DNA from: an uncultured Planctomycetia bacterium
Lineage (GTDB): Bacteria; Planctomycetota; MHYJ01; WSZJ01; CAZYRM01
DNA length: 64,000 nt
Reading direction: 5' to 3'
NCBI GenBank assembly: GCA_964649705.1
Contig: CAZYRM010000003.1
Location: 29,850-93,849, forward strand
Part shown: piece by piece, positions 1-64,000 of the stretch
Numbering within the stretch: position 1 is the stretch's first letter
How the letters are laid out: each line of letters opens with the position of its first letter
The notes under the pieces: model-generated
The model's database searches: none
What the model was told of the DNA's origin: nothing
What the model saw: the letters and a program-made list of their open reading frames with translations, nothing else
Position numbers and translations under genes: made by a program

Positions 1-1
1 C

Positions 2-1405
2 GTACGGACCGACCCTGGCGTCTACTTCCCATGGGACGCCTTCGTCCAGATGGTCCAGTCGAGGATGAACGGGGCGCCTCCCGCGCCGGCGAACCTGTCC
101 GCGAACGCCTACGCGAACGGCGGGACGGCCTCGGCCGACTTCTCGTGGTCGCCCTCGGCGGGGGCCGCGGGGTACTACGTCGACGTGGCGCAGTCCCAAA
201 GCGACCTGGTCGACATGACGGGCACCTTCCAGAACTGGGACGTCGGGACGAGCACGGCGGTGACGTGGAACGGCCTCGCCCCGAGCACGACGTACTTCTG
301 GCGCGTGTGGGCCTACAACGGCGCGGGAGGGAACCACGGGTACCCCGACGGTCCGTTCACGACGCCCGGCGGGAACCGCCTCCTCCTCGGCCTGGGACGG
401 GGCGGGAACGGCCGCGTGGACGTCGTCTCGGGCGACTGGGCCCACGAGGCGTGGATGTCGCAGGGCTGGGCGGCGTACAACGCGGCGAACGGGACGATGA
501 TGCCGGCCTGCGGCGACGTGAACGGGGACGGCGTGGACGAGGTCGTCTGCGGGCTGGGGACGTACACGCCAGCGGGCGGATGGGCGCCGATCCTCGACGG
601 GGCGACGTACGCCGTCGTGAGGTGGCTCCACCTCGACTGGAGCGCGTACCCCGCGGCGAACGGCGAGACCAGGCCCGCGGTGGGCGACTTCGACGGGGAC
701 GGCCGCGCGGAGATCGCCATCGGGATCGGGACGTACACGGCGTCGGGCGGTTGGGTCTACCTGTACGACGACGCCTCGGCGGACTACGCCTTCTTGCGGA
801 CGCTGCGGATCCCGTGGTCGGCCTACAACTCGGCGAACGGCTCGACGAGGCCGGCGGCGGGAGACGTGGACGGCGACGGGCGGGACGAGCTCGTCGTCGG
901 GCTGGGGACCTATCCTGGCCAGGGCGGCTGGAGCGCTGTGTACGATGACGCGGCCGGCGGGTGGGCGTTCCGGCAGTGGATTCGGATCGACTGGTCGGCC
1001 TACAACACGGCGAACGGGGACGTGAGGCCGGCGTGCGGGAACCTGGACGGGGACGCGGCGGAGGAGATCGTCCTCGGCCTCGGCCGCTACACCACGGGCG
1101 GCGGGTACGCTCGGATCGTGGACGACGCGGGGACGTCGTACGCGAAGCGGGGCTGGGCGCGGGCGAACTGGTCCACGTACAACTCGGCGAACGGCGAGGT
1201 GCGCCCAGCGGTGGGCGACGTCGACGGGGACGGGCGGGGCGAGATCGTCCTCGGGCTGGGGACGACCAGCGTCACGGGCGGCTGGGTCTACGTCGCGGGG
1301 GATGCCTCGCGGAACTACGGCGGGGTCCGCTGGGTGCGCGCCGATGACTCCGCCTATGACGTCGCCAACGGGGAGACCTGGCCCGCGGTCGGCCGCGTGC
1401 GGTAG
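2..1405 (+). CDS. Fibronectin type III + FG-GAP/VCBS-like repeat protein (5' end outside window)
   Basis: ORF open to window edge; Fn3-like segment (LAPSTTYFWRVWAYN) followed by >=7 repeats of 'P(A)xGDxDGDGxxE(I/L)' typical of FG-GAP/integrin-alpha beta-propeller blades; TAG stop 1403-1405. Confidence 0.7.
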   Translation, partial: VRTDPGVYFPWDAFVQMVQSRMNGAPPAPANLSANAYANGGTASADFSWSPSAGAAGYYVDVAQSQSDLVDMTGTFQNWDVGTSTAVTWNGLAPSTTYFWRVWAYNGAGGNHGYPDGPFTTPGGNRLLLGLGRGGNGRVDVVSGDWAHEAWMSQGWAAYNAANGTMMPACGDVNGDGVDEVVCGLGTYTPAGGWAPILDGATYAVVRWLHLDWSAYPAANGETRPAVGDFDGDGRAEIAIGIGTYTASGGWVYLYDDASADYAFLRTLRIPWSAYNSANGSTRPAAGDVDGDGRDELVVGLGTYPGQGGWSAVYDDAAGGWAFRQWIRIDWSAYNTANGDVRPACGNLDGDAAEEIVLGLGRYTTGGGYARIVDDAGTSYAKRGWARANWSTYNSANGEVRPAVGDVDGDGRGEIVLGLGTTSVTGGWVYVAGDASRNYGGVRWVRADDSAYDVANGETWPAVGRVR

Positions 1406-1857
1406 GGTCCCCGGGCCTCTGGTTCGCCGGCGAGCCGGTGTACGCCTTCCAGCCAGGTCGGGAGGCCCCCGGGTCAGGTTGGCTCGCTTTCCAGCCGGTC
1501 AGGCGGAATCGGGTTGCCTGGGTCCATTTCATGTAACTACTGGTAGAATATGATGCTGCGCCAGGACTCCGATGTGAGTCTGGGTGGCAGGAGGGTTGCC
1601 CATGATCTCTCTCAAGGAAGCACACTGCTGGGGCAAGGCGCCACGCGGGCGTCGTGGCAGTCACCCGCGTGGCACCCCCAGCCTTATCAAACGTACCAAC
1701 CCCCTCTGCACACAGGGGATGACCCCGATCGGTCGCGACCCCGACCGAGCGGGGTCCTCTATTTAAGGACTGGACCCGGCGGCCGGCTTCGGGCAGAATC
1801 CTCCCAACACAGGGGGAATGGGGCCCGAGGGGCCCCAGACACGGGGAGGTCCAATAC

Positions 1858-2196
1858 GTGAGGCATCTCCTGCTGGCATCGCTCGCACTGGCGATCACCG
1901 CGAGCACCGCCTTCGCGCAGGGTGGCTGAGGGTCGTCCGGCTACAGCTCGCCCGGGTATGGCGGGTACTACGGCGGATCCACCTACGGCTACTCCGACGG
2001 CCACCACAGCGGGACCCACTACGGGTACCACGACGGGTGGCACGGCGGCGTCCACTACGGCGAGTACGACACGCCGTACGGCAACAACTCCGGCTGGCAC
2101 GGCGGCACGCACTATGGCGGGCACACGACCTGGCACTCCGGCCATCACTACGGACAGCCCTACGAGCGGTACGACCCGTACGGCTGGTCAAGGTAG
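1858..2196 (+). CDS. Secreted Gly/Tyr/His-rich repeat protein with in-frame TGA at 1927-1929 (possible Sec recoding or pseudogene)
   Basis: GTG at 1858 preceded by GGGGAGG RBS; encodes signal peptide MRHLLLASLALAITASTAFAQGG then TGA, frame continues 89 codons (GSSGYSSPGYGGYYGG...HYGYHDGWHGG...) to TAG 2194-2196 with no internal start; hairpin GGACCCGGC/GCCGGGTCC follows. Confidence 0.3.
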
Positions 2197-2212
2197 CCCT
2201 CAGCCTCTGAAC

Positions 2213-2239
2213 GGACCCGGCGGCGCTGCTGCCGGGTCC
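2213..2239 (+). terminator. GC-rich hairpin (9-bp stem GGACCCGGC / GCCGGGTCC, 9-nt loop) after the G/Y/H-rich ORF; no U-tract
   Basis: Perfect inverted repeat read directly from sequence 17 nt after the TAG stop. Confidence 0.3.
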
Positions 2240-2310
2240 GATTCCATTCCGGACGCCCGAAACCCGCCCCGATCCGGCATTCCCCGTCTGGACGCAGATG
2301 GGAGCACCAG

Positions 2311-3591
2311 ATGAGACGAATCCCCCTCGCCGCGGCCGCTCTGGCCGCCGTCACCCTACTCCTCGCCGACCAGTCGCCCGACGAGGTCCGCAAGGCCATC
2401 GGCGACACCGAGGCCTCCGACGGCTGGGTCTACGACGACCTTCCCGCGGGCTTCGCGCAGGCGAAGCGGGAGGGCAAGCCGCTCTTCATCGTCTTCCGCT
2501 GAGTGCCCTGAAAGGGCTGCAAGGCCTTCGACGGGCAGGTTGCCCGTCTCGAGCAGGAACTCGCCGACCTCTCCTCGAAGTTCGTCTGCGTGCGCGTCGT
2601 CCAGATGCGCGGCGTCGACATCAGCCTCTTCCAGTTCGACTGGGACATGACCTGGGCGGCGATGTTCATGAACGCCGACCAGACGGTCTACGCCCGCTAC
2701 GGCTCCCGCGCCTCCGACCGCGACCACTCCGGCGACCTCGTCTCCGTCGCCGGCCTGCGCGCCTGCATGGAGCGCGTCCTCGATCTTCACGCGGCGTACC
2801 CCGGCAACAAGTCCCTCCTCGAGGGGAAGAAGGGAAAGCCCCTCAAGTGGCGCACGGCCGAGTCGATCCCGAACCTCGCGAGCCGCTTCAAGCAGACCGA
2901 CTTGCCGAAGGGCTGCATCCATTGCCACCACGTCACGATGGGCCTCCGCCGCGAGGCCGCCAACGCGAAGCGCCCCATCCCCGACAGCCTGCTCTGGCTC
3001 TACCCGCTGCCCGAAAACGTCGGCGTGAAGATCGCCATCGACGACGGCCGCCGCGTCGAGGCGGTGACGAAGGGCTCCGCCGCGGAGAAGGCGGGCGTCC
3101 TCGCGGGTGACGAGATCGAGTCGCTTGATGGCCAGGCCGTCACGTCGCCTGCCGACCTCCAGTGGGTCCTGCAGAACCTCGCCGACTCGGCCAGCCCGAA
3201 GGCGGTCGTGAGACGCGGATCCGAATCGAAGACGCTGACGCTTGCGCTCTCGGGGCCGTGGAAGCACTACGACATCGCTTGGCGCGAGTCGCTATGGGAC
3301 CTGCGCAGCGGCGTCGTGTGGGTGCCCCTGACGGACGACGAACGAAAGGCCGCCGGGCTCACCGGCGAGGTCCTCGGGCTCCGCGCGAAGTTCGTCGGGC
3401 CGCAGGGGAACGCGAAGAAGGGCCGTTTCCAGCAGGAGGACATCCTCGTCGAGGTGGACGGGAAGTCGGCGCCGATGACCGAAGGGGAGTTGATCGTCTT
3501 CCTCAGGCAGAAGCACGTCCCCGGCTCCAAGGTCCCGATGTCCGTCCTACGCGGGAAGAAGCGGGTCAAGCTGACGCTGGAGCTGAGCTAG
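2311..3591 (+). CDS. Secreted thioredoxin-fold selenoprotein candidate (UxxU active site, two in-frame TGA at 2500-2502 and 2509-2511) fused to two PDZ domains
   Basis: ORFs 2311..2502 and 2590..3591 are in the same frame separated only by TGA-GTG-CCC-TGA; the joined product reads signal peptide ... GKPLFIVFR-U-VP-U-KGCKAF (beta-strand + CxxC-type motif at a helix start, like thioredoxin WCGPCK); two PDZ-like segments (GVKIAIDDG...GDEIESLDGQAV and GLRAKFVGPQG...EDILVEVDGKS); TGA is a normal stop elsewhere in the window (valS, mlaF, hldE). Confidence 0.65.
2530..2548 (+). promoter_or_regulatory. Candidate bacterial SECIS element (stem GACGGGC / GCCCGTC, apical loop AGGUU)
   Basis: Perfect 7-bp GC stem with 5-nt loop containing GGU; apical loop lies 26 nt after the second UGA and 35 nt after the first, within the 16-37 nt window described for bacterial SECIS. 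Confidence 0.4.
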
Positions 3592-4600
3592 GACGCCGAT
3601 CGAACGCCTTCAGGAGCGGCCTCTCCACGACGAGATAGAACGCGACGCCCGCCAGGATCGCCAGGACCACGACGATGACGAATGCCGCGCCGTGGTGGAG
3701 CCTCGTGGGGACCCCCGCGGCGACGGCGAGCTTGGCGATGAGCGACAGCGCGGGCACGTGGGCGAGGAAGATGGCGTACGACGCGGCCCCGAGGAATGAG
3801 AGCATGCGAGGCACGCGCAGGCCTCCGGACCGCTCCGCCTCGGCCAGCCCCAGGACGACGCCCAGGCTGCCCACACCGTACGCAACCAGCAGCGCGGAGG
3901 CGCCCAGCCACCGCGTGTAGGTCTCCACGACGCCCGCCCCGAGGAAGACCACCGCTCCCAGGAGCGCGACCAGGCGCGGCGCGGGCACGGTCCGCCTCAC
4001 GTAGACGGCGGCTCCGAGCATCCCGAGGAAGAACTGGACATGCCGCAGGTCCCCCAGCAAGTCGAGCGGGAACGGGCGTGGCCCAGGCGGAAGCAGGATG
4101 AAGAGGAGCCACACCGCGAAGACGACCAGGCCGATCCGCCTGCCCGCGATGAAGGCGAGGAAGGCGGCGTAGAACAGGACCTCGTTGCAGAGGCTCCACG
4201 CGACGCCGAGGACGGGTCCGGGCGGGTGCCACACGAGCAGGAAGGAGCAGAGGATCGTGTCGGCCTCGCGCTCGTGCCCCACTCCCCAGTCCGGCCTGAA
4301 AAAGAAGACAGGCACGAGGAGCGCTGTGATCACCCAATACGGCGGGTAGATGCGTCGGAAGCGCTTCCAGGCGTAGGACGGCCAGCGCTCGGGGCGGCCG
4401 ATGTCGCCGCGGTGGGCATAGGCGATGATGAACCCGGAGAGGACGAAGAAGAAGTCGACGCCGGCGTGGCCGAAGTCGAAGAGGTCGCCGAACGGCTCCG
4501 CGCCCCAGTACTTCGACTTGGCGAAGATCGATCCGCTCGCGTGGAAGAGCAGGACGAGGATCGCCGCGGCGGCGCGGGCGGCCTGCAGGGAGTGGATCAT
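3566..4600 (-). CDS. Acyltransferase family 3 (OafA/NolL-like) integral membrane protein
   Basis: 344-aa ORF, ~10 predicted TM segments, N-terminal QAARAAAAILVLLFHA motif typical of acyltransferase_3. Confidence 0.8.
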   Translation of the reverse strand: MIHSLQAARAAAAILVLLFHASGSIFAKSKYWGAEPFGDLFDFGHAGVDFFFVLSGFIIAYAHRGDIGRPERWPSYAWKRFRRIYPPYWVITALLVPVFFFRPDWGVGHEREADTILCSFLLVWHPPGPVLGVAWSLCNEVLFYAAFLAFIAGRRIGLVVFAVWLLFILLPPGPRPFPLDLLGDLRHVQFFLGMLGAAVYVRRTVPAPRLVALLGAVVFLGAGVVETYTRWLGASALLVAYGVGSLGVVLGLAEAERSGGLRVPRMLSFLGAASYAIFLAHVPALSLIAKLAVAAGVPTRLHHGAAFVIVVVLAILAGVAFYLVVERPLLKAFDRRPSSAPASA

Positions 4601-4664
4601 TTGGGAGGGAGCATAGCGAGGAGGTACACGGGGGACAAGAGATGGGGAACACTCGGATGGGTCT

Positions 4665-4710
4665 CGATTCGATATCTGATATCTGACATCTGAGGTCTGA
4701 TATCAGATAT
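4665..4710. repeat. AT-rich palindromic element copy A (GATATCTGATATC family)
   Basis: cgatatctgatatctgacatctgaggtctgatatcagatatg; arms are reverse complements; member of family also at 4767, 35858, 37531, 50006, 50453. Confidence 0.75.
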
Positions 4711-4766
4711 GTTCCGGGCATCCGGCGTGGTCAGCAGTCGCCAAGGTGATCGCCAGGCCGCGCGGC

Positions 4767-4818
4767 TGGGGCCGATATCTGATATCAGACCTCAGATATC
4801 AGATATCAGATATCGGCC
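4767..4818. repeat. AT-rich palindromic element copy B
   Basis: ggccgatatctgatatcagacc tcagatatcagatatcagatatcggcc: 17-bp perfect terminal inverted repeat; lies in divergent promoter region between acyltransferase and mlaE. Confidence 0.75.
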
Positions 4819-4947
4819 GCCCAACCACGCCGCGGACCTCCACCACGTACTGCGGCCACCAAGCCCCGCCTCGACCTCCACCCGTCTCGTTGACTTCCCG
4901 TCCCCCCCGGGTACAATCCCTCGATTCCATCCTCTCCGAGGGGCGAC

Positions 4948-5757
4948 GTGGCCGACACGAAAGAGTCCTCCGAGCCCGCGATCTACGCCTTCTTCGGCGG
5001 GATCGGCCACGAGTTGCTGGCGATGTTCAGCGGCTTCGGCGCGTTCGGCCTCCTCTTCCTCCGCGTCATCGTACGCCTGTTCCGGAAGTGGCCCAGCCGG
5101 AAGATCCTGCTCCTCCAGATGTTCAACATCGGGCCGAAGTCGCTCGTGGTCGTCCTGACCACCGGCTGCTTCACCGGCGCCGTGATCGCCGTCCAGAGCT
5201 ACTTCCAGTTCAAGCGCATGCAGGTCGAGACCATGCTCGGCGCCATCGTCGGCGTCACCATGGTCAAGGAGCTCGGCCCCGTGCTCACGGGCCTCATGCT
5301 CGCCGGCCGCGTCGGCGCCGCCATGACCGCTGAGCTCGGCACGATGAAGGTCACCGAGCAGATCGACGCCCTCTCGGCCATGGCCACCGACCCGATCAGC
5401 CACCTCATCCTCCCCCGCTTCGTCGCCTGCGTCCTCCTCATGCCCATCCTCGCCATCCTCTCCGACACCGTCGGGATCCTCGGCGGCTACTTCCTCTCCG
5501 TGGTGGTCCTCGACGTCGATCACTTCTACTACGTCTACCACACCAAGGAATGGGTTGACGTCTGGGACATCCTCGGAGGCCTGATCAAGTCGTCGATCTT
5601 CGGCGCCCTGATGTGCCTCATCTGCTGCTACAAGGGCTTCAACTGCGGCCCCGGCGCCTCGGGCGTCGGCAAGGCGACCACGGAGAGCGTCGTCACCTCG
5701 AGCATCACGATTCTGATCAGCGACTTCTTCCTGACCGTCATGCTCTTCCGCATGTGA
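4948..5757 (+). CDS. mlaE: MlaE-family ABC transporter permease
   Basis: 269-aa multi-TM ORF with conserved MlaE/Ttg2B motifs (LGPVLTGLMLAGRVGAAMTAELGTMKVTEQIDAL). Confidence 0.85.
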   Translation: MADTKESSEPAIYAFFGGIGHELLAMFSGFGAFGLLFLRVIVRLFRKWPSRKILLLQMFNIGPKSLVVVLTTGCFTGAVIAVQSYFQFKRMQVETMLGAIVGVTMVKELGPVLTGLMLAGRVGAAMTAELGTMKVTEQIDALSAMATDPISHLILPRFVACVLLMPILAILSDTVGILGGYFLSVVVLDVDHFYYVYHTKEWVDVWDILGGLIKSSIFGALMCLICCYKGFNCGPGASGVGKATTESVVTSSITILISDFFLTVMLFRM

Positions 5758-5758
5758 G

Positions 5759-6589
5759 ATGGCCGAGACTCCGCTCATCGACATCGTCGACGTCCACAAG
5801 ACGCTGGGCGAGAAGCGCGTCCTCGCGGGCGTGAACCTCTCCATCGGGCGGGGGGAGTGCGTCTGCGTCATCGGCCAGAGCGGCACGGGAAAGAGCGTCC
5901 TCCTCAAGCACATCCTCGGCCTGATGGCGCCCGACAAGGGGCAGATCCTCGTCGAGGGGAAGGACATCACGAAGGCCACCATCCCCGAGTGGAACCTCTT
6001 CCGCCGCCGGGTCGGGATGGTCTTCCAGGGTTCCGCCCTCTTCGACTCGCTCACCGTCGGAGAGAACGTCGCGTTCGCCCTCCAGGAGCACACGGACCTC
6101 TCCGCGCGCCAGATCCGGAAGATCGTCGAGGAGAAGCTCTCGATCGTCGATCTTCCAGGGGTGGAGGGAAAGATGCCGGGCGAGCTGTCGGGCGGGATGC
6201 GGAAGCGCGTCGGGATCGCCCGCGGGCTCGCGACCGACCCCGAGATCATGCTCTTCGACGAGCCGACCACGGGCCTCGACCCCGTGCGCGCCGCGGAGGT
6301 GGACCACCTGGTGCTGCGCCTGCGCGACAAGCTGTCGAAGACGGTGATCGTGGTCACGCACGACATGGCGAGCGCCTACCGCATCGCCACGCGGATCGCC
6401 ATGCTTCACGACGGCACGATCCGCTTCCTCGGGACGCCCGCCGAGGTGAAGGGCGCGGAGGACCCGTTCGTCCACCAGTTCATCAACGGCCTGATCGAGG
6501 GGCCCATCAAGAGCGAGTCCACGCGGACCTGGCAGCGCGACGAGGGCGGCTCCCCCATCGTCGGGAGCGCGGGGAAGGGGGCGAACTGA
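5759..6589 (+). CDS. mlaF: MlaF-like ABC transporter ATP-binding protein
   Basis: Walker A GQSGTGKS, signature LSGGMRKRVGIARGLA, Walker B IMLFDEPTTGLD; starts 2 nt after mlaE stop. Confidence 0.9.
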   Translation: MAETPLIDIVDVHKTLGEKRVLAGVNLSIGRGECVCVIGQSGTGKSVLLKHILGLMAPDKGQILVEGKDITKATIPEWNLFRRRVGMVFQGSALFDSLTVGENVAFALQEHTDLSARQIRKIVEEKLSIVDLPGVEGKMPGELSGGMRKRVGIARGLATDPEIMLFDEPTTGLDPVRAAEVDHLVLRLRDKLSKTVIVVTHDMASAYRIATRIAMLHDGTIRFLGTPAEVKGAEDPFVHQFINGLIEGPIKSESTRTWQRDEGGSPIVGSAGKGAN

Positions 6590-6590
6590 C

Positions 6591-7577
6591 GTGGCCTCCT
6601 CCCGCGCGGAACGTGTGCTCGGCGTGCTCGTCGTGATCGGGGTGGTCGCGGCCCTCTGGTCGGCCGTCGAGGCGATCCACGACCGGTACTGGCCGAAGGT
6701 GTACCGCGTCGTCGCCTACTTCGAGGACGCGAGGGGCATCGCCGAGGGGACGCCGATCCGGATCGCCGGCGTCCGCGCGGGGTGGGTGCTCGAGATCATC
6801 CCGCCGGGCTTCGACGCGCCGGCGCCGACCTTCGACCTCACCGGCCTGCCCGACGCCGAGAAGCAGAAGCGCGTGAAGATCGTCCTCGGCATCCTCGACC
6901 CGATCCGGATCCACACCCACAAGGTCCGCGTGGCGTCCATGGGCCTCATCCAGGAGCGCTACCTCGCGATCGACGTCGGCCACGAGGACCCCGTCCCCCG
7001 ATCCGGGGCCGCTGTCCTCGGCGAGCTGGACGTCTCGCTCGACAGCGTCGGCGACGCGGCGAGGAACGTCCAGGGGATCTTCAGCGACAGCGAGCTCCAG
7101 CAGCGGATCGGGCGATTCGGGGACGAGATGAAGGGACTGATCGGCGGGTTCAACCGGATCGTGGAGCGCGGCCCGGACGCGCTCAAGCGGGCCCAGGGGA
7201 CGTTCCGCGTCGTGGGCGACGACGCCAACGCGATGATCGAGGCCTCCTCGGACGCCATCGCCCGCACCCAGGCCAATTCCGCGGGGATCTCGGACCAGTT
7301 CGGAGTGACTCGCGAGCGGATCGAGCGGGTCCGCTCCGAGTTCCAGGCCCTCTCCGAGGCCGCGAAGGAGATGCAGGGCCACGTCGAGTCGGGAAAGGGC
7401 AACCTCGGACGATTCGCCTCGGACCCCTCGCTCTCGGAGTCGATCGAGGGCGTCTCGGGGGCGAAGACGAAGCTCGCATACGACCGAAGCAAGTCGGAGC
7501 CGATGAGCAAGGGCACGCGCTCGCTGCTCAAGGCGGCGAAGGCGATCCTCTTCTTCCTGGAGCCGTCGGACAAGTAG
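6591..7577 (+). CDS. mlaD: MCE/MlaD-family substrate-binding protein
   Basis: GTG start overlapping mlaF stop; N-terminal TM helix then MCE domain (YRVVAYFEDARGIAEGTPIRIAGVRAG). Confidence 0.75.
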   Translation: MASSRAERVLGVLVVIGVVAALWSAVEAIHDRYWPKVYRVVAYFEDARGIAEGTPIRIAGVRAGWVLEIIPPGFDAPAPTFDLTGLPDAEKQKRVKIVLGILDPIRIHTHKVRVASMGLIQERYLAIDVGHEDPVPRSGAAVLGELDVSLDSVGDAARNVQGIFSDSELQQRIGRFGDEMKGLIGGFNRIVERGPDALKRAQGTFRVVGDDANAMIEASSDAIARTQANSAGISDQFGVTRERIERVRSEFQALSEAAKEMQGHVESGKGNLGRFASDPSLSESIEGVSGAKTKLAYDRSKSEPMSKGTRSLLKAAKAILFFLEPSDK

Positions 7578-7587
7578 GAGGTCGACC

Positions 7588-8682
7588 GTGGACGAACGCA
7601 AGCTGGAATTGAGGCTCGGGATCTTCGTGACCCTCGGCCTCACGGTCTTCTGCGCCGTCGTGATCTACTTCCTGAAGGAAGGGGCCTTCCTGAACACCTA
7701 CCGCGTCACGGCCTACTTCGAGGACGTGACCGGCGTGGACGCGAAGAGCCCCGTCCAGATGGGCGGCGTGAAGATCGGGAAGGTCGAGCGGATCGACCCG
7801 CCGATCAAGGAGGACATCGAGGCGGCCCGCGGGAAGTCGGGCATCGCCATGACCGACCAGCAGATCAAGGAAGCCGAGGGGCGCGGCGACTACTCCCACC
7901 TCCCCGAAGGTCAGAAGCGCGCGCGGATCAAGGTCGTCATCCAGATCGAGCCCAGCTACCGCATCCGATCGCGCACGATCCGCATCGCGTCGAAGGGGCT
8001 CATCGGCGACAAGTTCCTCGAGTTCAAGCTCTCCGAGGCCGAGTTCAGCGGCGACGCGCTGCCGACGGACGGGACCGGCGAGGTCGAGGGAGAGACGCCC
8101 ACGAGCCAGGAGGAGCTGCTGAAGGGGGTCCAGAAGACGCTCGAGTTCTTCGGCGACCCGGCCCTCAAGGAGCGCGTGAACAACTTCCTCGACGAGGCCA
8201 CCACGCTGTTCCGCAAGGGGCAGCCGGTCCTCGACGACACCGACAAGCTGCTCGTGAACGTCGACAAGATGGTCATGACGCTCGGCGAGGACACCCACGT
8301 CATGATGGGGAGCGTCACGGACCAGGTGACGCGAACCTCCGACACGCTGAACGGGTTCATGATCTCGTTCGACCCGACCCGGGAGAAGCTGAACAACAAC
8401 CTGGACGAGCTGGAGAAGAGCCTCGTCTCGTTCCGGGGCGTCGTGGAGGACATCAAGTCGGGCCAGGGGTCGATCGGGAAGCTGTACAAGGACGAGGAGC
8501 TGTACGAGCGGCTCGTCTCGGTCGCCGACTCGGCCCAGCTCACGCTGGAGGACGCGGACACGGCCATCCTGTTCCTGACCGACAACCCGGCGAGCCTCAT
8601 CTGGGGGCGGGACGAGCGGAAGGAGCCGATCGAGCGACTGGAGTCCAGGCCGCGGTCGGCGTACACGCCGCCGAATCAGTAG
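7588..8682 (+). CDS. Second MCE-domain protein (MlaD paralog)
   Basis: N-terminal TM helix + MCE domain (YRVTAYFEDVTGVDAKSPVQMGGVKIGKV); same operon. Confidence 0.75.
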   Translation: MDERKLELRLGIFVTLGLTVFCAVVIYFLKEGAFLNTYRVTAYFEDVTGVDAKSPVQMGGVKIGKVERIDPPIKEDIEAARGKSGIAMTDQQIKEAEGRGDYSHLPEGQKRARIKVVIQIEPSYRIRSRTIRIASKGLIGDKFLEFKLSEAEFSGDALPTDGTGEVEGETPTSQEELLKGVQKTLEFFGDPALKERVNNFLDEATTLFRKGQPVLDDTDKLLVNVDKMVMTLGEDTHVMMGSVTDQVTRTSDTLNGFMISFDPTREKLNNNLDELEKSLVSFRGVVEDIKSGQGSIGKLYKDEELYERLVSVADSAQLTLEDADTAILFLTDNPASLIWGRDERKEPIERLESRPRSAYTPPNQ

Positions 8683-8692
8683 GGAGACGACG

Positions 8693-11425
8693 ATGCCGAC
8701 CGAGCTGCCGACCCGATACGACGCGGCCTCCACGGAGGAGCGGATCTACCAGGGCTGGGAGTCGAAGGGGCTCTTCACGGCGGACCCCGCCTCGACGAAG
8801 CCACCCTACTGCATCGTCATCCCGCCTCCGAACGTGACGGGCTCCCTCCACATGGGACACGCCCTGAACAACACGCTCCAGGACATCGTCATCCGCTGGA
8901 GGCGGATGAACGGGCACGAGGTGCTGTGGCTCCCGGGCACGGACCACGCGGGGATCGCGACCCAGAACGTGGTGGAGCGCGAGCTGGCGAAGGACAAGGT
9001 GTCCCGCCACGACCTCGGCCGCGAGAAGTTCCTCGAGCGCGTGTGGGAGTGGAAGCAGAAGTACGGCGACACGATCATCCGCCAGCTCAAGCGGCTCGGT
9101 TGCTCGTGCGACTGGACGCGGTGCCGGTTCACGATGGACGAAGGATACTCCCACGCGATCCGCGTGGCCTTCGTGCGGTACTTCGAAAAGGGGTACATCT
9201 ACAAGGACAAGCGGATCGTGAACTGGTGCCCGAGGTGCCTCTCGGCGATCTCGGACATCGAGGTGGACCGCCCCGAGAAGCCGCCCAAGGGAAAGCTCTG
9301 GCACATCAAGTATCCGGTGAAGGGCTCGGACCGCTTTCTGACGGTGGCCACGACGCGGCCCGAGACGATGCTCGGCGACACCGCCGTGGCCGTGCACCCG
9401 GACGACCCGCGGTACCAGGACCTGATCGGGAAGACGGCGGTCCTGCCGCTCATGGACCGCGAGATCCCGATCATCGCCGACGGCATCCTCGTGGACCCGA
9501 AGTTCGGCACGGGGGCCGTGAAGGTGACCCCGGCGCACGACCAGAGCGACTTCGACTGCGGCGTGAGGAACAAGCTCCCGCGCGTCATCGTGATGGACGA
9601 GCACGGGGCGATGAACGAGAACGCCGGCAAGTACAGGGGACTCGACCGCTTCAAGGCGCGCGACGCGATCGTGAAGGACCTCGAGGCGCTGGGGCTCCTC
9701 ATCAAGACCCAGGACCACGAGACGCCCATCGGCTACTGCGACCGCTGCAAGACCGTCCTCGAGCCGTACCTCTCCGACCAGTGGTTCGTGAGGATGAAGG
9801 AGCTGGCCCAGCCGGCGATCCGCGTGGTCAAGGAGGGGAGGGTCCGCTTCATCCCCGACCGCTGGACGCGCGTGTACCTGGAGTGGATGGAGAACCTCCG
9901 CGACTGGTGCATCAGCCGCCAGATCTGGTGGGGCCATCGGGTGCCCGCGTGGAAGTGCGCCGACTGCAAGAAGTACACCACGGGGCTGACCGACCCGACG
10001 AAATGCGGGCAGTGCGGAAGCGCCAAGATCGAGCAGGAAACCGACGTGCTCGACACGTGGTTCTCCAGCGCCCTCTGGCCGTTTGCGACGCTCGGCTGGC
10101 CCGACAAGGCCGCCGACGTGGCGAAGTTCTACCCCGGCCACTCGCTGTTCACGGCAAGCGAGATCATCTACCTCTGGGTGGCGAGGATGATCTTCAGCGG
10201 CATGGAGTTCCTCGGCGAGATCCCCTTCAGCGACGTCTACATCCACGCCACGGTGAAGATCTGGGGCGACCGGATGTCGAAGAGCAAGGGGAACGGCGTC
10301 GACCCGCTGGAGCTCATCAAGCGGTACGGCGCCGACGCCACGCGGCACTGCCTCGCGAGCCAGGCGAATCTCGGGCAGGACCTGAACTGGCAGAACGGCT
10401 TCAAGAACCTCGGCGAGGCGAAAAAGTCCCCTCCCGACGACCCGAAGTGGACCGGGAACCCGAAGTGCGAGGAGGGACAGGCGTTCATCACCAAGATCTG
10501 GAACGCGTGCCGCTTCTCGCTGTCGAACGTGCAGTCGTCGACCCCGGCGCGGCTCCTGGACGCGCTGCCGACGTCCGACAAGCTCGCCTTCGAGGATCGC
10601 TGGATCCTCTCCAGGCTCCACACGTGCATCGCGAAGGCCGACGCCGCCCTCGAGGAGTACCGCTTCGGCGAGTACGTGGGGGCGCTGTACCACTTCGTGT
10701 GGCACGAGTTCTGTGACTGGTACCTCGAGATCGTGAAGCCTCGCCTCGGCGGGCCGGACCGCGCGACCGTGGAGGCCGTGCTCGTGCAAACGCTGACGAA
10801 CGTCCTCAGGCTCCTCCACCCGGTGATCCCGTTCGTGACCGAGGAGCTGTGGCAGGCGATCCGCTCGTTCCCCGGGCTCGACAAGGCGCTCTCCGAGAAC
10901 CTCATGACCGCGCCGTGGCCGAAGCAGGACCCCTCGCGCGTCCACGGGGCCACCGAGGAGGCGATGTCGCGCCTCATGGACGTGACGCGCGGGATCCGCG
11001 AGATCCGCGCCCGCGTGAACGCCCCACGCGCGCAGCTCCTCGCGGCACAGGTGAGCGGGCAGGACGAGGCGGCCCTCGCCGCCCTCCGCGGCCAGGAGCG
11101 GGTCATCGAGAGGCTCGGGGGGCTCTCCGCGCTCACGCTGGGCGTGGGGCTCTCTCGTCCGCCGAGGTCGGCGACGGAGGCGATCGGCCCGCTGGCGATC
11201 AGCGTGCCCCTCGAGGGCGTGATCGACCTGGCGGCGGAGCGGAAGCGGCTCGAGCAGCGCCTGGCGGAGACCGTGGGCGGCATCGAGCGGGTGCAGAAGA
11301 AGCTCGGCGACCCGAACTTCCGCGACAAGGCCCCCGCGGAGGTGGTCCAGGCGGAAGAGACCCGCATGCGCGAGCTCGAGGCGCAGCGCGCGAAGCTGGA
11401 AGAGGCCGTTCGGGACCTGGCGTGA
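8693..11425 (+). CDS. valS: Valine--tRNA ligase
   Basis: 910 aa; class I HIGH (PNVTGSLHMGHAL) and KMSKS (KMSKSKGNGVDP) motifs, editing domain, C-terminal coiled coil; TGA stop. Confidence 0.95.
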   Translation: MPTELPTRYDAASTEERIYQGWESKGLFTADPASTKPPYCIVIPPPNVTGSLHMGHALNNTLQDIVIRWRRMNGHEVLWLPGTDHAGIATQNVVERELAKDKVSRHDLGREKFLERVWEWKQKYGDTIIRQLKRLGCSCDWTRCRFTMDEGYSHAIRVAFVRYFEKGYIYKDKRIVNWCPRCLSAISDIEVDRPEKPPKGKLWHIKYPVKGSDRFLTVATTRPETMLGDTAVAVHPDDPRYQDLIGKTAVLPLMDREIPIIADGILVDPKFGTGAVKVTPAHDQSDFDCGVRNKLPRVIVMDEHGAMNENAGKYRGLDRFKARDAIVKDLEALGLLIKTQDHETPIGYCDRCKTVLEPYLSDQWFVRMKELAQPAIRVVKEGRVRFIPDRWTRVYLEWMENLRDWCISRQIWWGHRVPAWKCADCKKYTTGLTDPTKCGQCGSAKIEQETDVLDTWFSSALWPFATLGWPDKAADVAKFYPGHSLFTASEIIYLWVARMIFSGMEFLGEIPFSDVYIHATVKIWGDRMSKSKGNGVDPLELIKRYGADATRHCLASQANLGQDLNWQNGFKNLGEAKKSPPDDPKWTGNPKCEEGQAFITKIWNACRFSLSNVQSSTPARLLDALPTSDKLAFEDRWILSRLHTCIAKADAALEEYRFGEYVGALYHFVWHEFCDWYLEIVKPRLGGPDRATVEAVLVQTLTNVLRLLHPVIPFVTEELWQAIRSFPGLDKALSENLMTAPWPKQDPSRVHGATEEAMSRLMDVTRGIREIRARVNAPRAQLLAAQVSGQDEAALAALRGQERVIERLGGLSALTLGVGLSRPPRSATEAIGPLAISVPLEGVIDLAAERKRLEQRLAETVGGIERVQKKLGDPNFRDKAPAEVVQAEETRMRELEAQRAKLEEAVRDLA

Positions 11426-11811
11426 AGGCGCGATCCCGCTCCGCGGCCCGCTGGGTCCCCGTGCTCGTGTACATGGCCGGGATCTTCTGGCTCTCGAGCA
11501 TGGAACGCCCTCGGATCCCGCTCGCCGTGAACGACAAGCTCGCCCACGTCGCGGCGTACGCGCTCCTCGGCGCGCTCGTCCTGCGGGCGGCGAACGGCGG
11601 CCTCGGCCGGCCCGCCTCGGCGGGCGCGGTCCTCTTCTCCCTCCTGCTCTCGGCCGCGTACGGCGCCTCCGACGAGTGGCACCAGTCGTTCGTCCCCGGG
11701 CGGGTCGCCTCCGCGGGCGACGTCGTCGCCGACGCCCTGGGCGCGTTCCTGGCGATCGCGGTTCTGGCCGCGTGGGGACGGCGCCCCTATAATGCCCCTG
11801 TCCAACGCTGA
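11422..11811 (+). CDS. VanZ-like family membrane protein
   Basis: GTG overlapping valS stop (GTGA); 4 TM helices, conserved DEWHQSFVPGR motif. Confidence 0.65.
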   Translation: MKARSRSAARWVPVLVYMAGIFWLSSMERPRIPLAVNDKLAHVAAYALLGALVLRAANGGLGRPASAGAVLFSLLLSAAYGASDEWHQSFVPGRVASAGDVVADALGAFLAIAVLAAWGRRPYNAPVQR

Positions 11812-11823
11812 TCGAGAGGGACC

Positions 11824-12576
11824 ATGACCGACCTCAACGTAGCAGGCCTCCGGCCCGAATCCGTGGACATCGTCAAGGGCTTCGCGCAGGGCGCCGTCAA
11901 CGCCTTCAAGGAGCACCTCCTGTCCGTGAACCTCGCCGGGAGCGTCCTGACGAAGGACTACCTCCCCGGCCGCTCCGACACGAACTTCGTGCTCCTCTTC
12001 CAGCGCTTCTACCCGGACTTCTTCGACGAGGTCCAGGAGCTCGGGAGGATGTACGGGTCGCGCGGCGTGAGCGCGCCGCTCTGCATGACGCAGGCGTACG
12101 TCGAGACCTCGCTCGACGCCTTCCCGGTCGAGTTCTACAACCTCAAGCTGATCCACCACACGGTGTTCGGGCGTGACCTGCTGGCGGACCTCAAGATCGA
12201 GAAGGCCGACCTGAGGCTCCAGTGCGAACGTGAGCTGAAGTCGCACTTCCTGCAGCTCAGGAACGGCTTCATCCAGGTGGGGAACGACGCGCAGGCCCTG
12301 AAGGACATGCTCTTCTCCGCGCTGTCGGCCTACGTCCCCGTCGTTCGCGCGCTCCTCCACCTGCTCGGCAAGGAGTCCCCGCGCGAGGCGGTGGAGGCGG
12401 TTACGGCGCTCGAGGGGGCCCTGGGGATGCCGCTCGCGGCGATGAAGGACCTGTGGCGCATCCGGGTCGAGGAGGCGCGCGTCGATGCCGACGCGCTCCG
12501 GCACCTCTTCCTCGGCCTCTACGAGCTGGGCGGGTCGCTCGGCGAGAAGGTCGACCAGATGCAGATCCCGGCATAG
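11824..12576 (+). CDS. Hypothetical cytoplasmic protein
   Basis: 250-aa ORF with protein-like composition and GC3 bias, no recognisable motif. Confidence 0.5.
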   Translation: MTDLNVAGLRPESVDIVKGFAQGAVNAFKEHLLSVNLAGSVLTKDYLPGRSDTNFVLLFQRFYPDFFDEVQELGRMYGSRGVSAPLCMTQAYVETSLDAFPVEFYNLKLIHHTVFGRDLLADLKIEKADLRLQCERELKSHFLQLRNGFIQVGNDAQALKDMLFSALSAYVPVVRALLHLLGKESPREAVEAVTALEGALGMPLAAMKDLWRIRVEEARVDADALRHLFLGLYELGGSLGEKVDQMQIPA

Positions 12577-12591
12577 GGGGACGATCCACAG

Positions 12592-13479
12592 ATGCGCACA
12601 GATGCACACAGATTCGGGGCGGTGGCGCTCTTCCTGATCATAGCGGGCGTCGCCTGGCCCCAGGCGATCCGGCGCGAGGGGTTCGTCACGGATCAGGCTG
12701 GCGTGGTCGACCCGGCCTCCGAGGAGGGCATCCGGTCCATTCTTAGCGAGCTCCTCAACCGGACCGACTACGACGTCGCCATCGTGACTGTCCGGACCGC
12801 GCCCGGCGGGGTGGAGGGCCTGGCCGACTCGCTCGCCCGCGCGTGGAACACGGACGGCAACCTCGGTCTCGTCATCGTGGTCGCCGTCGACGACCGGGCG
12901 TGGAGAATCGCCCCGTCGAGCGAGTTGGAGGGGCTTTTGAGCAGCTCCTTCAACAATGGAGTGGCCGACCGGTGCTTCAAGCCGCAGTTCCGCGCGGGCA
13001 ACTACGGCGCGGGGCTCCTCGCGGCGGTTCATGAGATCGCCGTTCGAATCCCCGTGCGGTCGGGCGGCACGACGTCGTATCCCTCCTCCAGCGGCAACAC
13101 GCCCCCGCCTCCGACGCGCTACCCGACGGCGACCTCCTGCGGCGGCCCGGGCCTCTGCACGGGCATCGGGTGCGTCGTCGCATTCCTCTTTGTGATGGGG
13201 ATCCTCAACACGGCCCGCCGCTGGACCCCGGGGGGCTGGGGCGGCGGCGGCGGATACTGGTCGCGACCCTACGGCGGCGGCGGCTGGGGCGGCGGATGGG
13301 GACGATCGTACGGCCCCCGTCGGAGCTGGGGAAGCGGTTGGGGCAGCTCGAGCAGCTCCGGCTGGTCCTCCGGCCGGTCGAGTTGGGGCTCCAGCGGCGG
13401 TTCCAGCTTCCGCTCGAGCTCCAGCAGCACCCCGCGCCGCACGAGCTTCGGCGGCGGCGGCACCTCCGGAAGCTGGTAA
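12592..13479 (+). CDS. TPM-domain (YgcG/TLP18.3-like) protein with TM helix and Gly/Ser/Trp-rich tail
   Basis: Signal peptide, TPM-phosphatase-like core (FVTDQAGVVDPASEEGIRSILSEL...DVAIVTV), C-terminal TM + GGWGGG repeats typical of YgcG family. Confidence 0.7.
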   Translation: MRTDAHRFGAVALFLIIAGVAWPQAIRREGFVTDQAGVVDPASEEGIRSILSELLNRTDYDVAIVTVRTAPGGVEGLADSLARAWNTDGNLGLVIVVAVDDRAWRIAPSSELEGLLSSSFNNGVADRCFKPQFRAGNYGAGLLAAVHEIAVRIPVRSGGTTSYPSSSGNTPPPPTRYPTATSCGGPGLCTGIGCVVAFLFVMGILNTARRWTPGGWGGGGGYWSRPYGGGGWGGGWGRSYGPRRSWGSGWGSSSSSGWSSGRSSWGSSGGSSFRSSSSSTPRRTSFGGGGTSGSW

Positions 13480-13482
13480 TGC

Positions 13483-15732
13483 ATGCCCGATCCTCGTGAC
13501 GAGTTTCTCCGGCACAAGGAGCAGGCCCTCGCGGCGAAGCGTGAGGGTCGCAACGAGGAGGCGCGCGTCCACTTCCTCGCCGCCGCGAAGGCCCTCCTCG
13601 GGCTCGCCGAGAAGGTGAAGTCCCCCGAAGAGAAGGCCACCCTCGCCGAGGCGGCCCGCGCGCTCGTGGCGAAGGCCAAGGAGCTGAAGGGAGCCCCTTC
13701 GACCGACGCCGACCTCGTGCAGATCGAGGCCGACCTGCCGGCCGGGCCCCCCAGAGTGGCGCCGCCCGTCGTCGTCGCCCCGACGGCGCCCGAGCCCCCA
13801 AGGCCCGCCACGGCGATCGACCCGACGCTCTTCCTCGCCTCCTCCCCAGGCCAGGGCATGCGCGCGCAGATCCTCGGCGCGCTCTCGGCCGTGCTACCCC
13901 TCTCCCCCGCGATCGACCTTGCCGCCGTCGCAGCGGAGGCGAACGGGATGAGCGGCCCGGACCTCCTGGCGCTCCTCGCGGACGCCTGCCGCCGTGCGCA
14001 GAAGGCGTGCGTCAAGGGGCGGACGGAGTGGCGCATCGAGCCCGAGGACCTCGCGGCCGCGCTGGCCTCGCGCGAGGCCCCCGTCGTCACGACGGCGGGA
14101 ATGCCCCCGTCGGAGGCCCCCGCGGCCCCCCCCGACCCGCGCGTCCAGGAGACGCTCCTCCAGCACGGACTGCCGCCCGACGAGGCCGCCGCGTTCCTGG
14201 ACCTCCTCCACCTCACCGAGGACCGTCAGCTCCTCGCCGACCTCCTCGCGGACCGGGCGCGCGAGGTCAAGGGACGCGTCGCGAAGCGCCAGGCGCTCGA
14301 GGTCATGGGGCCGTACATGGAGAGGCTCGACCGGGTCGTCTTCGACCACGTCCTGGCCCAGGTCCTGACCGACCCCCTCGCCGTCGACCCCGCCCAGCTT
14401 GAGGCCGACCTCAAGGCCCTCGTCGACGGCGGCGGAGACAAGCGCCGCGAGCTGGCGCGACGGCTCGTGGACGCCTACCGCGGGACGCTCTCCCCCGCGG
14501 AGCTCGCGCCGTTCGAGGCGGCGGCCTCCTCCGAACAGGTCGACCTCGGCGCGCTGAAGGCCGACATCGAGGCGAAGGCCGGCCGCGCCCGCTTCGACCG
14601 GTTCATCGACGGCGCCGTCGAGGCGATGACGGACCTCTCCCCCGTGCTCCGTCGGAAGCTCCAGCGCAAGGCCAAGCGCCTCATCCCCGTCACGCAGGAC
14701 GCCTCGGCGCTCCGTGTCGAGGTCCGCAAGCTGCGAGATCGCCTCGTCGCCTTCTTCGAGGGCCAGAAGCGCAAGGAGGGCGACGAGGCCAAGGACCCGA
14801 TCTCCAACGTGGATGACCTGATCCTCGACGTCTGCCCCGTCGACTACGACGACGTCGCGGGGATGGACGCGATGAAGCGGGCGCTCGAGTTCGCGATCGA
14901 GAGCCCGCTCCGCGACCACGAGGTGATCCTGCGCGCCACGGGGAGGCCTCCGGAGAACACGGGCGTCCTCCTCTACGGCCCGCCGGGGTGCGGAAAGACG
15001 TTCATCGCGCTCGCCGCCGCCGGGGAGTTCCGCCTGAAGCACGGCGTCACGGTGATCAGCGTGCCGCTGGAGGCCGTCCTCGCGCTCCACTGGTCGAGGC
15101 AGATCGAGCGGATCGTCGACATCTTCGACCTGGCGAGGCGGAAGGCGCCGGCGATCGTGATCTGGGACGAGTTCGACACGTACGCCGCGGACCCGAGGGT
15201 CACCGGGCGCAAGTACGACGAGAAGCTCTGCACGACGTTCAAGCAGCAGTTCGAGGGGGTGATGAAGTCGGAGAAGCCGATCATCCACGTGGCGACCTCG
15301 AACTACCCGTGGAAGCTGGAGATCCCGCTCCTCAGGCCCGGGAGGCTTGGGGACATCAAGTACGTCGCGCCCCCCGACGCGGCGGCGAGGCGGGAGCTGT
15401 TCGACGTGCTCCTCGCGGGGGCGAACGTCGAGGAGGGAATCGCCCTCGACGAGCTGGCGGCGGCGACCGACGGGGCGGTCTCGGCGGAGATCAAGGCGAT
15501 CGTCCGGAAGGCGCTCGAGACGCCCGTGAAGGAGTACATCGACCGCGGGCGCAAGGACCCGCTGCGGAAGGCCACGATGGAGGACCTCCGCGCGGCCGCG
15601 AAGGAGCTGACGGTGGGGCAGTTCCCCGCGTGGCTCAAGCTCGCCGAGCAGGAGATCAGCAAGGAGCGCTTCCTGCCGGTCCAGCCGCTCTTCCAGGAGC
15701 TGAAGACGGAGTTCGAGCGGTACCTGAAATGA
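13483..15732 (+). CDS. MIT-domain AAA+ ATPase (Vps4/spastin-like)
   Basis: N-terminal three-helix MIT-like domain; Walker A GPPGCGKT, Walker B IVIWDEFD, sensor-1 ATSN, Arg finger PGRLGD; 4 bp after TPM gene. Confidence 0.8.
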   Translation: MPDPRDEFLRHKEQALAAKREGRNEEARVHFLAAAKALLGLAEKVKSPEEKATLAEAARALVAKAKELKGAPSTDADLVQIEADLPAGPPRVAPPVVVAPTAPEPPRPATAIDPTLFLASSPGQGMRAQILGALSAVLPLSPAIDLAAVAAEANGMSGPDLLALLADACRRAQKACVKGRTEWRIEPEDLAAALASREAPVVTTAGMPPSEAPAAPPDPRVQETLLQHGLPPDEAAAFLDLLHLTEDRQLLADLLADRAREVKGRVAKRQALEVMGPYMERLDRVVFDHVLAQVLTDPLAVDPAQLEADLKALVDGGGDKRRELARRLVDAYRGTLSPAELAPFEAAASSEQVDLGALKADIEAKAGRARFDRFIDGAVEAMTDLSPVLRRKLQRKAKRLIPVTQDASALRVEVRKLRDRLVAFFEGQKRKEGDEAKDPISNVDDLILDVCPVDYDDVAGMDAMKRALEFAIESPLRDHEVILRATGRPPENTGVLLYGPPGCGKTFIALAAAGEFRLKHGVTVISVPLEAVLALHWSRQIERIVDIFDLARRKAPAIVIWDEFDTYAADPRVTGRKYDEKLCTTFKQQFEGVMKSEKPIIHVATSNYPWKLEIPLLRPGRLGDIKYVAPPDAAARRELFDVLLAGANVEEGIALDELAAATDGAVSAEIKAIVRKALETPVKEYIDRGRKDPLRKATMEDLRAAAKELTVGQFPAWLKLAEQEISKERFLPVQPLFQELKTEFERYLK

Positions 15733-15773
15733 ACCGCGGCGCGCCCCGGGGCGTTCGATCCGACGGGGGTCAC

Positions 15774-18527
15774 ATGCGCGTCCACCTTCTGTCCCTGCTC
15801 GCCTGCGCCGCGCTCTCGGCCGGGGACCGTGACGACCTCCCCTACCTCGTCGCGGCCCTGGACAGCCCGGTGCCGCTCGTCGCCGGAGATGCGCACGCCC
15901 GCCTCCTGATCGCCGGGCCCGAGGCGATTCCGCTCCTGCTGTCCGCGGCGGAGGACGAGCTGGCCCGGCGCGCGGACCTGCTGCCCCGCATCGAGCGACT
16001 GATCCGCGACCTGGACTCGGACGACTACGATTCGCGCGAGCGCGCGGAGCTTGACCTTGTGGAGATCGGCCCCGAGGCCCTCCCCGCCCTACGCGAGGCC
16101 GCCGCGCACGGATCGCCGGAGCAGCAGGCGCGGGCCCAGGGCGCCGTGGACCGGATCGGGGCGGGGGCGGCCGTCCCGCCGAGGTTCCTCGTCCGGCTCT
16201 CGCACGCGATCTCCGCCCAGCCCGACGACCGGTGCGTCCCGACGCTTGTCGCATTCGCACGGCAACCGGAGGTGCCGGTCATGTCCGACGCCATCGAGGG
16301 CCTCTGGCGGCTGGGCACGGAGGCCGCCGTGGCCGCGCTCCGATCGCTTGCCGAGGAAGCCAACGTGGACCGCCGGTGGCTCGCCCGAGCGGCCCTCCTG
16401 GCCTCCGGCGTCGACCTCGACCTCTCCCCGGAGGCGTTCGTCGCCGACTGGCCGTCGCGGGAGACGCGGGAAGTCCTGTACTCGTCGCTCAGGCGGTGGG
16501 AGTCGCCCCGGGTCGTGCGATTTGCCCTGTCCGCGCTGAAGAGGGAGGGCGTCACCGCCCCCGCGGCCCTCCTGACCGTGCTGGAGGAGGTGGCGGACTC
16601 CCCCTTCCTCACACGCGAGGTCCTTGAATCGCTGCGTCAGGAGCTGCCCTGGAATCGGGGGGTGCTCCTGGGACTGCTGCGCGACCCGACCCCGGAGGCC
16701 GTCGCCGTACTGACCGACGCGCTCGCAAACCCCGAGTGGCGGGCACGGCAGGCCGCGGCCAGGATGCTCGCGAGGCTGAAGGGCGAGGAGGCCGCGGGGC
16801 TCATCGAGCCGCTCCTCGGCGACCCCGACCCCGTCCGCCTGACGGCCCTTCGGGCGCTCCACGCGGTTGGCGGTCGGGACGCCGCGCCGTTTCGTGAGGC
16901 GCTCGACAACCCGCTCCTGGCCAACGAGGCGATCGAGTACGCCCTCGTGAGGATGCCGGGGGCGGAGCGGAGCGGATCGATCGAGAATCGGATCGACGGC
17001 CCTCCGGACGAGGACTGCGGCGCGATCGAGAGATGGCTCGAGGCTGTGCTCGACCCCGTGCTCCGACGTCCGTTTCAGGAGCAGGACTACCTCCCGCGTC
17101 CGGTCACGCGGGACCCGGTCCGACGCTACGTCCTCGCCGCGGCACAGGCCCTGCAGGGACCGCTCCCGCCGAGGCCGATCGAGGTCCAGGGAGCCGCCTC
17201 TCGGTTCCGGGACTTCCTCGCGCTCGACGCAGGCCCCCGCGCCGCCGCCATCCGGGCCGGTCTTCGCGCCGAGGAGGGAGACAGGTGGGCCGAGGCGGCT
17301 CGCTGGGCCGTGTGGGAGGGGTGCGACGGCCTCGAGGAGGACCTCTTCCCGCTCCTTTCGTGCGGCAACGCGGCCACCGAGGAGATCGCGCGACTCTACC
17401 TGGCGCGGAGGAAGACGGACGACCTCTCAGGCCGGGTCAGGCGCATGGCGCTCGGGAGCGACCCGGGAAGCGCGCCGCTCCTGTGGGTGCAATGGGAGGG
17501 GCGTGCCGCGGCGAAGGCGCTGCTCGAGCGCCTGAAGGAGCCTGGCACACCGCCGTCGGGCCTCCTGCGGGCGCTCGCCCAGGCGCCGCTGGAGGCGCCG
17601 GACGCCCTGCTCCTCCTGGCGTTCCCCGTCAGCGAGGGGGCGGACGGCCGAGCGCTGTGCGCGGCCCTTCACCGGACGGGATCGGCGGACGCGCAGGTCC
17701 GACTCCGCGAGTTGGCCACGCTGCTGTTCAGCCCGTCCGAAGAGGCCTGGATCGAGCTGGCAGCGGACCCCGCGGATATCGAGCTCGTCCTGCGCTTCAT
17801 GCGGGCGTCACGGGGAATCGTGGTCGATTCGTCCATGCGCTCGCCGCGACTGGTCGAGGCCATCGGGTCCCCTGCCGCGATGGGCGAGCTCGCGGCGCGC
17901 GTGGCCGTTCCCGCGTGGTCCGACGTCGAATCGATCGCACGGGCGATGGTCCGCCTGGATCGTGAGTCCGCCCGCGCCAGGGCGGCCGAGTGGCACCGGT
18001 CCCTCCATGCGCCGCGGCGCCTCGCCGCCCTCTGGATCGACCTGCTCTCGGGGGAGACGCCCTCGAAGGAGACGACGGAGTCCCTGGCGTCGGCCGGGAC
18101 GGTCTACCGTGTCGCCCTCCTGGCGGCCGCACGCGAGTCGGGATCGGCGCCGCTCGCGCAAGCCTGCGTCCCCCTGCTCGTCGACCCCGAGCCGGACGTC
18201 CGAGTCTCCGCCTGGCACGCGCTCGCCGCGTGCGTCGGGGGCACGCCCGAGGGGCACGGCAACACCTTCTCGGTTCCCGTCGAGGTCCGCCGGGCGTGGG
18301 CGGCGTGGTTCGAGGCAAACCCGGGAGTCGACCGGCGGCAAGCCCTGGCCGCCCGGATGGCCGGGGCCGTCGACGACGAGGAGGACCTCCTCCAGTGCTT
18401 CGTCCGCGGTCCACAACACGTGGCGATGGCGGCCTGGATCGAACACGGGGCCAGGCCCGACGACATGCCGACGACCCCCCAGTCTTTCGTGGATGAGGCC
18501 GTACGATGGCGAGACTCGCTGCGCTGA
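15774..18527 (+). CDS. Secreted HEAT-repeat (PBS-lyase type) protein
   Basis: Signal peptide MRVHLLSLLACAALSA; repeated ~30-aa Ala/Leu-rich HEAT units incl. DPEPDVRVSAWHALAA. Confidence 0.7.
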   Translation: MRVHLLSLLACAALSAGDRDDLPYLVAALDSPVPLVAGDAHARLLIAGPEAIPLLLSAAEDELARRADLLPRIERLIRDLDSDDYDSRERAELDLVEIGPEALPALREAAAHGSPEQQARAQGAVDRIGAGAAVPPRFLVRLSHAISAQPDDRCVPTLVAFARQPEVPVMSDAIEGLWRLGTEAAVAALRSLAEEANVDRRWLARAALLASGVDLDLSPEAFVADWPSRETREVLYSSLRRWESPRVVRFALSALKREGVTAPAALLTVLEEVADSPFLTREVLESLRQELPWNRGVLLGLLRDPTPEAVAVLTDALANPEWRARQAAARMLARLKGEEAAGLIEPLLGDPDPVRLTALRALHAVGGRDAAPFREALDNPLLANEAIEYALVRMPGAERSGSIENRIDGPPDEDCGAIERWLEAVLDPVLRRPFQEQDYLPRPVTRDPVRRYVLAAAQALQGPLPPRPIEVQGAASRFRDFLALDAGPRAAAIRAGLRAEEGDRWAEAARWAVWEGCDGLEEDLFPLLSCGNAATEEIARLYLARRKTDDLSGRVRRMALGSDPGSAPLLWVQWEGRAAAKALLERLKEPGTPPSGLLRALAQAPLEAPDALLLLAFPVSEGADGRALCAALHRTGSADAQVRLRELATLLFSPSEEAWIELAADPADIELVLRFMRASRGIVVDSSMRSPRLVEAIGSPAAMGELAARVAVPAWSDVESIARAMVRLDRESARARAAEWHRSLHAPRRLAALWIDLLSGETPSKETTESLASAGTVYRVALLAAARESGSAPLAQACVPLLVDPEPDVRVSAWHALAACVGGTPEGHGNTFSVPVEVRRAWAAWFEANPGVDRRQALAARMAGAVDDEEDLLQCFVRGPQHVAMAAWIEHGARPDDMPTTPQSFVDEAVRWRDSLR

Positions 18528-20665
18528 TCCTGATCGCCGCGGCCGCGTGGGCCGAGGACGCGTCGGGGACGCTCCTCGCTCGCCTCGGGTCGTCCGACCC
18601 GTCCGAGCGCGTCAGGGCCATGGAGGAGGTCCAGCGGCTCCCGGAGGTGGACCGCCGCGCCCTGGCGGGGAGCATCCGCAGTCAGCCACCCGAGGTCGCG
18701 ATGCGCCTCTGGCGCGCCCTGGGGGCGGAGACGGCGAACGACGCGGACCTCGTCGCTGCGGCCTTGCGCTCGACCGGTCCCGAGGCAAGGGTCACGTGGC
18801 TGAGGGCGGCCAGGGAGCTGGGCGTGGAGCGGTTCCTGGCGCTGACGCCGCCCCTGCCGGCGGACATCCTCGTGGAGCTGCTGTGCCCGGCCGCCTCGGC
18901 GGTCCCGGCGTCGACGGCGCTCGGCCTGAAGGAGGAGTCGCGCCCGGAACGGCCGACCTGGCAGCGCGCGCCGGACGACCTCCAGGCCGCGCTCGACCTG
19001 TCGAGGCACGAATCCCACCTCGTCCGCGCGGCCCTTGCGCAGTGGCTGGCGAACTTCTCGGGCGCGGACGCCCGGCGCGGGATCGAGAGGCTGTGCGAGG
19101 ACCGGTCCGGACTGGTGCGCCTGCTCGCCATTCGCGCGCTGCGTCCGAGGATCGCGGAGAAGAGGGATGAGCGAGCCTTCCTCCTCCCGTTCCTGGCCGA
19201 CCCGTCCCCGGCCGTCCGCGCGGAGGCGCTCCGCAGCCTCGCCCCGGTCGCGAGTCCGGCGACCGACCTCGCGGCGTGGGTCCGTCTCTACGACCCCGAC
19301 ACCGAGGTCCGCAGCGTGGCCACGGGGTACTTCCTCTATCGCAAGCTCCCGTGGTCCGTGCCGTACCTCCTGCGCGTTCTTTCCTCTACCTCGTCGCAGA
19401 CCGCGTCGCAGGTCGAACAGGCACTCCTCGCCGATGAGCGGCCCCGCACGGCCGTGGAGCTGGCGACGAGGCTCGACCTGGTCCCGCGCGCGGGGATGCC
19501 GATCGCGCTGCGCCTGCTCGACGGCCTGGCGCGCTCGGCGGGCCTCCCTGGCCCCTCCTGGTTGCCGGTCGGGGGCGAGACACCCCTGCCTGCGACGCTC
19601 TGGTGGCACGAGGACCGCCAGGTCGGGGCGGTGCGAATCGTCTCGGCGGGCCGGGTTCAGGCGAAGGTTCAGGTCTCGATGGACGGAAGCTCCTGGACGG
19701 ACCTGGGTCTCTACGTCCTGGCCAAGGGCGAGCACGTCATCCCGATCGGCGACGGGTGCCGGGCCGTTCGTGTGGCTCGGGAGCCCAGCCGGGCGTCCCG
19801 GCTCCTGCGGGACGGCGAACCGGGGCCACCCGAGGCGCCGGTGTTCGCCGCGACCATCTCCCTGCTCACGGGGCCCGCCGACCCGGTCGCCGCCTGGAGA
19901 GCGTGGGCGGAGCAGGCGCGTCCGTGGCTCTCGGGACGGGCCGGAGACAGGCTGGCGTCGGCCCTGGATGCCATCGAACTGGGCAATCACGACCAGGCCA
20001 TCACGCACCTGAACGACTGTCTCAGGGAGGTCCCTGGCCACCCGATCGCGCGGCTCCTGACGGCTCAGGTGCTCCTGGAGAGGTCCGCGAGCGAGCCGGC
20101 GGCCAGGCTCCTCGAAAGTCTCGTCGAGGAGTACCCCACGCATGCCTCTTCCCTGGCGGCGCTGGCCCGCGTGCGGGAACTTCGGGAGGACTTCGCCGCG
20201 GCGCGGGAGCTGTTGAACCGGGCGATCGAGGCGGACCCCGCGGAGCCCACGTACCGCTCTCGCCGCGCGGCGCTGGCGACGAAGGCCGGCGACCACGTCA
20301 TCGCGGTGGAGCACCTGGCCGTGGCGGTCGCCCTTCGCCCCGAGGACCACATCCTGCGGTTCGACTACGGCTACGCGTTGTTCTCGGCGGGGGAGTACGC
20401 GGACGGACTGCCGCAGTTCCGCCATGTGATCGAGCGCGACCCGGGGAACCTCGACGCGCGCTACAACGTCGCCTGCGGCCTGGCGCGCCTCGGCCGCGCC
20501 GACGAGGCACTCCACGCCCTGCAGGAGGCCGTCAACGCCGGCTTCCACGACGCCGACTTCGCGCGCAAGGACCCCGACCTCGAGTCGGTCCGGTCCGACC
20601 CCCGCTTCGAGGGGATCCTGAGTGGGGATCCCTCGGCAGGGGACTTCATCAACAACTGGAAGTGA
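18506..20665 (+). CDS. Secreted HEAT-repeat + C-terminal TPR-repeat protein
   Basis: Signal peptide; HEAT motifs (DPSPAVRAEALRSL, DPDTEVRSVA); C-terminal TPR units (AIEADPAEPTYRSRRAALATKAGDHVIAVEHLAVAVALRPED...). Confidence 0.7.
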   Translation: MARLAALILIAAAAWAEDASGTLLARLGSSDPSERVRAMEEVQRLPEVDRRALAGSIRSQPPEVAMRLWRALGAETANDADLVAAALRSTGPEARVTWLRAARELGVERFLALTPPLPADILVELLCPAASAVPASTALGLKEESRPERPTWQRAPDDLQAALDLSRHESHLVRAALAQWLANFSGADARRGIERLCEDRSGLVRLLAIRALRPRIAEKRDERAFLLPFLADPSPAVRAEALRSLAPVASPATDLAAWVRLYDPDTEVRSVATGYFLYRKLPWSVPYLLRVLSSTSSQTASQVEQALLADERPRTAVELATRLDLVPRAGMPIALRLLDGLARSAGLPGPSWLPVGGETPLPATLWWHEDRQVGAVRIVSAGRVQAKVQVSMDGSSWTDLGLYVLAKGEHVIPIGDGCRAVRVAREPSRASRLLRDGEPGPPEAPVFAATISLLTGPADPVAAWRAWAEQARPWLSGRAGDRLASALDAIELGNHDQAITHLNDCLREVPGHPIARLLTAQVLLERSASEPAARLLESLVEEYPTHASSLAALARVRELREDFAAARELLNRAIEADPAEPTYRSRRAALATKAGDHVIAVEHLAVAVALRPEDHILRFDYGYALFSAGEYADGLPQFRHVIERDPGNLDARYNVACGLARLGRADEALHALQEAVNAGFHDADFARKDPDLESVRSDPRFEGILSGDPSAGDFINNWK

Positions 20666-20749
20666 CCTGAAATCAGCGCCGTGCCCTCAGCTCCATCGAT
20701 GCGTGGCGGGGTCTCGTGCATGCCGGGCGCGGCACCGAGGCGCGGCGTC

Positions 20750-21090
20750 GCCGTTACCACAGAGTACGGAGGGCACGGAGATGCCATCGTACCGATGGGC
20801 GGGCTGTGACAACTCGGCGGCCGCGGCGACCGAGGAGGCGCGCCGCGCGGAGCGCGGCGCGGCGGCGGGGACGGACAAGGGCGGGACAGAGGGCGTGGTT
20901 GCTCCTATCACGCCGTGGCCGATGAACCGCCCAGCCCTAGTCGAGGGCCCCGAGCCCGCAACCCTCTGTCCCCGCCCTGTCCGTCCCCTCCGCCCGTCGG
21001 CCTCGGGCCGACGGCCTCCTCGGCGCCGTGGCCGCTGCGTTGTACGAGCACGATGGAACGGCCGACGGCATCTCTGTGGGCTCCGTGGCT
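20750..21090. other. Structured intergenic region with nested long-range inverted repeats (candidate ncRNA or palindromic element)
   Basis: accacagagtacggagggcacggag (20757-20781) pairs with ctccgtggctctgtggt (21064-21080); inner pair gacaagggcgggacagaggg (20872-) with ccctctgtccccgccctgtc (20961-); local hairpin ggcgtg...cacgcc; no long clean ORF. Confidence 0.3.
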
Positions 21091-21168
21091 CTGTGGTGAA
21101 CTCATCGCCTGGACGACGCAGGCGATCGAGTTGCGGGCAACGCCGTCGCTCGCGCCTCGATGGCTCCC

Positions 21169-22356
21169 CTACGGGCGGACGGACCCGCCTGGGCGAGTGG
21201 ACAGCTTCTTCAACCTCTCGCAGGCGGCGCGGAGCGTCTCGAGGCGTTTGCAGAAGGTAAAGCGAATCAGCCCGTGCCCCTCGCGCGGGTCGTTGAAGAA
21301 GCTCGAGCCTGGCACGCCCGCCACGCCGATGTCCTTCACCAGCCAGTGCGCGAAGGCCGTGTCGTCCGGGAATCCGAACCGGCCGATGTCGCAAAGCAGG
21401 TAGTACGCCCCCCCGGGCTTCTTCGAGCAGACCAGCCCCGCCTCGGAGAGCCCCTGGTAGATCGTCTCGCGCCTCTCCAGGTAGTCGCGCGCCACCTTCT
21501 CGTAGTACGAGTCCGGCAGCCCCATCGCGACGGCCGCACCCTCCTGCAGGGGCGCAGGGGATCCCACGGTGAGGAAGTCGTGCACCTTCCGGATCGCGTT
21601 GGTCAGCTTCTCCGCCGCAATCGTGTACCCCACCCTCCACCCGGTCACGCTGTACGTCTTCGACGCTCCGCTGATCCACACCGTCCGGTCCGCCATCCCG
21701 TCGATCGTGTACATCGGGATGTGCTTCAGCCCGTCGTAGACGATGTGCTCGTAGATCTCGTCCGTGACCGCGAGGGCGTCCCACTTCTGGCAGAGATTCG
21801 CGATGAAGACCAGCTCGTCGCGCGTGAACACCTTCCCCGTCGGATTGTTCGGCGTGTTGATGATGATCGCCTTCGTCCGGTCGTTGAAGGCGGCCGCCAG
21901 CTCCTTCTCGTCGAACGACCAGTCCGGCGCCCTGAGCTTCACGAACCGCGGCGTCGCGCCCGACAGGATCGCGTCCGGCCCGTAGTTCTCGTAGAACGGC
22001 TCGAAGACGATCACCTCCTCGCCCGGGTCGACGGTCGCCAGGAGCGTCGAGATCATCGCCTCGGTCGACCCGCACGTGACGCAGATGTTCCGCTCCGGGT
22101 CGGCCGTCACGCCGTAGAAGCGCTTCGTCTTCGCCGCGATCGCCTCGCGGAGCCGCTTCGCGCCCCAGGTGATGGAATACTGGTTCACGTCGCGGTGGAT
22201 CGCGTCGGCTGCGGCCTGCTTGATCTCCTCGGGCGCGGGGAAGTCCGGGAACCCCTGAGCGAGGTTCACGCCGCCGTGGACGTTGTTGAGGCGCGTCATC
22301 TCACGGATGACGCTCTCGGTAAACCGTTGGGCCTTGGCCGAGATGAGCGATTTCAT
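21169..22356 (-). CDS. Class I/II pyridoxal-phosphate-dependent aminotransferase
   Basis: 395 aa from MKSLISAKAQRF; conserved NTPNNPTGKV and SGASKTYSVTGWRVGY (PLP-Lys) motifs. Confidence 0.85.
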   Translation of the reverse strand: MKSLISAKAQRFTESVIREMTRLNNVHGGVNLAQGFPDFPAPEEIKQAAADAIHRDVNQYSITWGAKRLREAIAAKTKRFYGVTADPERNICVTCGSTEAMISTLLATVDPGEEVIVFEPFYENYGPDAILSGATPRFVKLRAPDWSFDEKELAAAFNDRTKAIIINTPNNPTGKVFTRDELVFIANLCQKWDALAVTDEIYEHIVYDGLKHIPMYTIDGMADRTVWISGASKTYSVTGWRVGYTIAAEKLTNAIRKVHDFLTVGSPAPLQEGAAVAMGLPDSYYEKVARDYLERRETIYQGLSEAGLVCSKKPGGAYYLLCDIGRFGFPDDTAFAHWLVKDIGVAGVPGSSFFNDPREGHGLIRFTFCKRLETLRAACERLKKLSTRPGGSVRP

Positions 22357-22419
22357 GGCCGCGAAGCATACAAAAACGTGGACAGGACCCGCAACGTTAC
22401 CGACCCTATGCCACGGGAG

Positions 22420-23394
22420 ATGAGGATGAAGCACATCGCCGTCTTGACGAGCGGCGGGGACGCGCCCGGGATGAACGCCTGCATCCGCGCGATCGTCCGC
22501 TCGGCGGCCGCGAAGGGGATCCGGGCCACCGGCGTCTGCCGCGGCTACGCGGGGCTCATCGCCGGCGACTTCCGCGATCTCGGGCCGCGGTCCGTCTCGA
22601 ACGTCATCCAGGCCGGCGGGAGCCTCCTCAAGAGCAGCCGCTGCCCCGAGATGAAGACCCCCGAGGGGCGCACGCGCGCCGTTGAGCAGCTCCGCCGCGC
22701 CGGAATCGAGGGCCTCATCGTCATCGGCGGCAATGGCAGCTCCGCCGGCGCGCACGTGCTCGCCACCGAGTGCGGCCTCCGCGTCGTCTGCTGCGCGAGC
22801 ACCATCGACAACGACCTCTGGGGGACCGACACCACGATCGGCTTTGATACCGCCGTGAACACGGCCCTCGACGCCATCGACCGCATCCGCGACACCGCCC
22901 ACTCCCACGACCGAGTCTTCCTCGTGGAAGTCATGGGCCGCGACGCGGGGTTCATCGCCCTCGCCAGCGGGATCGGGGGCGGCGCGGAGGTGATCTTCCT
23001 CCCCGAGGTGAAGGGCGAGGCGGAGCGCGCCGCCCGCGTCCTCCAGGAAGGACGCCAGAAGGGGAAGAAGAGCTTCATCTTCGTCGTCTCCGAGGGGGAG
23101 CAGCCCGGCGGCGCAATCGAGCTCGCGAAGTCGATCCAGGCCCTGTCGGGGTTCGACTTCCGCGTCGCCATCCTGGGGCACGTCCAGCGCGGCGGGTCTC
23201 CCTCCGCGCGCGACCGCATCCTGGCCTCCCGCCTCGGCATCGCGGCCGTCGAGGCGCTCCAGGCCGGCGCGTCCGACGTCATGGTCGGCGAGCAGGGAGG
23301 AAAGCTCGTCCACGTCGCTCTCGCCGACGCCATTTCCAAGAAGAAGCCCCTCGACCCCGACCTGGTGCGCATCGTCGATCTGCTCAATGGCTGA
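22420..23394 (+). CDS. pfkA: ATP-dependent 6-phosphofructokinase
   Basis: IAVLTSGGDAPGMNA, GGNGS, MGRDAGFIAL motifs; start could be 22408/22420/22426. Confidence 0.85.
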   Translation: MRMKHIAVLTSGGDAPGMNACIRAIVRSAAAKGIRATGVCRGYAGLIAGDFRDLGPRSVSNVIQAGGSLLKSSRCPEMKTPEGRTRAVEQLRRAGIEGLIVIGGNGSSAGAHVLATECGLRVVCCASTIDNDLWGTDTTIGFDTAVNTALDAIDRIRDTAHSHDRVFLVEVMGRDAGFIALASGIGGGAEVIFLPEVKGEAERAARVLQEGRQKGKKSFIFVVSEGEQPGGAIELAKSIQALSGFDFRVAILGHVQRGGSPSARDRILASRLGIAAVEALQAGASDVMVGEQGGKLVHVALADAISKKKPLDPDLVRIVDLLNG

Positions 23395-24604
23395 TTCCAC
23401 CCGTCTCGACGTCCTGATTTTCGGTGGCGGAGCGGCCGGGCTCTGGACGCTCGACCGCCTCGCGCGCGCGGGCTACTCCGTGGCCCTGCTCGAGTCGAGC
23501 TCGCTCGGCCAGGGGCAGACCGTCCAGTCGCAGGGGATCATCCACGGCGGCGGGAAGTACGCCCTCCACGGCCTCTCCGACCTGACGGCCGTGGCGGCGA
23601 TCAAGGAGATGCCCGACCGCTGGCGAGCCCACCTGCGAGGCGAAGTGGCGCCGGACCTCTCCGCGACGCGGCTCCTGTCCGAGCAGTGCGTCCTGTGGCT
23701 GCCGCGCGAGTCGTTCCTCGCGAGGGTGGCCTCGTTCGGCTTCGTCCCGATGCTCGGGAAGACGGGCCTCCTCGCCACCCCGCCCGTCGCGATTAAGAAG
23801 GACGACTGGCCCCCGTCCCTCCGCGAGTCCGCCATCGACGTCTACGCCATGGCGGAACCCGTCATCGACACGCGGTCCTTCCTGGAGGCGATCGCCGCGC
23901 CGAACCGGGGGCTTGTCCGGAGCTACAACCCCGGCGCCGCGGCGAGCGGCGTCTCGATCCGCTCCGACGGGCTGGTCCGACTCGCCTCCCCCCCGATCGA
24001 GATCCAGGCGCGCGCCGTCGTGCTCGCCGCGGGTAGCGGCAACGGCGTCCTCTTCTCCCGCATGGGGATCGACCCGTGGATGATGCAGGAGAGGCCTCTC
24101 AGGATGTTCCTCCTCAGGGGCGACCTCCCTCCCCTCTTCGGCCACTGCGTGCTCGGCGGCAAGCCGCACATCACGATCACCTCCACGACGGACTCGGCCG
24201 GCCGGGCCGTGTGGAACGTCGGCGGCGAGGTGGCGGAGCAGGCCACGAAGCTGACGGACGACGAGGAGATCCGCGAGGCCGGCGCGAAGGACCTCCGGCG
24301 CTGCCTGCCCGGGTTCGACTTCTCCAGGGTCGAGATGGCCCACTACCCCGCCCAGCGCGCCGAGTCCCGCACGAAGGACCTCAGGCGGCCCAGCGGCGTC
24401 CACGCGAACCGCCTGGCGGACAAGGTGTGGGTCGCCTGGCCGACGAAGCTCGCCCTCGTCCCGGTGCTCGCCGACGAGCTCTTCGGGCAGTTATCGGTGG
24501 AACTGGGCCCGCCCGCCGGCTATCCTATCGAGCCCTTCGGCGGGGCGTGCCCGCCGGTCGCGATTCCCCCCTGGGAGCAGGCCGCATGGTCCCCCGTCCC
24601 CTAG
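23387..24604 (+). CDS. FAD-dependent oxidoreductase
   Basis: N-terminal dinucleotide-binding motif VLIFGGGAAGLWTLDRLARAGYSVALLE. Confidence 0.65.
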   Translation: MADSTRLDVLIFGGGAAGLWTLDRLARAGYSVALLESSSLGQGQTVQSQGIIHGGGKYALHGLSDLTAVAAIKEMPDRWRAHLRGEVAPDLSATRLLSEQCVLWLPRESFLARVASFGFVPMLGKTGLLATPPVAIKKDDWPPSLRESAIDVYAMAEPVIDTRSFLEAIAAPNRGLVRSYNPGAAASGVSIRSDGLVRLASPPIEIQARAVVLAAGSGNGVLFSRMGIDPWMMQERPLRMFLLRGDLPPLFGHCVLGGKPHITITSTTDSAGRAVWNVGGEVAEQATKLTDDEEIREAGAKDLRRCLPGFDFSRVEMAHYPAQRAESRTKDLRRPSGVHANRLADKVWVAWPTKLALVPVLADELFGQLSVELGPPAGYPIEPFGGACPPVAIPPWEQAAWSPVP

Positions 24605-25401
24605 GCTCCACAGGGCTCTTCACGAGCCCGATCGGCCTGGGGACCGTGAAGCTGGGCCGCAATGCGGACGTCAAGTACGCCGAGGCGTTTGCGCTCCCGT
24701 CGGACGAGGAGGTGGAGGCCCTCCTCGAGGAGGCCCTTCGCCTGGGCCTGACGCTCATCGACACGGCTCCTGCGTACGGGGAGAGCGAGCGGCGCCTCGC
24801 CCCGTTCCTCGCACGTCACCGCGACCGCGTCCTTCTCTGCACGAAGGCCGGAGAGACCTGGACGCCGGGCCGCCAGCAAGCTGGCCTCGCCAGCTCGACG
24901 TACGACTTCTCCGCGCGGGCGATCGAGGCGTCCGTCGAGGAGAGCCTCCGTCGGCTCGGAACCGACCGCTTGGACATCCTCCTCCTCCACTCGGACGGCC
25001 GCGACAAGGAGATCCTCCAGGCCACGGACTCCCTGGAGGCGATCGACCGCTTGAAGACGGCCGGCAAGGTGCGGTTCGGGGGGATCTCCGCCAAGACGTC
25101 GGGGGGGATCGGCGCCGCGATCGGGCGCCTCGACGTCGTGATGGCCCCCTTCAGCCAGTCGGACCCCTCGCGCGCCGACGCGCTGATGGCCGCGCGCGAG
25201 GCCGGGATGGGCGTCCTGGTGATCAAGGGGCTCCAGGCGGGAAAGCTGCAGGCCTCCGAGGCGGTCCGCTTCGCGCTGTCGCAACCGTTCGTCGACTGTC
25301 TCGTCGTCGGCACGCTCTCCGCGTCGCACCTTGCGGAGGCGGTCCGCATCGCCGAGTCGCATTCAGGGCTCCCTTCACCAGAAAGCCGGCCCCGCCCGTG
25401 A
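24586..25401 (+). CDS. Aldo/keto reductase
   Basis: GLGTVKLG...LIDTAPAYGESE...LDILLLHS signature of AKR family. Confidence 0.75.
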   Translation: MVPRPLGSTGLFTSPIGLGTVKLGRNADVKYAEAFALPSDEEVEALLEEALRLGLTLIDTAPAYGESERRLAPFLARHRDRVLLCTKAGETWTPGRQQAGLASSTYDFSARAIEASVEESLRRLGTDRLDILLLHSDGRDKEILQATDSLEAIDRLKTAGKVRFGGISAKTSGGIGAAIGRLDVVMAPFSQSDPSRADALMAAREAGMGVLVIKGLQAGKLQASEAVRFALSQPFVDCLVVGTLSASHLAEAVRIAESHSGLPSPESRPRP

Positions 25402-26873
25402 CGGCATCGCTCCCACGAATCCTGCGCTCCATCGGCAGCCCGAGGGTCCTCGTGGTCGGGGACCTGATCCTGGACCAGTACGTGCTGGGTTCGGTCGAGC
25501 GGGTCTCTCCCGAGGCGCCGATCCAGGTCCTCGCGGTGCGGGAGGAGCAGTACCGCCTGGGCGGGGCGGCGAACGTGGCGAACAACCTCGTGCGCCTGGG
25601 CGCGCGGGTCTGCTGCGCGGGCGTGGTGGGGGCCGACGAGGTCGGACGCAGGCTCCTCGGCGAGCTGAAGGGCGCGGGCGTCGACGTCTCGGCCGTCGTG
25701 CGCGACCCCTCCCGCCCGACGCCGCTCAAGACGCGGATGATCGCCCACCACCAGCACATGCTCCGCGTCGATCGCGAGAAGACGCACGCCCTCGTGCACA
25801 CGGTCGAGGACCAGCTCATCCGCCGGGTCCGTCGCGCCGCGCGCAGGGCGGACCTCGTGCTCCTCTCGGACTACGCGAAGGGCACGCTCACGGACCGCGT
25901 CCTCGCGCTCTTCCGGGAGCGGACGCTCCGAGGCGTTCCCGTCATCGTCGACCCGAAGGGGCTGGACTACCGGCGCTACCGCGGCGCGACGGCGATCACG
26001 CCGAACGAGGGGGAGGCGTCCCTCGCCACCGGAATGCAGATCCGTGACGACGAGAGCCTGCGCGCGGCGGCGAAGAGGCTCCTCGACGAGCTCTCGCTGC
26101 GCTTCATCGTGATCACCCGCGGCGAGCGCGGGATGTACCTGCTGGAGTGGAACGGCAAGGAGGTCGTCGTCCCCTCCGAGGCGCGCGAGGTCTTCGACGT
26201 GACGGGCGCCGGCGACACAGTGCTGGCGACGCTCGGCCTCGTGGTGGCCGCGGGGCACCCGCCCGAGCCGGCCGTGCGCCTGGCGAACACGGCGGGGGGC
26301 CTGAAGGTGGAGAAGCTCGGCACGGCGACGCTGACGCGCGACGAGCTGCTCGCGCGCCTCGCGGAGCACCACCGGGCCACGGACCAGCAAGCTGGCTTTG
26401 CCAGGGGGAAGGTCCTCTCGGCGCGCCGCCTCGCGACGGTGATCGAGGGGCACCGGGCCAAGGGGGAGTCGGTGGTCTTCACGAACGGCTGCTTCGACCT
26501 GATCCACGCGGGGCACGTCCGCTCGATCCGCTTCGCGCGGTCGCAGGGAGACGTCGTCGTGGTCGCGATCAACTCGGATGCGGGCGTGCGGCGCCTGAAG
26601 GGAGAAGGACGTCCGATCCTGCCCGCGGCGGAGCGGGCGGAGATGCTCGCGGCGCTCGAGGACGTCGACTACGTCACGGTCTTCAGCGAGCCGACCCCGG
26701 TGAGGCTCCTGCGCCTGCTCAAGCCGGACGTGCTCGTCAAGGGAGGCGCGTACGGCCACGAGGGGGTCGTCGGGCACGAGGTGGTGGAGAAGTACGGCGG
26801 CCGGATCGCGCTGGCGCCCATGGCCCAGGGGCTCTCGACGACGGACCTGATGAAGAGGATCCGAGGGAAATGA
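25398..26873 (+). CDS. hldE: Bifunctional D-beta-D-heptose 7-phosphate kinase / heptose 1-phosphate adenylyltransferase
   Basis: N-terminal PfkB-type kinase domain (DVTGAGDT) and C-terminal cytidylyltransferase domain (TNGCFDLIHAGH). Confidence 0.9.
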   Translation: MTASLPRILRSIGSPRVLVVGDLILDQYVLGSVERVSPEAPIQVLAVREEQYRLGGAANVANNLVRLGARVCCAGVVGADEVGRRLLGELKGAGVDVSAVVRDPSRPTPLKTRMIAHHQHMLRVDREKTHALVHTVEDQLIRRVRRAARRADLVLLSDYAKGTLTDRVLALFRERTLRGVPVIVDPKGLDYRRYRGATAITPNEGEASLATGMQIRDDESLRAAAKRLLDELSLRFIVITRGERGMYLLEWNGKEVVVPSEAREVFDVTGAGDTVLATLGLVVAAGHPPEPAVRLANTAGGLKVEKLGTATLTRDELLARLAEHHRATDQQAGFARGKVLSARRLATVIEGHRAKGESVVFTNGCFDLIHAGHVRSIRFARSQGDVVVVAINSDAGVRRLKGEGRPILPAAERAEMLAALEDVDYVTVFSEPTPVRLLRLLKPDVLVKGGAYGHEGVVGHEVVEKYGGRIALAPMAQGLSTTDLMKRIRGK

Positions 26874-27445
26874 GGACGAACCGCGCGCGCATTGAGGCGG
26901 CGATCGTGCAGTCGATCGCGGTCAAGCACCTGTTCCTCGCCACGCGGGTGGAGGTGCTCTGCCGGATCGCGGACGCGGCCAGCACGGCCCTCCGCCGCGG
27001 TGGGAAGATCGTGCTGTTCGGCAATGGAGGCAGCGCGGCCGACGCGTGCCATATTGCGACGGAGCTGGTCGGTCGGTTCAAGAAGGACCGCCGCGCCATT
27101 CCGGCCCTCGCGCTGGGGACAAACGTGCAGCTCCTGACGGCCATTGCGAACGACCTGGGTTACGAGGAGTCGTTCGCGCGCGAAGTAGACGCGCACGTGA
27201 CGAGGAAGGACCTGGTCATCGCGATCAGCACGAGCGGGAACTCGCCAAACGTCCTGCGCGCGGTCGCGCGCGCGAAGGCGAAGGGAGCGCTGGTCGCGGG
27301 ATTCACGGGGGCGAAGGGCGGAAAGCTGCGCTCGCGCGTCGACCTGCTGCTGGACGTCCCCTCGGACGACACGCCGCGGGTCCAGGAGTGCCACCTGCTT
27401 GCGGGGCACATCCTGTGCGAGGTGATCGAGGCCGAGACCAGCTAG
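26870..27445 (+). CDS. gmhA: Phosphoheptose isomerase (SIS domain)
   Basis: ATG overlapping hldE stop; SIS motifs GNGGSAADA, ISTSGNS; 3' 60-200 bp re-occur as fragments at 35647 and 37446. Confidence 0.85.
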   Translation: MRTNRARIEAAIVQSIAVKHLFLATRVEVLCRIADAASTALRRGGKIVLFGNGGSAADACHIATELVGRFKKDRRAIPALALGTNVQLLTAIANDLGYEESFAREVDAHVTRKDLVIAISTSGNSPNVLRAVARAKAKGALVAGFTGAKGGKLRSRVDLLLDVPSDDTPRVQECHLLAGHILCEVIEAETS

Positions 27446-27498
27446 CCCGATCCCTCGGGGCCATGTCCGATGTCTGAAGATCAGGCAGTAGCGCGATT

Positions 27499-28188
27499 CT
27501 AGGTCTTCGGCGTGGGCTGTCTGGCGCTCTCGGAAGGGCCGCTCCCGGGCGTCAGGCCCTTGAACATCTTCGAAACCCGGGAATCCTGTCGGAACGCAAG
27601 GGTGCCCGCGGCGATGACCCGGCCGACCGCGCGCTCGCTCCGCTCCTGGGCGGCGTTGCGATCCGAGGTCGCCTGCTTGGCCGTGACCTTCTTCCCCTTC
27701 TGCGAGGTGTCGGCCGTGCCGAGGGCGTCCTTCACGGCCTGGACTGCGACCAAGTCTTCCGGCAGCAGCCCTGCATTCCGCGCACTCTCCGGGTCGTCGC
27801 CCGCCGCCTTGAGGATGGTCTGGAGGCCCGCCTCGACGGAGGAGACCTTGAGCTTGCTGACCTTCACGCCAACGCCGAAGGCCTTGTGGAGCGCCTTGTC
27901 GTTGGGTTGGCCGTCCCGGACGGCGCTGCGGAGGGCGGAGACGAGGTCGGCGCCTGCGCTGGCGGCGTTGCCCTGGGCGACGGTGGAGGAGCTCCGGTCG
28001 GAGCGGACGGCCTTGGCACCGGCGTGTTCACCGCGCAATGCGGCCAAGTCAACCCGGAGGCCATCGAGGAGCCCGGCGGGGAGCCTCGGCTCGATCGCGG
28101 TTCGGTGCTTGTCCCCGAGCGTGTAGGCGGCCTCGCAGACGCGGATCGCCACGTCGACCTGCCACTTGGGCTGCTTCGCCTTGGCCAT
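27499..28188 (-). CDS. Hypothetical protein (first gene of lower-GC inserted segment)
   Basis: 229-aa ORF, Ala/Lys-rich, no recognisable domain. Confidence 0.45.
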   Translation of the reverse strand: MAKAKQPKWQVDVAIRVCEAAYTLGDKHRTAIEPRLPAGLLDGLRVDLAALRGEHAGAKAVRSDRSSSTVAQGNAASAGADLVSALRSAVRDGQPNDKALHKAFGVGVKVSKLKVSSVEAGLQTILKAAGDDPESARNAGLLPEDLVAVQAVKDALGTADTSQKGKKVTAKQATSDRNAAQERSERAVGRVIAAGTLAFRQDSRVSKMFKGLTPGSGPSESARQPTPKT

Positions 28189-28439
28189 GTCATCTCCTGC
28201 TCAAGAGGGGCGGAAGGCCACCATTCGGACACCCCAGATGGAAGGGTTTTGGGGATCGCGTGCAAGCCGTCGGATGGGGGAGGCTGATTCGCCTGTCGCC
28301 CCGACAGGTGGTCACGGAGAGTCCGTGCCCTCCCCCTGGACCACCGGCGCCGGTGGCCTTCGCGCTTCGCGGGGAGTCTGGGCGTTGTGATCGACCCCGA
28401 TGGTCGTTAGAATCGGCGATTACGCGGTGCGGCGGAGAG

Positions 28440-29300
28440 TTGCCAGGTCGAGCTGAGAAGGGCGCCTCCATCAACTTCCTGTTCTGGAATATCGCACGGA
28501 AGCGTCTAGAGACCGATATCGCGCGGTTGGTCCGGGAGCACCACATCGATCTAATCGTACTCTGCGAGTGTACTGTGCCCGTCGGCGCACTGCTGCGCGC
28601 ACTCGGGCAAGTCGCGGCTCCCTTCAACCGAAGCGAGAGAGTACTCCCGGACAGCGGGCTGGAGATCCTGATTCGGTACCCAGCGGAGTTCCTCAAGAAG
28701 TGCCACGATTCGATCGGAATGACGGCGAAGAAGCTCTGCCTCCCTGCAGCAGAGGAAATCCTGCTCACGGTCATGCACCTGCCCAGCCGATTACACTGGT
28801 CGACCGACGCTCAGGCCGCGGAGTGCCATAGAGTGGCGGGGGTTCTCCGGGCGATCGAGGAGAGGATCGGGCATCGCCGCACGGTGCTCGTCGGGGACTT
28901 CAATGTGAACCCGTTCGCATCAGGGATGACCTCCCCCTATGCGTTCCGCGGCGTTTCTACAACGGCAATCGCGAAGAGGGGTGAGGGTATCGTTCGCGGG
29001 GAATCATGGCCGTTCTTCTACAACCCGATGTGGAGTTGCCTGGGGGACCGATCCCCCGGGCCTCCGGGCACCTACTTCAATGACACAGGAACCGCCGACT
29101 GCCTCTTCTGGTACACTCTCGATCAGGTGCTGCTACGGCCCGAGCTCCTGGATCGCTACCCGCTATCGTCGATTCGGATTCTCGATTCCATCGAAGGCAC
29201 CTCATTGTTGAAGGCGAATTCTGGAATACCCGATCGCAAGCGGTTCTCCGATCACCTTCCCTTGCTGTTTTCGTTGGATGTGACCCCGAACGGAGGCTAG
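28440..29300 (+). CDS. Endonuclease/exonuclease/phosphatase (EEP) family protein
   Basis: INFLFWNI N-terminal strand, LVGDFNVNP, C-terminal SDHLPL catalytic His motif; start codon uncertain (TTG 28440 in frame; no in-frame ATG nearby); region GC markedly lower than flanks. Confidence 0.6.
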   Translation: MPGRAEKGASINFLFWNIARKRLETDIARLVREHHIDLIVLCECTVPVGALLRALGQVAAPFNRSERVLPDSGLEILIRYPAEFLKKCHDSIGMTAKKLCLPAAEEILLTVMHLPSRLHWSTDAQAAECHRVAGVLRAIEERIGHRRTVLVGDFNVNPFASGMTSPYAFRGVSTTAIAKRGEGIVRGESWPFFYNPMWSCLGDRSPGPPGTYFNDTGTADCLFWYTLDQVLLRPELLDRYPLSSIRILDSIEGTSLLKANSGIPDRKRFSDHLPLLFSLDVTPNGG

Positions 29301-29302
29301 AG

Positions 29303-29716
29303 ATGTCGACGACCGAGCAGCCCAGCAGCCTCTGGCCCAAGGACTTGGTCGACCGTGCCGTAGAGGCGCCGATCGCGATCCTCAAGGAACAGGGCTCGGA
29401 ACTTCAGAAGTTGACCAAGAACATGCTCAAGGGGGAGCCGCGAGTGACGAAGGTGCCGGGGGAAGACGGGGATCGCCTGATCGTCTCATTCGTCGTAGTC
29501 GCGCCCGCCCTCGCCGACTACGAGGTGGAGCTCCTCTCCTTCGAGCAATCGACGTCGCTCTATCCGATTGAAGTGTCCTCCATGGGCTTCAAGTTGCCGA
29601 AATCCAGAATCTCGTCGGCTGAGCAGTTCCGTCATTACCTGAGAGGGAAGCTGGCGACCCCCAAGGTGAAGAACGTGATCAGTTCACTCTTGGCGCAGGC
29701 CAAGGCCATCAGCTAG
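29303..29716 (+). CDS. Hypothetical protein
   Basis: 137-aa ORF starting 3 nt after EEP stop; lower GC. Confidence 0.45.
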   Translation: MSTTEQPSSLWPKDLVDRAVEAPIAILKEQGSELQKLTKNMLKGEPRVTKVPGEDGDRLIVSFVVVAPALADYEVELLSFEQSTSLYPIEVSSMGFKLPKSRISSAEQFRHYLRGKLATPKVKNVISSLLAQAKAIS

Positions 29717-29916
29717 CAGAGGTGCTGGGGGAGCTCCGCGACCCGAAGGGATCGGACACGCGACGAGGCGGGTCCCGACGGTCAAGTCGAGCGTGAATGG
29801 CTTCAGACCCGCTCGCAGGGCGGATCGGAAGGCGTCGGGGGTTTCCGATCTGCCCTCTATCACTCCCCGTCGCGCGGGAGAGCGATCGAGTACCTCTCCG
29901 TCTGAATACTCGACGC

Positions 29917-30465
29917 CTACGGGGCCTGCCAGATGATCTTTCCGTTCGCATCGAGGAGAGTGACGCTCGGGAGTCCATTCACGTCCACGCCCTCGGCCAC
30001 GCGAATCTTGCCGTTCGAATCGAAGAGGGTGAGGCTCGGGGATCCATCCACGTCCACGCCCTCTGCTACGCGGAGCTTGCCGTCCGCGTCGCGGAGAGTG
30101 AGATACGGGGACCCTGAGGGGAGCACGCCCACTGCCGTACGGAGCTTCTCGTTGCCGTCGAGAAAACGAAGGGCCGGGGGCCCGTTCGGATCGATGCCCA
30201 AGAACATGAGCGACTTCCCGTCCGCGCTGGACATTTCGAGGGTCGGGGAGTCTCCCTGCCCCACGATCTCGCGCACGTGCAACACCGCGCGTTCCTGCCC
30301 GTCCGTGTCCCGCAGGACGAATTTCGTCGCCTCCACGGTCCCGTCAGGCGAGGTCCATCCCACTGCGACCAAGGCGGCGAAAGCGAGGGACAGCAGAGCC
30401 ACAGCGCCCTTGAGGTGGCGGTTCGACCGCTCCAGGCGGTCGAGACGGTCGGTCAGGTTGTCCAT
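29917..30465 (-). CDS. Membrane-anchored protein with ~20-aa tandem repeats
   Basis: N-terminal TM/signal anchor; repeats GSPYLTLRDADGKLRVAEGVDVDGSPSLTLFDSNGKIRVAEGVDVNGLPSVTLLDANGKI. Confidence 0.5.
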   Translation of the reverse strand: MDNLTDRLDRLERSNRHLKGAVALLSLAFAALVAVGWTSPDGTVEATKFVLRDTDGQERAVLHVREIVGQGDSPTLEMSSADGKSLMFLGIDPNGPPALRFLDGNEKLRTAVGVLPSGSPYLTLRDADGKLRVAEGVDVDGSPSLTLFDSNGKIRVAEGVDVNGLPSVTLLDANGKIIWQAP

Positions 30466-30868
30466 GGTGTTCCTCCTGAAAAGTACGGTGGCCAGCCTAC
30501 AGAGGCGAGTCTCTCACGTCACGCCGTTTGCGTTTCGTCGCGGTGCCCCTCACTGGACGGCGCGGGAGTGATCTGCGGGTCCCCCAGCTCGCGGAAGGCG
30601 AGTTCGACGAGGTCATGCACGAGCGCGTCGAACGGGCCGCGCTGCCGCGTCGGCGGCCAGAGTCAGATAGCCGCGGAGGGAGAACGCCCGCAGGTACAAT
30701 CTGAGTTCGTTGCGCCAGCGACGCGCGCTGAGTTCGACGTCCTCGTGCTTCCCCTCCTCCACCACAGACCGGGACGGGATCGTGAAGGCACGCGTCGCTC
30801 GATCGACCTCTGGATTGCAGTGGGCGGCGCGAGGTACCATCTGCTACATGCCGCCGTAGGAGAGGACG

Positions 30869-33800
30869 ATGGTGGACGACGCGAGCAGCCCGCCCGCTAG
30901 TAGCACGGACGCTCAACCCAGCGAGCACCTCGCCGGGGACCTTCTACGAGGGGTGCCAGGCACCGTCTCCACTGAGCCTTCGGGGACGGGCTCTGCTGAT
31001 CTCGAAACGCCCCACTCAGGGTTGTCGACGCTCTCGCTGGCGAAGCCAGCTGCGGCGATCGCTGCTGAAGGGCCTACGCCCGACGCGGCGACACCTCTGC
31101 TCACGGGACTGACGTGGGCTTGGCCGAACGTGCCGCGGCGGCTCGGCCAATACGAATTGGTCGGAGAGCTGGGCCATGGCGGGATGGGGATCGTTTTCCG
31201 TGCGCGGCACGTGAAGCTGGGGACGGAATGCGCGGTGAAGGTCCTCATCGCCGGGGAGCACGCCTCACCCGAGATGATGTCGCGGTTCCAGCGCGAGGCG
31301 GCGGCGGTCGCCAGGATGGGGAAGCACCCAAACATCGTTACGGTTTTCGATCTCGGACAGGAGGGCAGCCTCTTCTACTACGCGATGGAGCTGGTGGACG
31401 GCATGTCGCTCTCTAGGCTCTTGCGCGAGCGGGGGGGAGAGTTCACACCCCAAGAGACGGCAGTCCTCGTGGAACAGGTCGCACGCGCGGTCCACTTCGC
31501 ACATGCGCACAAGGTGATTCACAGGGACCTGAAGCCCGACAACATCGTGGTGCGCACCATCTCGACTGGCGCGAGCATCGCTTGGGAGCCGCAAGTGATG
31601 GACTTCGGCCTCGCGCGCGACATCGGATCCGCGGAGAAGCTCTCCGTGACCGGGCATGTGATGGGCTCGCCGAACTACATGGCCCCCGAGCAGGCCTGGG
31701 GGAGGCACGAGGAGAGCGACGCGCGAACGGACGTCTACGGGCTCGGTGCAATTCTCTACCAGATGCTCGCGGGCTTTCCTCCGCATCCCGGTAGGGACCA
31801 GTACAAGGTCATAGACGACATTCGGAGAGGCAAGGAGGTCGTCCTGCCCAGGCGAGTGCGGTCCGACGCACCCAAGGACCTGGAGACGATTTGCCTCAGG
31901 TGCCTGGAGGTAGTGCAGGGCAAGCGCTATCCAACCGCGGAGGCCCTCGCCGAGGACCTCGCGAGGTTCAGGCGCGGGGAGCCAGTCCACGCGCGGCCGG
32001 TGTCCTTGGCGTCGCGGGCATGGCGTAGAGCAGTGCGGCACTGGCGGGTCGTCTTGCCGAGCACTGTGGCGGTCGGCGTGGCCCTCGCGTTCGGGCTCTA
32101 CGCGGTCGTAAGTCATTTCCGGCACGTTCGAGATCTCGACGCGGAGCAGGGGAGGACGCAGGCGGCGCTGCTGAAGACAGAGGATGCACTCACGATCGCC
32201 GAGGAGGCGAAGGTCTTGGCGCAGGCCTCGGAGGCTCGAGAGGGGAGGCTCAAGCGGAGATCCCAGGCAGAGGCGGAGATCCTCAAGGCGCAACGAGACT
32301 CGAACGCTGGGAACCAAATGAACGCCCTGGCCCACGCGATTGCCTCTGTGCGACTCCGCCCAGGGGCTGTTGCCGCAGAGGAGGCGTGGCGGGCACACGC
32401 ATTCGCACCCGCTGTCCGTTGGTGCTCACCGAGCAAGGTAGGCCACCAGGACTCCCTCAGGTGGGTCTCGTTCAGCCCAGATGGGAGCCGGATACTCTCC
32501 GTGTCCCTGGACAACACGGTTCGTTCTTGGGAGGTGTCCTCGGGGAAGGAGCTTGTTCGCCACGATGTGCATACGAGCGGCGTCATGTGCCTCGCGCTCA
32601 GCTCGGACGGTACCCGGCTCGTGTCGTTCTCGCCAGACAACGCAGGCTCCGTGTGGGACACGGCCACCGGGAGGGAGGTGGTCCGCCTCGAGGGGCATAC
32701 GATGCTCGTCATAAACCTCGCGCTCAGCCCGGACGGTACCCGTGTAGTATCAGGGTCCGCGGACAACACGGTTCGCATCTGGGACGCGGACTCGGGCGAG
32801 GAGTTAGCTCGCCCTGAAGGGCACCCAAAATTCGTCTCCTCCTTGGCCTTCAGCCCGGACGGCAAGCGAGTTGCCGTGGCTGGTGACTGGGTCGGGATCT
32901 GGGACGTCGCGTCAGCGAAGCTCGTGGCACGCCTCGAAGGGGATAATTTCCGTGTCCATGAGGTTGCCTTCAGCCCGGATGGCGCCCGAGTCGTTGGGGT
33001 GCTAGACGACAGCGCTATCCGAATCTGGGACGCGCCTTCGGGCAAAGAGTTGGCGCGCCTCCAAGGCGATGCGGGGTATGTCACTTGCCTCGCTCTCAGC
33101 CCGGACGGGAACCACGTCGTCTCGGGGTCTGTCGACAACTCGATTCGTCTGTGGGACACAGCCTCAAGGAAGGAGACGGCTCGTCTCCAGGGGCATAGGG
33201 CGCCCGTGAGGTCGGTCGCCTTCAGTCCAGACGGGAGTTGGGTCGTCTCGGGATCGGACGACCACACGGTCCGTCTCTGGGATACGGCCCCGAGGAAGGA
33301 GGTCGGCCGTATCGAGGGGCACACCAACATCGTAAGTTCCATTGCCTTCAGCCCGGATGGAAGCCGACTTGTGACGGGATCCGGCGACAACACGCTCCGC
33401 CTCTGGAACGCGACGACCGGCAGGGAGATCACCCGCTTCGAAGGGCATACAGAGATGGTCCATTCGGTCGCCTTCAGTCTGGACGGGACCCATCTCGCCT
33501 CGGGATCCGGTGACGACACGGTCCGCCTTTGGGACGTGGCGACAGGGAAGGAGGTGGGCCGGCTCGAAGGGCATACAGGGTGCGTCATTTCGGTCGACTT
33601 TAGCCCAGACGCGAGCCGAGTCCTGTCGCGTTCCGATTCGACCGCCAGCCTCTGGAACCTCGCCTCGGGGAAGGAGGTCGCCCGCATCGGCGGGCAGGAC
33701 GACTTCGTGACGAACGTTTCTTTCAGCCCAGATGGCAGGTGGATCGTCTCCGCCTTGGGCGGCAGCACGATTCACCTCCTAGACGCGGCCTCTGGAAGGG

Positions 33801-35122
33801 AGGTAGCTCGCCTCACGGGACATACGGACATGGTGTGTCGGGTCACCTTCAGCCTTGACGGCATGCGGCTCGTCTCGGGATCCCTGGACAACACCATACG
33901 CATATGGGATGCGGCCTCTGGGAAGGAGGTGAGTCGCCTTACCGGGCATACGGGCTCCGTCACTTTCGTCGCGTTCGCCCTGGACGGGACCAGGGTCGTC
34001 TCCGCGTCACTGGACGACACGGTCCGGCTCTGGGACGTAGCGTCGGAGAGCGAGGTGGCCAAGTTGGAACGGGTAAAGAGCGATGGCACGGCCCTCAGCC
34101 TCAGCCCGGACGGGGCTAGGATTGCAAGGAGTGGAGTCGACGGGGTGCTGCTCTGGGACGCAGCGTCAGGTAAGGAGGTGGCCCGGTTTGCGGGACCTAC
34201 CAGGAGTTTCATGCCCGTAGTGTTCAGCCCAGACGGGAGTCGGATTGCGTTGGTCGGGGTCGAGGAGGGGGTCCGAGTTCTTGACGCAGCCTCGGGAAGG
34301 GAAGTAGCCCGGCTCGGGGGCCATAGCGACGAGGTTACGTGCGTTGCGTTCAGCCCTGATGGTACCCGTGTCGTCTCGGCGTCGTCGCTGGACGGGACTG
34401 TCCGTCTCTGGGACGCCGCGTCCGGGGGAGAGATAGCGTGCCTCAAGGGACACGCCGAGACCGTCTCGTCCGTAGCCTTCAGCCTGGACGGCACCAGGGT
34501 GGTTTCGGGGTCCCACGACAAGACGATTCGGGTTTGGGACGCGAGTTCAAGCAAGCAGCCGGCTCCCTTTGAGGGGCATGCGGATCGCGTTGCGTTCGTC
34601 GCGTTCAGCCCCGATGGAACCCGGATCGTCTCGGCGTCCAAGGACAAGACGGTCCGGCTCTGGGACGCGGACTCGGGGGAGGAGGTAGGACGGCTCCAGG
34701 GGCATACGGCCCCTGTCAGGGTGGTCGCCTTTAGCCCCGACGCGATGTGGGTGACTTCGGAGGACTCTAACGGAGTGGTCCTACGTTGGAATGCGACCAC
34801 AGGCGCACCGGTCCAGGAATCTGACGAGGCAGCAGCCAAGGCGTGTCTCGACGAGTGGCTCGCGATCCAGGGCCTGCGCGCGCCAACTCGCCTTCCCCAC
34901 GTCGGCGCAGTCATCCTGGAAGGTGAGGCCGAGTGGCGCACGGCATGGAGCGACCCCGAGCGGGGCGAAAACGGCCTCCCGAGGAAGGTGGCACGGATCC
35001 TCGACCGGTGGGAACATGATATCGGCATGCGAGTCGACATTGAGACGGGTAAACTCGTGCGCCTCTCGTGCCCCGGCCCCGCCTTCGCGAACGACCCTCA
35101 GATCGCACCGCTGTGCAAGTAG
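30869..35122 (+). CDS. Serine/threonine protein kinase fused to ~28 WD40 repeats (1417 aa)
   Basis: Hanks kinase motifs GELGHGGMGIVFRA, AVKVL, HRDLKPDNIVV, DFGLAR, APE; followed by regularly spaced WD40 units (GH...V.S.AFSPDG..V.SGS.D.T.RLWD). Confidence 0.85.
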   Translation: MVDDASSPPASSTDAQPSEHLAGDLLRGVPGTVSTEPSGTGSADLETPHSGLSTLSLAKPAAAIAAEGPTPDAATPLLTGLTWAWPNVPRRLGQYELVGELGHGGMGIVFRARHVKLGTECAVKVLIAGEHASPEMMSRFQREAAAVARMGKHPNIVTVFDLGQEGSLFYYAMELVDGMSLSRLLRERGGEFTPQETAVLVEQVARAVHFAHAHKVIHRDLKPDNIVVRTISTGASIAWEPQVMDFGLARDIGSAEKLSVTGHVMGSPNYMAPEQAWGRHEESDARTDVYGLGAILYQMLAGFPPHPGRDQYKVIDDIRRGKEVVLPRRVRSDAPKDLETICLRCLEVVQGKRYPTAEALAEDLARFRRGEPVHARPVSLASRAWRRAVRHWRVVLPSTVAVGVALAFGLYAVVSHFRHVRDLDAEQGRTQAALLKTEDALTIAEEAKVLAQASEAREGRLKRRSQAEAEILKAQRDSNAGNQMNALAHAIASVRLRPGAVAAEEAWRAHAFAPAVRWCSPSKVGHQDSLRWVSFSPDGSRILSVSLDNTVRSWEVSSGKELVRHDVHTSGVMCLALSSDGTRLVSFSPDNAGSVWDTATGREVVRLEGHTMLVINLALSPDGTRVVSGSADNTVRIWDADSGEELARPEGHPKFVSSLAFSPDGKRVAVAGDWVGIWDVASAKLVARLEGDNFRVHEVAFSPDGARVVGVLDDSAIRIWDAPSGKELARLQGDAGYVTCLALSPDGNHVVSGSVDNSIRLWDTASRKETARLQGHRAPVRSVAFSPDGSWVVSGSDDHTVRLWDTAPRKEVGRIEGHTNIVSSIAFSPDGSRLVTGSGDNTLRLWNATTGREITRFEGHTEMVHSVAFSLDGTHLASGSGDDTVRLWDVATGKEVGRLEGHTGCVISVDFSPDASRVLSRSDSTASLWNLASGKEVARIGGQDDFVTNVSFSPDGRWIVSALGGSTIHLLDAASGREVARLTGHTDMVCRVTFSLDGMRLVSGSLDNTIRIWDAASGKEVSRLTGHTGSVTFVAFALDGTRVVSASLDDTVRLWDVASESEVAKLERVKSDGTALSLSPDGARIARSGVDGVLLWDAASGKEVARFAGPTRSFMPVVFSPDGSRIALVGVEEGVRVLDAASGREVARLGGHSDEVTCVAFSPDGTRVVSASSLDGTVRLWDAASGGEIACLKGHAETVSSVAFSLDGTRVVSGSHDKTIRVWDASSSKQPAPFEGHADRVAFVAFSPDGTRIVSASKDKTVRLWDADSGEEVGRLQGHTAPVRVVAFSPDAMWVTSEDSNGVVLRWNATTGAPVQESDEAAAKACLDEWLAIQGLRAPTRLPHVGAVILEGEAEWRTAWSDPERGENGLPRKVARILDRWEHDIGMRVDIETGKLVRLSCPGPAFANDPQIAPLCK

Positions 35123-35646
35123 AGCAACAGGGTCGACTCTGGACGCGTGCTGCCCTTCGCTTTCCTCAGCTCAGGGAGGCGTTTTCGACGCTTCCCTCTG
35201 CGTCATTGCCGCCAGCAGCTTCAGGTTTCTCTCCTCCTCCCCACCCTCCCGCAGACCCTGCTCGCACCTCCTTCGCAGTTCCGCGATCCACGCGGCCAGC
35301 GGTCGCCCGCCGAACGGCGGCGCAGCGGCGCTGGCTCCCCATTCCGCGATTCCACCTCCTCCCGCCCGTTTTCCCCTGGTCCCCTCCCCCGCGCAAAGTG
35401 GCCCCCTGCGGGACCGCGATCAACACGAGCGGGCCACGCGGCGCGGCCGGGGAGGCCCCGGAGCGCTTGCGCGCATCGTAGGGTTGCAGAAACGGCGGGT
35501 GGAGCGCGGATTTGTTTCGTGTAAGGGTAGCACTACACCGGGCGACGGTAGCATCGTGTCGGGCACGGGAAGCCTCGCATCGGACGAGGGAAGCATCCCG
35601 TCGGCTGGGGCATCCCCTTCGAGCCCCCCCGGCCCATTGCTGTCCG

Positions 35647-35859
35647 CCGAACGTGCTTCGCGCGGTCGCCAGGGCGAAGGCGGTCGGCGCGATGGTCGTC
35701 GGCTTCACCGGCGCGAAGGGCGGGAAGCTGCGCTCCCGCGTCGACATGCTGCTCGACGTCCCCTCGGACGACACGCCGCGGGTCCAGGAGTGCCACCTGC
35801 TGGCGGGGCACATCCTGTGCGAGGTCGTCGAGGCCGAGGTGTCCGGGGGGTCTCTTTGA
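35647..35859 (+). pseudogene. Duplicated 3' fragment of gmhA (71 C-terminal codons)
   Basis: Translates PNVLRAVARAKAVGAMVVGFTGAKGGKLRSRVDMLLDVPSDDTPRVQECHLLAGHILCEVVEAEVSGGSL*, ~90% identical to GmhA C-terminus encoded at 27236-27445; no upstream SIS N-terminus. Confidence 0.7.
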
Positions 35860-35946
35860 TATGTGATATCTGCTATGAGATATCTGATATGGGCATCGGG
35901 GCCTCCATATCAGATATGTCATAGCAGATATCACATATCAGATATC
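35858..35946. repeat. AT-rich palindromic element copy C (complete hairpin: 34-bp arms, 15-nt loop)
   Basis: gatatgtgatatctgctatgagatatctgatatg - ggcatcggggcctcc - atatcagatatgtcatagcagatatcacatatcagatatc; arms reverse-complementary with 1 mismatch; begins inside stop codon of gmhA fragment. Confidence 0.8.
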
Positions 35947-36105
35947 TTGTGGGGACTCGGTTCCCCTGTACTGCCGCGTTGCTGGCACATCGCTCTCGGG
36001 TCCATCTCTGGTGTTTTCGAGGCGTCCGTCGCCCTCCCGGGGGCGTGTCGCGGAACTGGGACGCGATTCTGTGACCGGGGGCCCGGGCCGTCCCAAAACG
36101 CGACG

Positions 36106-36195
36106 GGCGGATCGTCGCGGGTCTCCCGCGCATCGTCGCGAGTCTCCCGCGCATCGTCACGAGTCTCCCGCGCATCGTCACGAGTCTCCCGCGAT
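36106..36195. repeat. 21-bp tandem repeat x ~4.3 (gagtctcccgcgcatcgtcac)
   Basis: Direct read: gtctcccgcgcatcgtcgcga / gtctcccgcgcatcgtcacga / gtctcccgcgcatcgtcacga / partial. Confidence 0.7.
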
Positions 36196-36439
36196 CGGCT
36201 GGGCGTCTACGCCTCTTGCCCATCTCGCCTGGGGGCCTCGCGCAGGTCGGACCAGAGGAGCGCCCGGTTCCCCTCGAAGCCGTGGGCCACGCGGCGGGTT
36301 GCGAGGATCAGGCGGACGTCGGCGTCGTCGGAGAGTCGCTCCATGAGCCGGCTGACGACCTCGTAGCCGAGATCGACAGGGTCGGCGAGGTATCGGTTCC
36401 TGACCGCCTGACGGGAGGAGACTCGCCCGGCGCCCCGAG

Positions 36440-37346
36440 CTAGTCGTCCTTCGCGGTCGGGCGCCAGATGATCATGTCTTTCATCTGGTCGTCCCGGAGG
36501 TGGTCCAGGACCACGAAGCGCTTGTCCTGAGTGTTCTGGTGGACGATCGACGAGCCCGTCTGCTTCGGGAGCGGCTTGATGAGCACCATCACGTGCATGG
36601 GGTTGGTGAGCACGTCTCCCGGGAGCGCGTCCTTCCACTGGATCTTCTTGCCGAACTTGTAGCCGCCCTGCACCCCGAAATCCTGGCGCCCCAGCCGCCA
36701 CATCGGGTCCCCGGGCAGCTCGCTGCACTCGCCGGAGCGCACCTGCTGACCCACGCGCGAGAACGCGAACAGGAGGATCTCCTGGTTCATCGCCGGCAGG
36801 AGACCGAGGTCGCACACCTTCGCGTAGTCGCACCCGTCGGCCTTGGGCAGCTCCTGCGCCTGGCGCTGCGCGACGCTGCCCTTCTTGAGGTCGAACACCG
36901 TGAGGTGCAGCGACGGCTTGCCGCCGGTGGTCTTGACGCGCGGCTCGATCAGGTACTCCGCGTGCTGCTTGTCCTTCCATTCGGCCACGTCCTCGTTCTT
37001 GAACAGGACTCCCTTCGGCAGGGCCCCCTCGGCGTACTCCACCTTCAGCGGATGCTCGGCCTCGGCCTTGAAGAGGTAGACGCCGTTCTTGAGGAGCGCC
37101 TGCTGCAGGGCGAGCTGAATCTGCCCGCACGAGGCCTGGAGCGGGTCGGCCTCGGTCTCGCAGCGCACCTGGAGCATGGCGACGACCGACTCCTTCGTGA
37201 GGCCGACGACCTGCTTGCCGACCTTCGTCAGGCCGGCGGAGAGCACGGCGCGCGCCTTGTCGTCCTCGGCGCCGACAGGCACGAGGCCGCGGGCCAGCAG
37301 AAGCGCGATCACGAGCACCCAGGACGTTCCACGATGCGGCATGGCG
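36440..37346 (-). CDS. Secreted hypothetical protein (cargo of 1.6-kb cassette)
   Basis: Signal peptide MPHRGTSWVLVIALLLARGLVPVGA; 302 aa, Lys-rich, GC lower than flanks; start could also be upstream ATG at 37474. Confidence 0.55.
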
Positions 37347-37445
37347 GGCCCTCCTCGCGCCCGCCCCGCGTCGACCCAGGCCAGGTCGCAGGAGCGAGCG
37401 ATACCATCCCAACGGATCGGAGGGTGGCTTGTCAAGGGTCGATGG

Positions 37446-37510
37446 ACCAGGAGGGCCACCTGCTGGCGGGGCACATCCTCTGCGAGCTGATCGAGGCTTC
37501 GTGCCGGTAG
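37446..37510 (+). pseudogene. Second duplicated 3' fragment of gmhA (~21 codons)
   Basis: accaggagggccacctgctggcggggcacatcctctgcgagctgatcgaggc -> QEGHLLAGHILCELIEA, cf. GmhA VQECHLLAGHILCEVIEAETS. Confidence 0.55.
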
Positions 37511-37530
37511 CCAGGGTGTTCTCCGGACCC

Positions 37531-37655
37531 TATCAGATGTCAGATGTCATATCTCAGATGTCTGATATCGTCGCCCCTGACCTCCAGCCGGCCCGTTCCT
37601 GACAAGATGCGACGACATCAGACATCTGAGATATGACATCAGACATCTGATATCT
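37531..37655. repeat. AT-rich palindromic element copy D (42-bp arms separated by 35-bp spacer)
   Basis: tatcagatgtcagatgtcatatctcagatgtctgatatcgtcg ... cgacgacatcagacatctgagatatgacatcagacatctgatatc; right arm supplies last 5 codons + stop of ABC transporter. Confidence 0.75.
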
Positions 37656-39567
37656 TCGACGTATCCACCGCCCTGTACTGCCTGGTCGCCGTCTCCCTGA
37701 ACTGCAGGTGGTACAGCTTCGAGTACAGCCCCATCCTGTCCAGCAGCTCCGCGTGCGTCCCGATCTCGACCACCATCCCCTTCTCCAGGACCAGGATCCG
37801 GTTCGCGTGCTGCACCGTCGACAGCCGGTGCGCGATCACCAGCACCGTCCGCCCTTCCATCAGCCGGTTCAGCGCCGCCTGAACGGCCTGCTCCGACTCG
37901 CTGTCGAGCGCGCTGGTCGCCTCGTCCAGCAGCAGCACCTGCGGGTCCCTGAGGATCGCCCTCGCGATCGCGATCCGCTGCCTCTGCCCGCCCGACAGCT
38001 TCGCCCCTCTCTCCCCCACGATCGAGCCGTATCCCTCCGGGAGCGTCACGATGAAGTCGTCGATGTTCGCCGCCTGGGCCGCGGCCCGCACCTCCTCCAT
38101 CGTCGCCTGGGGCCGCCCGTAGCGTATGTTCTCCTCGATCGTCGTGTGGAAGAGGAACGTGTCCTGCGACACGATGGCCAGCCGCGAGAGGAGCGACGGG
38201 CGGGCCATCCTCCGAAGGTCGACCCCGTCCACCTCGATCGCCCCTTCCGTGGGGTCGTAGTACCTCGCCATCAGGTCGAGGAGCGTCGACTTCCCCGCCC
38301 CCGTCGGCCCCACGATGGCGATCACCTCTCCCTGGCGGATCGAGATGCTGACGTCCTTCAGGACCGGCTCGTCCCGATAGGCGAACCCCACGCCCTTGAA
38401 CTCGATCCCGCGCGCGATGGGCGGGCACTCGACCGCGTCCCCGACGTCCTCGACCTCCGCGTGCGTGTCGAGCAGCTCGAACACGCGGTCGCACGCGGCG
38501 ACGGACTCCTGCAGGATGTTGAACGTCTTCGAAATCGTCTTGAGCTCGCGGTTCACGGCGACCCAGGCCAGCACGAATCCCGCGAACGATCCGCCCGTCA
38601 ACCCGAACTTGCGGTTGATGACGAGCCAGCCGCCGACCACGACCAGGCCCGCGATCCCCGCGGACTGCGCCAGTTCCAGGAACCCCGACGAGAGGGCCTT
38701 CGCCCGCACGAGCGACATGTGCCTCCGCACGAACTCTCGGCACCGCTCGTCGAACTGCGCGAGCATCCGCGACTCGAGCCGGAACGCCTTCACGACGCGG
38801 ATCCCGCCGAACATCTGGTTCATCGTCTCCGTCATCTCTCCCAGCCGGTCGAGCGTCTTGCGCTTCGAGACCTTCATCTTCTTGCCGAGCGCGTAGACGG
38901 GCAGCACGATGAGCGGCAGGAGGACGAACATCCCCACGGCGAGCTGCCACGAGTACCAGGCCGCGATGCCGATCCCGACGACGACCATCATCGGCTGCAG
39001 CACCAGGTCGCCGAAGAGCGCCGTCATCGCGCCCTGGACGACCGAGACGTCGTTCGTCACGCGCGAGATCAGGTCGCCCGCCTTCCGGTCGTGGAAGAAC
39101 TTGAGCGACAGCCCGAGCATGTGCCTGCACAGGTCGCGACGCAGGTCGATCATCGACCGGATCATGACCCACTTCTGGAGGAACTCCTGGGCGTAGTCCA
39201 GCAGGCCCAGCGGGATCGCCAGGGCAAGGCAGATCACGGCGAGCCGCTTCAGCACGTCCCAGGAGTCGCTGCCCGCCTGGGAGAGGAACACGCCGTCGAA
39301 CAGCGGCCGCACGAGCGCCAGCCGCCCCATGTAGCACGCGCTGTACGCCGCCATCGTGAACAGGCAGAGGAGAACGAGCATCTGGTACGGCAGCGCGTAC
39401 CGGTACAGGCGGGCGAGGGAGAAGACCCAGCCGAGCCTTCCGCGGTCTGCGAGGCGGCCGAGGCCCGCGGCGGCCAGCCGGACCGCTCCGTACAGCGCAG
39501 CGAACAGGGCGACGTCTACGGCGAGGACGAGGGCCCAATGCTCCCTGGCCCACAGGACGGCGCGCAT
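37639..39567 (-). CDS. ABC transporter permease/ATP-binding fusion (MsbA-like exporter)
   Basis: 6 TM helices then NBD with Walker A GPTGAGKST, signature LSGGQRQRIAIARA, Walker B LLLDEATSALD; start at MRAVLWAREHW. Confidence 0.85.
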   Translation of the reverse strand: MRAVLWAREHWALVLAVDVALFAALYGAVRLAAAGLGRLADRGRLGWVFSLARLYRYALPYQMLVLLCLFTMAAYSACYMGRLALVRPLFDGVFLSQAGSDSWDVLKRLAVICLALAIPLGLLDYAQEFLQKWVMIRSMIDLRRDLCRHMLGLSLKFFHDRKAGDLISRVTNDVSVVQGAMTALFGDLVLQPMMVVVGIGIAAWYSWQLAVGMFVLLPLIVLPVYALGKKMKVSKRKTLDRLGEMTETMNQMFGGIRVVKAFRLESRMLAQFDERCREFVRRHMSLVRAKALSSGFLELAQSAGIAGLVVVGGWLVINRKFGLTGGSFAGFVLAWVAVNRELKTISKTFNILQESVAACDRVFELLDTHAEVEDVGDAVECPPIARGIEFKGVGFAYRDEPVLKDVSISIRQGEVIAIVGPTGAGKSTLLDLMARYYDPTEGAIEVDGVDLRRMARPSLLSRLAIVSQDTFLFHTTIEENIRYGRPQATMEEVRAAAQAANIDDFIVTLPEGYGSIVGERGAKLSGGQRQRIAIARAILRDPQVLLLDEATSALDSESEQAVQAALNRLMEGRTVLVIAHRLSTVQHANRILVLEKGMVVEIGTHAELLDRMGLYSKLYHLQFRETATRQYRAVDTSKISDV

Positions 39568-39604
39568 CGCGGCGACGATTCGTTCCGTTTCCACGTGCCG
39601 GCGC

Positions 39605-42205
39605 TCACTCCGTCCTGTCGGCCGCCGCGACCGCCGCCTCGGCGGCGGTGGCCGGTTCGACCAGGGTCCGCGCCACGACGCAGCGGCGCATGTCCAGGTA
39701 GGCCCGCGCGACGCGGCGTACGTCCTCCGCGCCGACGGCCTCGACGCGGTCGAGGTACCGCCAGTAGTGCTCGTATCCCAGGCCGTACAGCTCGTCGAGG
39801 GCCATTCCCTGCGCCTGGTCCTGGTTCCGCTGGAGGTCGCCGATGCGCGACCCGACGAGCGAGTTCTTCGCCCGGGCCAGCTCGTCCTCGGGGATCGGTT
39901 CGCGAGCGAGCCGGGCCAGCTCGTCGGCGAGGCCGTCGAGGCAGGCATCGAACTTGTCGCGCGTCGTGCGGGTCATGAAGAGGAAGGCGCCGGGGTCGAG
40001 GTTGCTCGCCGCCACGCCGTGGACCTCGTACGCCAGGGCCTGCTCCTCGCGCAGGCGGACGAAGATCCGCCCGCCGAGCCCGGAGAGGAGCTGCTGGATC
40101 ACGTCGAGGACGTACCCGTCCGGGTGGCGGAACGACACGGTCGGGAACCCGACACACAGCGCCCCGAGGTTCTTCCCAGGAATCGTCTGCTCGACGTCGC
40201 TACGCTCCCCGATGCGCGGCTGGGAGGGCAGGACGGGCACGCCGACCGGGGACGCCGAGAGCCCCGCGAGGACCGTCGCGATCTTCGACTGCGCCTCCTC
40301 CACCGAGACGTCGCCCACGACGGCGACCACGGCGTTCGAGGAGCGGCACCACGCCGCGTGGAACGCGGCGAGGTCCTCGCGGCCGATCGCGCAGACCGTC
40401 TCCTCGCGGCCGAGCTGGGGACGACCGTAGGGGTGCTCGCCGTAGAGCGAGCGGTTGAGGAGGATCATGTCCTGCGTCATGGCGTCCTCCCTCTGCCTCG
40501 CGATGGCCGAGAGGGTGAGCCGGCGCACGAGCTCGATCTGGTCCGGGTCGAAGGCCGGCTCCGTGAGGCACTCGCCGAAGAGGCCGAGCGCGAGGTCGAG
40601 GTGCTCGGTGAGGCAGGTCACCTGGAGGCCGAAGCTGTTCTTCCCCGAGAACTGCTCGAGGCGCCCCCCGACGGACTCGATCGCCTCGTGCAGCTCCTCC
40701 GCGGTCCGGCGGCGCGTGCCGCGCGTCATCGCGGAGGCCATGAACGCGGAGACGCCCGCGCGGTCGGGCGGCTCGAACCGCACGCCTCCCAGGAACGCCG
40801 CGTACGCGGTGACGAGCGGGAGGGTCCGGTTCGGACGGACGAGCAGGGTCCCTCCGCCGGGCAGTGTGGACTTCGCGACGTCCGGCACGCGGACGCCGCC
40901 CGTCGGGGGGGGCTCGGACGCCGCGGCGAGGGTCGACCCGCCCACGGAGACCGAGGCGGACCGCGGGACGACGCTCGCGACGGTCAGCGTCTCCTCGGTC
41001 AGGTAGCGTCGCGCGGCGTCGAGGACCTGCTCGGGCCGGACCCGCCTGATACCGTCGACGTACAGGGCGTCGAAGGCGATGTTGTGGGCCAAGCACTCCC
41101 CCGTGCCGAGGCTCCGCGCCTGGGCCTCGACGCCCTGGCGGGAGTAGACGAAGTTCGCCAGGACCTGGTTCTTCGCGCGGTCGAGCTCCGCGGCCGTGAC
41201 CGGCTCGTCGCGCAGCCGGTAGGCCTCTTCGAGGACGACGTCGCACGTCTCTCGGAACCGGTCGGGCTCGATCCCGTCCGCCCAGACGTAGAAGGTGCCG
41301 GGGTCGAGCGGCGTGTCGCTGGAGGCGTCGATCGAGCTGACGAGCCTGCGCTTGTCCTTGACGATCCGCGCGAGGCGGCTGGCGCGCCCGTGGCCGAGGA
41401 CGAGGGAGAGGACATCGAGCGCGTAGAGGTCCGGGTGGGACACGGCGATGGTGGGCCACCCGAGCATGAGCTTGGTCTGGGGCGTGTCGGCCTCGCGGGA
41501 GGCCTCGCGGCGGCCGAGCTGCCGGGGCTCCCGCGGGAGCGTGATCGGCGGCCGCGGGCGACGCTCGAAGTCGGCGAACGAGCGCTCGACCCTCCTCGCC
41601 GCCTCGGACCCGTCGACGTCCCCGACGACGACGAAGATCATGTTGTTCGGGACGTACATGCGGCGGTAGTAGCGGACGAGGTCCTCGCGGCCGATCCGCT
41701 TGAACTGGTCGATGTACCCGCCCACGGGGATCCGGTAGGGATGGACCTGGTACGCGGTCGACTGGAACAGGTGGTAGAGGACCTGGTCCGGCGTGTCGAG
41801 GTCCTTCTCCAGCTCCTTGACGATGACCTCGGACTCCTTGGCCGTCTCCGCGGGGTCGAAGGCGGAGTTCTTCACGACGTCGGACAGGGCGTCGAGCGCG
41901 GGGTCGAGGTAGGGGGACCGGACGGTGCAGTAGAAGACGGTCCGGTCGTAGAAGGTGTAGGCGTTGAGGTCCCCTCCCGCGGCGCGGATCTCGTTGGCGA
42001 ACGCGCCGACGCCGCGCGTGGGGGTCCCCTTGAAGATCATGTGCTCGACGAAGTGGGAGATCCCGCAGCCGAGGAACTCCTCCTCGAAGATCGAGCCCGC
42101 GCGGAACCACGCCTGCAGCGTGACGATCGGCGCGGCGTGGTCCTCCTTCACGATGAAGACCATGCCGTTGTCGAGGTCCGCGCGCAGGGGCGCCTGGTCG
42201 GGCAT
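39605..42205 (-). CDS. M16 (pitrilysin) family zinc peptidase, tandem active + inactive halves
   Basis: Inverted zinc motif HFVEH in first half (GISHFVEHMIFKGT), second M16 pair lacks it; start MPDQAPL preceded by GGAG. Confidence 0.85.
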   Translation of the reverse strand: MPDQAPLRADLDNGMVFIVKEDHAAPIVTLQAWFRAGSIFEEEFLGCGISHFVEHMIFKGTPTRGVGAFANEIRAAGGDLNAYTFYDRTVFYCTVRSPYLDPALDALSDVVKNSAFDPAETAKESEVIVKELEKDLDTPDQVLYHLFQSTAYQVHPYRIPVGGYIDQFKRIGREDLVRYYRRMYVPNNMIFVVVGDVDGSEAARRVERSFADFERRPRPPITLPREPRQLGRREASREADTPQTKLMLGWPTIAVSHPDLYALDVLSLVLGHGRASRLARIVKDKRRLVSSIDASSDTPLDPGTFYVWADGIEPDRFRETCDVVLEEAYRLRDEPVTAAELDRAKNQVLANFVYSRQGVEAQARSLGTGECLAHNIAFDALYVDGIRRVRPEQVLDAARRYLTEETLTVASVVPRSASVSVGGSTLAAASEPPPTGGVRVPDVAKSTLPGGGTLLVRPNRTLPLVTAYAAFLGGVRFEPPDRAGVSAFMASAMTRGTRRRTAEELHEAIESVGGRLEQFSGKNSFGLQVTCLTEHLDLALGLFGECLTEPAFDPDQIELVRRLTLSAIARQREDAMTQDMILLNRSLYGEHPYGRPQLGREETVCAIGREDLAAFHAAWCRSSNAVVAVVGDVSVEEAQSKIATVLAGLSASPVGVPVLPSQPRIGERSDVEQTIPGKNLGALCVGFPTVSFRHPDGYVLDVIQQLLSGLGGRIFVRLREEQALAYEVHGVAASNLDPGAFLFMTRTTRDKFDACLDGLADELARLAREPIPEDELARAKNSLVGSRIGDLQRNQDQAQGMALDELYGLGYEHYWRYLDRVEAVGAEDVRRVARAYLDMRRCVVARTLVEPATAAEAAVAAADRTE

Positions 42206-42325
42206 CGAAGGCTCCTGGAACGCCGGCTGAGTCGGGCAGGATACCACGCCGGCGCCGCGTTCTGAACCTTTTGAGTTCGGCGGCGCTTCATGGTAGATCG
42301 ATCGGCCCGTTTGCCAGGAGTTCCC

Positions 42326-43609
42326 ATGCTCGACCTCGCCGTCATCCGCAAGGACCCCGACCGCGTGCGCGCGGCCGTGAAGAACAAGCACGAGAAGGCC
42401 GACGTCGACGCCATCCTCCGCGTCGACGAGGAGCGCCGCGCCCTGCAGACGAAGGTCGACGGCTTCCGCAAGGAGGTCAACGAGGGGTCGAAGCAGATCG
42501 GCCAGCTCGCCCGCCAGGGCCAGGACGTTTCGGAGCTGAAGGCTCGCATGCGGGCCCTCGGCGACGACGAGAAGGCCTCGGGCGCGCGCATGAAGGAGCT
42601 CGAGGACGAGCTCGAGCGCCTCCTCCTCTGGGTCCCGAATCTCCCCGCCTCGGACGTCCCGGTCGGCGAGGACGCCGCCGGCAACGCCGAGGTCGCGCGC
42701 TGGGGCGAGCGGAAGACGTTCGGCTTCGCCCCGAAGGCCCATTGGGACCTCGCGAAGGACCTCGGGATCATCGACTTCGAGCGCGGAGCGAGGCTGGCCG
42801 GCTCGGGCTTCATCCTCTACACGGGCCTCGGGGCCCGCCTCCAGCGCGCGCTCATCAACTTCATGATCGACCTCCACACGCGCGAGCACGGCTACACCGA
42901 GGTCTGGACCCCCGTCCTGGCCAACCGCGACGCCATGCGCGGGACGGGGCAGATCCCGAAGCTCGAAGACGACATGTACCGCCTGCAGAACGACGACCTC
43001 TTCCTCATCCCGACGGCCGAGGTCCCGATCACGAACATCTACCGCACCGAGATCCTCCCCGCCGACCGCATCCCGACGTACCTCACGGCGTACTCGGCCT
43101 GCTTCCGCCGCGAGGCGGGGGCGGCGGGACGCGACAACCGCGGCCTCGTGCGAATCCACCAGTTCGACAAGGTGGAGCTCGTCAAGCTCGCGCATCCCGA
43201 CAACTCGTACGTCGAGCTGGAGTCGCTCCTCGGAAACGCCCGCCGAGTGCTCGAGCTGCTCGGGATCGAGTACCGCGTGCTCAAGCTCTGCACCGGCGAC
43301 ATGAGCTTCGCCTCGGCGAAGACGTACGACATCGAGGCCTGGGCGCCGGGGCTCGACCGGTGGCTCGAGGTGTCGAGCTGCAGCAACTTCGAGGACTTCC
43401 AGGCGCGGCGGATGAACCTGCGCTTCCGTGACAAGGACGGCAAGACGCGCTTCGTCCACACGCTGAACGGCAGCGGCCTCGCGCTCCCGCGGACCGTGAT
43501 CTGCATCCTCGAGACCCACCAGCGGAGCGACGGAACGGTGGAGGTCCCGGCCCCGTTGCGCCCCTACATGGGCGTCGACGTGATCGCGCCCCCGGTGAAA
43601 ACGGCGTGA
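42326..43609 (+). CDS. serS: Serine--tRNA ligase
   Basis: N-terminal coiled-coil arm, class II motifs (FRREAG, GSGLALPRTVICILE); start MLDLAVIRKD. Confidence 0.9.
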   Translation: MLDLAVIRKDPDRVRAAVKNKHEKADVDAILRVDEERRALQTKVDGFRKEVNEGSKQIGQLARQGQDVSELKARMRALGDDEKASGARMKELEDELERLLLWVPNLPASDVPVGEDAAGNAEVARWGERKTFGFAPKAHWDLAKDLGIIDFERGARLAGSGFILYTGLGARLQRALINFMIDLHTREHGYTEVWTPVLANRDAMRGTGQIPKLEDDMYRLQNDDLFLIPTAEVPITNIYRTEILPADRIPTYLTAYSACFRREAGAAGRDNRGLVRIHQFDKVELVKLAHPDNSYVELESLLGNARRVLELLGIEYRVLKLCTGDMSFASAKTYDIEAWAPGLDRWLEVSSCSNFEDFQARRMNLRFRDKDGKTRFVHTLNGSGLALPRTVICILETHQRSDGTVEVPAPLRPYMGVDVIAPPVKTA

Positions 43610-43677
43610 CCGCCCCCCCCTCCGCCGGGGTACACTGAGGCCGTAGTCGCCCACTCGCCAGGGGGACATGCGTTCGC

Positions 43678-46600
43678 ATGGGGGACGGAGTCGAAAAGAC
43701 GCCGGAGTCGCTGGCCGCGCTCGTCTTCAAGGACGACCTGACCGGGCTCTACAACCGCCGCTACCTCTTCAAGTGGCTCAAGGCCGAGGTGAAGTGGGAC
43801 GCGAATGACGGGCCCCCGCTCTCGCTCCTCATGCTCGACCTCGACGACTTCAAGAAGATCAACGACACTCGAGGCCACCTCGCGGGGGACGACGCCCTCA
43901 GGCACTTCGCCAAGACCTTCTTCATCGGGCTCCGTCCGGGCGACGTCGGGATCCGCTACGCCGGCGACGAGTTCGCCATCCTGTGCCCGAACACGCCGAA
44001 GGCGGCCGCGGCCGAGGTCGGCCGCGCCTTCATCGAGCGTCTCGCCCGGTCCCCCTGGCCCCCCGACGCCTCGCGCCCGCTCCTCCTGAAGGCCAGCGCC
44101 GGGCTCGCCACCTTCCCCGAGGATGCGCACAGCCCCGAGGAGCTCGTCGAGCGGGCCGACGAGGCGCTCCTCCACGCCAAGCGGAAGGGGAAGAACATCC
44201 TCTCCATCCAGGGGCAGCTCGACGCGGCCCACCTCTCCGAGATCCGGGCGCTCGAGGGGATCCCCTGCCCCCGCTTCATCGGCCGCGCGGCGGAGGTCTC
44301 CCTCGTGGAGGAGTCGATCATCGGCGTGAGCGGCGGCCGCGCGGCGCTCCTCCTCCTCGACGGCGTCCCCGGCACGGGCAAGACGCGGCTCCTGGGGGAG
44401 ACGGTCCGGCGCGCCAAGGAGCTCGGCTGGACCTGCCTCCTCGAGCGCTGCAGCGAGTACGAGAGCGCCCTCCCGCTCCAGCCGCTCGTCGCGCTGGTGG
44501 AGCAGTACGTCCGGACGCACCCCGAGGATGCGATGCGCTTCTCGCGGGAGATCGCGGAGGAGCCCCTCGGCGTGCTCTCGGAGCACGTCCGCGTCCTCGA
44601 CGCGCCGCCGGACGCCGTCGCGCGCGCGAAGGCCCTCCCCGAGGCGACCCGGCGGAAGCACTTCTTCCACGCGCTCGCGCATTTCCTGACCTCGCTCGCA
44701 CGCGAGCACCCGGTCCTCATCGCGCTCGACGAGTTCCAGTTCGCCGACCTCGGCACGCTCGAGGTCGTGCGGCGGCTCGTGACGACCGAGTCCTGCCAGC
44801 TCCTCGTCGCGGCGGCGAGGCGGACCAACCCGGGGGAGCCGGCCGCGCCGGGGTTCGACCGCCTCCTCTCCGGACTCGAGGAGGCGGGCGCGCTCGCGCA
44901 CCTGGAGCTCGGCCCCTTCCAGGAGGCGGAGCTCATCGACTTCCTGACCGCCCTCCTGCCGGGCGCGGAGCAGGTCCCGACCCTGGCCGCCCTCCTCGCC
45001 CCGATGTGCCACGGGAACCCGCTGTTCCTCGAAGAGTGCCTGAAGATGCTCATCCTCCGGGGCGTCCTCAAGCGCGGAGTGGGCGGCTGGGCGATCGAGA
45101 CGCTGAAGAAAAAGGACCTGCCGGCGTCGCTCGATGAGGTGATCTGGAGCCGCCTGTCGACCCTGGACCCCGAGACCTCGCGCATCATGGCCGGCGCGGC
45201 CGTGATCGGCCCCAACTTCGCGCTCGACGTCCTGCAGGGACTGTCGGGGAAGAACCAGGGGGAGACGCAGGAGATGCTCGACCGCGCGGAGAAGGCGCGG
45301 ATCATCGCCCCGGACGCCGTCGGGGAGATGCGCTTCCTGAACCCGAGGATCCAGGAGGTCACCTACGGCCACCTCGACGCCGGGGAGCGGCGGACGCTGC
45401 AGGGGCAGGTCGGGCGGATCGAGGAGGCGCAGGGGGCCAATCCCGCCCGCCTGGCGGCCCGGTTCGAGCTCGCGGGGGACGAGGAGAAGGCGAAGAAGTA
45501 CCGTGCGCTGCGGGACGACGTCGCCAGAGCGCGCTTCTCCGACAGCGAGGCGAGGAACTACACGCGGCGCACGCGCTCCCTCCGCCGCCAGCGCGTGAAG
45601 GAGGCGGACAGCCCGCTCGACAAGGACGCGGAGGCCTCCGCCGCGAGCCTCCTTCGCACGCTCGTCCTGGCGGTGAAGTCGAGGAAGATGTACCCGGCGG
45701 GGAGCCAGATGGTCCTCCAGTCGCGCAAGGCGTTCCTCACGGTCGCGACCGAGGCCCTGTCGAGGATGGGGGCGATCACCGCCACCGCCGAGAAGGGGGT
45801 CCTCCACTTGAACGGCGCGGCCGCCGACGTGAAGGCGATGGGCGCGCTGGCGCAGGAGTCGATCGCCTTCCTCGAGGAGAGGCTGCTCAGGGGGATCACG
45901 CTCACACGGGACGCCTCGACGGAGGAGCTGGAGCGGCTCGTCGACCTGCTGCACGAGGTGAAACCCGAGGAGGCGCTCGACCCGACGTGGTGGGACGAGG
46001 CGCTCGATCGCCGCGGCATCGCGCACCTGGGCGCCCATCCGAGGGCCTACGTCGCGACGAACGAGATGGCGGCGGAGGTGAGCGTCGTGGACGCGATCGG
46101 GGCGTCGGTCCGCGAGGCGCTCCGCTCCCTGTGCGCCGCGGTGGACAACGCGAGGATGTACCCGCCGGGCAGTCAGATCATCGCCGGGTCCCTGGAGCAG
46201 CTCGCGAAGGCGCTCGAGGAGGCGCTCGCGCGCACCGAGCAGGTGGCCTTCGCCGACGTGGACGGCGCCCTCGTGGTGAACGGGGTCGCGGCGACGGCGC
46301 GGGTCTTCGGGACGACGGCGAGCCAGACGCTCAAGCTCCTGAAGGACCGCCAGCTCAAGAGCTGCGCCGTCCGCCGCGGGGCGACGCGGGACGAGGTCGT
46401 CGCCTTCGTCGAGGAGCTCGCCCAGTCTGCCGCGGAGGGGGCCGAGCTCAAGAAACGCCTCGCCGCGCGCGGCGTCACGCACGTGGAGGTCGGCGAGGCG
46501 CGCTTCGCCGCAGCCAGGGAGGGGGGCACGAAGCCGCCGGCCCCCCCGCCCCCGCCGACGCCGGCGGAGGGGGTCGCCGCGCAGGCGCGGAAGTGGATCG

Positions 46601-47802
46601 CGGGGAACCCCGCCGACCTGGCGTTGGAGCCGACTGCGAGCCGCGTGCCGGGCGTCTTCGAGCGGCTCTGGATCGAGGGGCACACCGAGCTGTTCCGGGA
46701 GCTGGCGGCCTTCCTGCCGAAGGGGCTCTCGTCGCCCGTGGAGGAGGTCCGCAAGCGGGTCTGCGCCGTCCTCGGCGCCTCGTGGGAGAAGGTCCGCGCC
46801 CTCGCCCCCGCGGAGTGGGTCGCGGTCATGGAGGGGCCGATCGCCGCGGCGCTGCAGGGGGAGAAGGGCGCGGGGGCCCAGGATGCCCTGGCCGACGTCG
46901 CGCTGCCCCTGCTGGAGGACCGAGCGGCCGCGCGAGCGTACGTGGTCGCGCGCAGGCTCCTCTGGGGCCTCGGCATCACCGCCGAGGGGACGAGCGTGCG
47001 CGCCCGCCCGGGGCTCGACCGCCGCCTCCGACAGCTTGCGGAGCGGACGATCGGCCCGGCGCTGCTCGCCGACCTCGGCGGAAGGGACGAGCAGGCGCGA
47101 CTCGACGCCCTCTCCTACGTGATGGGGCTCGGGCGCACGGCCTCGCTCGCGCTGGCGAAGGCGCTGGGCGACGCGGCGGACCGCACGACCCGCGAGACGC
47201 TCGCGCGGCAGGTCAGGACGCTCGGGAAGGAGGCCGTCGAGCTGATCCGCGCCGAGCTCTCGCCCTTCCAGGAGGCGGTGCGGGCGTCGCGCATCGGCGA
47301 GGTCCTGGATCAGTGGAGCCTCGCGCCGGCGGAGGACCTCGTGCTCGCCCTGGGGCACAAGGACCCGTCGGTGTGGGCGTCGGCCCTGGTGGCGGCGCGG
47401 AAGCTCCCGCGGCGCGACGCGGCGGACGGGCTCTCGCGCGCGGTCAACGGCACGAACCCCGCCGTGGCCGCGGGGGCGGCCCACGCGATCGGCGAGCTGC
47501 GCCTCGACGAAGGGCTCGACACGCTTCGGAACGCGCTGGGCCGCTGGCAGGATCCCCTCGTCCTCAAGGAGGTCTGCCTGGCCCTCGGGAAGCTCCGCGA
47601 CGCGAACTCCTCCACGGACCTGATCCGCCTGGCGACGAAGAAGGGGTTCCTCTGGTTCTCGAAGGGCCTCCCGGACGAGGTCCGCGCGGCGGCGGCCTGG
47701 GCGCTATGCGAGGTCTCGACGGTGGACGCCCAGGACGCGGTCGCGAGGCTGCAGAAGGACTCGAGCGTCGAAGTGCGGTCCGCGATCCACGTGCGAAGCT
47801 GA
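43678..47802 (+). CDS. GGDEF-domain (AGDEF variant) + P-loop ATPase (AAA16/STAND-like) + HEAT-repeat multidomain protein
   Basis: N-terminal diguanylate-cyclase fold (LTGLYNRRY...LLMLDLDDFKKIND...RYAGDEFAIL), Walker A GVPGTGKTRLLGE, long helical arm, C-terminal HEAT units. Confidence 0.8.
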   Translation: MGDGVEKTPESLAALVFKDDLTGLYNRRYLFKWLKAEVKWDANDGPPLSLLMLDLDDFKKINDTRGHLAGDDALRHFAKTFFIGLRPGDVGIRYAGDEFAILCPNTPKAAAAEVGRAFIERLARSPWPPDASRPLLLKASAGLATFPEDAHSPEELVERADEALLHAKRKGKNILSIQGQLDAAHLSEIRALEGIPCPRFIGRAAEVSLVEESIIGVSGGRAALLLLDGVPGTGKTRLLGETVRRAKELGWTCLLERCSEYESALPLQPLVALVEQYVRTHPEDAMRFSREIAEEPLGVLSEHVRVLDAPPDAVARAKALPEATRRKHFFHALAHFLTSLAREHPVLIALDEFQFADLGTLEVVRRLVTTESCQLLVAAARRTNPGEPAAPGFDRLLSGLEEAGALAHLELGPFQEAELIDFLTALLPGAEQVPTLAALLAPMCHGNPLFLEECLKMLILRGVLKRGVGGWAIETLKKKDLPASLDEVIWSRLSTLDPETSRIMAGAAVIGPNFALDVLQGLSGKNQGETQEMLDRAEKARIIAPDAVGEMRFLNPRIQEVTYGHLDAGERRTLQGQVGRIEEAQGANPARLAARFELAGDEEKAKKYRALRDDVARARFSDSEARNYTRRTRSLRRQRVKEADSPLDKDAEASAASLLRTLVLAVKSRKMYPAGSQMVLQSRKAFLTVATEALSRMGAITATAEKGVLHLNGAAADVKAMGALAQESIAFLEERLLRGITLTRDASTEELERLVDLLHEVKPEEALDPTWWDEALDRRGIAHLGAHPRAYVATNEMAAEVSVVDAIGASVREALRSLCAAVDNARMYPPGSQIIAGSLEQLAKALEEALARTEQVAFADVDGALVVNGVAATARVFGTTASQTLKLLKDRQLKSCAVRRGATRDEVVAFVEELAQSAAEGAELKKRLAARGVTHVEVGEARFAAAREGGTKPPAPPPPPTPAEGVAAQARKWIAGNPADLALEPTASRVPGVFERLWIEGHTELFRELAAFLPKGLSSPVEEVRKRVCAVLGASWEKVRALAPAEWVAVMEGPIAAALQGEKGAGAQDALADVALPLLEDRAAARAYVVARRLLWGLGITAEGTSVRARPGLDRRLRQLAERTIGPALLADLGGRDEQARLDALSYVMGLGRTASLALAKALGDAADRTTRETLARQVRTLGKEAVELIRAELSPFQEAVRASRIGEVLDQWSLAPAEDLVLALGHKDPSVWASALVAARKLPRRDAADGLSRAVNGTNPAVAAGAAHAIGELRLDEGLDTLRNALGRWQDPLVLKEVCLALGKLRDANSSTDLIRLATKKGFLWFSKGLPDEVRAAAAWALCEVSTVDAQDAVARLQKDSSVEVRSAIHVRS

Positions 47803-47805
47803 TCC

Positions 47806-47883
47806 GGGAATTCTCATTTATCAACCTCGCATTTATCAATACAGGCTCAATCCTCGAAGCCCCAACCGCAATTGAGAATTCCC
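47806..47883. promoter_or_regulatory. 11-bp perfect inverted repeat (gggaattctca / tgagaattccc) bracketing AT-rich segment with direct repeat catttatcaa x2
   Basis: Direct read of 100-bp AT-rich intergenic region upstream of 47903 ORF. Confidence 0.3.
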
Positions 47884-47902
47884 GCACCCCGGCCGATGAT
47901 CC

Positions 47903-48391
47903 ATGTGGAGGCAGTTCCACATGGCCAGCTTCTCCCGCCGTGCCCATCGCGACTACGAGCGCTCGAACGACGTCCTCGAGCTGACGATCGCCCCCGCGAC
48001 TGACGCGGTGGAGGCGGCCTCGCGGCTCGCGGGAGGGCTCGTCGCGAACGACCGTATCGCCGTAGAGGTCGCGAGCCAGGCGATCGTCTCGTCGCTCTGC
48101 CGCTCGCTCGGCGTGCGGGACCTCCCCGTCAAGGTCGGGTACAAGCGCCTGGTGCGGGGGCGCGTCCAGTTCTACGGGTTCTGCGGCAAGGACGGGTACA
48201 TGACCCTGTACTTCCGCACGGGGAAGACGAACAAGCCCGTCGCGCACAAGACCTACCTCAGGACGCTCGTCCACGAGCTGACTCACCACCTCGACTGGGT
48301 CCACCTGCGGCTCCTCCACTCCTTCCACACGAAGGGGTTCTACGGGCGCGTCCGGAGCCTCTACCAGGGCCTGCTGGACCCCCTGCCGTAG
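47903..48391 (+). CDS. Small putative zinc metallopeptidase (HExxH)
   Basis: HELTHHLD motif; SprT/DUF45-like size. Confidence 0.5.
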   Translation: MWRQFHMASFSRRAHRDYERSNDVLELTIAPATDAVEAASRLAGGLVANDRIAVEVASQAIVSSLCRSLGVRDLPVKVGYKRLVRGRVQFYGFCGKDGYMTLYFRTGKTNKPVAHKTYLRTLVHELTHHLDWVHLRLLHSFHTKGFYGRVRSLYQGLLDPLP

Positions 48392-48465
48392 CCGGAATTT
48401 CGCCTCTCACGACGCCGCCCCGGGCCGTACTACCCTCCCACATCCATCCAACAAGGGGGAACGCC

Positions 48466-49668
48466 GTGAGACGCTTCGCAGTCATCCTGTGGCTCGTCCT
48501 GCTCGCCCTGCCCGTCGCCGCCGAGGAGAAGGCCGACGTGGGCGTTTTCGACCAGGCCTGGGAGACGGTCCGCGACCGCTTCTACGACGACGACCTGCAC
48601 GGGCTCGACTGGGAGGGGATCCACGAGGACTACCTCCCGCTCGCCGAGGAGGCGGAGACGCCGGAGGAGCTCCACGCGGTGATCAACATGATGCTCGCTG
48701 AGCTGGCGGCGAGTCACCTGGTGCTGATGGAGAAGGAGGCGTACGACGTCCACATGGCCCCGGAGTTCACGGGGAAGAAGACGGTGCGCGCCGGGTTCGA
48801 GGCGATGGAGATGGAAGACGGGTTCTTCGTCGGAGGGGTGCTCGAGAAGGGGCCGGCGGAGAAGGCGGGGCTCAGGCTCGGGGACCGGATCGTGGAGATC
48901 AACGGCGAGTCGCCCGCGGACTGCGGCCTGCTGGTGGATGCGGGAGGCGATCCGGGCATCCCGGGCCACCCGCACTACTTCATCCACGCGGAGGAGGGCG
49001 AGACGATCGAGGTCACGGTGCAGCGGGAAGACGACGGGTCGGAGAGGACGTACCGCGTGAAGCCGGCGCCGTGCTCGATGGTCCAGGCCTCGCGGGACAG
49101 CATCCGGGTGATCGAGAAGGACGGGGTGAAGCTGGGGTACATCCACCTGTGGCACTACCTGTCGCCGTCGATCTCCTCCGCGCTCTCGGGGGCGATCCGG
49201 AAGGAATTCAAGGACTGCGACGGGCTGGTGCTGGACGTGCGGGGCCGTGGCGGGAACGTCATGGTGATCTACCAGGTCCTGGGGACGATCAAGCGGCGCT
49301 GGAAGAAGCCGGTGACGTGCCTGATCGACGAGAACAGCCGCTCGGCGAAGGAGATCTTCGCCTTCCAGTGGCGGAAGGACAAGCTGGGGCCGCTGGTCGG
49401 CCGCACGACGGCGGGCGCGGTGCTCGGGTGCACGTTCGAGCGGATGAAGGACGGATCGGTCCTCTTGATCCCCGTGACGGACGTGGGAAACCTCTCGCCT
49501 GGCGTGAAGCTGGAGGGGAAAGGCGTTTCGCCGGACATCGAGGTGCCGGGGGACTATCGGTACTGCGGAGGGGACGATCCGGTGATCGAGAAGGGGGTCG
49601 AGACGCTGCTCGAGATGATCAACGGGTCGTGGCTGGGATGGGCGGTCGAGTTGCGGCCGGCCGCATAG
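48466..49668 (+). CDS. S41 family C-terminal processing peptidase with PDZ domain
   Basis: Signal peptide, PDZ (GGVLEKGPAEKAGLRLGDRIVEING), catalytic Ser-Lys region (ENSRSAKEIFA). Confidence 0.8.
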   Translation: MRRFAVILWLVLLALPVAAEEKADVGVFDQAWETVRDRFYDDDLHGLDWEGIHEDYLPLAEEAETPEELHAVINMMLAELAASHLVLMEKEAYDVHMAPEFTGKKTVRAGFEAMEMEDGFFVGGVLEKGPAEKAGLRLGDRIVEINGESPADCGLLVDAGGDPGIPGHPHYFIHAEEGETIEVTVQREDDGSERTYRVKPAPCSMVQASRDSIRVIEKDGVKLGYIHLWHYLSPSISSALSGAIRKEFKDCDGLVLDVRGRGGNVMVIYQVLGTIKRRWKKPVTCLIDENSRSAKEIFAFQWRKDKLGPLVGRTTAGAVLGCTFERMKDGSVLLIPVTDVGNLSPGVKLEGKGVSPDIEVPGDYRYCGGDDPVIEKGVETLLEMINGSWLGWAVELRPAA

Positions 49669-49721
49669 CTGGACGGGCGGGGAGAGGCGTGGCAAGATGA
49701 GGCTCCCCACGAGGAGGGAGC

Positions 49722-49958
49722 ATGAAGTACCTGAAGACCGCGCAGTACGTCCCGGGCAAGGGCGAGGCGTGGATGTACTACGAGCTGGACGACCAGATGA
49801 CGGTCCAGCGGTACTGCACGCACATTCCGATGACGGGAGAGAGCGAGCACGTCGCGGACCCGATCATCAAGCAGCTCTTCCGGCCGGAGATGATGCAGAC
49901 CTCGACGGAAGCGGAGTTCGTCGAGCACTGGAACATCGCGCCTGGAGCGAAGGCGTAG
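49722..49958 (+). CDS. Small hypothetical protein (78 aa)
   Basis: ORF with RBS-like GGAGGGAG upstream. Confidence 0.4.
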   Translation: MKYLKTAQYVPGKGEAWMYYELDDQMTVQRYCTHIPMTGESEHVADPIIKQLFRPEMMQTSTEAEFVEHWNIAPGAKA

Positions 49959-50005
49959 TCCGACGTCGACGCGCCAGCAGCGTTGCCCTTGGGGGTCTGG
50001 CGGGC

Positions 50006-50054
50006 GAGGCCTCCATATCAGATATCTCATAGCAGATACCACATATCACATATC
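50006..50054. repeat. AT-rich element copy E (single arm = right arm of copy C)
   Basis: gaggcctcc atatcagatatctcatagcagataccacatatcacatatc vs copy C ggggcctcc atatcagatatgtcatagcagatatcacatatcagatatc. Confidence 0.7.
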
Positions 50055-50441
50055 TTCCGAGCCCGAGGCGGGAAGGGACTTCTTCGCCGTGGCGAGGGAC
50101 TTGGAAAAGACGAGCACGAGCTCCTGACACTCGCCGACGAGACGGTTCAGGCTCTTGGCTGTCACGTAGCCCGCCCGGGTCACCAGGCGTAGCCAGTAGA
50201 GCGACTCGCGAAGCTCCTTCAGGGCGATGTGGTACTTGTGGACGAAGTCGGCCTTGCTCTCCGCAGCCCGGGCCTCCTCGTAGTTCGCGCCAGGGGAAGT
50301 CGCCGATCGCAGGAGCTGGTCTCCGCAGTGCCGCGCCGCCTTCGAATGCGGCAGCGCCTCGACCAGCTTCAGCACCCGAACGGCGAACTCCACCAGCCGT
50401 TCGCTCAGCGCCTCAGCCATCCCGTCTCTCCACGTCGACAT
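50046..50441 (-). CDS. Four-helix-bundle protein (23S rRNA intervening-sequence protein family, PF05635/TIGR02436-like)
   Basis: 131 aa; family hallmarks ...ARHCGDQLLRSATS...NYEEA... and RESLYWLRL; flanked by inverted AT-rich repeats E and F. Confidence 0.75.
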   Translation of the reverse strand: MSTWRDGMAEALSERLVEFAVRVLKLVEALPHSKAARHCGDQLLRSATSPGANYEEARAAESKADFVHKYHIALKELRESLYWLRLVTRAGYVTAKSLNRLVGECQELVLVFSKSLATAKKSLPASGSEDM

Positions 50442-50452
50442 GTCGAACCCTC

Positions 50453-50508
50453 CTATGTGATCTGGGATATCTGATATGTGATATCTGATATGTGATATTG
50501 GATATGCG
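50453..50508. repeat. AT-rich element copy F (inverted relative to E)
   Basis: ctatgtgatctgggatatctgatatgtgatatctgatatgtgatattggatatg; reverse complement resembles copy E. Confidence 0.7.
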
Positions 50509-50511
50509 CCC

Positions 50512-51237
50512 CTATCCGGCCACGACAGCCACCAGGACCTCTTCCGCCCCAGCGGCCATCAGTGCTCGCGCACACGCGTCCGCCGTCCCTCCCGTCGTCA
50601 GCACATCGTCAATCAGCAGCACCCTCCCCGTAACGGTCCCCTCGACCCGAAACGCCCCCGCCGGACTCGCCCGCCGCTTCCTGACCGGCAACCGCGCCTG
50701 TCTCGCCGTCGCCCGAACCCGCCTCAGCACCCCTGCGACGAGCGGCCTCCCGAGGGCCTCCGCCACGATCACCCCGATCTCCTCCGCCTGGTTGTAGCCT
50801 CTCTCCCTCCGCCGTGCCCGGTGCAGCGGCACGGGCACGACGACGTCGACGCGCTCCTCCCACCGTCGCGCCAGGAGCGCCTGGGCGAGCCACTCTCCCA
50901 TCGGCCTCGCCAGGAGCGGCTTTCGCAGGAACTTGAGCTCGTGCACGGCCCGCCGCGCAACGCCCTCGTAGCGGACGGCGACGACAGCTCGGCGGAACGC
51001 GAACCGCCTCCCTCGGCACGCCCGGCATCGGCGCCGCGGCCTCCCCGGCGCGCCCCTCGGCTTCCCGCACCGCGGACATGCCTCCGCGCCCACCGCGCGG
51101 ACTGCCCCCTCGCAGGATCCGCACAGATCGACTCGGGCCGTCCCGACGAGCGGCGCATCGCACACGAGGCACGCCCGCGGCCATACAACGTCGATGAGCG
51201 CGCACCCGGCGCGCTCCAGCCACCTTCCGATCCCCAT
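50512..51237 (-). CDS. comF: ComF/GntX-family phosphoribosyltransferase-domain protein
   Basis: N-terminal double CxxC zinc ribbon (CLVCDAPL...CGSCEG...CPRCGKP), C-terminal PRTase motif VLLIDDVLTTGGT. Confidence 0.75.
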   Translation of the reverse strand: MGIGRWLERAGCALIDVVWPRACLVCDAPLVGTARVDLCGSCEGAVRAVGAEACPRCGKPRGAPGRPRRRCRACRGRRFAFRRAVVAVRYEGVARRAVHELKFLRKPLLARPMGEWLAQALLARRWEERVDVVVPVPLHRARRRERGYNQAEEIGVIVAEALGRPLVAGVLRRVRATARQARLPVRKRRASPAGAFRVEGTVTGRVLLIDDVLTTGGTADACARALMAAGAEEVLVAVVAG

Positions 51238-51932
51238 GGGAGGGGCCCTCCAAGCAGAAGAAGGGCACGGGGTCTGCCAGGATCGCGCTCCGGAGTAGCA
51301 TCCCGGAACCATCAGGCGGGTAGGGAGATGCGTACTTCGCCGGAAACCGCGTCCCCAGGCAAGTGGGGCGAATTCCAGCAAGCCGCAGATCGAGGTGCTG
51401 GATTCGACGACACTCGGCGCCAGGGCAGCGAACGACAGTCGCTCGTCCGAACTGCCCGGCAGGACTCGCGGCGTTCCGTCGCGTCCGACGCTATCCTATG
51501 GGTCCGATGGGTGCCCGAGCCCGAGATCCAGATCGCAAATCCCAGATCCCGGCGCGGTCGTTGTCCGCATCCCAAGGGGCGTCACCGTCCAGACGGGGAA
51601 TTCACCACAGAGGACGCCCGGAGGCCTCTGCAGCGGTGCCGTCGGTGAAGGACAACGCCGCGGCCGCCGCGTAGTACAAGCCCCATGGATGCGTCCGATC
51701 TCGCCTCCGTGCGTCCTCTGTGGTGAAAGCAGCGCCTTGATCGTCGCGCACGTGCGAGCCTGCCGCAAGCGACGCAAGCAGCGAGTCTGTCGTGGCTTCG
51801 TTCGTCCACGCCGAAACAACTGCGCGCCGCGCAGTCGTTGAGCGATAGGGATCTCGTTGGGATCGGGAATTCGGGATCTGGACCTCGGACGCGGGCGCCC
51901 GTCCGACCTCGTTGGTCAGGCTTGACGCGACC

Positions 51933-53843
51933 CTACCGTGTCCGATCGTGCAGGATTGCCCTGCAACGGGCGAAGTGCTCGGCCTGTCCGGGCGTGTATA
52001 GGGCGTCGCGGAGGTCCACGAGGTAGAAGTCCGCGTCGAGCACCTTGGCCCCGCGCAGGTCCGCTCCGCGGAGGTTCGCCTTGCGGATCTCCTCGGGCGA
52101 CTTGAAGTCCTGTTCGAGGTACTCGTCCGTGTAAAACCCCGTCTTGCTCCCCTCGCCGGCGATGACGCTGCCGACCAGCCCGCTCCGCGACGAGCCGAGG
52201 TGGAACGACGCGTGCCTGAGGTCGGCATTCCGCAGGTCGGCGCGCTCCCACTCGACGTTGGCCAGGCCTGCCTCCTTGAGGACGGCCCCGCGAAAGTCCG
52301 CGCCGGGCATCTTCGAGCCGGTGAGATAGCTCCCGGTCAGGTCTGCGCCGCGGAAGTTCGGCGCGTCGAGCTCCACCCCTTCCAGGTCGCATCTCGTCAG
52401 CGTGGCCTCCTCGAAGACCACGCCGTCCAGGCGGGCGAGGCGCAATTCGAGGTCTTCGATGATGGCTTCGCTCAGGTCGGCGCCATCGAGGTCCGCGCCC
52501 TTGATCTCGACCCGTGAGAGCCGACACTTCGAGAGATTCGCCCTGCGGAGCCTTGCCCGGACGAGGCTCGTCTGCGCGAACGTTGCGCCGTGCATGCATG
52601 CATCCTCGAGATTCGCCTCCGCCAGGCTGGTTTGGCGGAAGATGGCGAAGGCCATCTGGGCACCCTGGAGGTCGGCCCCGGTGAGGTCGACTTCGCGCCA
52701 CGTCGTCCCCTCGAGGCGTGCGCGCCCCAGGTGCGCACCGCACAGTCGCACGCCGAGGAGAATGGCTCGGGTCAGGTCGGCGTCCGTCAGGTCCGCACGA
52801 GAGAGGTCCGCCCGGGTGAGGTTCGCCTTTCGGAGGTCCATCCCGCCCCAGCGCGCATCGACGAGGTGTGCTCCGGCCAGGCAGAGGGGCCACCGACCCG
52901 ACGGACGCCAATCCGGGCGCGCCGCCAGGAGCAGGCTCGCCGCGATCGAATGTGCCTCCCGTCCGGGTCCTCTCACCAACTCCGCGAGGCGCCCCAGGGC
53001 GGCGGGACTCGTGCGAGCCAGCGCGGCCGCGTGGCGGACGAAATCGGCGGGGCACCTCTGCATCGCAAGGCGAATGGCCGGGCTCTTCTCATGCAACATC
53101 CGCAGGAGGCCCTCCGCCGCGAGGAGGATCCGGACGGGCCTATGGCGGAGCAAGTGCCGGATCGGCGGATCCCAGGGTCCGATCCCCTCTCCCAGATGGT
53201 GTACCAACGAGTCCGTCCGCCCCTGGATGTCGCCGAGGACCTCGGCGGTCAACTCGTTCCGCATGGGCCCCTCGGGGAGGAGCCGGTCGATTCCCCGCCG
53301 TAGCGCCGATACCACGTCGAGCACTGCGTCGTCCGCGGCCAGTTCTTCGAGCACGATGCGCCACAAGAGCGGAAGGCCGCGCAGCATCGGGAGGCGGTCC
53401 TTGTCCGACCTGACCCGTCGCATGACCGAGGCACAACGAGACCGATGTCTGGCGAGGAGGTACTCGATGGCCTCGTCGTCGGTCCACGGGGCCAACTCGA
53501 GCATGGCGAGCACGCGTCCCTTGGGAGGATCCGCCCCAGTGAACACGACGAGGCGACCGGAGAACTCGTCGGAGCTCCAGAGGGCCCACGGTTCGTCCAG
53601 GTACACGACGTGGCCGCCCGTCCCAAACGTCGCCGCGACGTGCCTGATAGCGACGCTCTTCCCGGATCCATGGTCTCCCACGATCGCGACGGCGCCGACG
53701 GCCTGCTCGTCGACGAACGGCCTGACGAGGTCCTCGATGGGCAGGACCTCCCCGTCCGCGCCCATCCTGGCGCGCGGCACGACGGGCGCCCGCTCCAGCG
53801 GGGCCGCCTGGCCGACCTGCGGTTCCGAGTCTAACGGATCCAC
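51933..53843 (-). CDS. P-loop NTPase fused to extended pentapeptide-repeat domain
   Basis: Walker A VGDHGSGKSV, Walker B-like VVYLDEP; C-terminal ~300 aa of A(D/N)L(x)x(A)xL pentapeptide repeats. Confidence 0.75.
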   Translation of the reverse strand: MDPLDSEPQVGQAAPLERAPVVPRARMGADGEVLPIEDLVRPFVDEQAVGAVAIVGDHGSGKSVAIRHVAATFGTGGHVVYLDEPWALWSSDEFSGRLVVFTGADPPKGRVLAMLELAPWTDDEAIEYLLARHRSRCASVMRRVRSDKDRLPMLRGLPLLWRIVLEELAADDAVLDVVSALRRGIDRLLPEGPMRNELTAEVLGDIQGRTDSLVHHLGEGIGPWDPPIRHLLRHRPVRILLAAEGLLRMLHEKSPAIRLAMQRCPADFVRHAAALARTSPAALGRLAELVRGPGREAHSIAASLLLAARPDWRPSGRWPLCLAGAHLVDARWGGMDLRKANLTRADLSRADLTDADLTRAILLGVRLCGAHLGRARLEGTTWREVDLTGADLQGAQMAFAIFRQTSLAEANLEDACMHGATFAQTSLVRARLRRANLSKCRLSRVEIKGADLDGADLSEAIIEDLELRLARLDGVVFEEATLTRCDLEGVELDAPNFRGADLTGSYLTGSKMPGADFRGAVLKEAGLANVEWERADLRNADLRHASFHLGSSRSGLVGSVIAGEGSKTGFYTDEYLEQDFKSPEEIRKANLRGADLRGAKVLDADFYLVDLRDALYTPGQAEHFARCRAILHDRTR

Positions 53844-54068
53844 GACCGGAGCAGGCTACCGCGTCGGGATCGTCCGCGTCGAGTGCCAATCTGTGCGCGG
53901 GCGGTCCCCCTGGCGTCCTTGGCGCCCTTGGCGGTTCCATGGAGACTCGGCCGACCCCGCGGCGAGGCCGCATCGCGGCGGCCGGCGATGCCCGTCCGAT
54001 CCTTGCGAGCGGGAGTCCCGAGGGCTACGATCCGCGCGCGCATTGCAACGGGGGAGAAAAGCAACGCA

Positions 54069-54458
54069 ATGGGCGGAAACCTCCGTCCGGTCGGAGCGGC
54101 AGCCGAGGACCTCGCCTGCGACTGGCTCGCGGGACGGGGCTACCGCGTCATCGAACGCAACTTCGGCACGCGGTCTGGCGAGGTGGACATCGTCGCAATG
54201 GACGCCGAAGTGCTCTGCTTCATCGAGGTCAAGGCCCTCCGCGACCCGCCCGACGACATGGTCCCCGAGATGGCCGTCACGGCACGGAAGCGGGGTCGGA
54301 TACTCAGGGCCGCGCGCGAGTACCTCGCGGACCGCCACATCCGCTCCGTCCCCTGCCGCTTCGACGTGGTGGGCATCATCTACCGCGGCGGCGTCCCCGA
54401 GGTCCGCCTCTCCAAGGCCGCCTTCGACGGCTCGAACCTCCCGCCCTCGATGCGGTAG
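54069..54458 (+). CDS. yraN: YraN-family (UPF0102) predicted endonuclease
   Basis: LAGRGYRVIERNFGTRSGEVDIVA...LCFIEVK motif of UPF0102. Confidence 0.75.
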   Translation: MGGNLRPVGAAAEDLACDWLAGRGYRVIERNFGTRSGEVDIVAMDAEVLCFIEVKALRDPPDDMVPEMAVTARKRGRILRAAREYLADRHIRSVPCRFDVVGIIYRGGVPEVRLSKAAFDGSNLPPSMR

Positions 54459-54470
54459 GACGGTGCGTCC

Positions 54471-54785
54471 GTGGACCCCTTCCCAAGCGGGAGGCCGATC
54501 GAGTATCATCCAGGTATCCAGAGGATGATCGCCGTGGGCAGCATCACCATCGACATTCCCGATGACACCTTCCGGGCCCTGAAGGTGGACCCCAGCGCTG
54601 TACCCGAGGTCATTCGGATGGCCGCCGCAGCCAAGATGTACGAGATTGGCCGCCTCTCCTCCGGCGCGGCCGCACGCCTGGCCGGGGTCCCTCGCTCGGT
54701 CTTCTTGATGAGGCTGGCCGACTACGGCGTGGATACGTTCCGCCTGACGGAGGAGGAACTGCGAGGAGAAGCACGGCTTGCCTGA
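54471..54785 (+). CDS. UPF0175-family antitoxin-like protein
   Basis: C-terminal ...YEIGRLSSGAAARLAGVPRSVFLMRLADYGVD matching UPF0175 consensus; start may be internal Met at 54525. Confidence 0.6.
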   Translation: MDPFPSGRPIEYHPGIQRMIAVGSITIDIPDDTFRALKVDPSAVPEVIRMAAAAKMYEIGRLSSGAAARLAGVPRSVFLMRLADYGVDTFRLTEEELRGEARLA

Positions 54786-55287
54786 GGTCATCTCTAACAC
54801 ATCGCCTCTGCAGTACCTCCATCAAGCCGGCCTCCTCTCATTGCTCCCCTCCATTGCCGGAACGATCGTCATCCCTCCCGCGGTCAGGGCAGAGCTCATG
54901 GAGGGGCGACTTCGGGGAGTCGACCTGCCGGACGTGGACACGCTCCCCTGGATCATCGTCCGTACGCCCGCCAGCACCCCCGCACTGCCGCTCGCAAGCG
55001 ACCTGGGAGCCGGGGAGGCCGAGGTGCTGGCACTCGCACTTGAGTCACCGGGAAGCGTCGTGGTCATGGACGACGCGCTGGGACGCCAGGTAGCACAGAC
55101 ATTGCGCATCCGGCTCTCGGGGACGCTTGGCTTGTTGTTGGACGCGAAGCGAAGGGGGCTGCTCCCAGCGGTCGGCCCCACACTCGACCGCCTCCAGGCC
55201 CTGAGGTTCCGTATCTCCAGGTCGACCCGGGAAGCGGTCCTTCGGATCGCAGGCGAGGAGCCCTTGCCACCTGCGTCACCAGCCTAG
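54778..55287 (+). CDS. DUF3368-family (PIN-like) toxin-like protein
   Basis: Overlaps UPF0175 gene by 8 bp; N-terminal ISNTSPLQYL typical of DUF3368. Confidence 0.6.
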   Translation: MPEVISNTSPLQYLHQAGLLSLLPSIAGTIVIPPAVRAELMEGRLRGVDLPDVDTLPWIIVRTPASTPALPLASDLGAGEAEVLALALESPGSVVVMDDALGRQVAQTLRIRLSGTLGLLLDAKRRGLLPAVGPTLDRLQALRFRISRSTREAVLRIAGEEPLPPASPA

Positions 55288-55374
55288 GCGAGCAGGCTCG
55301 GAGCCTGAGGGAGAACAGCCGGAGCAGACAGAAAGCGTAGGGCAGGCCGCTGGGCCCGAGACCACGGGAGTCGG

Positions 55375-56468
55375 CTACGCGCGCATCAGGATGATCTTGC
55401 GGCCGTCCGCGAGGAAGCTCCAGATCTTCTGCTGGAAGACGACGACGTCGAGGTTGTTGTACGTCTTCTTGAACTCCTTCAGCGGCAGCACGACCTCGGT
55501 GTGCTGGGCGGGGCTCTCCTTGATCTCCTTCGCGATCGCCTCCAGGTCGAAGTCCGAGAGGTCGATCTCGCGGCGATCGAACGTCTCCTGGAGCGGCAGC
55601 CTGTAGGCGTACCGCGCGATCTTGTCCGCTGTGCGGCGGTCCACGTCGAGGTCGACCAGGTAGTCCACCGTCTTCTTGATGAACTCCTCCTTGTTCGCGA
55701 CCTTTGCCAGCGGATTGTTGCGGTCGAAGGCCCCGATGTTCTTCTCCAGGAAGTGGAGGGCCCGCTTGATCTCCTCGCCGATCGTCGCCTGGAAGAACAT
55801 CGTCGACGTGCCCATCGCGCGGCCGCGCGCCTCCGCCTCCTGGCGGTAGTACGTCTCGAAGATGTCCACGAGCTTCGGGTCGAGCTGCGCGCCCGCGACC
55901 TGGCGGAGGATCGCGAAGGCGTCCTCCGGGGCCATCGCCTTGCGATACGCGCGGTCGCTCGTCAGGGCGTCGAACACGTCCGCGACCGCGATCACGCGCG
56001 CCTCCGTCGGGATCTCGTACCCCGAGATGCGCGCCTGCGGGTACCCCGAGCCGTCGAAGTGGATGTGGTGGCAGAGCACCCCCTCGATCTGGATGAACGG
56101 CGAGATGATCTCCACCCGCTTCGCGCCCGTCTCGACGTGGATCTTCACCTTTTCGTACTCGTCCGGGAGCAGCCGCCCCGGCTTGTTCAGCACCTCGTAC
56201 GGCACGTCGAGCTTCCCGTAGTCGTGCACGATCGCCGTGATCTCGAGCTTGTTCAGCCTCTCCTTGTTGAAGGTGGGGAGGCGGCTCGCGATGAGCTTCG
56301 CCCACTTCGCCACGCGGGTGCAGTGGTCCTTGATGTACGGGTCGTGCAGCTCGACCTGCAGCCGGGCCGTGTTGGCGATCTCGCGGATCGTGTCGAGCTT
56401 CGCGGACTCCAGGTCCTTCCGCAGCGTCTCGACCTCGCCCTCGAGCTTCTTGGACTTGTTCTCGAACA
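55375..56468 (-). CDS. HD-GYP domain c-di-GMP phosphodiesterase
   Basis: HD motif AIVHDYGK, HHIHFDGSGYP (HD-GYP signature), N-terminal coiled coil. Confidence 0.8.
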
Positions 56469-56471
56469 TCG

Positions 56472-58973
56472 TCACTTCCGTTCGTACCACTCCCGCCATT
56501 CCGCGACGAACTTCGCGCGCGCCTCCTCCGGGGTCGACGCATCCAGGGGATGAGAGATGTGCGTCAGGGCGCCGAGGGCCTCCGACGCGGCCCCCCAGAG
56601 GGAGGCGTCCTTCCCCCCGGCCAGGAACAGAAGCGCGGGCACGGCCTTCCTGTCCAGCCCTCCGAACTCCTCCATCGCCGACGCGCGACGCGACGGGTCT
56701 TCCGAGGCGACCTCGCGGAGGAGCTCCTTGACCTTCCAGAGGGGCACGCTCTCGACGCGCTGGAGGCCCGCCAGCCCCGCCCGACACAGGTCCCGGACGC
56801 GCGCGGCCTCGTCGCGGACCGCGGCGGGCACGCCGGCCTCGGACACGAGCCGATCGGCCGCCTCCGCACCCTTCGCGAACTGCTTCGCGGCGTGGAGGAG
56901 CTCGACCCTCTTCAATCGCAGGGACCAGTTGAACTCGGTTCCGGCGGCCTCCTGGGCGAGCATCCCGTCCACCAGGGCGAGCGCCTCGGGGTGCCGCTCG
57001 AGCTCCGAGAGCGCCTGCACGTAGCGCAGCTTCGCCTCGGGGAGCGCCTTGGCCTTCTCCGCGCCCTCCTTGAGGAACGGGAGGGCGTCCGCGCGGCGCC
57101 CGGCGCCCAGCAAGGCGATGCCGAGCAGCTCGCGGGCGACCGCCGCGCGCTCGGGGGAGTCCTTCTCGAACGCGGCGTCGTGCGCCGCCGGGTCGAGCAC
57201 CTCCACCGCGCGGGCCCAGTCCTGCGCCTCCACGAGCCGCGCTCCGACCGCGACCGCGCGCGCCCGATCGGCGCCGACGATCATGAGGATCCCCTTCCAG
57301 GCGTCGACCGCCACCGCGGGGTCCCCGGGGAGCGCGCCCAGCAGGTCAGGGATCGAGGACGGGTCCGCGATCTGGCCGAGCGCAAGCGCCGCCGCGGAAC
57401 GCTCCTTCGCGTCGCTCTTCGCCGCCGTGAGCACGCCCGAGAGGAACAGGGCCTCCACCTTGCCTCCGGCGGCCCCCAAACCCTGGATCGCCTTCACGCG
57501 CACGTCGAGGAAGGGGTCCTCGACGAGATCGCGCAACACGGAGAGGCCGCCCGGCGCCCGGATCTTCGCAAGGCTGTTGGCGATCGACCAGCGGAGCGGA
57601 CGCGCCTCCGGTCCCTTCGCCTCGCGCAGAAGCCCCGTGAGGTACGGAACGGTCTCCGACGCGCCACTCTCCCCCATCGCGTCGACGACCGCCTTCCGCA
57701 GGTCGGGGTCGTCGTTCGTCTTCGGAAGGAAGTTGATCAGCTCGGTCACCCCCTGCGGCGAGGACATCCTCCCGAGCGCCTCCACCGCGGCCACCCGCAC
57801 GGTGCGGTCGGCGTCCTCGAGGGCGGGACGGATCGGCTTGACGGCGAGCTCCGCCGGGAGCCGCGCCAGCCCGTGGATCGCGGCGATGCGCACGCGCGAG
57901 GACGGGCCGCCCGTCGCGGCCGCGGCGAGCACCGCCGCCGCCTCGCGCTGGGCCTGCGGGGCGGCCTGCGCCTGGCCGGCGACCTCGCCCACCGCCTCGA
58001 GCGCCGCGGAGCGCGCCTCGCCGTCCGGGTCCTGCGCCGCGAGCGCGAGGAGCGGCGTGAGCGCCTTCTCGCGCTGGGCCTCGGGGAGCCTTGCCGCCTC
58101 GGTCGCGCCGAACGCGCGGACCTGCGGCGCGAGCTTGTACTCCAGCGCCTCCTGGACCAGCGCCAGCCGCGCCTCGGGCTTGTCCTCGGGGACCTGCGCC
58201 AGCTTGAGCGTGAGCAGCTCGATCTTCGTCCTTGCCAGCTCCGCGCCGACGTCGCTCTGCGGGTCGGCCTGCGCGTCCTGCAGGGCCTCCTCCTGCCACT
58301 GCTCGCGCGTCTGTGTCCGGGCCGTCTCCCACCACGCGTTCCACGCCCCGGCGTTCGGGAAGGCGTGCCCCGTCACCAGGAACAGGGCCGCGTTGACGCG
58401 GTCGAGGACCACGGGCTCGGTGATTTCGAGGAGCTTGAAGAGGGGCTCGACCGACTTGCGGTGGCGCGTGCGGCCGAGGGCCTCCGCGAGGCGCGCCGTC
58501 TCGGGGGCCCCGAGGTCCGGCCTCCCGAGCGACTCGATCACCGCGTCCGCGACCTTCTCCCGATCGAAGCTCTCCAGGCAGACGAAGGTCGCATCGACGA
58601 TCCCGTCCGTCGTCCCTCGGAGCCGCTGGACGACCATCGGGAGGAGCCTGACGTCCTTCGTGGCGCCGATCACCTTGAGCAGATCGATGATGGCCGGCTC
58701 CTTGCCGCGGAGGAGGACCTCCTCGATCGCCTGTCTCGCCTCCTCGGTGCGCATCTCGATGAGGCGTCCCGCGGCCGCGGAGCGGATCACGGCGTCCTCG
58801 GAGTCGAGCTGTTCGCGAAGCTCGGCGACGGTCCCGTTGGCGGAGGGCGGGTGGTCGTCGGGGGTGCCCTGCGCCTGCAACCTCGTGCCCCCCGTGTCCG
58901 CGGTGCACGCGGAGCACGCGAGGAGCGCCGACGCGACGAGGAAGGCGCACGCATTCCGACGGTGGATCGGCAT
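56472..58973 (-). CDS. HEAT/TPR-repeat lipoprotein
   Basis: Lipobox LLACSAC after N-terminal signal; repeated Ala/Leu-rich HEAT-like units; ends 3 bp before HD-GYP start. Confidence 0.65.
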   Translation of the reverse strand: MPIHRRNACAFLVASALLACSACTADTGGTRLQAQGTPDDHPPSANGTVAELREQLDSEDAVIRSAAAGRLIEMRTEEARQAIEEVLLRGKEPAIIDLLKVIGATKDVRLLPMVVQRLRGTTDGIVDATFVCLESFDREKVADAVIESLGRPDLGAPETARLAEALGRTRHRKSVEPLFKLLEITEPVVLDRVNAALFLVTGHAFPNAGAWNAWWETARTQTREQWQEEALQDAQADPQSDVGAELARTKIELLTLKLAQVPEDKPEARLALVQEALEYKLAPQVRAFGATEAARLPEAQREKALTPLLALAAQDPDGEARSAALEAVGEVAGQAQAAPQAQREAAAVLAAAATGGPSSRVRIAAIHGLARLPAELAVKPIRPALEDADRTVRVAAVEALGRMSSPQGVTELINFLPKTNDDPDLRKAVVDAMGESGASETVPYLTGLLREAKGPEARPLRWSIANSLAKIRAPGGLSVLRDLVEDPFLDVRVKAIQGLGAAGGKVEALFLSGVLTAAKSDAKERSAAALALGQIADPSSIPDLLGALPGDPAVAVDAWKGILMIVGADRARAVAVGARLVEAQDWARAVEVLDPAAHDAAFEKDSPERAAVARELLGIALLGAGRRADALPFLKEGAEKAKALPEAKLRYVQALSELERHPEALALVDGMLAQEAAGTEFNWSLRLKRVELLHAAKQFAKGAEAADRLVSEAGVPAAVRDEAARVRDLCRAGLAGLQRVESVPLWKVKELLREVASEDPSRRASAMEEFGGLDRKAVPALLFLAGGKDASLWGAASEALGALTHISHPLDASTPEEARAKFVAEWREWYERK

Positions 58974-59146
58974 CGGGACCCCTGCTTCCACGGACTGACC
59001 CCCGCAAGAAGATACCCTTGCCCGGTACCAAGGTCAATGATGGAGGTCGGCGCGCGGCCGCGCTCACGTGCGCCCGGAAAATGGCTTGACTGGTCTTTTC
59101 GCCGTGCTAGCATGAATCGTCGCACTCGTCTCCGGGAGGCCTCGCC

Positions 59147-59647
59147 ATGTGGGTCATCGCCAAGTACATCAAGTACATCGTCCTCTTCGGCCTCCTCTGG
59201 GTCGCGCTCGTCACCTACCGCACGTTCTCCTGCCACAAGATGTACCACGACATGATGCAACCCGCGATCAAGCAGGAGGACTTCAAGCCCGTCTACGCCG
59301 GCGTGCGGACGATGGACAAGATCAACAAGGAGGACATCGTCGTCTTCCAGTACCTGGTCAGCGGGCGACAGGAGTCCCCCTTCTTCTGCGGGCGGATCGT
59401 CGCGAAAGAGGGCGACCGGGTGGCGATCGAGGCGGGGCGCGTGAAGGTGAACGGCCAGGACCAGAACGAGGCCTACGTCCCGGCGGACGCCTTCATCGGC
59501 ACCGAGAACTTCGTCGAAATCATCGTCCCCAGGGGTCACTACTTCATCCTCGGGGACAACCGGAAGACCAGCCGTCTCAAGGACAGCCGTTCCTTCGGAC
59601 CGATCCCGATGGAGGCTGTCGTCGGGAAGGTGGGGGATTTCTGGTAG
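59147..59647 (+). CDS. lepB: Signal peptidase I (S26)
   Basis: N-terminal TM, GDNRKTSRLKDSRSFGPIP (box E) and catalytic Lys region. Confidence 0.8.
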   Translation: MWVIAKYIKYIVLFGLLWVALVTYRTFSCHKMYHDMMQPAIKQEDFKPVYAGVRTMDKINKEDIVVFQYLVSGRQESPFFCGRIVAKEGDRVAIEAGRVKVNGQDQNEAYVPADAFIGTENFVEIIVPRGHYFILGDNRKTSRLKDSRSFGPIPMEAVVGKVGDFW

Positions 59648-59664
59648 CCGCGAAGGAGTGACCC

Positions 59665-61275
59665 ATGTCCGCGCGTGTCCCCAAGCGGGATGCCCCTCCG
59701 CCCGGAAAGCCGCCCGGCGCGGGTCCCGTGAAGTCCGGCGGCGCAGGCGGCGCCGACGGTCTGGCCAAGAAGCCCCCGCAGCACTACAAGGTCGGGAAGT
59801 GGATCTTCACGCCGCTCTCGATCGCGGAGTTCTGCGGCGTCCTCGTGCTCGGGATCATGGGCGTCAGCTTCACCGTCTCCGCCTACCGCGACTTCAAGCT
59901 GAAGTACAACTTCGACAAGGCGCTCGTCTTCTACGCCTCCAACCAGGCGGGGAATGCGACCGACCGCCTGACGGGCGCGATCAGCGCCCGCACCATGGAA
60001 GACTGGCCCTACCCGTACCTCCTGCAGGCCAAGGTCAACGTCAACGAGGGGAAGCTCGAGGAGGCCCAGGCGGGCTTCGAGAAGCTGGCCACGGTCAAGG
60101 TGGGCGAGAAGAACTGGACGAGGGCGCACCAGGCGAGCACGAAGGTCGGCCTCGGGTGCATCGCGCTCCGTCGGTACGATGACGCGCTGGAGAAGCAGAA
60201 GCCCCAGCCCAAGCTCCTCGACGAGGCCAAGGCCGCCTTCAAGGAGGCCCAATCGATCGACGAGAAGTGCCTCGAGGCGGGCATCGGCCTCGCGCACGTG
60301 GCGCTGCGCGCCGGATGGGACCCGGCGCTAGGGGCGATCAACCAGGACGCCTGCAACCTTGCGCAGGCCGAGCTGAAGAAGGTCGACGCGGCGGGGCTCA
60401 CGCCCACGATCGACGGCCTTGTCGACAAGTACATGGCGCAGGGCCGCATCGCCTACGAGCGGCAGGACTACAGCGGCGCCGAGCTGGAGTTCCGCCGCGC
60501 GTTCCAGCTCCAGCCGGGCTGGAAGGCGCCGTTTGCGAACGTCGCGTTCATGATGTCGCGCTACTTCAGCGTGTCGGGGGTCGCCCGACTGGACGAGATG
60601 GCCGCGAAGCAGCAGGAGTTCGACGAGTTCGTGCAGCGCCTGGAGTCGCTCTACAACTCGGACACGGAGCGCTACGCGGTGTTCAAGGAGGCGATGTTCT
60701 CCTTCTTCAACTCCATGGGCTACGCCTTCTGCAAGGGCTTCCGGCACGAGGTCGGCTTCACCTACCTCGACCGCGCGGGGGCCATCGACAACGTCAGGCC
60801 GACGATCGCGATCAACAAGGCGGACCTCTTCCTCTTCTATGCGGACTCGAACAAGTACCAGGAGCAGGAGCAGCTCCAGCACGCGAACAACGCCCGCGAG
60901 CAGTGGCTCCGCGCCGCCGAGCAGTGCCGCTCGACGCAGCAGCCCCGGAAGAGGATGCTGTGCCTCTACAACCGCGCCATCATCCTCTACAACAAGAACC
61001 CGAAGGAGATGACGTACCTCGAGAACGCCTGGAACGACCTGAAGGACCTCGCGCGGGAGTTCCCGGGCGAGCCGCTCATCCTGAGGGCCCAGGCCGCCCT
61101 CGCGAGGCGCAAGGGGGAGATCTCCGACGCGGCCAGGCTCCTCGCCGAGGCGCGGGCCGCGTGGGAGAAGATGCCCGAGTCGGACGAGAAGAGGGTGATG
61201 AAAGAGGACTTCGACAAGTTTGAGGAAGACCTCAAGAAGGGCAAGATCGACGACGAGCCGCCCCCCGGGAAGTAG
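59665..61275 (+). CDS. Membrane-anchored TPR-like protein
   Basis: One TM helix (WIFTPLSIAEFCGVLVLGIMGV) then helical-repeat region. Confidence 0.5.
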   Translation: MSARVPKRDAPPPGKPPGAGPVKSGGAGGADGLAKKPPQHYKVGKWIFTPLSIAEFCGVLVLGIMGVSFTVSAYRDFKLKYNFDKALVFYASNQAGNATDRLTGAISARTMEDWPYPYLLQAKVNVNEGKLEEAQAGFEKLATVKVGEKNWTRAHQASTKVGLGCIALRRYDDALEKQKPQPKLLDEAKAAFKEAQSIDEKCLEAGIGLAHVALRAGWDPALGAINQDACNLAQAELKKVDAAGLTPTIDGLVDKYMAQGRIAYERQDYSGAELEFRRAFQLQPGWKAPFANVAFMMSRYFSVSGVARLDEMAAKQQEFDEFVQRLESLYNSDTERYAVFKEAMFSFFNSMGYAFCKGFRHEVGFTYLDRAGAIDNVRPTIAINKADLFLFYADSNKYQEQEQLQHANNAREQWLRAAEQCRSTQQPRKRMLCLYNRAIILYNKNPKEMTYLENAWNDLKDLAREFPGEPLILRAQAALARRKGEISDAARLLAEARAAWEKMPESDEKRVMKEDFDKFEEDLKKGKIDDEPPPGK

Positions 61276-61292
61276 GACGCAGGAGCCCCACG

Positions 61293-61616
61293 ATGCGTTG
61301 CAAGGCGTGCAGCTACGAGAACGAAGAGACCGTCGAATACTGCGCCCGCTGCGGGACCCACGTCGTCTACCAGCGCGACGAGGTCCAGAGCGTCCTCAAG
61401 GTCAAGCTCGAGACGCAGATGGCGGACGACCTCGAGGAGCAGATGAGGAACTTCCTCGTCATGGCGGGCGCGCTGCTCCTGGGGGCGATCACGTTCAAGA
61501 TCTTCTTCAGCGGCTGGGCGACCTGCTTCGTGATGCCCTCGTCGAGCCAGAGCGCCCAGTACGCGACGGTGAACTACGTGTTCGAGGCGCCGATCACGCC
61601 GATCCGCCCGAAGTAG
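61293..61616 (+). CDS. Small zinc-ribbon membrane protein
   Basis: CxxC...CxxC (CKACSYENEETVEYCARCG) then TM helix. Confidence 0.45.
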   Translation: MRCKACSYENEETVEYCARCGTHVVYQRDEVQSVLKVKLETQMADDLEEQMRNFLVMAGALLLGAITFKIFFSGWATCFVMPSSSQSAQYATVNYVFEAPITPIRPK

Positions 61617-62376
61617 CGAGGGTCGACCGGCTCGTCCCCCTCACCCCCTCCGCCCAGCGCGAGAGCGGCCACCCCTGGGGACCGCTCCAGCTCCGCTCGA
61701 CACGGAAGCCCTCCTCCGCCAGGAGGCGCTCCAGGCCGGACGGCGCGAAGTCGTGCAGGTGCCACGGGGCGTGGTAGAGGCCGTCCGCGGCGCCGAAGGG
61801 GCGCAGGAGGCGGACGAGCGGCGTGGTGTCCGGCACGCGGAGGAGGAGCCTCCCGCCGGGGACGAGGGCGCGCCTCGCGGCGCCGAGAAACGCCCTCGGG
61901 TCGGGGACGTGTTCGAGGACGTAGAGGGCGACCACGGCGTCGAACGAGGCGCTCGGGGCGTCATCGAGGGTCCCGTGCCGCGCCACGCCCGAGGACGCCA
62001 CGTCGAGGCCCTCGGCGCGCCAGCCTCGCCGCCGCGCCGCGGAGAGGAGGTGGCCGAAGCCGCTTCCGACCTCGAGAAGCCTCCCGGGCGGCCCCAGGGC
62101 GTCGAGGGCGTCGTCGACGACGGGGGCGTACCGCGCGCGCCAGGCCTCCTCGTCGCGCGGCAGGTACCCCTCGTACGCCGCGAGCAGGGCGTCGGCGGAG
62201 GGGCGCGGCGAGAGATAGACGTGCGCGCACGCGACGCAACGGACGTAGCGCCAGCCGCCGTCGGCGTGGACGAGCGAGCGGCGCGGGTCGGCGCAGAGCG
62301 GGCAGGAGACGCTGTCGGTGGCGTCGCGCGACGCGTCCCAGCGATGCGCCCGGCCCGGGCGGAGGCGCCCGATCAC
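61594..62376 (-). CDS. Class I SAM-dependent methyltransferase
   Basis: Motif I LLEVGSGFGHL, motif post-I/II (DAVVALYVLEHV); GTG start forms GTGA overlap with ACP stop (alternative ATG 62418). Confidence 0.65.
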   Translation of the reverse strand: MIGRLRPGRAHRWDASRDATDSVSCPLCADPRRSLVHADGGWRYVRCVACAHVYLSPRPSADALLAAYEGYLPRDEEAWRARYAPVVDDALDALGPPGRLLEVGSGFGHLLSAARRRGWRAEGLDVASSGVARHGTLDDAPSASFDAVVALYVLEHVPDPRAFLGAARRALVPGGRLLLRVPDTTPLVRLLRPFGAADGLYHAPWHLHDFAPSGLERLLAEEGFRVERSWSGPQGWPLSRWAEGVRGTSRSTLATSGGSA

Positions 62377-62657
62377 CGCTCCTCCTTCGCTGGAGCTTCG
62401 GAGGACAGGTCGACCCATCCGCTCGCGACGACGAACCGCGCGATCGACGAGACGTCGCTGAGGACCTGCTGGGCCCTGTCGCCGGGGACGACCGCGCCGT
62501 ACTGCTTCTCGAGGTGGACGCAGACCTCGAGCGCGTCGATCGAGTCGAGCCCGAGGCCGCCGTTGAAGAGCGGAAGGTCGTCGGCGATCGACTCGGGCGC
62601 GCGGTCCATCCGGAGGACGCGGACGATCAGCTCCTTGAGGCGGTCTTCGAGGCGCAT
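62373..62657 (-). CDS. Acyl carrier protein
   Basis: Phosphopantetheine site LGLDSIDALE. Confidence 0.75.
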   Translation of the reverse strand: MRLEDRLKELIVRVLRMDRAPESIADDLPLFNGGLGLDSIDALEVCVHLEKQYGAVVPGDRAQQVLSDVSSIARFVVASGWVDLSSEAPAKEER

Positions 62658-62663
62658 CGGCTG

Positions 62664-63893
62664 CTACTTCCCGTCCTTCGCCTTCTTCTCGTCCCTCTGC
62701 CTCTTCTCGAGCTCGAGCTGACGGATGACGAGCTCGGCGAGGTCGGCGGACTCGCGGTCGGTGACGGCCTTACCGCGGACGGCGAGGAGCCGCGCGAGGG
62801 CCGCCTCCCTCCAGGCCTCGTCGAACCGCTCTTGCCGGGCCAGGACGATGGCCCGGATGGAGCGGCAGGCGGCGTCGCCGGCCTCCACCTCGTCGGCGGC
62901 GTACTTCCCTTCGCACCGGCGGAACTGCTGGAGGAGGGAGATGCCGCGGGTGGCGAGGTGGAAGGCCTCGTCGAGCTCGCCGGCCTTGAGCGCGCACATC
63001 GCGAGCGGCTCGATCGTTACGGCCGCGGGGAGATAGTCGTCGGCCTGCTTGTGGGCGGTCGGCTCGTCGATGACGAGCGCGTCGTGGTCGTCGAACTTGA
63101 AGGCGCCCTCGTCGCAGCGGATCTGGACGGCCTTCCGGAGCGGGCCGAGGGCCTCGCGCAGGCGGTCCTCCTCCATGTGGAAGAGGCCGAGGACGGACCA
63201 AAGGAAGGCCCTGTCACCGCCGGCGGTCTGCTTGTCGATGAGCGCCTGGAGCCACGCGGCGCCGACGCCGGCCCCTTCGTAGCGGGACATGCAGTGGGCC
63301 CGGGCGCCCAGGGCGCCGATCCCGCCGGTCGCGATGGCCTCGTCATAGGCGGCGAGGGCGGCCGGATACTCCCCCATCGCCTCGCGACACTCGGCGATGG
63401 CCATCCAGCACGCCTCTGGGTCCGCGCCTGCCTTGATCGCGTCCTGGTAGGCGGCCGCGGCCTCGGCGTACTTCGCCTCGGTGCGGAGGCGGTCGGCGAG
63501 GGCGAGGCACTCCTGCTCCAGGAGCGCCGGGTTGCTCCAGATGCCCGCGCGGGCTTTGCGCGCCGCGTCTTCGGCCTTCCGGGCGCCGTCGAGGAACGCC
63601 TCGTAGTCCCTCTTCGCCACCAGCGGCTGCGCGTCGGGCGCCTCGGGGTTCTCGCCGAGCGGGATCCCCATGGTCCCCGCGGGGCAGCACCCCTTCGAGA
63701 TCATCTCGATCGCCAGGTTGGCGTCGCCGTCGACAAGCCAGACCCAGGTCTGAACGGTGTGCGGGCTATCCTTGTCGACGACCTCGAACGACCAGACGGG
63801 CACGGCGCGGGCCGACGGGTGGGCTTCGTTCCAGGCCTTGACGACCGCAGGGAGGTCCTCCGAGAGCGTCGCGCGGCGGTATCCGCATCCCAT
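62664..63893 (-). CDS. Thermonuclease (SNase)-like domain fused to TPR repeats
   Basis: SNase C-terminal signature ...AEDAARKARAGIWS; downstream TPR-like Ala-rich repeats. Confidence 0.55.
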   Translation of the reverse strand: MGCGYRRATLSEDLPAVVKAWNEAHPSARAVPVWSFEVVDKDSPHTVQTWVWLVDGDANLAIEMISKGCCPAGTMGIPLGENPEAPDAQPLVAKRDYEAFLDGARKAEDAARKARAGIWSNPALLEQECLALADRLRTEAKYAEAAAAYQDAIKAGADPEACWMAIAECREAMGEYPAALAAYDEAIATGGIGALGARAHCMSRYEGAGVGAAWLQALIDKQTAGGDRAFLWSVLGLFHMEEDRLREALGPLRKAVQIRCDEGAFKFDDHDALVIDEPTAHKQADDYLPAAVTIEPLAMCALKAGELDEAFHLATRGISLLQQFRRCEGKYAADEVEAGDAACRSIRAIVLARQERFDEAWREAALARLLAVRGKAVTDRESADLAELVIRQLELEKRQRDEKKAKDGK

Positions 63894-64000
63894 CAGGCAG
63901 TAGAGTGTCTTCGGATCGGACTCGCGACCGCCGAAGAGGCCTCTCCAGCGCAGGTCGGAGGCGGGAAACCCGGCGGGCTCCTCGGCGAAGGCGGCGGCGG

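What the first reader, a model, noticed from the sequence alone, without database searches (positions are those of the whole stretch)
1858..2196. Neighbouring secreted Gly/Tyr/His-rich ORF also carries an in-frame TGA
Immediately upstream of the selenoprotein candidate there is a GTG-initiated ORF with a strong RBS (GGGGAGG). It encodes a canonical signal peptide (MRHLLLASLALAITASTAFAQGG) and is interrupted by TGA at codon 24. The frame then continues for 89 codons of low-complexity G/Y/H repeats (HYGYHDGWHGG, GWHGGTHYGGH; plausibly metal-binding) with no internal start codon, and ends with a terminator-like hairpin. A 4-bp stem with a GGUAUGG loop sits 26 nt after the UGA, the same spacing as in the neighbour. 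This is either a second Sec-containing secreted peptide or a recent nonsense pseudogene.
Basis: seen in the sequence. Interest (0 to 1): 0.55.

Follow-up and report, generated by a model that had tools for sequence, protein, structure and literature searches.

The report
Secreted His/Tyr/Gly-rich candidate selenoprotein gene
A small secreted, histidine/tyrosine/glycine-rich peptide gene in a groundwater Planctomycetota genome has a UGA exactly where its rare relatives have their one conserved cysteine, so it is most likely a new selenocysteine-containing peptide, not a dead gene.

Summary
GTG 1858 opens a signal peptide, TGA sits at codon 24 (1927-1929), and the frame runs 88 more codons to TAG 2194-2196 with coding-type GC3 (0.93). 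TGA is an ordinary stop in this 69% GC window, so the genetic code is standard.

The next gene (2311-3591) is a member of the known Trx7/PDZ selenoprotein family (NF041199). Its two UGAs and hairpin are kept in five lineages, so this clade decodes Sec.

The peptide family is extremely rare: three other full-length proteins among billions. Two of them carry Cys exactly where the window has TGA.

The post-TGA part is under strong purifying selection: omega 0.18 against the Cys orthologue and 0.09 against a closer lineage. The window's own branch has at least 7 synonymous and at most 3 nonsynonymous changes.

A 7-bp hairpin at 1946-1966 meets the published bacterial SECIS criteria. It is not very specific (8.8% of random codons) and is also present in the Cys orthologue.

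No second, diverged TGA-bearing copy could be recovered, so a very recent TGY>TGA nonsense mutation is not excluded.

Verdict: probable new selenoprotein family (about 0.75); function (metal binding?) is inferred only.

The parts
1772..1783 (+). Left copy of the 12-nt direct repeat GGACCCGGCGGC, at the left edge of the roughly 440-nt gene cassette
   Evidence: Only two copies in 64 kb, against 0.12 expected. The cassette is absent between these points in sister lineage L009/L010.
1794..1799 (+). Putative -10 element CAGAAT (TGTAGAAT in orthologue L001)
   Evidence: Conserved position in the window/L001 alignment. The consensus sigma-70 scan found no full promoter, so this is an inference.
1820..1836 (+). 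5'-UTR hairpin GGGGCCC-GAG-GGGCCCC
   Evidence: Read from the sequence. The same stem with a different loop (GGGGCC-ACAC-GGCCCC) occurs in L001.
1843..1849 (+). Shine-Dalgarno GGGGAGG, 8 nt before the GTG
   Evidence: AAGGAGG in L001.
1858..2196 (+). Gene for the secreted Gly/Tyr/His-rich peptide (112 codons including UGA-24, plus TAG)
   Evidence: Translation, GC3 0.93, orthologues P0001, L013 and P0122, and omega 0.09-0.18.
1858..1917 (+). Sec-type signal peptide MRHLLLASLALAITASTAFA, with predicted cleavage AFA|QGGU
   Evidence: The n-region, h-region and AxA motif are read from the sequence. AxA is conserved as ASA|QDC in P0001 and AYA|DDGC in P0122. No signal-peptide predictor was available.
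1927..1929 (+). In-frame TGA, the proposed Sec codon (residue 4 of the mature peptide)
   Evidence: Aligned to TGT (Cys) in L001 and TGC (Cys) in L011. Identical in 4 assemblies.
1946..1966 (+). bSECIS-like hairpin GCUCGCC-CGGGUAU-GGCGGGU
   Evidence: -9.5 kcal/mol. 7-bp stem, 7-nt loop with G at position 2, loop starting 23 nt after the UGA. It meets the criteria quoted in PMC13188914. The false-positive rate is 8.8%. The hairpin is also present in Cys orthologue L001.
2002..2061 (+). First block of five (x-H-x-G) tetrads: HHSG THYG YHDG WHGG VHYG
   Evidence: His every 4th residue, 12-nt DNA periodicity, invariant His and Gly columns.
2095..2154 (+). Second block of tetrads: WHGG THYG GHTT WHSG HHYG
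2212..2240 (+). Terminator-like hairpin. Its 5' arm is the right copy of the 12-nt repeat (2213-2224).
   Evidence: -36.2 kcal/mol, z -3.5; I3. Conserved in L001, L002 and L013.
2311..3591 (+). Context: the neighbouring Trx7/PDZ selenoprotein gene, with UGA at 2500-2502 and 2509-2511 (UVPUKGC) and a SECIS hairpin at 2530-2548
   Evidence: NF041199 scores 399.9 bits against a cutoff of 300. Cys homologues have CVPCxxC. The UGAs and hairpin are conserved in L002, L003, L009, L010 and L013.

Best explanation
The ORF 1858-2196 is a live gene, and its UGA-24 is read as selenocysteine.

Proposed mechanism:
1. The mRNA has its own promoter-proximal 5' hairpin, a strong RBS and its own terminator.
2. 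It is translated from GTG 1858.
3. When UGA 1927-1929 reaches the A site, SelB with Sec-tRNA(Sec) is recruited by the hairpin at 1946-1966. This hairpin has a G-rich apical loop that starts 23 nt downstream of the UGA.
4. The pre-peptide is exported by the Sec translocon and cut after AFA (residue 20).
5. The mature product is a 92-residue peptide with no confidently predicted fold, probably disordered: 28% Gly, 17% Tyr, 13% His. It begins QGGU, and its His residues sit every fourth position in two blocks of five x-H-x-G tetrads.

The most likely role is binding metal ions in the periplasm or outside the cell. The N-terminal Sec (Cys in relatives) would act as a soft or redox-active ligand or attachment point.

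What is shown: the gene structure, the Sec/Cys pair, purifying selection, and Sec-decoding capacity in this clade.

What is inferred: actual Sec insertion, the signal-peptide cleavage site, and all of the function.
For: 1. Sec/Cys pair.
- P0001 (85% identity) has TGT where the window has TGA.
- P0122 has TGC at the same place in an ungapped stretch: AYA|DDGC-APSGY against AFA|QGGU-GSSGY.
- It is the only Cys of the mature peptides.
- Only 1 of about 52-82 possible single-base nonsense mutations in this gene is Cys>TGA, a fraction of 1.2-1.9%.

2. Selection after the TGA.
- Against L001: omega 0.18 with dS 0.62.
- Against L013, over the last 64 codons: 12 synonymous and 5 nonsynonymous differences, omega 0.086.
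- Polarised with L001, the window's own branch has at least 7 synonymous and at most 3 nonsynonymous changes. The binomial p against neutrality is 0.001 or lower.
- There are no frameshifts or further stops.

3. Sec decoding in this clade.
- The adjacent gene scores above the cutoff for NF041199, the Trx7/PDZ (seleno)protein family.
- Its two UGAs and a perfect 8-bp hairpin (z -4.65) are conserved in five diverged lineages.
- TGA otherwise terminates many high-GC3 genes in the window, so this is not a code change.

4. The hairpin at 1946-1966 meets all four published bSECIS criteria.

5. The TGA allele is identical in four assemblies.
Against: - No second, sequence-diverged copy carrying TGA was recovered. 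The two sister lineages that have the gene (L002, L013) are on contigs cut before codon 24.
- The hairpin is not specific (8.8% background), and its local MFE is ordinary.
- The Cys orthologue L001 carries the same hairpin, and a stronger version (-13.6 kcal/mol). It may therefore reflect coding of the conserved SPGYGGYY segment.
- The gene is dispensable. It is cleanly missing in sister lineage L009/L010. A decaying gene is therefore not implausible.
- Three of the seven window-specific synonymous changes go to rare codons (TAT, CAT, GGA).
- selA, selB, selC and selD were not seen in the 64-kb window.
- The proposed function has no direct support: no Pfam, NCBIfam or PDB match, and AlphaFold pLDDT is 39.6.
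Confidence: 0.75

Rival explanations
1. Recent nonsense pseudogene. A TGY>TGA transversion hit the Cys codon. Translation stops after the 23-residue signal peptide, and the rest of the gene has not yet had time to decay.
For: - Only one TGA-bearing sequence type is known.
- The gene is dispensable in sister lineage L009/L010.
- The hairpin is non-specific and is shared with the Cys form.
- Gene callers find nothing here.
- There is some drift to rare codons on the window's branch.
Against: - The stop falls on the single conserved Cys codon. The chance of that among possible nonsense mutations is about 1-2%, before frameshifts and other inactivating mutations are even counted.
- The window's own branch shows at least 7 synonymous and at most 3 nonsynonymous changes. 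Any inactivation would therefore have to lie within roughly the last quarter of that branch.
- The organism decodes UGA as Sec 570 nt downstream.
Confidence: 0.17
2. The UGA is read through by a near-cognate tRNA (Trp or Cys) at low efficiency, without SelB. The result would be a full-length non-selenium peptide.
For: UGA is generally the leakiest stop codon (general knowledge). The post-UGA region is under selection, which shows only that it is translated, not what is inserted.
Against: A dedicated Sec system is active in this clade. A bSECIS-compatible hairpin sits at the right distance. Replacing Cys with an inefficient readthrough has no evident advantage.
Confidence: 0.05
3. Only the 23-codon ORF is the functional unit, acting as a leader or regulatory peptide. 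The downstream frame is not translated.
For: A short ORF with a strong RBS lies upstream of another gene.
Against: - The 23 residues are a typical export signal, homologous to the signal peptides of full-length orthologues.
- The downstream frame has GC3 0.93 and omega 0.09-0.18.
- A strong terminator separates it from the next gene.
Confidence: 0.02
4. Sequencing or assembly error, or a reassigned genetic code (TGA read as Gly or Trp).
For: A MAG-derived sequence, and a Gly-rich context around the TGA.
Against: The 621 nt are identical in four assemblies from different runs. TGA terminates about 40% of the high-confidence genes in the window.
Confidence: 0.01

Closest known systems
Prokaryotic selenoproteins defined by a Sec/Cys pair plus a bSECIS (the strategy and consensus model are summarised in PMC13188914; remnant SECIS-like structures in Cys homologues are described in PMC1794560)
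   Same: An in-frame UGA aligned to Cys in homologues. A hairpin 16-37 nt downstream with G at the start of a 3-9-nt loop. A Cys orthologue that still carries a SECIS-like hairpin.
   Different: Most known prokaryotic families are thought to act in redox reactions, with Sec in the active site (abstracts of PMC9312934 and PMC13188914). This one is a 92-residue low-complexity peptide with no predicted fold, no CxxC-type motif and no family match.
Trx7/PDZ domain-containing (seleno)protein, NF041199 (the neighbouring gene)
   Same: Same organism and locus, also with a signal peptide, and also UGA-recoded. The two genes are adjacent in three lineages: the window, L002 and L013.
   Different: There is no sequence relationship. 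Trx7/PDZ is a folded thioredoxin-like redox protein. It persists where the peptide gene is deleted (L009/L010), and a terminator separates the two genes.
Eukaryotic selenoprotein P
   Same: A secreted protein that combines Sec with metal-binding capacity (PMC8280497, abstract; the histidine-rich character is from my own knowledge). It is a functional analogy only.
   Different: It has many Sec residues, a eukaryotic 3'-UTR SECIS and a thioredoxin-like N-domain. There is no homology, and it is not bacterial.
Gly/His/Tyr-rich animal structural proteins (Nereis jaw proteins with GYGHG, GYGGH and DYG motifs; squid-beak His-rich proteins), PMC9999432
   Same: Similar composition and short repeat motifs (GYGGH-like, DYG, HxG). 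His-driven metal coordination or cross-linking and pH-responsive behaviour are described for those proteins.
   Different: They are eukaryotic, much larger, and have no Sec or Cys head group. The resemblance is compositional and was not tested.
His-Gly-Trp copper-binding repeats of the prion protein (PHGGGWGQ)
   Same: GWHGG and WHGG motifs recur in both blocks. The comparison is from my own knowledge.
   Different: No homology. The period here is 4 residues, not 8. Metal binding was not tested.

Membership tests
Bacterial selenoprotein gene (UGA-Sec) | In-frame UGA inside a reading frame that is coding on both sides | tested here: met
   The signal peptide upstream and the GYH repeats downstream are in the same frame as in the uninterrupted orthologue. 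GC3 is 0.83 before and 0.93 after the UGA.
Bacterial selenoprotein gene (UGA-Sec) | Cys-containing homologues with Cys aligned to the UGA | tested here: met
   P0001 (TGT) and P0122 (TGC). The most distant relative, P0123, has no Cys in its mature part.
Bacterial selenoprotein gene (UGA-Sec) | bSECIS: 3-9-nt loop, 4-16-bp stem, G in the first two loop positions, 16-37 nt from the UGA, MFE of -7.5 kcal/mol or lower (PMC13188914) | tested here: met
   7-nt loop CGGGUAU, 7-bp stem, 23 nt spacing, -9.5 kcal/mol. Specificity is low (8.8% of random codons), and the hairpin is shared with the Cys orthologue.
Bacterial selenoprotein gene (UGA-Sec) | TGA-containing homologues in other organisms | tested here: inconclusive
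   Only identical copies were found. Sister contigs L002 and L013 end before codon 24. Four DNA scans of JGI metagenomes and GTDB genomes were empty.
Bacterial selenoprotein gene (UGA-Sec) | Sec machinery (selA, selB, selC, selD) in the genome | tested here: inconclusive
   None is present in the 64-kb window. There is indirect support: the neighbouring NF041199 gene keeps two UGAs and its hairpin across five lineages.
Bacterial selenoprotein gene (UGA-Sec) | Selenium demonstrated in the product | not testable with these tools
   Needs 75Se labelling or mass spectrometry.
Nonsense pseudogene | Relaxed constraint or further lesions downstream of the stop | tested here: not met
   Omega 0.09-0.18. 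At least 7 synonymous and at most 3 nonsynonymous changes on the window's branch. No frameshift or second stop.
Bacterial lipoprotein (lipobox Cys) | [LVI][ASTVI][GAS]C at the end of the signal peptide | tested here: not met
   The window has Q-G-G-U, P0001 has A-Q-D-C and P0122 has D-D-G-C. An AxA signal-peptidase-I site precedes each one.
Any curated protein family (Pfam-A, NCBIfam, PDB sequences) | Profile match | tested here: not met
   No hit for the window peptide, P0001 or P0122. The best PDB hit has E 0.2.
Trx7/PDZ (seleno)protein NF041199 (neighbouring gene only) | HMM score above the curated cutoff, with Sec at the CxxC-type motif | tested here: met
   399.9 bits against a cutoff of 300. 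UVPUKGC aligns to CVPCxxC. The review lists this family as CxxU with one Sec, whereas this clade has two.

The most novel reading that the evidence does not exclude
This would be the first bacterial selenoprotein that is not an enzyme. It would be an exported, intrinsically disordered His/Tyr/Gly-repeat peptide whose single N-terminal selenocysteine acts as a metal-binding or redox 'head group'. It is carried on a small self-contained promoter-to-terminator cassette that is gained or lost next to a periplasmic Trx7/PDZ selenoprotein, which may be its redox partner.
Probability: 0.3. Interest if true: 0.7.

Novelty: new member of a known kind. Interest (0 to 1): 0.55.

Why it matters
Most prokaryotic selenoprotein families are thought to act in redox reactions, with Sec in the active site. 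A secreted, probably unstructured, histidine-rich peptide with Sec at the fourth residue of the mature chain would widen the known uses of selenium in bacteria. It would point to extracytoplasmic metal or selenium handling in groundwater Planctomycetota.

It also shows why such genes stay invisible. Gene callers found nothing at this locus in any assembly, and the family has only a handful of members among billions of predicted proteins.

The practical value is modest until Sec insertion is confirmed. The recoding mechanism itself is the standard one.

Tried and rejected
- **Code reassignment (TGA read as Gly or Trp).** Rejected. TGA ends many high-GC3 genes in the window.
- **Assembly error.** Rejected.
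- **Lipoprotein Cys.** Rejected. There is no lipobox.
- **More orthologues at the DNA level.** Two back-translated pattern scans and two degenerate-DNA scans of JGI metagenomes and GTDB genomes found nothing.
- **Sister contigs reached through the upstream FG-GAP gene.** The last homologue search returned only hits of 56% identity or less, so it was no help.
- **Cluster look-ups.** These gave L002 and L013, which carry the gene but are cut before codon 24.
- **Scan for other in-frame TGAs.** It flagged only two other places, neither in a homology-supported reading frame. Its thresholds also missed the three TGAs discussed here, so it is not exhaustive.
- **Structure prediction.** pLDDT was 39.6, so no fold search was attempted.
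- **PDB profile search.** Nothing found.
- **Pfam on the neighbouring gene fragments of the distant relatives (L011, L012).** Nothing usable. My guess that the L011 neighbour had a heavy-metal-associated motif was not supported.
- **Rfam on the locus.** No family at gathering threshold, and only weak chance-level hits.
- **Sec machinery in the window.** Not found.

Full report
**1. The observation**

- An RBS, GGGGAGG, lies at 1843-1849, and GTG at 1858.
- Translation gives MRHLLLASLALAITASTAFAQGG and then TGA at 1927-1929.
- The same frame stays open for 88 more codons rich in Gly, Tyr and His, to TAG at 2194-2196. There is no internal ATG, GTG or TTG.

GC3 after the TGA is 0.93, against 0.55-0.56 in the other two frames, and codon choice matches the window's confident genes. 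This is therefore the coding frame.

A very stable hairpin follows the stop (2212-2240; -36.2 kcal/mol, z -3.5).

The hairpin after the UGA is best drawn as GCUCGCC-CGGGUAU-GGCGGGU (1946-1966). It has 7 bp, and its loop starts 23 nt after the UGA.

**2. Genetic code and source**

The window is 69% GC. Many genes with GC3 above 0.9 end in TGA, so the code is standard.

Exact look-ups place the window on a 94-kb contig of a 'Planctomycetota bacterium' MAG, with the same sequence in assemblies from Hainich groundwater well H51. The 621 nt around the gene are 100% identical in three further assemblies: L004, L006 and L007. The TGA is therefore not an error.

**3. The clade decodes Sec**

The next gene (2311-3591) has two in-frame TGAs, giving FR-U-VP-U-KGC.
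- It has Thioredoxin_7 and PDZ domains.
- It scores 399.9 bits, against a cutoff of 300, for NCBIfam NF041199, the 'Trx7/PDZ domain-containing (seleno)protein' family.
- Cys homologues read CVPCxxC at this motif.
- Both TGAs and a perfect 8-bp hairpin, GACGGGCA-GGU-UGCCCGUC (2530-2548; z -4.65), are kept in L002, L003, L009, L010 and L013.

Planctomycetes with complete Sec machinery are documented (PMC4807772). No sel gene or tRNA lies in the window itself.

**4. Relatives of the peptide**

The family is extremely rare.
- A word-indexed search of 5.8 billion proteins found one hit.
- A full HMMER pass over 1.84 billion cluster representatives found three.

The relatives are:
- **P0001** (109 aa, 85% identity, Logan contig L001). 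It is uninterrupted and has TGT exactly opposite the TGA. Its signal peptide, 5'-UTR hairpin, RBS and terminator are all homologous to the window's.
- **P0122** (108 aa, L011). It has TGC at the same place in an ungapped stretch: AYA|DDGC-APSGY against AFA|QGGU-GSSGY.
- **P0123**. It is more distant and lacks a Cys in its mature part.

The aligned Cys is the only one in the mature P0001 and P0122 peptides.

Among all single-base changes that could create a stop codon in this gene, Cys>TGA is 1 of 52-82, or 1.2-1.9%.

**5. Selection**

- **Window against L001, after the U:** dS 0.62, dN 0.11, omega 0.18.
- **Window against L013.** This 512-nt contig is from a closer lineage. It carries the last 64 codons of the gene directly upstream of its own Trx7/PDZ gene. 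There are 12 synonymous and 5 nonsynonymous differences, giving omega 0.086.
- **The window's own branch.** Polarising with L001 assigns it at least 7 synonymous changes and no unambiguous nonsynonymous change (at most 3). This is incompatible with neutral drift (binomial p of 0.001 or lower).

A rough Poisson estimate of my own, with about 27 nonsynonymous changes expected under neutrality, suggests that a nonsense event would have to lie within roughly the last quarter of that branch.

**6. The hairpin**

It meets the published bSECIS constraints quoted in PMC13188914: loop of 3-9 nt, stem of 4-16 bp, G in the first two loop positions, 16-37 nt from the UGA, and MFE of -7.5 kcal/mol or lower.

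Its evidential weight is modest, for three reasons.
- A hairpin at least as good follows 8.8% of random codons in this window's genes.
- Local folding energy is ordinary.
- The Cys orthologue L001 has the same hairpin, and a stronger version: ACUCGCCG-GGGUA-CGGCGGGU, -13.6 kcal/mol, about 20 nt after the TGT.

The shared hairpin could reflect coding of the conserved SPGYGGYY segment. It could also be a remnant SECIS, as has been described for Cys homologues that descend from selenoproteins (PMC1794560).

**7. Cassette nature**

The gene with its 5' region and terminator (about 1772-2240) is bounded by the only two copies in the window of GGACCCGGCGGC, at 1772 and 2213 (0.12 expected).

In sister lineage L009/L010, two independent assemblies, this stretch is missing. 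The flanks on both sides are retained, including a highly conserved upstream block.

L002 begins with the cassette's terminator, and L013 holds the gene's 3' part. Three of four close lineages therefore have the gene next to Trx7/PDZ, and one has lost it or never gained it. The gene is thus dispensable, which keeps the pseudogene reading alive.

**8. What the product looks like**

- The AxA cleavage motif is conserved in all three close relatives. The mature peptide therefore starts QGGU (QDC in P0001, DDGC in P0122).
- It has 92 residues: 26 Gly, 16 Tyr, 12 His, 10 Ser and 4 Trp, with almost no aliphatic residues.
- His recurs every 4th residue in two blocks of five tetrads: HHSG-THYG-YHDG-WHGG-VHYG and WHGG-THYG-GHTT-WHSG-HHYG. 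The DNA shows a 12-nt periodicity.
- There is no Pfam, NCBIfam or PDB relative.
- AlphaFold gives pLDDT 39.6. This is consistent with disorder, or with too shallow an alignment.

Metal binding is inferred from composition only. The analogies are Nereis jaw and squid-beak His-rich proteins (PMC9999432), and prion HGGGW repeats and selenoprotein P (from my own knowledge).

**9. Verdict**

The Sec reading rests on four points:
- a Sec/Cys pair at the family's single conserved Cys;
- purifying selection downstream of the UGA, including on the window's own branch;
- a compatible hairpin;
- proven Sec decoding in the adjacent gene.

Together these make Sec about four to five times more likely than a fresh nonsense mutation. 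I put the Sec reading at 0.75.

The missing piece is a diverged second TGA-bearing copy. Every route available here was exhausted without one.

The recoding mechanism is the known one. What is new is the protein family and its unusual, non-enzyme-like character.

Noticed in passing
window 1613-1765: An intergenic block of about 150 nt is almost 100% identical to L009, while the surrounding intergenic DNA is only about 55% identical. It folds at -76 kcal/mol (z -4.0). It ends in a terminator-like hairpin at 1737-1756 followed by CTCTATTTAA. There is no Rfam family at gathering threshold, only a weak F6 sRNA hit with E 0.025. It looks like an unannotated small RNA gene.
   Followed up: partly
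window 2500-2548: The neighbouring Trx7/PDZ selenoprotein has two Sec codons 6 nt apart (UVPUKGC), apparently served by one hairpin. The loop is 35 and 26 nt from the two UGAs. The arrangement is conserved in five lineages. The 2026 review lists this family as CxxU with a single Sec.
   Followed up: partly
window 1772-1783 and 2213-2224; L009 3905-3935: The peptide gene is a self-contained cassette flanked by a 12-nt direct repeat, and it is absent from a sister lineage. Whether this was a gain or a loss was not resolved.
   Followed up: partly
L001 873-1241: Downstream of the Cys orthologue lies an IS-type transposase orfA (HTH_Tnp_1, E 5e-9). It has an in-frame TGA at a position that reads like a conserved Trp (QVYK*QRT). 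It is probably an inactivated IS copy.
   Followed up: no
L011 and L013 (both from ENA assembly ERZ27247831): Two different members of this very rare peptide family, P0122 and the close orthologue on L013, occur in the same metagenome on contigs with different neighbouring genes.
   Followed up: no
window 30860-35122: A 1420-residue protein kinase with many WD40 repeats has noticeably lower GC3 (0.78) than the surrounding genes (0.93-0.97). It may have been acquired horizontally.
   Followed up: no
window 3566-3591: The acyltransferase gene on the minus strand overlaps the 3' end of the Trx7/PDZ gene by 26 nt. The same convergent overlap is called in L003, L004, L005, L009 and L010.
   Followed up: no

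What the first reader, a model, noticed from the sequence alone, without database searches (positions are those of the whole stretch)
2311..3591. Candidate diselenide (UxxU) thioredoxin-fold selenoprotein fused to two PDZ domains, with a SECIS-like hairpin
Two six-frame ORFs (2311..2502 and 2590..3591) share one frame and are separated only by TGA-GTG-CCC-TGA. Read through, the junction is ...GKPLFIVFR-U-V-P-U-KGCKAF..., a beta-strand followed by a C-x-x-C-K-type redox motif in which both Cys positions are UGA codons. A perfect 7-bp GC stem-loop (gacgggc aggtt gcccgtc, 2530-2548) with a G-containing apical loop starts 26 and 35 nt after the two UGAs, matching the spacing rules for bacterial SECIS elements. 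TGA is an ordinary stop elsewhere in the window (valS, mlaF, hldE), so this is local recoding rather than a reassigned code. UxxU diselenide proteins (SelL family) have been described from aquatic eukaryotes and marine metagenomes. A secreted UxxU-thioredoxin with a double-PDZ C-terminus and a further CIHCHH site is, to my knowledge, not a characterised architecture. No selA/selB/selD or tRNA-Sec lies in this window.
Basis: partly seen in the sequence, partly recalled or inferred. Interest (0 to 1): 0.9.

Follow-up and report, generated by a model that had tools for sequence, protein, structure and literature searches.

The report
Double-selenocysteine Trx/PDZ gene with helper hairpin
This is a real gene for an exported redox protein in which both active-site cysteines are replaced by recoded UGA (selenocysteine) codons; the protein family is already known, but its two-selenocysteine form, and a small extra RNA hairpin found only in that form, do not appear in the literature I could search.

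Summary
Window 2311-3591 (+) is one reading frame interrupted only by TGA at 2500-2502 and 2509-2511, which align with the invariant R-C-[VI]-P-C cysteines of full-length homologues. The architecture is not new: it scores 399.9 bits (cutoff 300) on NCBIfam NF041199, "Trx7/PDZ domain-containing (seleno)protein". That family was first reported in 2008 as a MucD-like CxxU selenoprotein, and reviews list it with one Sec. Two things are new relative to that literature. First, the UxxU form is common (18 of 84 genome copies; 39 of 120 metagenome hits) and has arisen repeatedly. Second, UxxU genes carry an extra hairpin (H1, window 2513-2528) filling the spacer between UGA2 and the SECIS. The SECIS (H2, 2530-2548) is present in 35/35 unconstrained UGA forms, 100% paired with covariation, and is largely absent from Cys forms (2 of 49). 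With the protein held fixed, H1 is stabilised by synonymous codon choice only in UxxU genes (z -1.89 versus -0.12, p=1.5e-15; 15 of 18 independent pairs). I propose H1 lets one SECIS serve both UGAs. Sec machinery, and Sec versus Cys insertion (tRNA-ReC), could not be tested.

The parts
2300..2304 (+). Shine-Dalgarno-like GGGAG, 6 nt upstream of the ATG
   Evidence: Read directly from the sequence; inference only.
2311..3591 (+). Complete coding sequence of a Trx7/PDZ (seleno)protein: 426 codons including two in-frame UGAs, then a TAG stop
   Evidence: Translation. NF041199 399.9 bits versus cutoff 300, profile positions 2-389 of 390. dN/dS versus L001 is 0.14 before and 0.18 after the UGAs.
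2311..2367 (+). Probable signal peptide (MRRIPLAAAALAAVTLLLA | DQ)
   Evidence: Inspection of the translation. Homologues have similar hydrophobic N-termini. No predictor was run; inference.
2425..2613 (+). Thioredoxin_7 domain core (aa 39-101) holding the U-V-P-U-K-G-C site
2500..2502 (+). UGA1, aligned with the first Cys of CxxC (the position that is TGA only in UxxU forms)
2509..2511 (+). UGA2, aligned with the second Cys of CxxC (the known Sec position of the family)
   Evidence: literature CxxU.
2518..2520 (+). TGC for the third Cys (U-x-x-U-x-x-C); lies at the 3' end of the H1 5' arm and opens its GCAA loop
   Evidence: Present in 57/57 UxxU, 91/98 CxxU and 40/49 CxxC genes. H1 loop geometry.
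2513..2528 (+). Hairpin H1 (AGGGCU-GCAA-GGCCUU, 6 bp, GNRA-type loop) filling the spacer between UGA2 and the SECIS; specific to UxxU genes
   Evidence: Folds at -7.0 kcal/mol. UxxU versus CxxU: MFE -5.26 versus -1.71 and synonymous-resampling z -1.89 versus -0.12, p=1.5e-15. 15 of 18 independent pairs. In the window itself z=-1.31, p=0.29.
2530..2548 (+). Hairpin H2, the bacterial SECIS (GACGGGC-AGGUU-GCCCGUC)
   Evidence: Present in 35/35 unconstrained UGA forms versus 4% of 49 Cys forms. 238 of 238 cells paired, 3 pairs with changes on both sides, covariation 0.334 versus 0.146 shuffled, 0/500. Meets all bSECIS rules.
2554..2563 (+). Tentative 3' arm of an outer helix pairing with 2500-2510 (the UGA1-UGA2 region) and enclosing H1 and H2
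   Evidence: MFE fold. Expected pairs between the two regions: 7.5 in UxxU, 5.5 in CxxU, 3.9 in CxxC, p=0.003. Weak evidence; may be a by-product of H1.
2914..2931 (+). C-I-H-C-H-H: C202, C205 and H206 invariant, H204 at least 90% conserved (C-x-H-C-H); a second redox, metal or haem c type site
   Evidence: Alignments. At the N-terminus of a helix in the AF2 model. No Pfam cytochrome domain.
3043..3249 (+). PDZ domain 1 (aa 245-313)
3364..3579 (+). PDZ domain 2 (about aa 352-423)
   Evidence: Second PDZ_2 stretch. DegS-type PDZ matches at aa 352-423. Strand and helix pattern in the AF2 model.

Best explanation
The gene encodes an exported protein of about 46 kDa in the curated Trx7/PDZ (seleno)protein family (NF041199). 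It has a signal peptide, a thioredoxin-fold domain with active site Sec64-Val-Pro-Sec67-Lys-Gly-Cys70, a helical linker with an invariant C-x-H-C-H site, and two HtrA-type PDZ domains. Both UGAs are recoded co-translationally by the SelB pathway through one SECIS hairpin (H2, 2530-2548). H2 sits exactly where it sits in the single-Sec (CxxU) relatives, 18 nt after UGA2, with its loop 25 nt away. For UGA1 the same SECIS is 27 nt away and its loop 34 nt away, near the edge of the 16-37 nt range. UxxU genes have therefore evolved a small, usually tetraloop-capped hairpin (H1, 2513-2528) from the spacer. H1 starts 10-13 nt after UGA1, so it can stay folded outside the mRNA channel while UGA1 is in the A site; in the window this leaves 11 unpaired nucleotides between UGA1 and H2. 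The ribosome must unwind H1 as it moves the three codons to UGA2. H1 thus shortens the effective UGA1-SECIS distance and/or delays the ribosome long enough for a second SelB.GTP.Sec-tRNA complex to load. The mature protein would be a periplasmic selenol/thiol oxidoreductase that uses its PDZ domains to hold client proteins. Shown: family membership, conservation of both UGAs, the SECIS, and RNA-level selection on H1 in UxxU genes only. Inferred: export, Sec rather than Cys at each UGA, what H1 does mechanically, and the protein's substrates.
Against: No selA, selB, selD or tRNA-Sec in the window or in 40 related loci, and the source genome is not among the GTDB representatives, so Sec competence is unproven. 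tRNA-ReC could insert Cys at SECIS-dependent UGAs and is reported to be enriched in UxxU genomes. In the window itself H1 is not significantly better than synonymous resamples (z=-1.31, p=0.29). H1 is not in one register across genes, so there is no classical covariation. Three CxxU genes also have H1, and 3 of 18 pairs go the other way. The trees are unbootstrapped NJ trees. No member of the family has been studied experimentally.
Confidence: 0.7

Rival explanations
1. One or both UGAs, most plausibly UGA1, are read as cysteine rather than selenocysteine, by a SelB-delivered tRNA-ReC (SelC*)-type tRNA. The mature protein would then be CxxU or CxxC, and UxxU would exist only at the codon level.
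For: The 2026 study of Group 4 [NiFeSe] hydrogenases reports tRNA-ReC-like genes in about 56% of UxxU genomes versus 2.3% of other Sec-type genomes, and states that either or both UGAs may then be decoded as Cys. UGA1 lies near the far edge of the SECIS spacing range. No UxxC forms exist, so Sec at position 1 never occurs alone.
Against: No tRNA of any such kind was found in the window or in 40 loci, though these cover little of each genome. TGC to TGA with no change in the protein would bring the cost of inefficient recoding for no gain, yet the state recurs on the tree and is accompanied by selection on H1. This rival still needs H2 and is compatible with a role for H1.
Confidence: 0.2
2. 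H1 is a second, weak SECIS dedicated to UGA1, so each UGA has its own SelB-binding hairpin rather than sharing H2.
For: Relative to UGA1, H1 sits where the E. coli fdhF minimal SECIS sits: it starts at nt 12-17 and its loop usually starts at nt 20, against nt 15 and G23/U24 in E. coli. G occupies loop position 1 or 2 in 49 of 54 genes, there are 16 nt between UGA1 and the loop, and the stem is 4-6 bp.
Against: H1 loops (GCAA, GCGA, GUAACA, UGCA and others) lack the A-G-G-U-K loop that is near-invariant in H2 and mostly lack the G[G/U] dinucleotide of the consensus. Many H1 hairpins are weaker than the -7.5 kcal/mol rule (mean -5.3). The G in the loop comes from the conserved Cys codon. Register and sequence are not conserved, which fits a need for 'a hairpin' rather than a protein-binding site.
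Confidence: 0.15
3. The locus is not one gene. Translation stops at UGA1, giving a 63-aa peptide, and a separate PDZ protein starts at GTG 2590; or the gene is a decaying pseudogene; or the TGAs are assembly errors; or UGA is reassigned genome-wide.
For: Automatic gene callers split it this way in L001 and L002 and produced truncated database entries of about 330-360 aa. No Sec machinery was seen.
Against: A split would cut the thioredoxin fold in half. About 115 Cys homologues are single ORFs. Both TGAs recur in 57 independent sequences in the same two codons. dN/dS is 0.14 and 0.18 on the two sides. A covarying SECIS accompanies every UGA form. TGA ends valS, hldE, serS and mlaF at the ends of their profiles.
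Confidence: 0.03

Closest known systems
Trx7/PDZ domain-containing (seleno)protein, NCBIfam NF041199 (the 'putative secreted serine protease MucD' of GOS 2008; 'PDZ domain-containing protein, pfam13899, CxxU')
   Same: Same family by curated HMM. Same Trx7 + linker + two PDZ layout, same Sec position at the second Cys, same SECIS.
   Different: The literature lists the motif as CxxU with one Sec. Here the first Cys is also UGA, and an extra hairpin (H1) fills the UGA2-SECIS spacer.
SelL / Prx-like UxxU selenoproteins, and other prokaryotic UxxU families (putative mercuric reductase NF041115, FmdB TIGR02605)
   Same: Two Sec residues in a U-x-x-U redox motif on a thioredoxin-superfamily scaffold; UxxU is established in prokaryotes. 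From memory of Shchedrina et al. 2007, not checked here: one SECIS for two Sec, and a diselenide bond.
   Different: Different family: the SelL-related model NF040769 scores 14.7 bits versus cutoff 120. No PDZ domains in those families. No spacer hairpin has been reported for them as far as I could find.
UxxU variants of Group 4 [NiFeSe] hydrogenases (Front Microbiol 2026, PMC13582414)
   Same: A mosaic of CxxC, CxxU and UxxU across the tree; the SECIS is conserved between CxxU and UxxU; one downstream SECIS is proposed to serve both UGAs.
   Different: An unrelated protein in which Sec is a metal ligand. That paper leaves open whether 'additional factors' help decode UxxU. Here a specific cis element (H1) is associated with the UxxU state.
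E. coli fdhF SECIS
   Same: A stem-loop inside the coding sequence just downstream of UGA, with G-G/U in a small apical loop (H2 loop A-G-G-U-U versus G23/U24).
   Different: In E. coli the minimal hairpin starts 11 nt after the UGA. Here H2 starts 18 nt after UGA2 and 27 nt after UGA1. With H1 folded, 11 unpaired nucleotides separate UGA1 from H2. Rfam has no model that matches it.
HtrA/DegP/DegQ periplasmic proteases
   Same: A tandem C-terminal PDZ module of the same type, which explains the 'serine protease Do' database names.
   Different: No protease domain: TIGR02037 scores 48.7 bits versus cutoff 416, aligned only over the PDZ region. A thioredoxin-fold domain takes its place.

Membership tests
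NCBIfam NF041199 Trx7/PDZ (seleno)protein | Whole-protein HMM score above the curated cutoff, over the full profile length | tested here: met
   399.9 bits versus cutoff 300; profile positions 2-389 of 390 (with U read as C).
NCBIfam NF041199 Trx7/PDZ (seleno)protein | Thioredoxin_7 domain followed by PDZ domains | tested here: met
NCBIfam NF041199 Trx7/PDZ (seleno)protein | Sec or Cys at the second position of the CxxC motif (published motif CxxU) | tested here: met
   UGA2 at 2509-2511 aligns with the second Cys. In addition the first position is UGA, which the reviews do not list.
Bacterial SECIS (bSECIS consensus model) | Apical loop of 3-9 nt on an upper stem of 4-16 bp | tested here: met
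   H2: 5-nt loop and 7-bp stem; rules.
Bacterial SECIS (bSECIS consensus model) | G in loop position 1 or 2, pattern N1-G-[G/U]-N-N2 | tested here: met
   Loop A-G-G-U-U. AGGUU, AGGUG, AGGUC or AGUUG in nearly all of 152 unique UGA-form sequences, although the metagenome subset was selected on CAGKT.
Bacterial SECIS (bSECIS consensus model) | [quoted passage not shown] | tested here: met
   25 nt for UGA2 and 34 nt for UGA1.
Bacterial SECIS (bSECIS consensus model) | MFE of -7.5 kcal/mol or lower | tested here: met
   H2 region mean -13.3 (UxxU) and -10.8 (CxxU) kcal/mol; all 35 at -8 or lower.
Bacterial SECIS (bSECIS consensus model) | Binding by SelB and Sec insertion in vivo | not testable with these tools
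   Needs the cognate SelB and tRNA-Sec, plus labelling or mass spectrometry.
Selenoprotein (genuine Sec use by the organism) | selA, selB, selC and selD present in the same genome | not testable with these tools
   None in the 64-kb window.
SelL / SelL-related redox proteins | Match to the SelL-related (Prx-like) model | tested here: not met
   NF040769: 14.7 bits versus cutoff 120, E=0.018. Only the UxxU motif is shared.
HtrA/DegP (Do) serine endopeptidases | Trypsin-like protease domain with a catalytic triad ahead of the PDZ domains | tested here: not met
   TIGR02037: 48.7 bits versus cutoff 416, aligned only over aa 243-422. No trypsin Pfam hit.
c-type cytochrome | CxxCH haem-attachment motif within a recognisable cytochrome c domain | tested here: inconclusive
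   The motif C-I-H-C-H is invariant, but no Pfam cytochrome domain is found. There is one sub-threshold NrfB-like hit, 15.7 bits versus cutoff 27, in one homologue.

The most novel reading that the evidence does not exclude
Hairpin H1 is a dedicated cis-acting RNA device, either a collapsible spacer and pause site or a second SelB site, that lets a bacterial ribosome insert two selenocysteines three codons apart using one SECIS. Similar spacer hairpins might then mark closely spaced double-Sec genes in other bacterial families, which would answer the open question of how UxxU motifs are decoded in bacteria.
Probability: 0.4. Interest if true: 0.8.

Novelty: new variant of a known kind. Interest (0 to 1): 0.6.

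Why it matters
Bacterial Sec insertion is thought to depend on tight spacing between the UGA and the SECIS inside the coding sequence. How two UGAs only six nucleotides apart can both be recoded is an acknowledged open point, and the 2026 hydrogenase study says 'additional factors may be involved'. This family offers a natural experiment: dozens of CxxC, CxxU and UxxU versions of the same gene with an identically placed SECIS, and repeated switches between the states. The one RNA feature that tracks the second UGA is a small hairpin that can be destroyed by synonymous mutations, so the hypothesis is directly testable. Practically, gene callers split or truncate the UxxU members, and the published listing (CxxU, one Sec) understates the family's selenium use. 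About a third of the UGA-containing members sampled carry two Sec codons. A diselenide or selenenylsulfide active site in an exported, PDZ-targeted oxidoreductase would also be an unusual redox catalyst worth characterising.

Tried and rejected
- The search for related loci with a 29-sequence alignment failed because no stretch was conserved enough. A 7-sequence alignment worked.
Statements about the window protein's fold are therefore by homology (41% identity). No coordinates were available, so I could not measure the distance between the CxxC and C-x-H-C-H sites.
- Rfam gave nothing at gathering thresholds, and only chance-level hits at E up to 10 over 2440-2620.
- tRNA-Sec: none in the window or in 40 related loci.
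- A scan for other in-frame-TGA genes with coding-like GC3 on both sides found only a trivial stop/start junction at 11809.
- A single-register covariation test for H1 was abandoned because the helix register differs between genes: paired columns sum to 53, 55, 56 or 57. I replaced it with MFE comparison, synonymous-codon resampling, independent-pair contrasts and flanking-region controls.
- Foldseek against the PDB returned only tandem PDZ matches. A PDB sequence search found no relative of the N-terminal half.
- A Pfam scan of the linker region found no cytochrome or other domain.
- The neighbouring genes (acyltransferase, mlaEF, MCE genes, valS) give no functional clue.
- I considered and rejected a reassigned genetic code, assembly error and membership of SelL.
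Full report
**Observation.** Window 2311-3591 on the + strand is one reading frame from ATG 2311 to TAG 3589-3591. It is broken only by TGA at 2500-2502 and TGA at 2509-2511, giving ...GKPLFIVFR-*-V-P-*-KGCKAF.... The hairpin GACGGGC-AGGTT-GCCCGTC lies at 2530-2548. On its own the local fold is unremarkable (z = -1.5). However, the composite signature (TG-N7-TGA-N18-SECIS consensus) occurs once in the window and never in 100 shuffles. TGA terminates 10 of 25 confidently called genes, including valS, hldE, serS and mlaF, whose profile matches run to the end of the model. The recoding is therefore local. The window contains no tRNA, no Rfam match, no selA/selB/selD and no other candidate in-frame-TGA gene.

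**What the protein is.** With U read as C, the product scores 399.9 bits (cutoff 300) over essentially the whole length of NCBIfam NF041199, "Trx7/PDZ domain-containing (seleno)protein". Pfam finds Thioredoxin_7 at aa 39-101 and two PDZ stretches. About 115 full-length homologues carry an invariant R-C-[VI]-P-C motif, often C-x-x-C-x-x-C, exactly where the two UGAs lie.

**Is the double UGA real?** Two independent assemblies, 88% and 70% identical at the protein level, keep both TGAs even though the codons between them changed from GTG-CCC to GTC-TCC. dN/dS against the closer relative is 0.14 before and 0.18 after the UGAs. I examined 84 gene copies: the window, those two contigs, and 78 loci from a scan of GTDB species representatives. 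Of these, 49 are CxxC, 17 CxxU, 18 UxxU and none UxxC.

These include a divergent subgroup with U-E-R/P/S-U centres. Six such proteins all score 392-444 bits on NF041199. Assembly error, pseudogenisation and a two-gene reading are therefore excluded for practical purposes.

**The SECIS (H2).** Every one of the 35 UGA-containing genes in the pattern-unbiased genome sample has the hairpin at the same position, at -8 kcal/mol or lower, against 4% of the 49 Cys forms. Across 34 distinct sequences all 238 pair cells are Watson-Crick or GU. Three pairs show changes on both sides (for example AU/GC/CG at one pair). The covariation score is 0.334 against 0.146 for shuffles (0 of 500 reach it), and all slid registers collapse. 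These changes alter the encoded amino acids in a coordinated way (Gly-Ala, Ala-Ala, Glu-Val, Glu-Ala codon pairs). The loop is A-G-G-U-K. Against the published bSECIS rules (loop 3-9 nt, stem at least 4 bp, G in loop position 1 or 2 with pattern N1-G-[G/U]-N-N2, 16-37 nt from UGA to loop, MFE -7.5 or lower), H2 passes for UGA2 (25 nt) and for UGA1 (34 nt, near the upper limit).

**What is already known.** The family appeared in the 2008 GOS selenoproteome as a "putative secreted serine protease MucD" with a CxxU motif. [quoted passage not shown] The only paper in the library that mentions NF041199 is that review. The same tables list UxxU for other prokaryotic families: Prx-like oxidoreductase, putative mercuric reductase and FmdB. 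A 2026 paper describes UxxU in Group 4 [NiFeSe] hydrogenases. It proposes that one SECIS serves both UGAs, says additional factors may be involved, and notes that tRNA-ReC (SECIS-dependent Cys insertion) is enriched in UxxU genomes. So the architecture and the selenoprotein status are known. The two-Sec state of this family is not in the literature I could search, although it makes up about a third of the UGA-containing members sampled.

**A second, UxxU-specific hairpin (H1).** The 18-nt spacer between UGA2 and H2 folds into a small hairpin in UxxU genes (window 2513-2528, AGGGCU-GCAA-GGCCUU, -7.0 kcal/mol).

- **Genome sample.** The median MFE of this region is -6.7 kcal/mol in UxxU, -0.5 in CxxU and -2.8 in CxxC.
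- **Why not classical covariation.** The helix register differs between genes, so I used other tests.
- **Synonymous-codon resampling.** Holding each protein fixed and resampling synonymous codons from the gene's own usage, all 18 UxxU genes are more stable than expected (mean z = -2.26). CxxU (+0.28) and CxxC (-0.48) genes are not.
- **Replication.** The result holds in the independent metagenome sample, which was ascertained without reference to H1 (z = -1.67 versus -0.22; MFE -5.0 versus -1.8; p about 1e-9 to 1e-11), and within both motif subgroups.
- **Pooled data and locality.** For 57 UxxU versus 98 CxxU genes, z = -1.89 versus -0.12 (p = 1.5e-15). Three downstream control regions show no difference, and the region just upstream is slightly less structured in UxxU.
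- **Phylogenetic control.** A rough NJ tree places UxxU in about six positions in the genome sample. Among 129 U-form genes, 18 path-independent UxxU/CxxU pairs can be drawn; in 15 of them the UxxU member has the more stable H1 (mean difference -3.7 kcal/mol; Wilcoxon p = 0.0014; sign test p = 0.0075).
- **Geometry.** H1 starts at nt 12-17 counted from the U of UGA1, has 4-6 bp, and is capped in 35 of 54 unique cases by a tetraloop starting at nt 20. These loops are often GNRA (GCAA, GCGA, GUGA, GUAA) and are built from the codon of the third Cys. That Cys is present in 57 of 57 UxxU genes.
- **Caveats.** In the window itself the synonymous test is not significant (z = -1.31, p = 0.29), because common codons for K-G-C-K-A-F already pair well. 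Three CxxU genes also have H1. The trees are unbootstrapped.

**How it most likely works.** Shown: one conserved SECIS at a fixed distance from UGA2, and RNA-level selection for a spacer hairpin only when UGA1 is also present. The rest is inferred, using the E. coli geometry (minimal hairpin 11 nt after UGA, loop G23/U24). It also relies on my recollection that the ribosome's mRNA channel covers roughly 10-12 nt 3' of the A-site codon (toeprinting and helicase studies, not checked here).

With UGA1 in the A site, H1 lies just outside the channel and can remain folded. In the window this leaves 11 unpaired nucleotides between UGA1 and H2 instead of 27. As the ribosome moves three codons to UGA2 it must melt H1, after which H2 stands at its normal 18 nt. 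H1 would therefore equalise the effective SECIS distance for the two codons. It could also act as a brief roadblock that gives time for a second SelB.GTP.Sec-tRNA complex to occupy H2. A weaker trend toward an outer helix enclosing both hairpins fits a compact three-way structure but may be a by-product.

The main mechanistic rival is that H1 is itself a weak SECIS for UGA1, because its position mimics the E. coli SECIS. Its loops, however, do not resemble the near-invariant H2 loop. The main biological rival is Cys insertion at one or both UGAs by a tRNA-ReC-type tRNA, which I could not test.

**Function of the protein (inference).** It is probably an exported thiol/selenol-disulfide oxidoreductase whose PDZ tandem recruits client proteins, by analogy with DegP/DegQ. 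The C-x-H-C-H site is a possible second redox, metal or haem site. The genomic neighbourhood (acyltransferase, mlaEF, MCE genes, valS) gives no help, and no family member has a solved structure or any experimental study that I found.

**Verdict.** The finding is a new variant (UxxU, with a helper hairpin) of a known, curated selenoprotein family. Interest is moderate to high, mainly because the H1 association offers a concrete, testable answer to how bacteria decode two adjacent Sec codons.

Noticed in passing
L004 (3091 and 4516), L005 (3175 and 4574), L007 (1311 and 3145): Two UxxU Trx7/PDZ paralogues lie in tandem about 1.4 kb apart in two Planctomycetota MAGs. In L007 a C-P-P-C paralogue lies upstream of a UxxU copy.
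   Followed up: partly
window 2914-2931 (aa 202-207, C-I-H-C-H-H): C-x-H-C-H is invariant or nearly so across the family and matches the CxxCH haem c attachment consensus. No cytochrome domain is detectable, and one homologue has a sub-threshold NrfB-like hit. In the model the motif sits at the N-terminus of a helix.
   Followed up: partly
L128 (Ga0066710_100533641), 29 codons after the first CxxC codon: A TGA sits exactly at the highly conserved Cys of the F-V-C-V-R motif (F-I-*-L-R), with 99 open codons after it. This is a possible additional Sec site, seen on one contig only.
   Followed up: no
L084 and L088, 51 codons after the first CxxC codon: A TAG replaces a conserved Trp (FDYDVT*YAFF) in two contigs from different samples, with 296 open codons after it. 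It could be a pseudogene, a shared error or stop-codon read-through.
   Followed up: no
window, 25 gene ends: Stop codon usage is TAG 15, TGA 10, TAA 0 in a 69% GC window. TAG outnumbering TGA is unusual for a GC-rich bacterium.
   Followed up: no
window 2500-2510 with 2554-2563: A possible outer helix pairs the UGA1-UGA2 region with sequence 3' of the SECIS. Expected pairs are 7.5 (UxxU), 5.5 (CxxU) and 3.9 (CxxC), p=0.003.
   Followed up: partly
positions -21 to -4 relative to UGA1 (window 2479-2496): The region just 5' of UGA1 is slightly less structured than synonymous expectation in UxxU genes (z +0.31) compared with CxxU genes (z -0.29), p=0.004.
   Followed up: no
L127, L170, L177: Three CxxU genes carry an H1-like hairpin (GGCCUGCAAAGGC type, -5.9 to -6.8 kcal/mol). 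They may be recent revertants from UxxU or pre-adapted intermediates.
   Followed up: no
window 42290-43609 (+); 4948-8682 (+): serS (which also charges tRNA-Sec, but is a housekeeping gene) lies in the window. An mlaE-mlaF operon with two MCE/MlaD genes lies just downstream of the selenoprotein gene.
   Followed up: no

What the first reader, a model, noticed from the sequence alone, without database searches (positions are those of the whole stretch)
4665..50508. Family of AT-rich palindromic 'GATATCTGATATG' elements (>=6 copies) in a ~68% GC genome
Near-identical AT-rich motifs built from GATATCTGATAT[CG] units occur at 4665-4710, 4767-4818, 35858-35946, 37531-37655, 50006-50054 and 50453-50508. 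There is also a decayed remnant at ~27446-27500. Copies B and C are complete hairpins with 17-34 bp arms. D has 42-bp arms around a 35-bp spacer. E and F are single arms in inverted orientation flanking a gene. All copies sit in intergenic positions or overlap gene 3' ends: D supplies the last five codons (KISDV*) of the ABC exporter, and C overlaps the stop of the gmhA fragment. This behaves like a REP/MITE-type mobile palindrome family and generates local out-of-frame 'proteins' (MISAMRYLIW...) in the ORF track.
Basis: seen in the sequence. Interest (0 to 1): 0.7.

Follow-up and report, generated by a model that had tools for sequence, protein, structure and literature searches.

The report
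Heptamer-armed hairpins around an IVS-protein gene
The AT-rich GATATCT motifs are the paired arms of four hairpin elements, one of which encloses a small four-helix-bundle gene of the type found inside ribosomal-RNA intervening sequences; the same layout, this gene between inverted arrays of 7-base repeats, holds for most relatives of the gene sampled from many bacterial phyla.

Summary
In detail: GATATCTGATAT with one mismatch occurs 26 times against 0.03 expected. The six "copies" are eight arms of four inverted-repeat elements, each arm made of 5-7 tandem heptamers (GATA-NNN). El1 is 4670-4815, El2 35857-35946 and El3 37531-37652; all three lack an ORF. El4 (50014-50506) encloses a 131-aa PF05635/TIGR02436 "23S rRNA intervening-sequence / four-helix-bundle" gene. 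All four fold into very stable hairpins (z -9 to -13 for El1-3).

In 77 metagenomic loci encoding relatives of this protein, period 7 is the top periodicity in 61 upstream and 63 downstream flanks. 58 of 77 have complementary flanking arms, against 0 of 29 controls. The heptamer sequence differs between loci. Distant family members and five cyanobacterial or Chloroflexota plasmids show the same layout, as does the published Coxiella 23S rRNA IVS.

Related genomes have hairpins at the same three sites with diverged heptamers; one relative has an empty site. I found no transposase, RAYT or reverse transcriptase, and no target-site duplications.

Best reading: IVS-like cassettes located outside rRNA, plus ORF-less hairpins carrying the same arms. 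RNase III processing and protein binding to the heptamers are inferred. The REP/MITE reading is only partly supported.

The parts
4670..4710 (.). El1 left arm, about 6 heptamers (GATATCT / GACATCT / GATATCA)
   Evidence: I3: 41 nt, 98% complementary to 4775-4815; period 7, 5.7 copies
4711..4774 (.). El1 spacer, 64 nt and GC-rich, with no similarity to the PF05635 gene
4775..4815 (.). El1 right arm. The whole element folds at -99.8 kcal/mol (z -13). It lies between the divergent acyltransferase (3566-4600, -) and mlaE (4948-5757, +), upstream of a promoter-like site at 4890-4917.
27460..27490 (.). Decayed remnant of 2-3 heptamers (ATGTCCG ATGTCTG AAGATCA) just after the stop of the intact gmhA
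35857..35946 (.). El2: ORF-less hairpin, arms 35857-35892 / 35905-35940 (36 nt, 97%), 12-nt loop, -60 kcal/mol (z -9.3). It follows a 194-nt copy of the gmhA 3' end (35645-35838).
   Evidence: (I10, D7, D11)
37531..37652 (.). El3: ORF-less hairpin, arms 37531-37574 / 37609-37652 (44 nt, 95%), 34-nt spacer, -73 to -87 kcal/mol. It sits between a 69-nt gmhA tail copy and the ABC exporter, and supplies the exporter's last codons (KISDV*).
   Evidence: (I2)
50014..50054 (-). El4 3' arm in gene orientation (TGATATG / TGGTATC / TGCTATG ...). The stop codon of the ORF lies inside it.
   Evidence: (I12)
50046..50441 (-). 131-aa four-helix-bundle protein (PF05635 23S_rRNA_IVP, TIGR02436). Basic (pI about 9). 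Under purifying selection against the ortholog in L200 (dN/dS 0.34).
   Evidence: E 4e-19; E 1e-26, above cut-off; PDB 2RLD, E 5e-29
50448..50453 (-). Shine-Dalgarno-like GGAGGG between the 5' arm and the ATG
   Evidence: direct reading
50454..50506 (-). El4 5' arm in gene orientation, 7.6 heptamers (GATATCA / CATATCA on the coding strand). In the predicted RNA it pairs with 50014-50054 and encloses the ORF.

Best explanation
The motifs are the arms of IVS-type hairpin cassettes located outside rRNA. The complete unit (El4) is a promoterless PF05635/TIGR02436 four-helix-bundle gene. It has 5-7 tandem heptamers directly upstream of its ribosome-binding site and the reverse-complement array over and after its stop codon. 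El1-El3 are ORF-less hairpins built from the same heptamer arms.

Shown here:
- the anatomy of the four elements;
- that this gene-between-inverted-heptamer-arrays layout holds for most sampled members of the gene family, in several phyla, while the heptamer sequence itself varies;
- that the arms stay complementary while diverging between orthologous and paralogous copies;
- that the protein is under purifying selection.

Inferred mechanism, step by step:
1. The cassette is transcribed by read-through from the host gene upstream.
2. The two arms pair into a 36-45 bp A/U-rich duplex that encloses the ORF.
3. That duplex is processed by RNase III. This is demonstrated for the 23S rRNA IVS of Coxiella, where the cut lies at the first heptamer. 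Processing would insulate the host transcript from the insert.
4. The strict 7-nt period across unrelated heptamer sequences reflects a structural ruler. The most likely ruler is the basic, pentameric four-helix-bundle protein itself, binding one heptamer per subunit.
5. ORF-less hairpins persist as neutral or mildly useful RNA-end structures.

How new copies arise is unknown. There is no transposase and no target-site duplication, and the turnover seen here is slow.
For: Anatomy and statistics in the window.

The ORF: PF05635; TIGR02436 above cut-off; PDB 2RLD.

Generality across 77 metagenomic loci:
- period 7 is the top period in 61 upstream and 63 downstream flanks;
- inverted-repeat score >=35 in 58/77, against 0/29 control positions 1.1-1.3 kb away;
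- arm median 45 nt (5-7 heptamers), median 406 nt between arms (El4: 401);
- arm GC 0.35 against locus GC 0.55;
- only 6 other period-7 tracts in 275 kb of flanks.

Same layout in distant family members:
- L023, Bacteroidales, 37% identity, the same GATATCT heptamer;
- L008, Phycisphaerae, and L106;
- five plasmids of Nostoc, Planktothrix, Anabaena, Pseudanabaena and Chlorohelix.

Coxiella 23S rRNA IVS (PMC4990558): terminal inverted repeats, GACAGAT heptamers upstream of the S23p ORF, RNase III cut at the first repeat.

RNA folds:
- El4 arms pair around the ORF in both the MFE and the centroid structure;
- El1-3 z -9 to -13.

Maintenance of pairing:
- orthologous El4 in L200 has different arms that are still complementary;
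- orthologous El1 in L205 has GATACCC/GATAGCA heptamers;
- paralogous El2 and El3 have diverged, yet each is 95-97% self-complementary;
- the order of variant heptamers is mirrored in 30/49 loci.

Protein: dN/dS 0.34 and pI about 9.

Orientation: 22/37 cassettes are co-directional with both neighbours. Insertions inside cas operons are reported in PMC3936711.
Against: - No experiment bears on transcription, RNase III cleavage or protein binding in this organism.
- El1 lies in a divergent promoter region, where read-through is not obvious.
- Spacers of the ORF-less hairpins show no similarity to the PF05635 gene, so derivation by internal deletion is not supported.
- Only 3 of 101 small ORFs next to GATATCT-type arrays in other genomes are PF05635. 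Most arrays of this heptamer therefore stand alone.
- Proteins 68% identical carry entirely different heptamers (GATATCT in the window, CAAATTT in L203). This argues against sequence-specific recognition.
- One well-sampled cassette sits at the same locus with identical arrays in all samples, and Nostoc copies are parts of larger duplications. Mobility is therefore not demonstrated.
- The 80 metagenomic loci come from one subfamily (45-61% identity).
Confidence: 0.6

Rival explanations
1. Host cis-acting RNA or DNA elements (bidirectional terminators, mRNA 3'-end stabilisers or regulator-binding arrays), kept in place by selection. The PF05635 gene is then just one of several genes that carry them.
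For: - All three sites are also occupied in the closest relative.
- El2, El3 and El4 lie at convergent gene ends.
- In L017 a loop-less GATATCA/GATATCT palindrome is followed by a T-run, like a terminator.
- Paired arrays of five heptanucleotides in Geobacter metallireducens were annotated as putative global-regulator sites (PMC2700814).
Against: - The terminator scan around El1 (4400-5100) found no terminator-like site, and none of the four window hairpins is followed by a T-run on direct reading.
- El1 is in a divergent promoter region.
- The next relative has an empty site with no significant structure (L210, z +0.4), and the genes there are intact.
- The heptamer sequence is not conserved at orthologous sites, which a sequence-specific regulator would require.
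- This reading does not explain why 58/77 PF05635 genes are bracketed by such arrays.
Confidence: 0.15
2. A REP/BIME- or MITE-type non-autonomous element, mobilised in trans by a RAYT, IS200/IS605 or other transposase encoded elsewhere in the genome.
For: - A dispersed palindromic family, intergenic and compositionally foreign.
- Presence/absence among relatives.
- The same heptamer in very distant phyla.
Against: - No transposase-like domain in the Pfam-scanned ORFs that cover most genes of the window.
- No target-site duplications.
- The arms are tandem heptamers without a conserved REP head.
- The gene that sits between identical arms is a 131-aa helical-bundle protein, not a Y1 or DDE enzyme.
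- Sites are stable between genomes whose flanks are 84-90% identical.
Confidence: 0.1
3. Neutral by-products: heptanucleotide microsatellites that expand by slippage and are copied into palindromes by template switching, with no function and no link to the protein.
For: - The heptamer sequence turns over quickly.
- Copy number varies among Coxiella strains.
- Single, unpaired arrays exist (L007, L052).
Against: - The period is 7 in 61-63 of 77 flanks; no other period from 3 to 12 is enriched.
- Arrays have a narrow size (5-7 units) and a fixed position relative to the start and stop codons.
- Arrays were identical in all four contigs compared from one sampled population.
- AT-rich arms persist in a 68% GC genome while the enclosed gene has host-like GC3 of 0.79.
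Confidence: 0.1

Closest known systems
23S rRNA intervening sequences that carry an S23p ORF (Leptospira; Coxiella burnetii, PMC4990558)
   Same: A PF05635-family ORF enclosed by terminal inverted repeats that form a long stem. Tandem heptamers (GACAGAT in Coxiella; CAGATGT/CAGATAT here, read in another register) lie at the 5' side of the stem, just upstream of the ORF. Size is about 430-500 nt. ORF-less versions also exist.
   Different: Here the elements lie between protein-coding genes, not in an rRNA helix (Rfam found no RNA family in the window). RNase III excision has not been tested. The protein here is under purifying selection, whereas the Coxiella ORF is described as decaying.
Geobacter metallireducens 'class 3 predicted global regulator binding sites' (PMC2700814)
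   Same: Eight pairs of sites, each made of five tandem heptanucleotides (MTYCTGA), on opposite strands about 100 nt apart and between genes. This is the same design as El1-El3.
   Different: They were interpreted as regulator-binding sites. No link to a PF05635 gene was made in that paper, and I did not test one.
Heptamer tandem repeats of Beggiatoaceae, Cyanobacteria and Bacteroidetes (TAACTGA repeats, PMC4679880) and cyanobacterial STRR sequences (from my own knowledge: Mazel et al. 1990)
   Same: Intergenic arrays of 2-6 heptamers with a patchy cross-phylum distribution. TAACTGA read as GATAACT differs from GATATCT by one base. On cyanobacterial plasmids such arrays flank PF05635 genes.
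   Different: Those repeats were described as direct arrays near start codons, with no mechanism and no associated gene. Here the arrays come in inverted pairs, and one pair encloses a gene.
REP/BIME elements with RAYT transposases, and IS-derived MITEs
   Same: Short palindromic repeats, intergenic and multi-copy. A gene flanked by inverted copies of the repeat recalls a REPtron.
   Different: The flanked gene is not a Y1 transposase. The arms are tandem heptamers. There are no target-site duplications and no conserved REP head.
Avd accessory protein of diversity-generating retroelements (same Pfam family; from my own knowledge)
   Same: A small, basic, pentameric four-helix-bundle protein that binds nucleic acid.
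   Different: No reverse transcriptase or template/variable repeat pair was found in the Pfam-scanned ORFs of the window.

Membership tests
PF05635 / TIGR02436 four-helix-bundle (23S rRNA IVS protein) | Profile match above the curated cut-off over the whole domain | tested here: met
   Pfam 69.2 bits against cut-off 33.8. TIGR02436 93 bits against cut-off 24. PDB 2RLD E 5e-29.
23S rRNA intervening sequence (S23p type) | Inserted in a helix of a 23S (or 16S) rRNA gene | tested here: not met
   Rfam gathering search finds no RNA family in the window. The flanks are protein-coding genes.
23S rRNA intervening sequence (S23p type) | Terminal inverted repeats forming a long stem that encloses the insert | tested here: met
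23S rRNA intervening sequence (S23p type) | PF05635 ORF inside the loop | tested here: met
   Met for El4. El1-El3 have no ORF, as do the ORF-less IVSs reported in the literature.
23S rRNA intervening sequence (S23p type) | Tandem heptamers at the 5' side of the stem (described for Coxiella) | tested here: met
23S rRNA intervening sequence (S23p type) | Excision from the precursor by RNase III | not testable with these tools
   Needs RNA end mapping in wild type and an rnc mutant.
REP / RAYT (REPtron) | A Y1 (RAYT) transposase gene flanked by, or co-occurring with, the repeats | tested here: not met
   No such domain in the scanned ORFs of the window. The gene between the arms is PF05635. The rest of the genome could not be searched.
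REP / RAYT (REPtron) | A 20-40 nt imperfect palindrome with a conserved 5' head (GTAG-like) | tested here: not met
   The arms are 36-53 nt of tandem heptamers and have no common head.
MITE / IS-derived element | Terminal inverted repeats bounded by target-site duplications | tested here: not met
   Flank matches are no longer than in permuted controls in 63 cassettes. None is visible at El1-El4 on direct reading.
MITE / IS-derived element | A parent IS with the same ends that encodes a transposase | tested here: not met
   The only coding element with the same ends encodes PF05635.
Diversity-generating retroelement (Avd module) | An adjacent reverse transcriptase and a template/variable repeat pair | tested here: not met
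   No RT domain in the window. No TR/VR-like long repeat lies next to El4.
Prokaryotic heptanucleotide tandem-repeat arrays (STRR, TAACTGA, Geobacter class 3) | Intergenic tandem arrays of a 7-nt unit, about 4-6 units | tested here: met
   (period 7, 4.9-7.6 copies); for the published descriptions

The most novel reading that the evidence does not exclude
PF05635 four-helix-bundle genes bracketed by inverted heptamer arrays are a distinct, very widespread class of selfish RNA-level cassette. The 23S rRNA intervening sequences would be only the special case that landed in rRNA. The pentameric protein would read the 7-nt period, one heptamer per subunit. The cassettes and their ORF-less relatives would then be the source of the enigmatic heptanucleotide tandem repeats of cyanobacteria (STRR), Beggiatoaceae and Bacteroidetes (TAACTGA) and Geobacter, which have had no mechanism since 1990.
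Probability: 0.3. Interest if true: 0.85.

Novelty: new variant of a known kind. Interest (0 to 1): 0.62.

Why it matters
PF05635/TIGR02436 is a very large family with no known function outside DGRs. A single-sequence search found 10,112 representatives of 50%-identity clusters. The origin of rRNA intervening sequences has been open since they were found.

Two results here make both questions testable. First, the gene is bracketed by inverted arrays with a strict 7-nt period but a free sequence in most loci sampled, across Planctomycetota, Bacteroidota, Cyanobacteriota, Chloroflexota and others. Second, ORF-less hairpins with the same arms sit elsewhere in the same genome. Together they give a concrete substrate for the protein (heptamer arrays) and a concrete processing model (RNase III on the arm duplex).

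The result also offers a possible source for heptanucleotide repeats that several genome papers reported without explanation.

For annotation, it explains spurious AT-rich ORFs, altered C-termini of neighbouring genes (KISDV* on the ABC exporter) and hairpins at rearrangement junctions.

I found no paper in the held library that states this association. Only the Coxiella IVS paper mentions heptamers next to an S23p ORF.

Tried and rejected
1. REP/RAYT or IS-derived MITE. No transposase, RAYT or RT domain in the window and no target-site duplications.

2. ORF-less hairpins as internal-deletion derivatives of the PF05635 cassette. The spacers of El1, El2, El3 and the L205 hairpin score no better than shuffles against the El4 and L200 interiors. 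Not supported.

3. Known RNA family. The Rfam gathering search of the window returned nothing.

4. Anti-phage defence protein. No PADLOC hit, although cyanobacterial and Chloroflexota copies sit inside cas, RM and DISARM operons.

5. Spread by phages. No relative was found in IMG/VR.

6. Recent transposition.
- The identical protein P0071 is at one locus only, with identical arrays, in the 22 contigs read.
- The Nostoc flagelliforme copies are parts of larger duplications.
- No clean filled/empty boundary could be derived from L210 against L208, because the segment is replaced rather than simply inserted.

7. Integrase-mediated island at the gmhA tail copies. No integrase in 27.5-37.5 kb.

8. 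Protein-heptamer co-variation. 68%-identical proteins carry unrelated heptamers, so simple sequence-specific recognition is unlikely. A loose shared heptamer consensus exists (3.83 bits against 2.37 +/- 0.16 in shuffled-unit controls), but the loci are not phylogenetically independent.

9. Genome-wide copy number in the source genome.
Full report
**1. The observation**

The sequence at the stated coordinates contains the motif. GATATCTGATAT with one mismatch occurs 26 times, against 0.03 expected from dinucleotide-preserving shuffles. Tandem Repeats Finder calls period-7 arrays of 4.9-7.6 units at each site. A scan for periods 5-9 finds no other tract in the 64 kb. The genome is 65-74% GC; the arms are about 30-35% GC.

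**2. The anatomy differs from "six copies"**

The repeat finder pairs the arrays into four inverted-repeat elements.

| Element | Arms | Arm length, complementarity | Between the arms |
|---|---|---|---|
| El1 | 4670-4710 / 4775-4815 | 41 nt, 98% | 64 nt |
| El2 | 35857-35892 / 35905-35940 | 36 nt, 97% | 12 nt |
| El3 | 37531-37574 / 37609-37652 | 44 nt, 95% | 34 nt |
| El4 | 50014-50052 / 50454-50492 | 39 nt, 87% | 401 nt |

- As RNA, El1-El3 fold at -55 to -100 kcal/mol (z -9 to -13) on either strand.
- El4's arms pair around the whole interior in both the MFE and the centroid structure.

**3. What El4 encloses**

- The 401-nt interior is an ORF (50046-50441, minus strand, 131 aa). It matches PF05635 "23S rRNA-intervening sequence protein" (E 4e-19), TIGR02436 "four helix bundle protein" (93 bits, cut-off 24) and the solved structure 2RLD.
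- In gene orientation the 5' arm ends 0-1 nt before a GGAGGG Shine-Dalgarno-like site, which lies 6 nt upstream of the ATG. The TGA stop lies inside the 3' arm.
- The exact protein occurs in Hainich groundwater metagenome contigs. NCBI names its source a Planctomycetota MAG.
- Against its ortholog in a related genome it shows dN/dS 0.34, and its pI is about 9. It is therefore a functional, basic protein.

**4. The layout holds across most of the gene family sampled**

I fetched 80 metagenomic loci encoding relatives of 45-61% identity and examined their flanks.

| Measure | Result |
|---|---|
| Loci with both flanks available | 77 |
| Period 7 is the strongest period from 3 to 12 | 61 upstream flanks, 63 downstream flanks |
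| Median best run, period 7 | 8-10 |
| Median best run, every other period, and controls | 3-4 |
| Upstream and downstream flanks reverse-complementary (score >=35) | 58/77, against 0/29 controls 1.1-1.3 kb away |
| Direct (non-inverted) similarity at that threshold | 9/77 |
| Median arm length | 45 nt (5-7 heptamers) |
| Median distance between arms | 406 nt |
| Upstream arm A-rich on the coding strand | 56/67 |
| Arm GC against locus GC | 0.35 against 0.55 |

- Only six other period-7 tracts occur in 275 kb of flanking DNA, and two of them are El1.
- The heptamer itself differs from locus to locus: CAAAAGG, GCAAATT, CGAATAT, GAACATC, CAACGCC, GGCGACA and others.
- After rotation the units share a loose consensus (3.83 bits against 2.37 +/- 0.16 for shuffled units). 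The loci are not independent, so this is weak evidence.
- Within a locus, the order of variant heptamers in one arm is mirrored in the other in 30/49 testable cases. The alignment was optimised on the true order, which favours this result.

**5. Distant members and cultured organisms**

A pattern scan of species-representative genomes found the GATATCT-type array in many phyla. Some hits in AT-rich genomes must be chance.

- Among 101 small ORFs adjacent to period-7 tracts in those loci, PF05635 was the most frequent family, with 3 members (one other family, VanZ, matched 2).
- L023 (Bacteroidales MAG, 39% GC, protein 37% identical) has GATATCT arms on both sides of the gene.
- L008 (Phycisphaerae) has CAGATAT/CAGAAGT upstream and CTGACNT downstream.
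- L106 has CAGATGA/CAGATAT upstream.
- tblastn against plasmids gave 29 records, mostly Nostocales. All five I inspected carry heptamer arrays on both flanks:

| Record | Upstream / downstream heptamers | Neighbouring genes |
|---|---|---|
| Nostoc flagelliforme | ATTCAAA x4 / TTTGAAT x4 | hypothetical protein, DNA cytosine methyltransferase |
| Planktothrix agardhii | AATCCCC x6 + AATCGTA x4 / TACGATT-type | DISARM drmD, MmeI-type RM enzyme |
| Anabaena cylindrica | GTAAAAA arrays on both sides | cas2, cas1 (antisense to both) |
| Ca. Chlorohelix | ATGAAGG / ATTCATA | helicase-related protein, N-6 DNA methylase |
| Pseudanabaena | TCTTCNN / GAAGANN | cas1 downstream |

- A single-sequence search of 1.84 billion cluster representatives found 10,112 family members at E <= 0.001.

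**6. Link to the literature**

- The Coxiella burnetii 23S rRNA IVS is a 428-nt element in helix 45 with a 28-bp terminal stem and an S23p (PF05635) ORF. Two or three GACAGAT heptamers, varying between strains, precede the ORF, and RNase III cuts at the first repeat (PMC4990558). This is the same design. In another register its heptamer (CAGATGA) is one base from El3's CAGATGT.
- PF05635 genes have been noted inside cas operons (PMC3936711) and in rRNA insertions of CPR bacteria at several sites (bioRxiv 10.1101/2024.02.27.582315). Their function is called unknown in both.
- Paired arrays of five heptanucleotides were annotated in Geobacter metallireducens as putative regulator sites (PMC2700814).
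- TAACTGA heptamer arrays were described in Beggiatoaceae, Cyanobacteria and Bacteroidetes with "no mechanism evident" (PMC4679880).
- Ten full-text searches found no paper that states the general association. The library lacks most subscription-journal papers, so this is not proof of novelty.

**7. Related genomes**

One groundwater contig (ERZ978523 k127_818397) is syntenic with the window, with flanks 84-90% identical.

- At the El4 site it has a PF05635 gene (68% aa identity) with GATATCT/GACATCT arms. The T-type units are upstream and the A-type units downstream, the reverse of the window, and the arms are still complementary.
- At the El1 site it has a roughly 200-nt hairpin whose arms are GATACCC/GATAGCA heptamers.
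- At the El3 site it has a shorter hairpin and the same KISDV* tail.
- A more distant relative (ABC exporter 83% identical) has an empty 30-nt intergenic site, a different C-terminus (VDTPRVDA*) and no significant structure.
- Another relative (75%) has a different, very stable hairpin with weak GCAA-NNN periodicity.
- A relative with MlaE 90% identical has no hairpin upstream of mlaE.
- A protein 68% identical to the window's sits in an unrelated context with CAAATTT-type arms.

So the sites persist over species-level divergence. The heptamers turn over fast while period and complementarity are kept, and occupancy differs among more distant relatives.

**8. What argues against classical mobility**

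- No transposase, RAYT, IS200/605 or reverse-transcriptase domain is encoded in the window.
- Flank matches in 63 cassettes are no longer than in permuted controls. None is visible at El1-El4.
- One widely sampled Terriglobia cassette is at a single locus with identical arrays.
- The Nostoc copies are parts of larger duplications.
- No relative was found in viral contigs.
- The spacers of the ORF-less hairpins are unrelated to the gene.

**9. Interpretation**

The evidence supports calling these IVS-like PF05635 cassettes located outside rRNA, together with ORF-less hairpins that share their arms. It does not support a REP/RAYT or IS-derived MITE.

The rest is inference. A 36-45 bp duplex closing the ORF is the kind of substrate RNase III cuts in rRNA IVSs. 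22 of 37 cassettes are co-directional with both neighbours (rough ORF-length heuristic), which fits dependence on host read-through.

An invariant 7-nt period with a variable sequence, 5-7 units per arm, points to a structural ruler. The one conserved partner is a basic protein whose homologues crystallise as pentamers; 2RLD lists five chains, and Xcc0516 is cited as a homopentamer in PMC4990558. I put the identity of the elements at about 0.6 confidence. The RNase III step and the protein-binding step are each lower.

**10. A local consequence**

Relatives have the ABC exporter and gmhA directly convergent. The window has about 10.2 kb of extra DNA between them, with lower GC3, a kinase-WD40 giant gene and an EEP-family nuclease-like gene. 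A copy of gmhA tail + hairpin, in two cases with about 30 nt of the ABC tail as well, sits at each junction. The hairpin site therefore appears to have been a rearrangement hot spot. No integrase is present.

Noticed in passing
window 27445-37640: About 10.2 kb of DNA lies between gmhA and the ABC exporter, which are directly convergent neighbours in three related genomes. It is bounded and interrupted by copies of the gmhA 3' end (27243-27447, 35645-35849, 37444-37512), each followed by a heptamer hairpin or remnant. It has lower GC3 and no integrase.
   Followed up: partly
window 30869-35122 (+): A 1417-aa protein with an N-terminal protein kinase domain and 17-18 WD40 repeats of 126 nt, inside the inserted segment.
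   Followed up: partly
window 21089-21100, 51601-51612, 51716-51727: A second short repeat, TTCACCACAGAG, with three exact copies against 0.14 expected. The two copies at 51.6-51.7 kb form a 47-nt inverted repeat in the intergenic region upstream of the comF-like gene.
   Followed up: partly
window 50014-50506 compared with L200 3950-4445: Between orthologous cassettes the polarity of both arms is swapped: GATATCT-type units are upstream in L200 and downstream in the window. The gene keeps its orientation relative to the flanks. Simple inversion cannot produce this, so each arm must have been replaced by its own complement.
   Followed up: partly
L216, L218, L219, L220 (cyanobacterial and Chloroflexota plasmids): PF05635 cassettes sit inside defence operons: between cas2 and cas1 (antisense), between DISARM drmD and an MmeI-type RM enzyme, between a helicase-related gene and an N-6 methylase, and next to cas1.
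   Followed up: no
L212-L215, 2501-2887: In a widely sampled Terriglobia population the cassette lies between a GH38 mannosidase gene and the RNA ligase gene rtcB, co-directional with both.
   Followed up: no
window 36107-36197: A 21-bp tandem repeat (GCGCATCGTCACGAGTCTCCC, 4.4 copies, 94% matches) in the 1.5-kb segment between El2 and El3.
   Followed up: no
window 29938-30102: A 69-bp tandem repeat (2.4 copies) within ORF 29917-30465 (-).
   Followed up: no
window 465-1319 and 1962-2124: Five repeats of about 171-177 nt in the first ORF, with GDxDGDG-type motifs, followed by a Gly/Tyr/His-rich 12-nt periodic stretch.
   Followed up: no
L017 3321-3366; L007 181-213; L052 5227-5267: ORF-less GATATCT/GATATCA arrays in other phyla take several forms. 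L017 is a loop-less palindrome followed by a T-run, in the same Bacteroidales MAG that holds the L023 cassette. L007 and L052 (a 67% GC Gemmatimonas MAG) are single unpaired arrays.
   Followed up: partly
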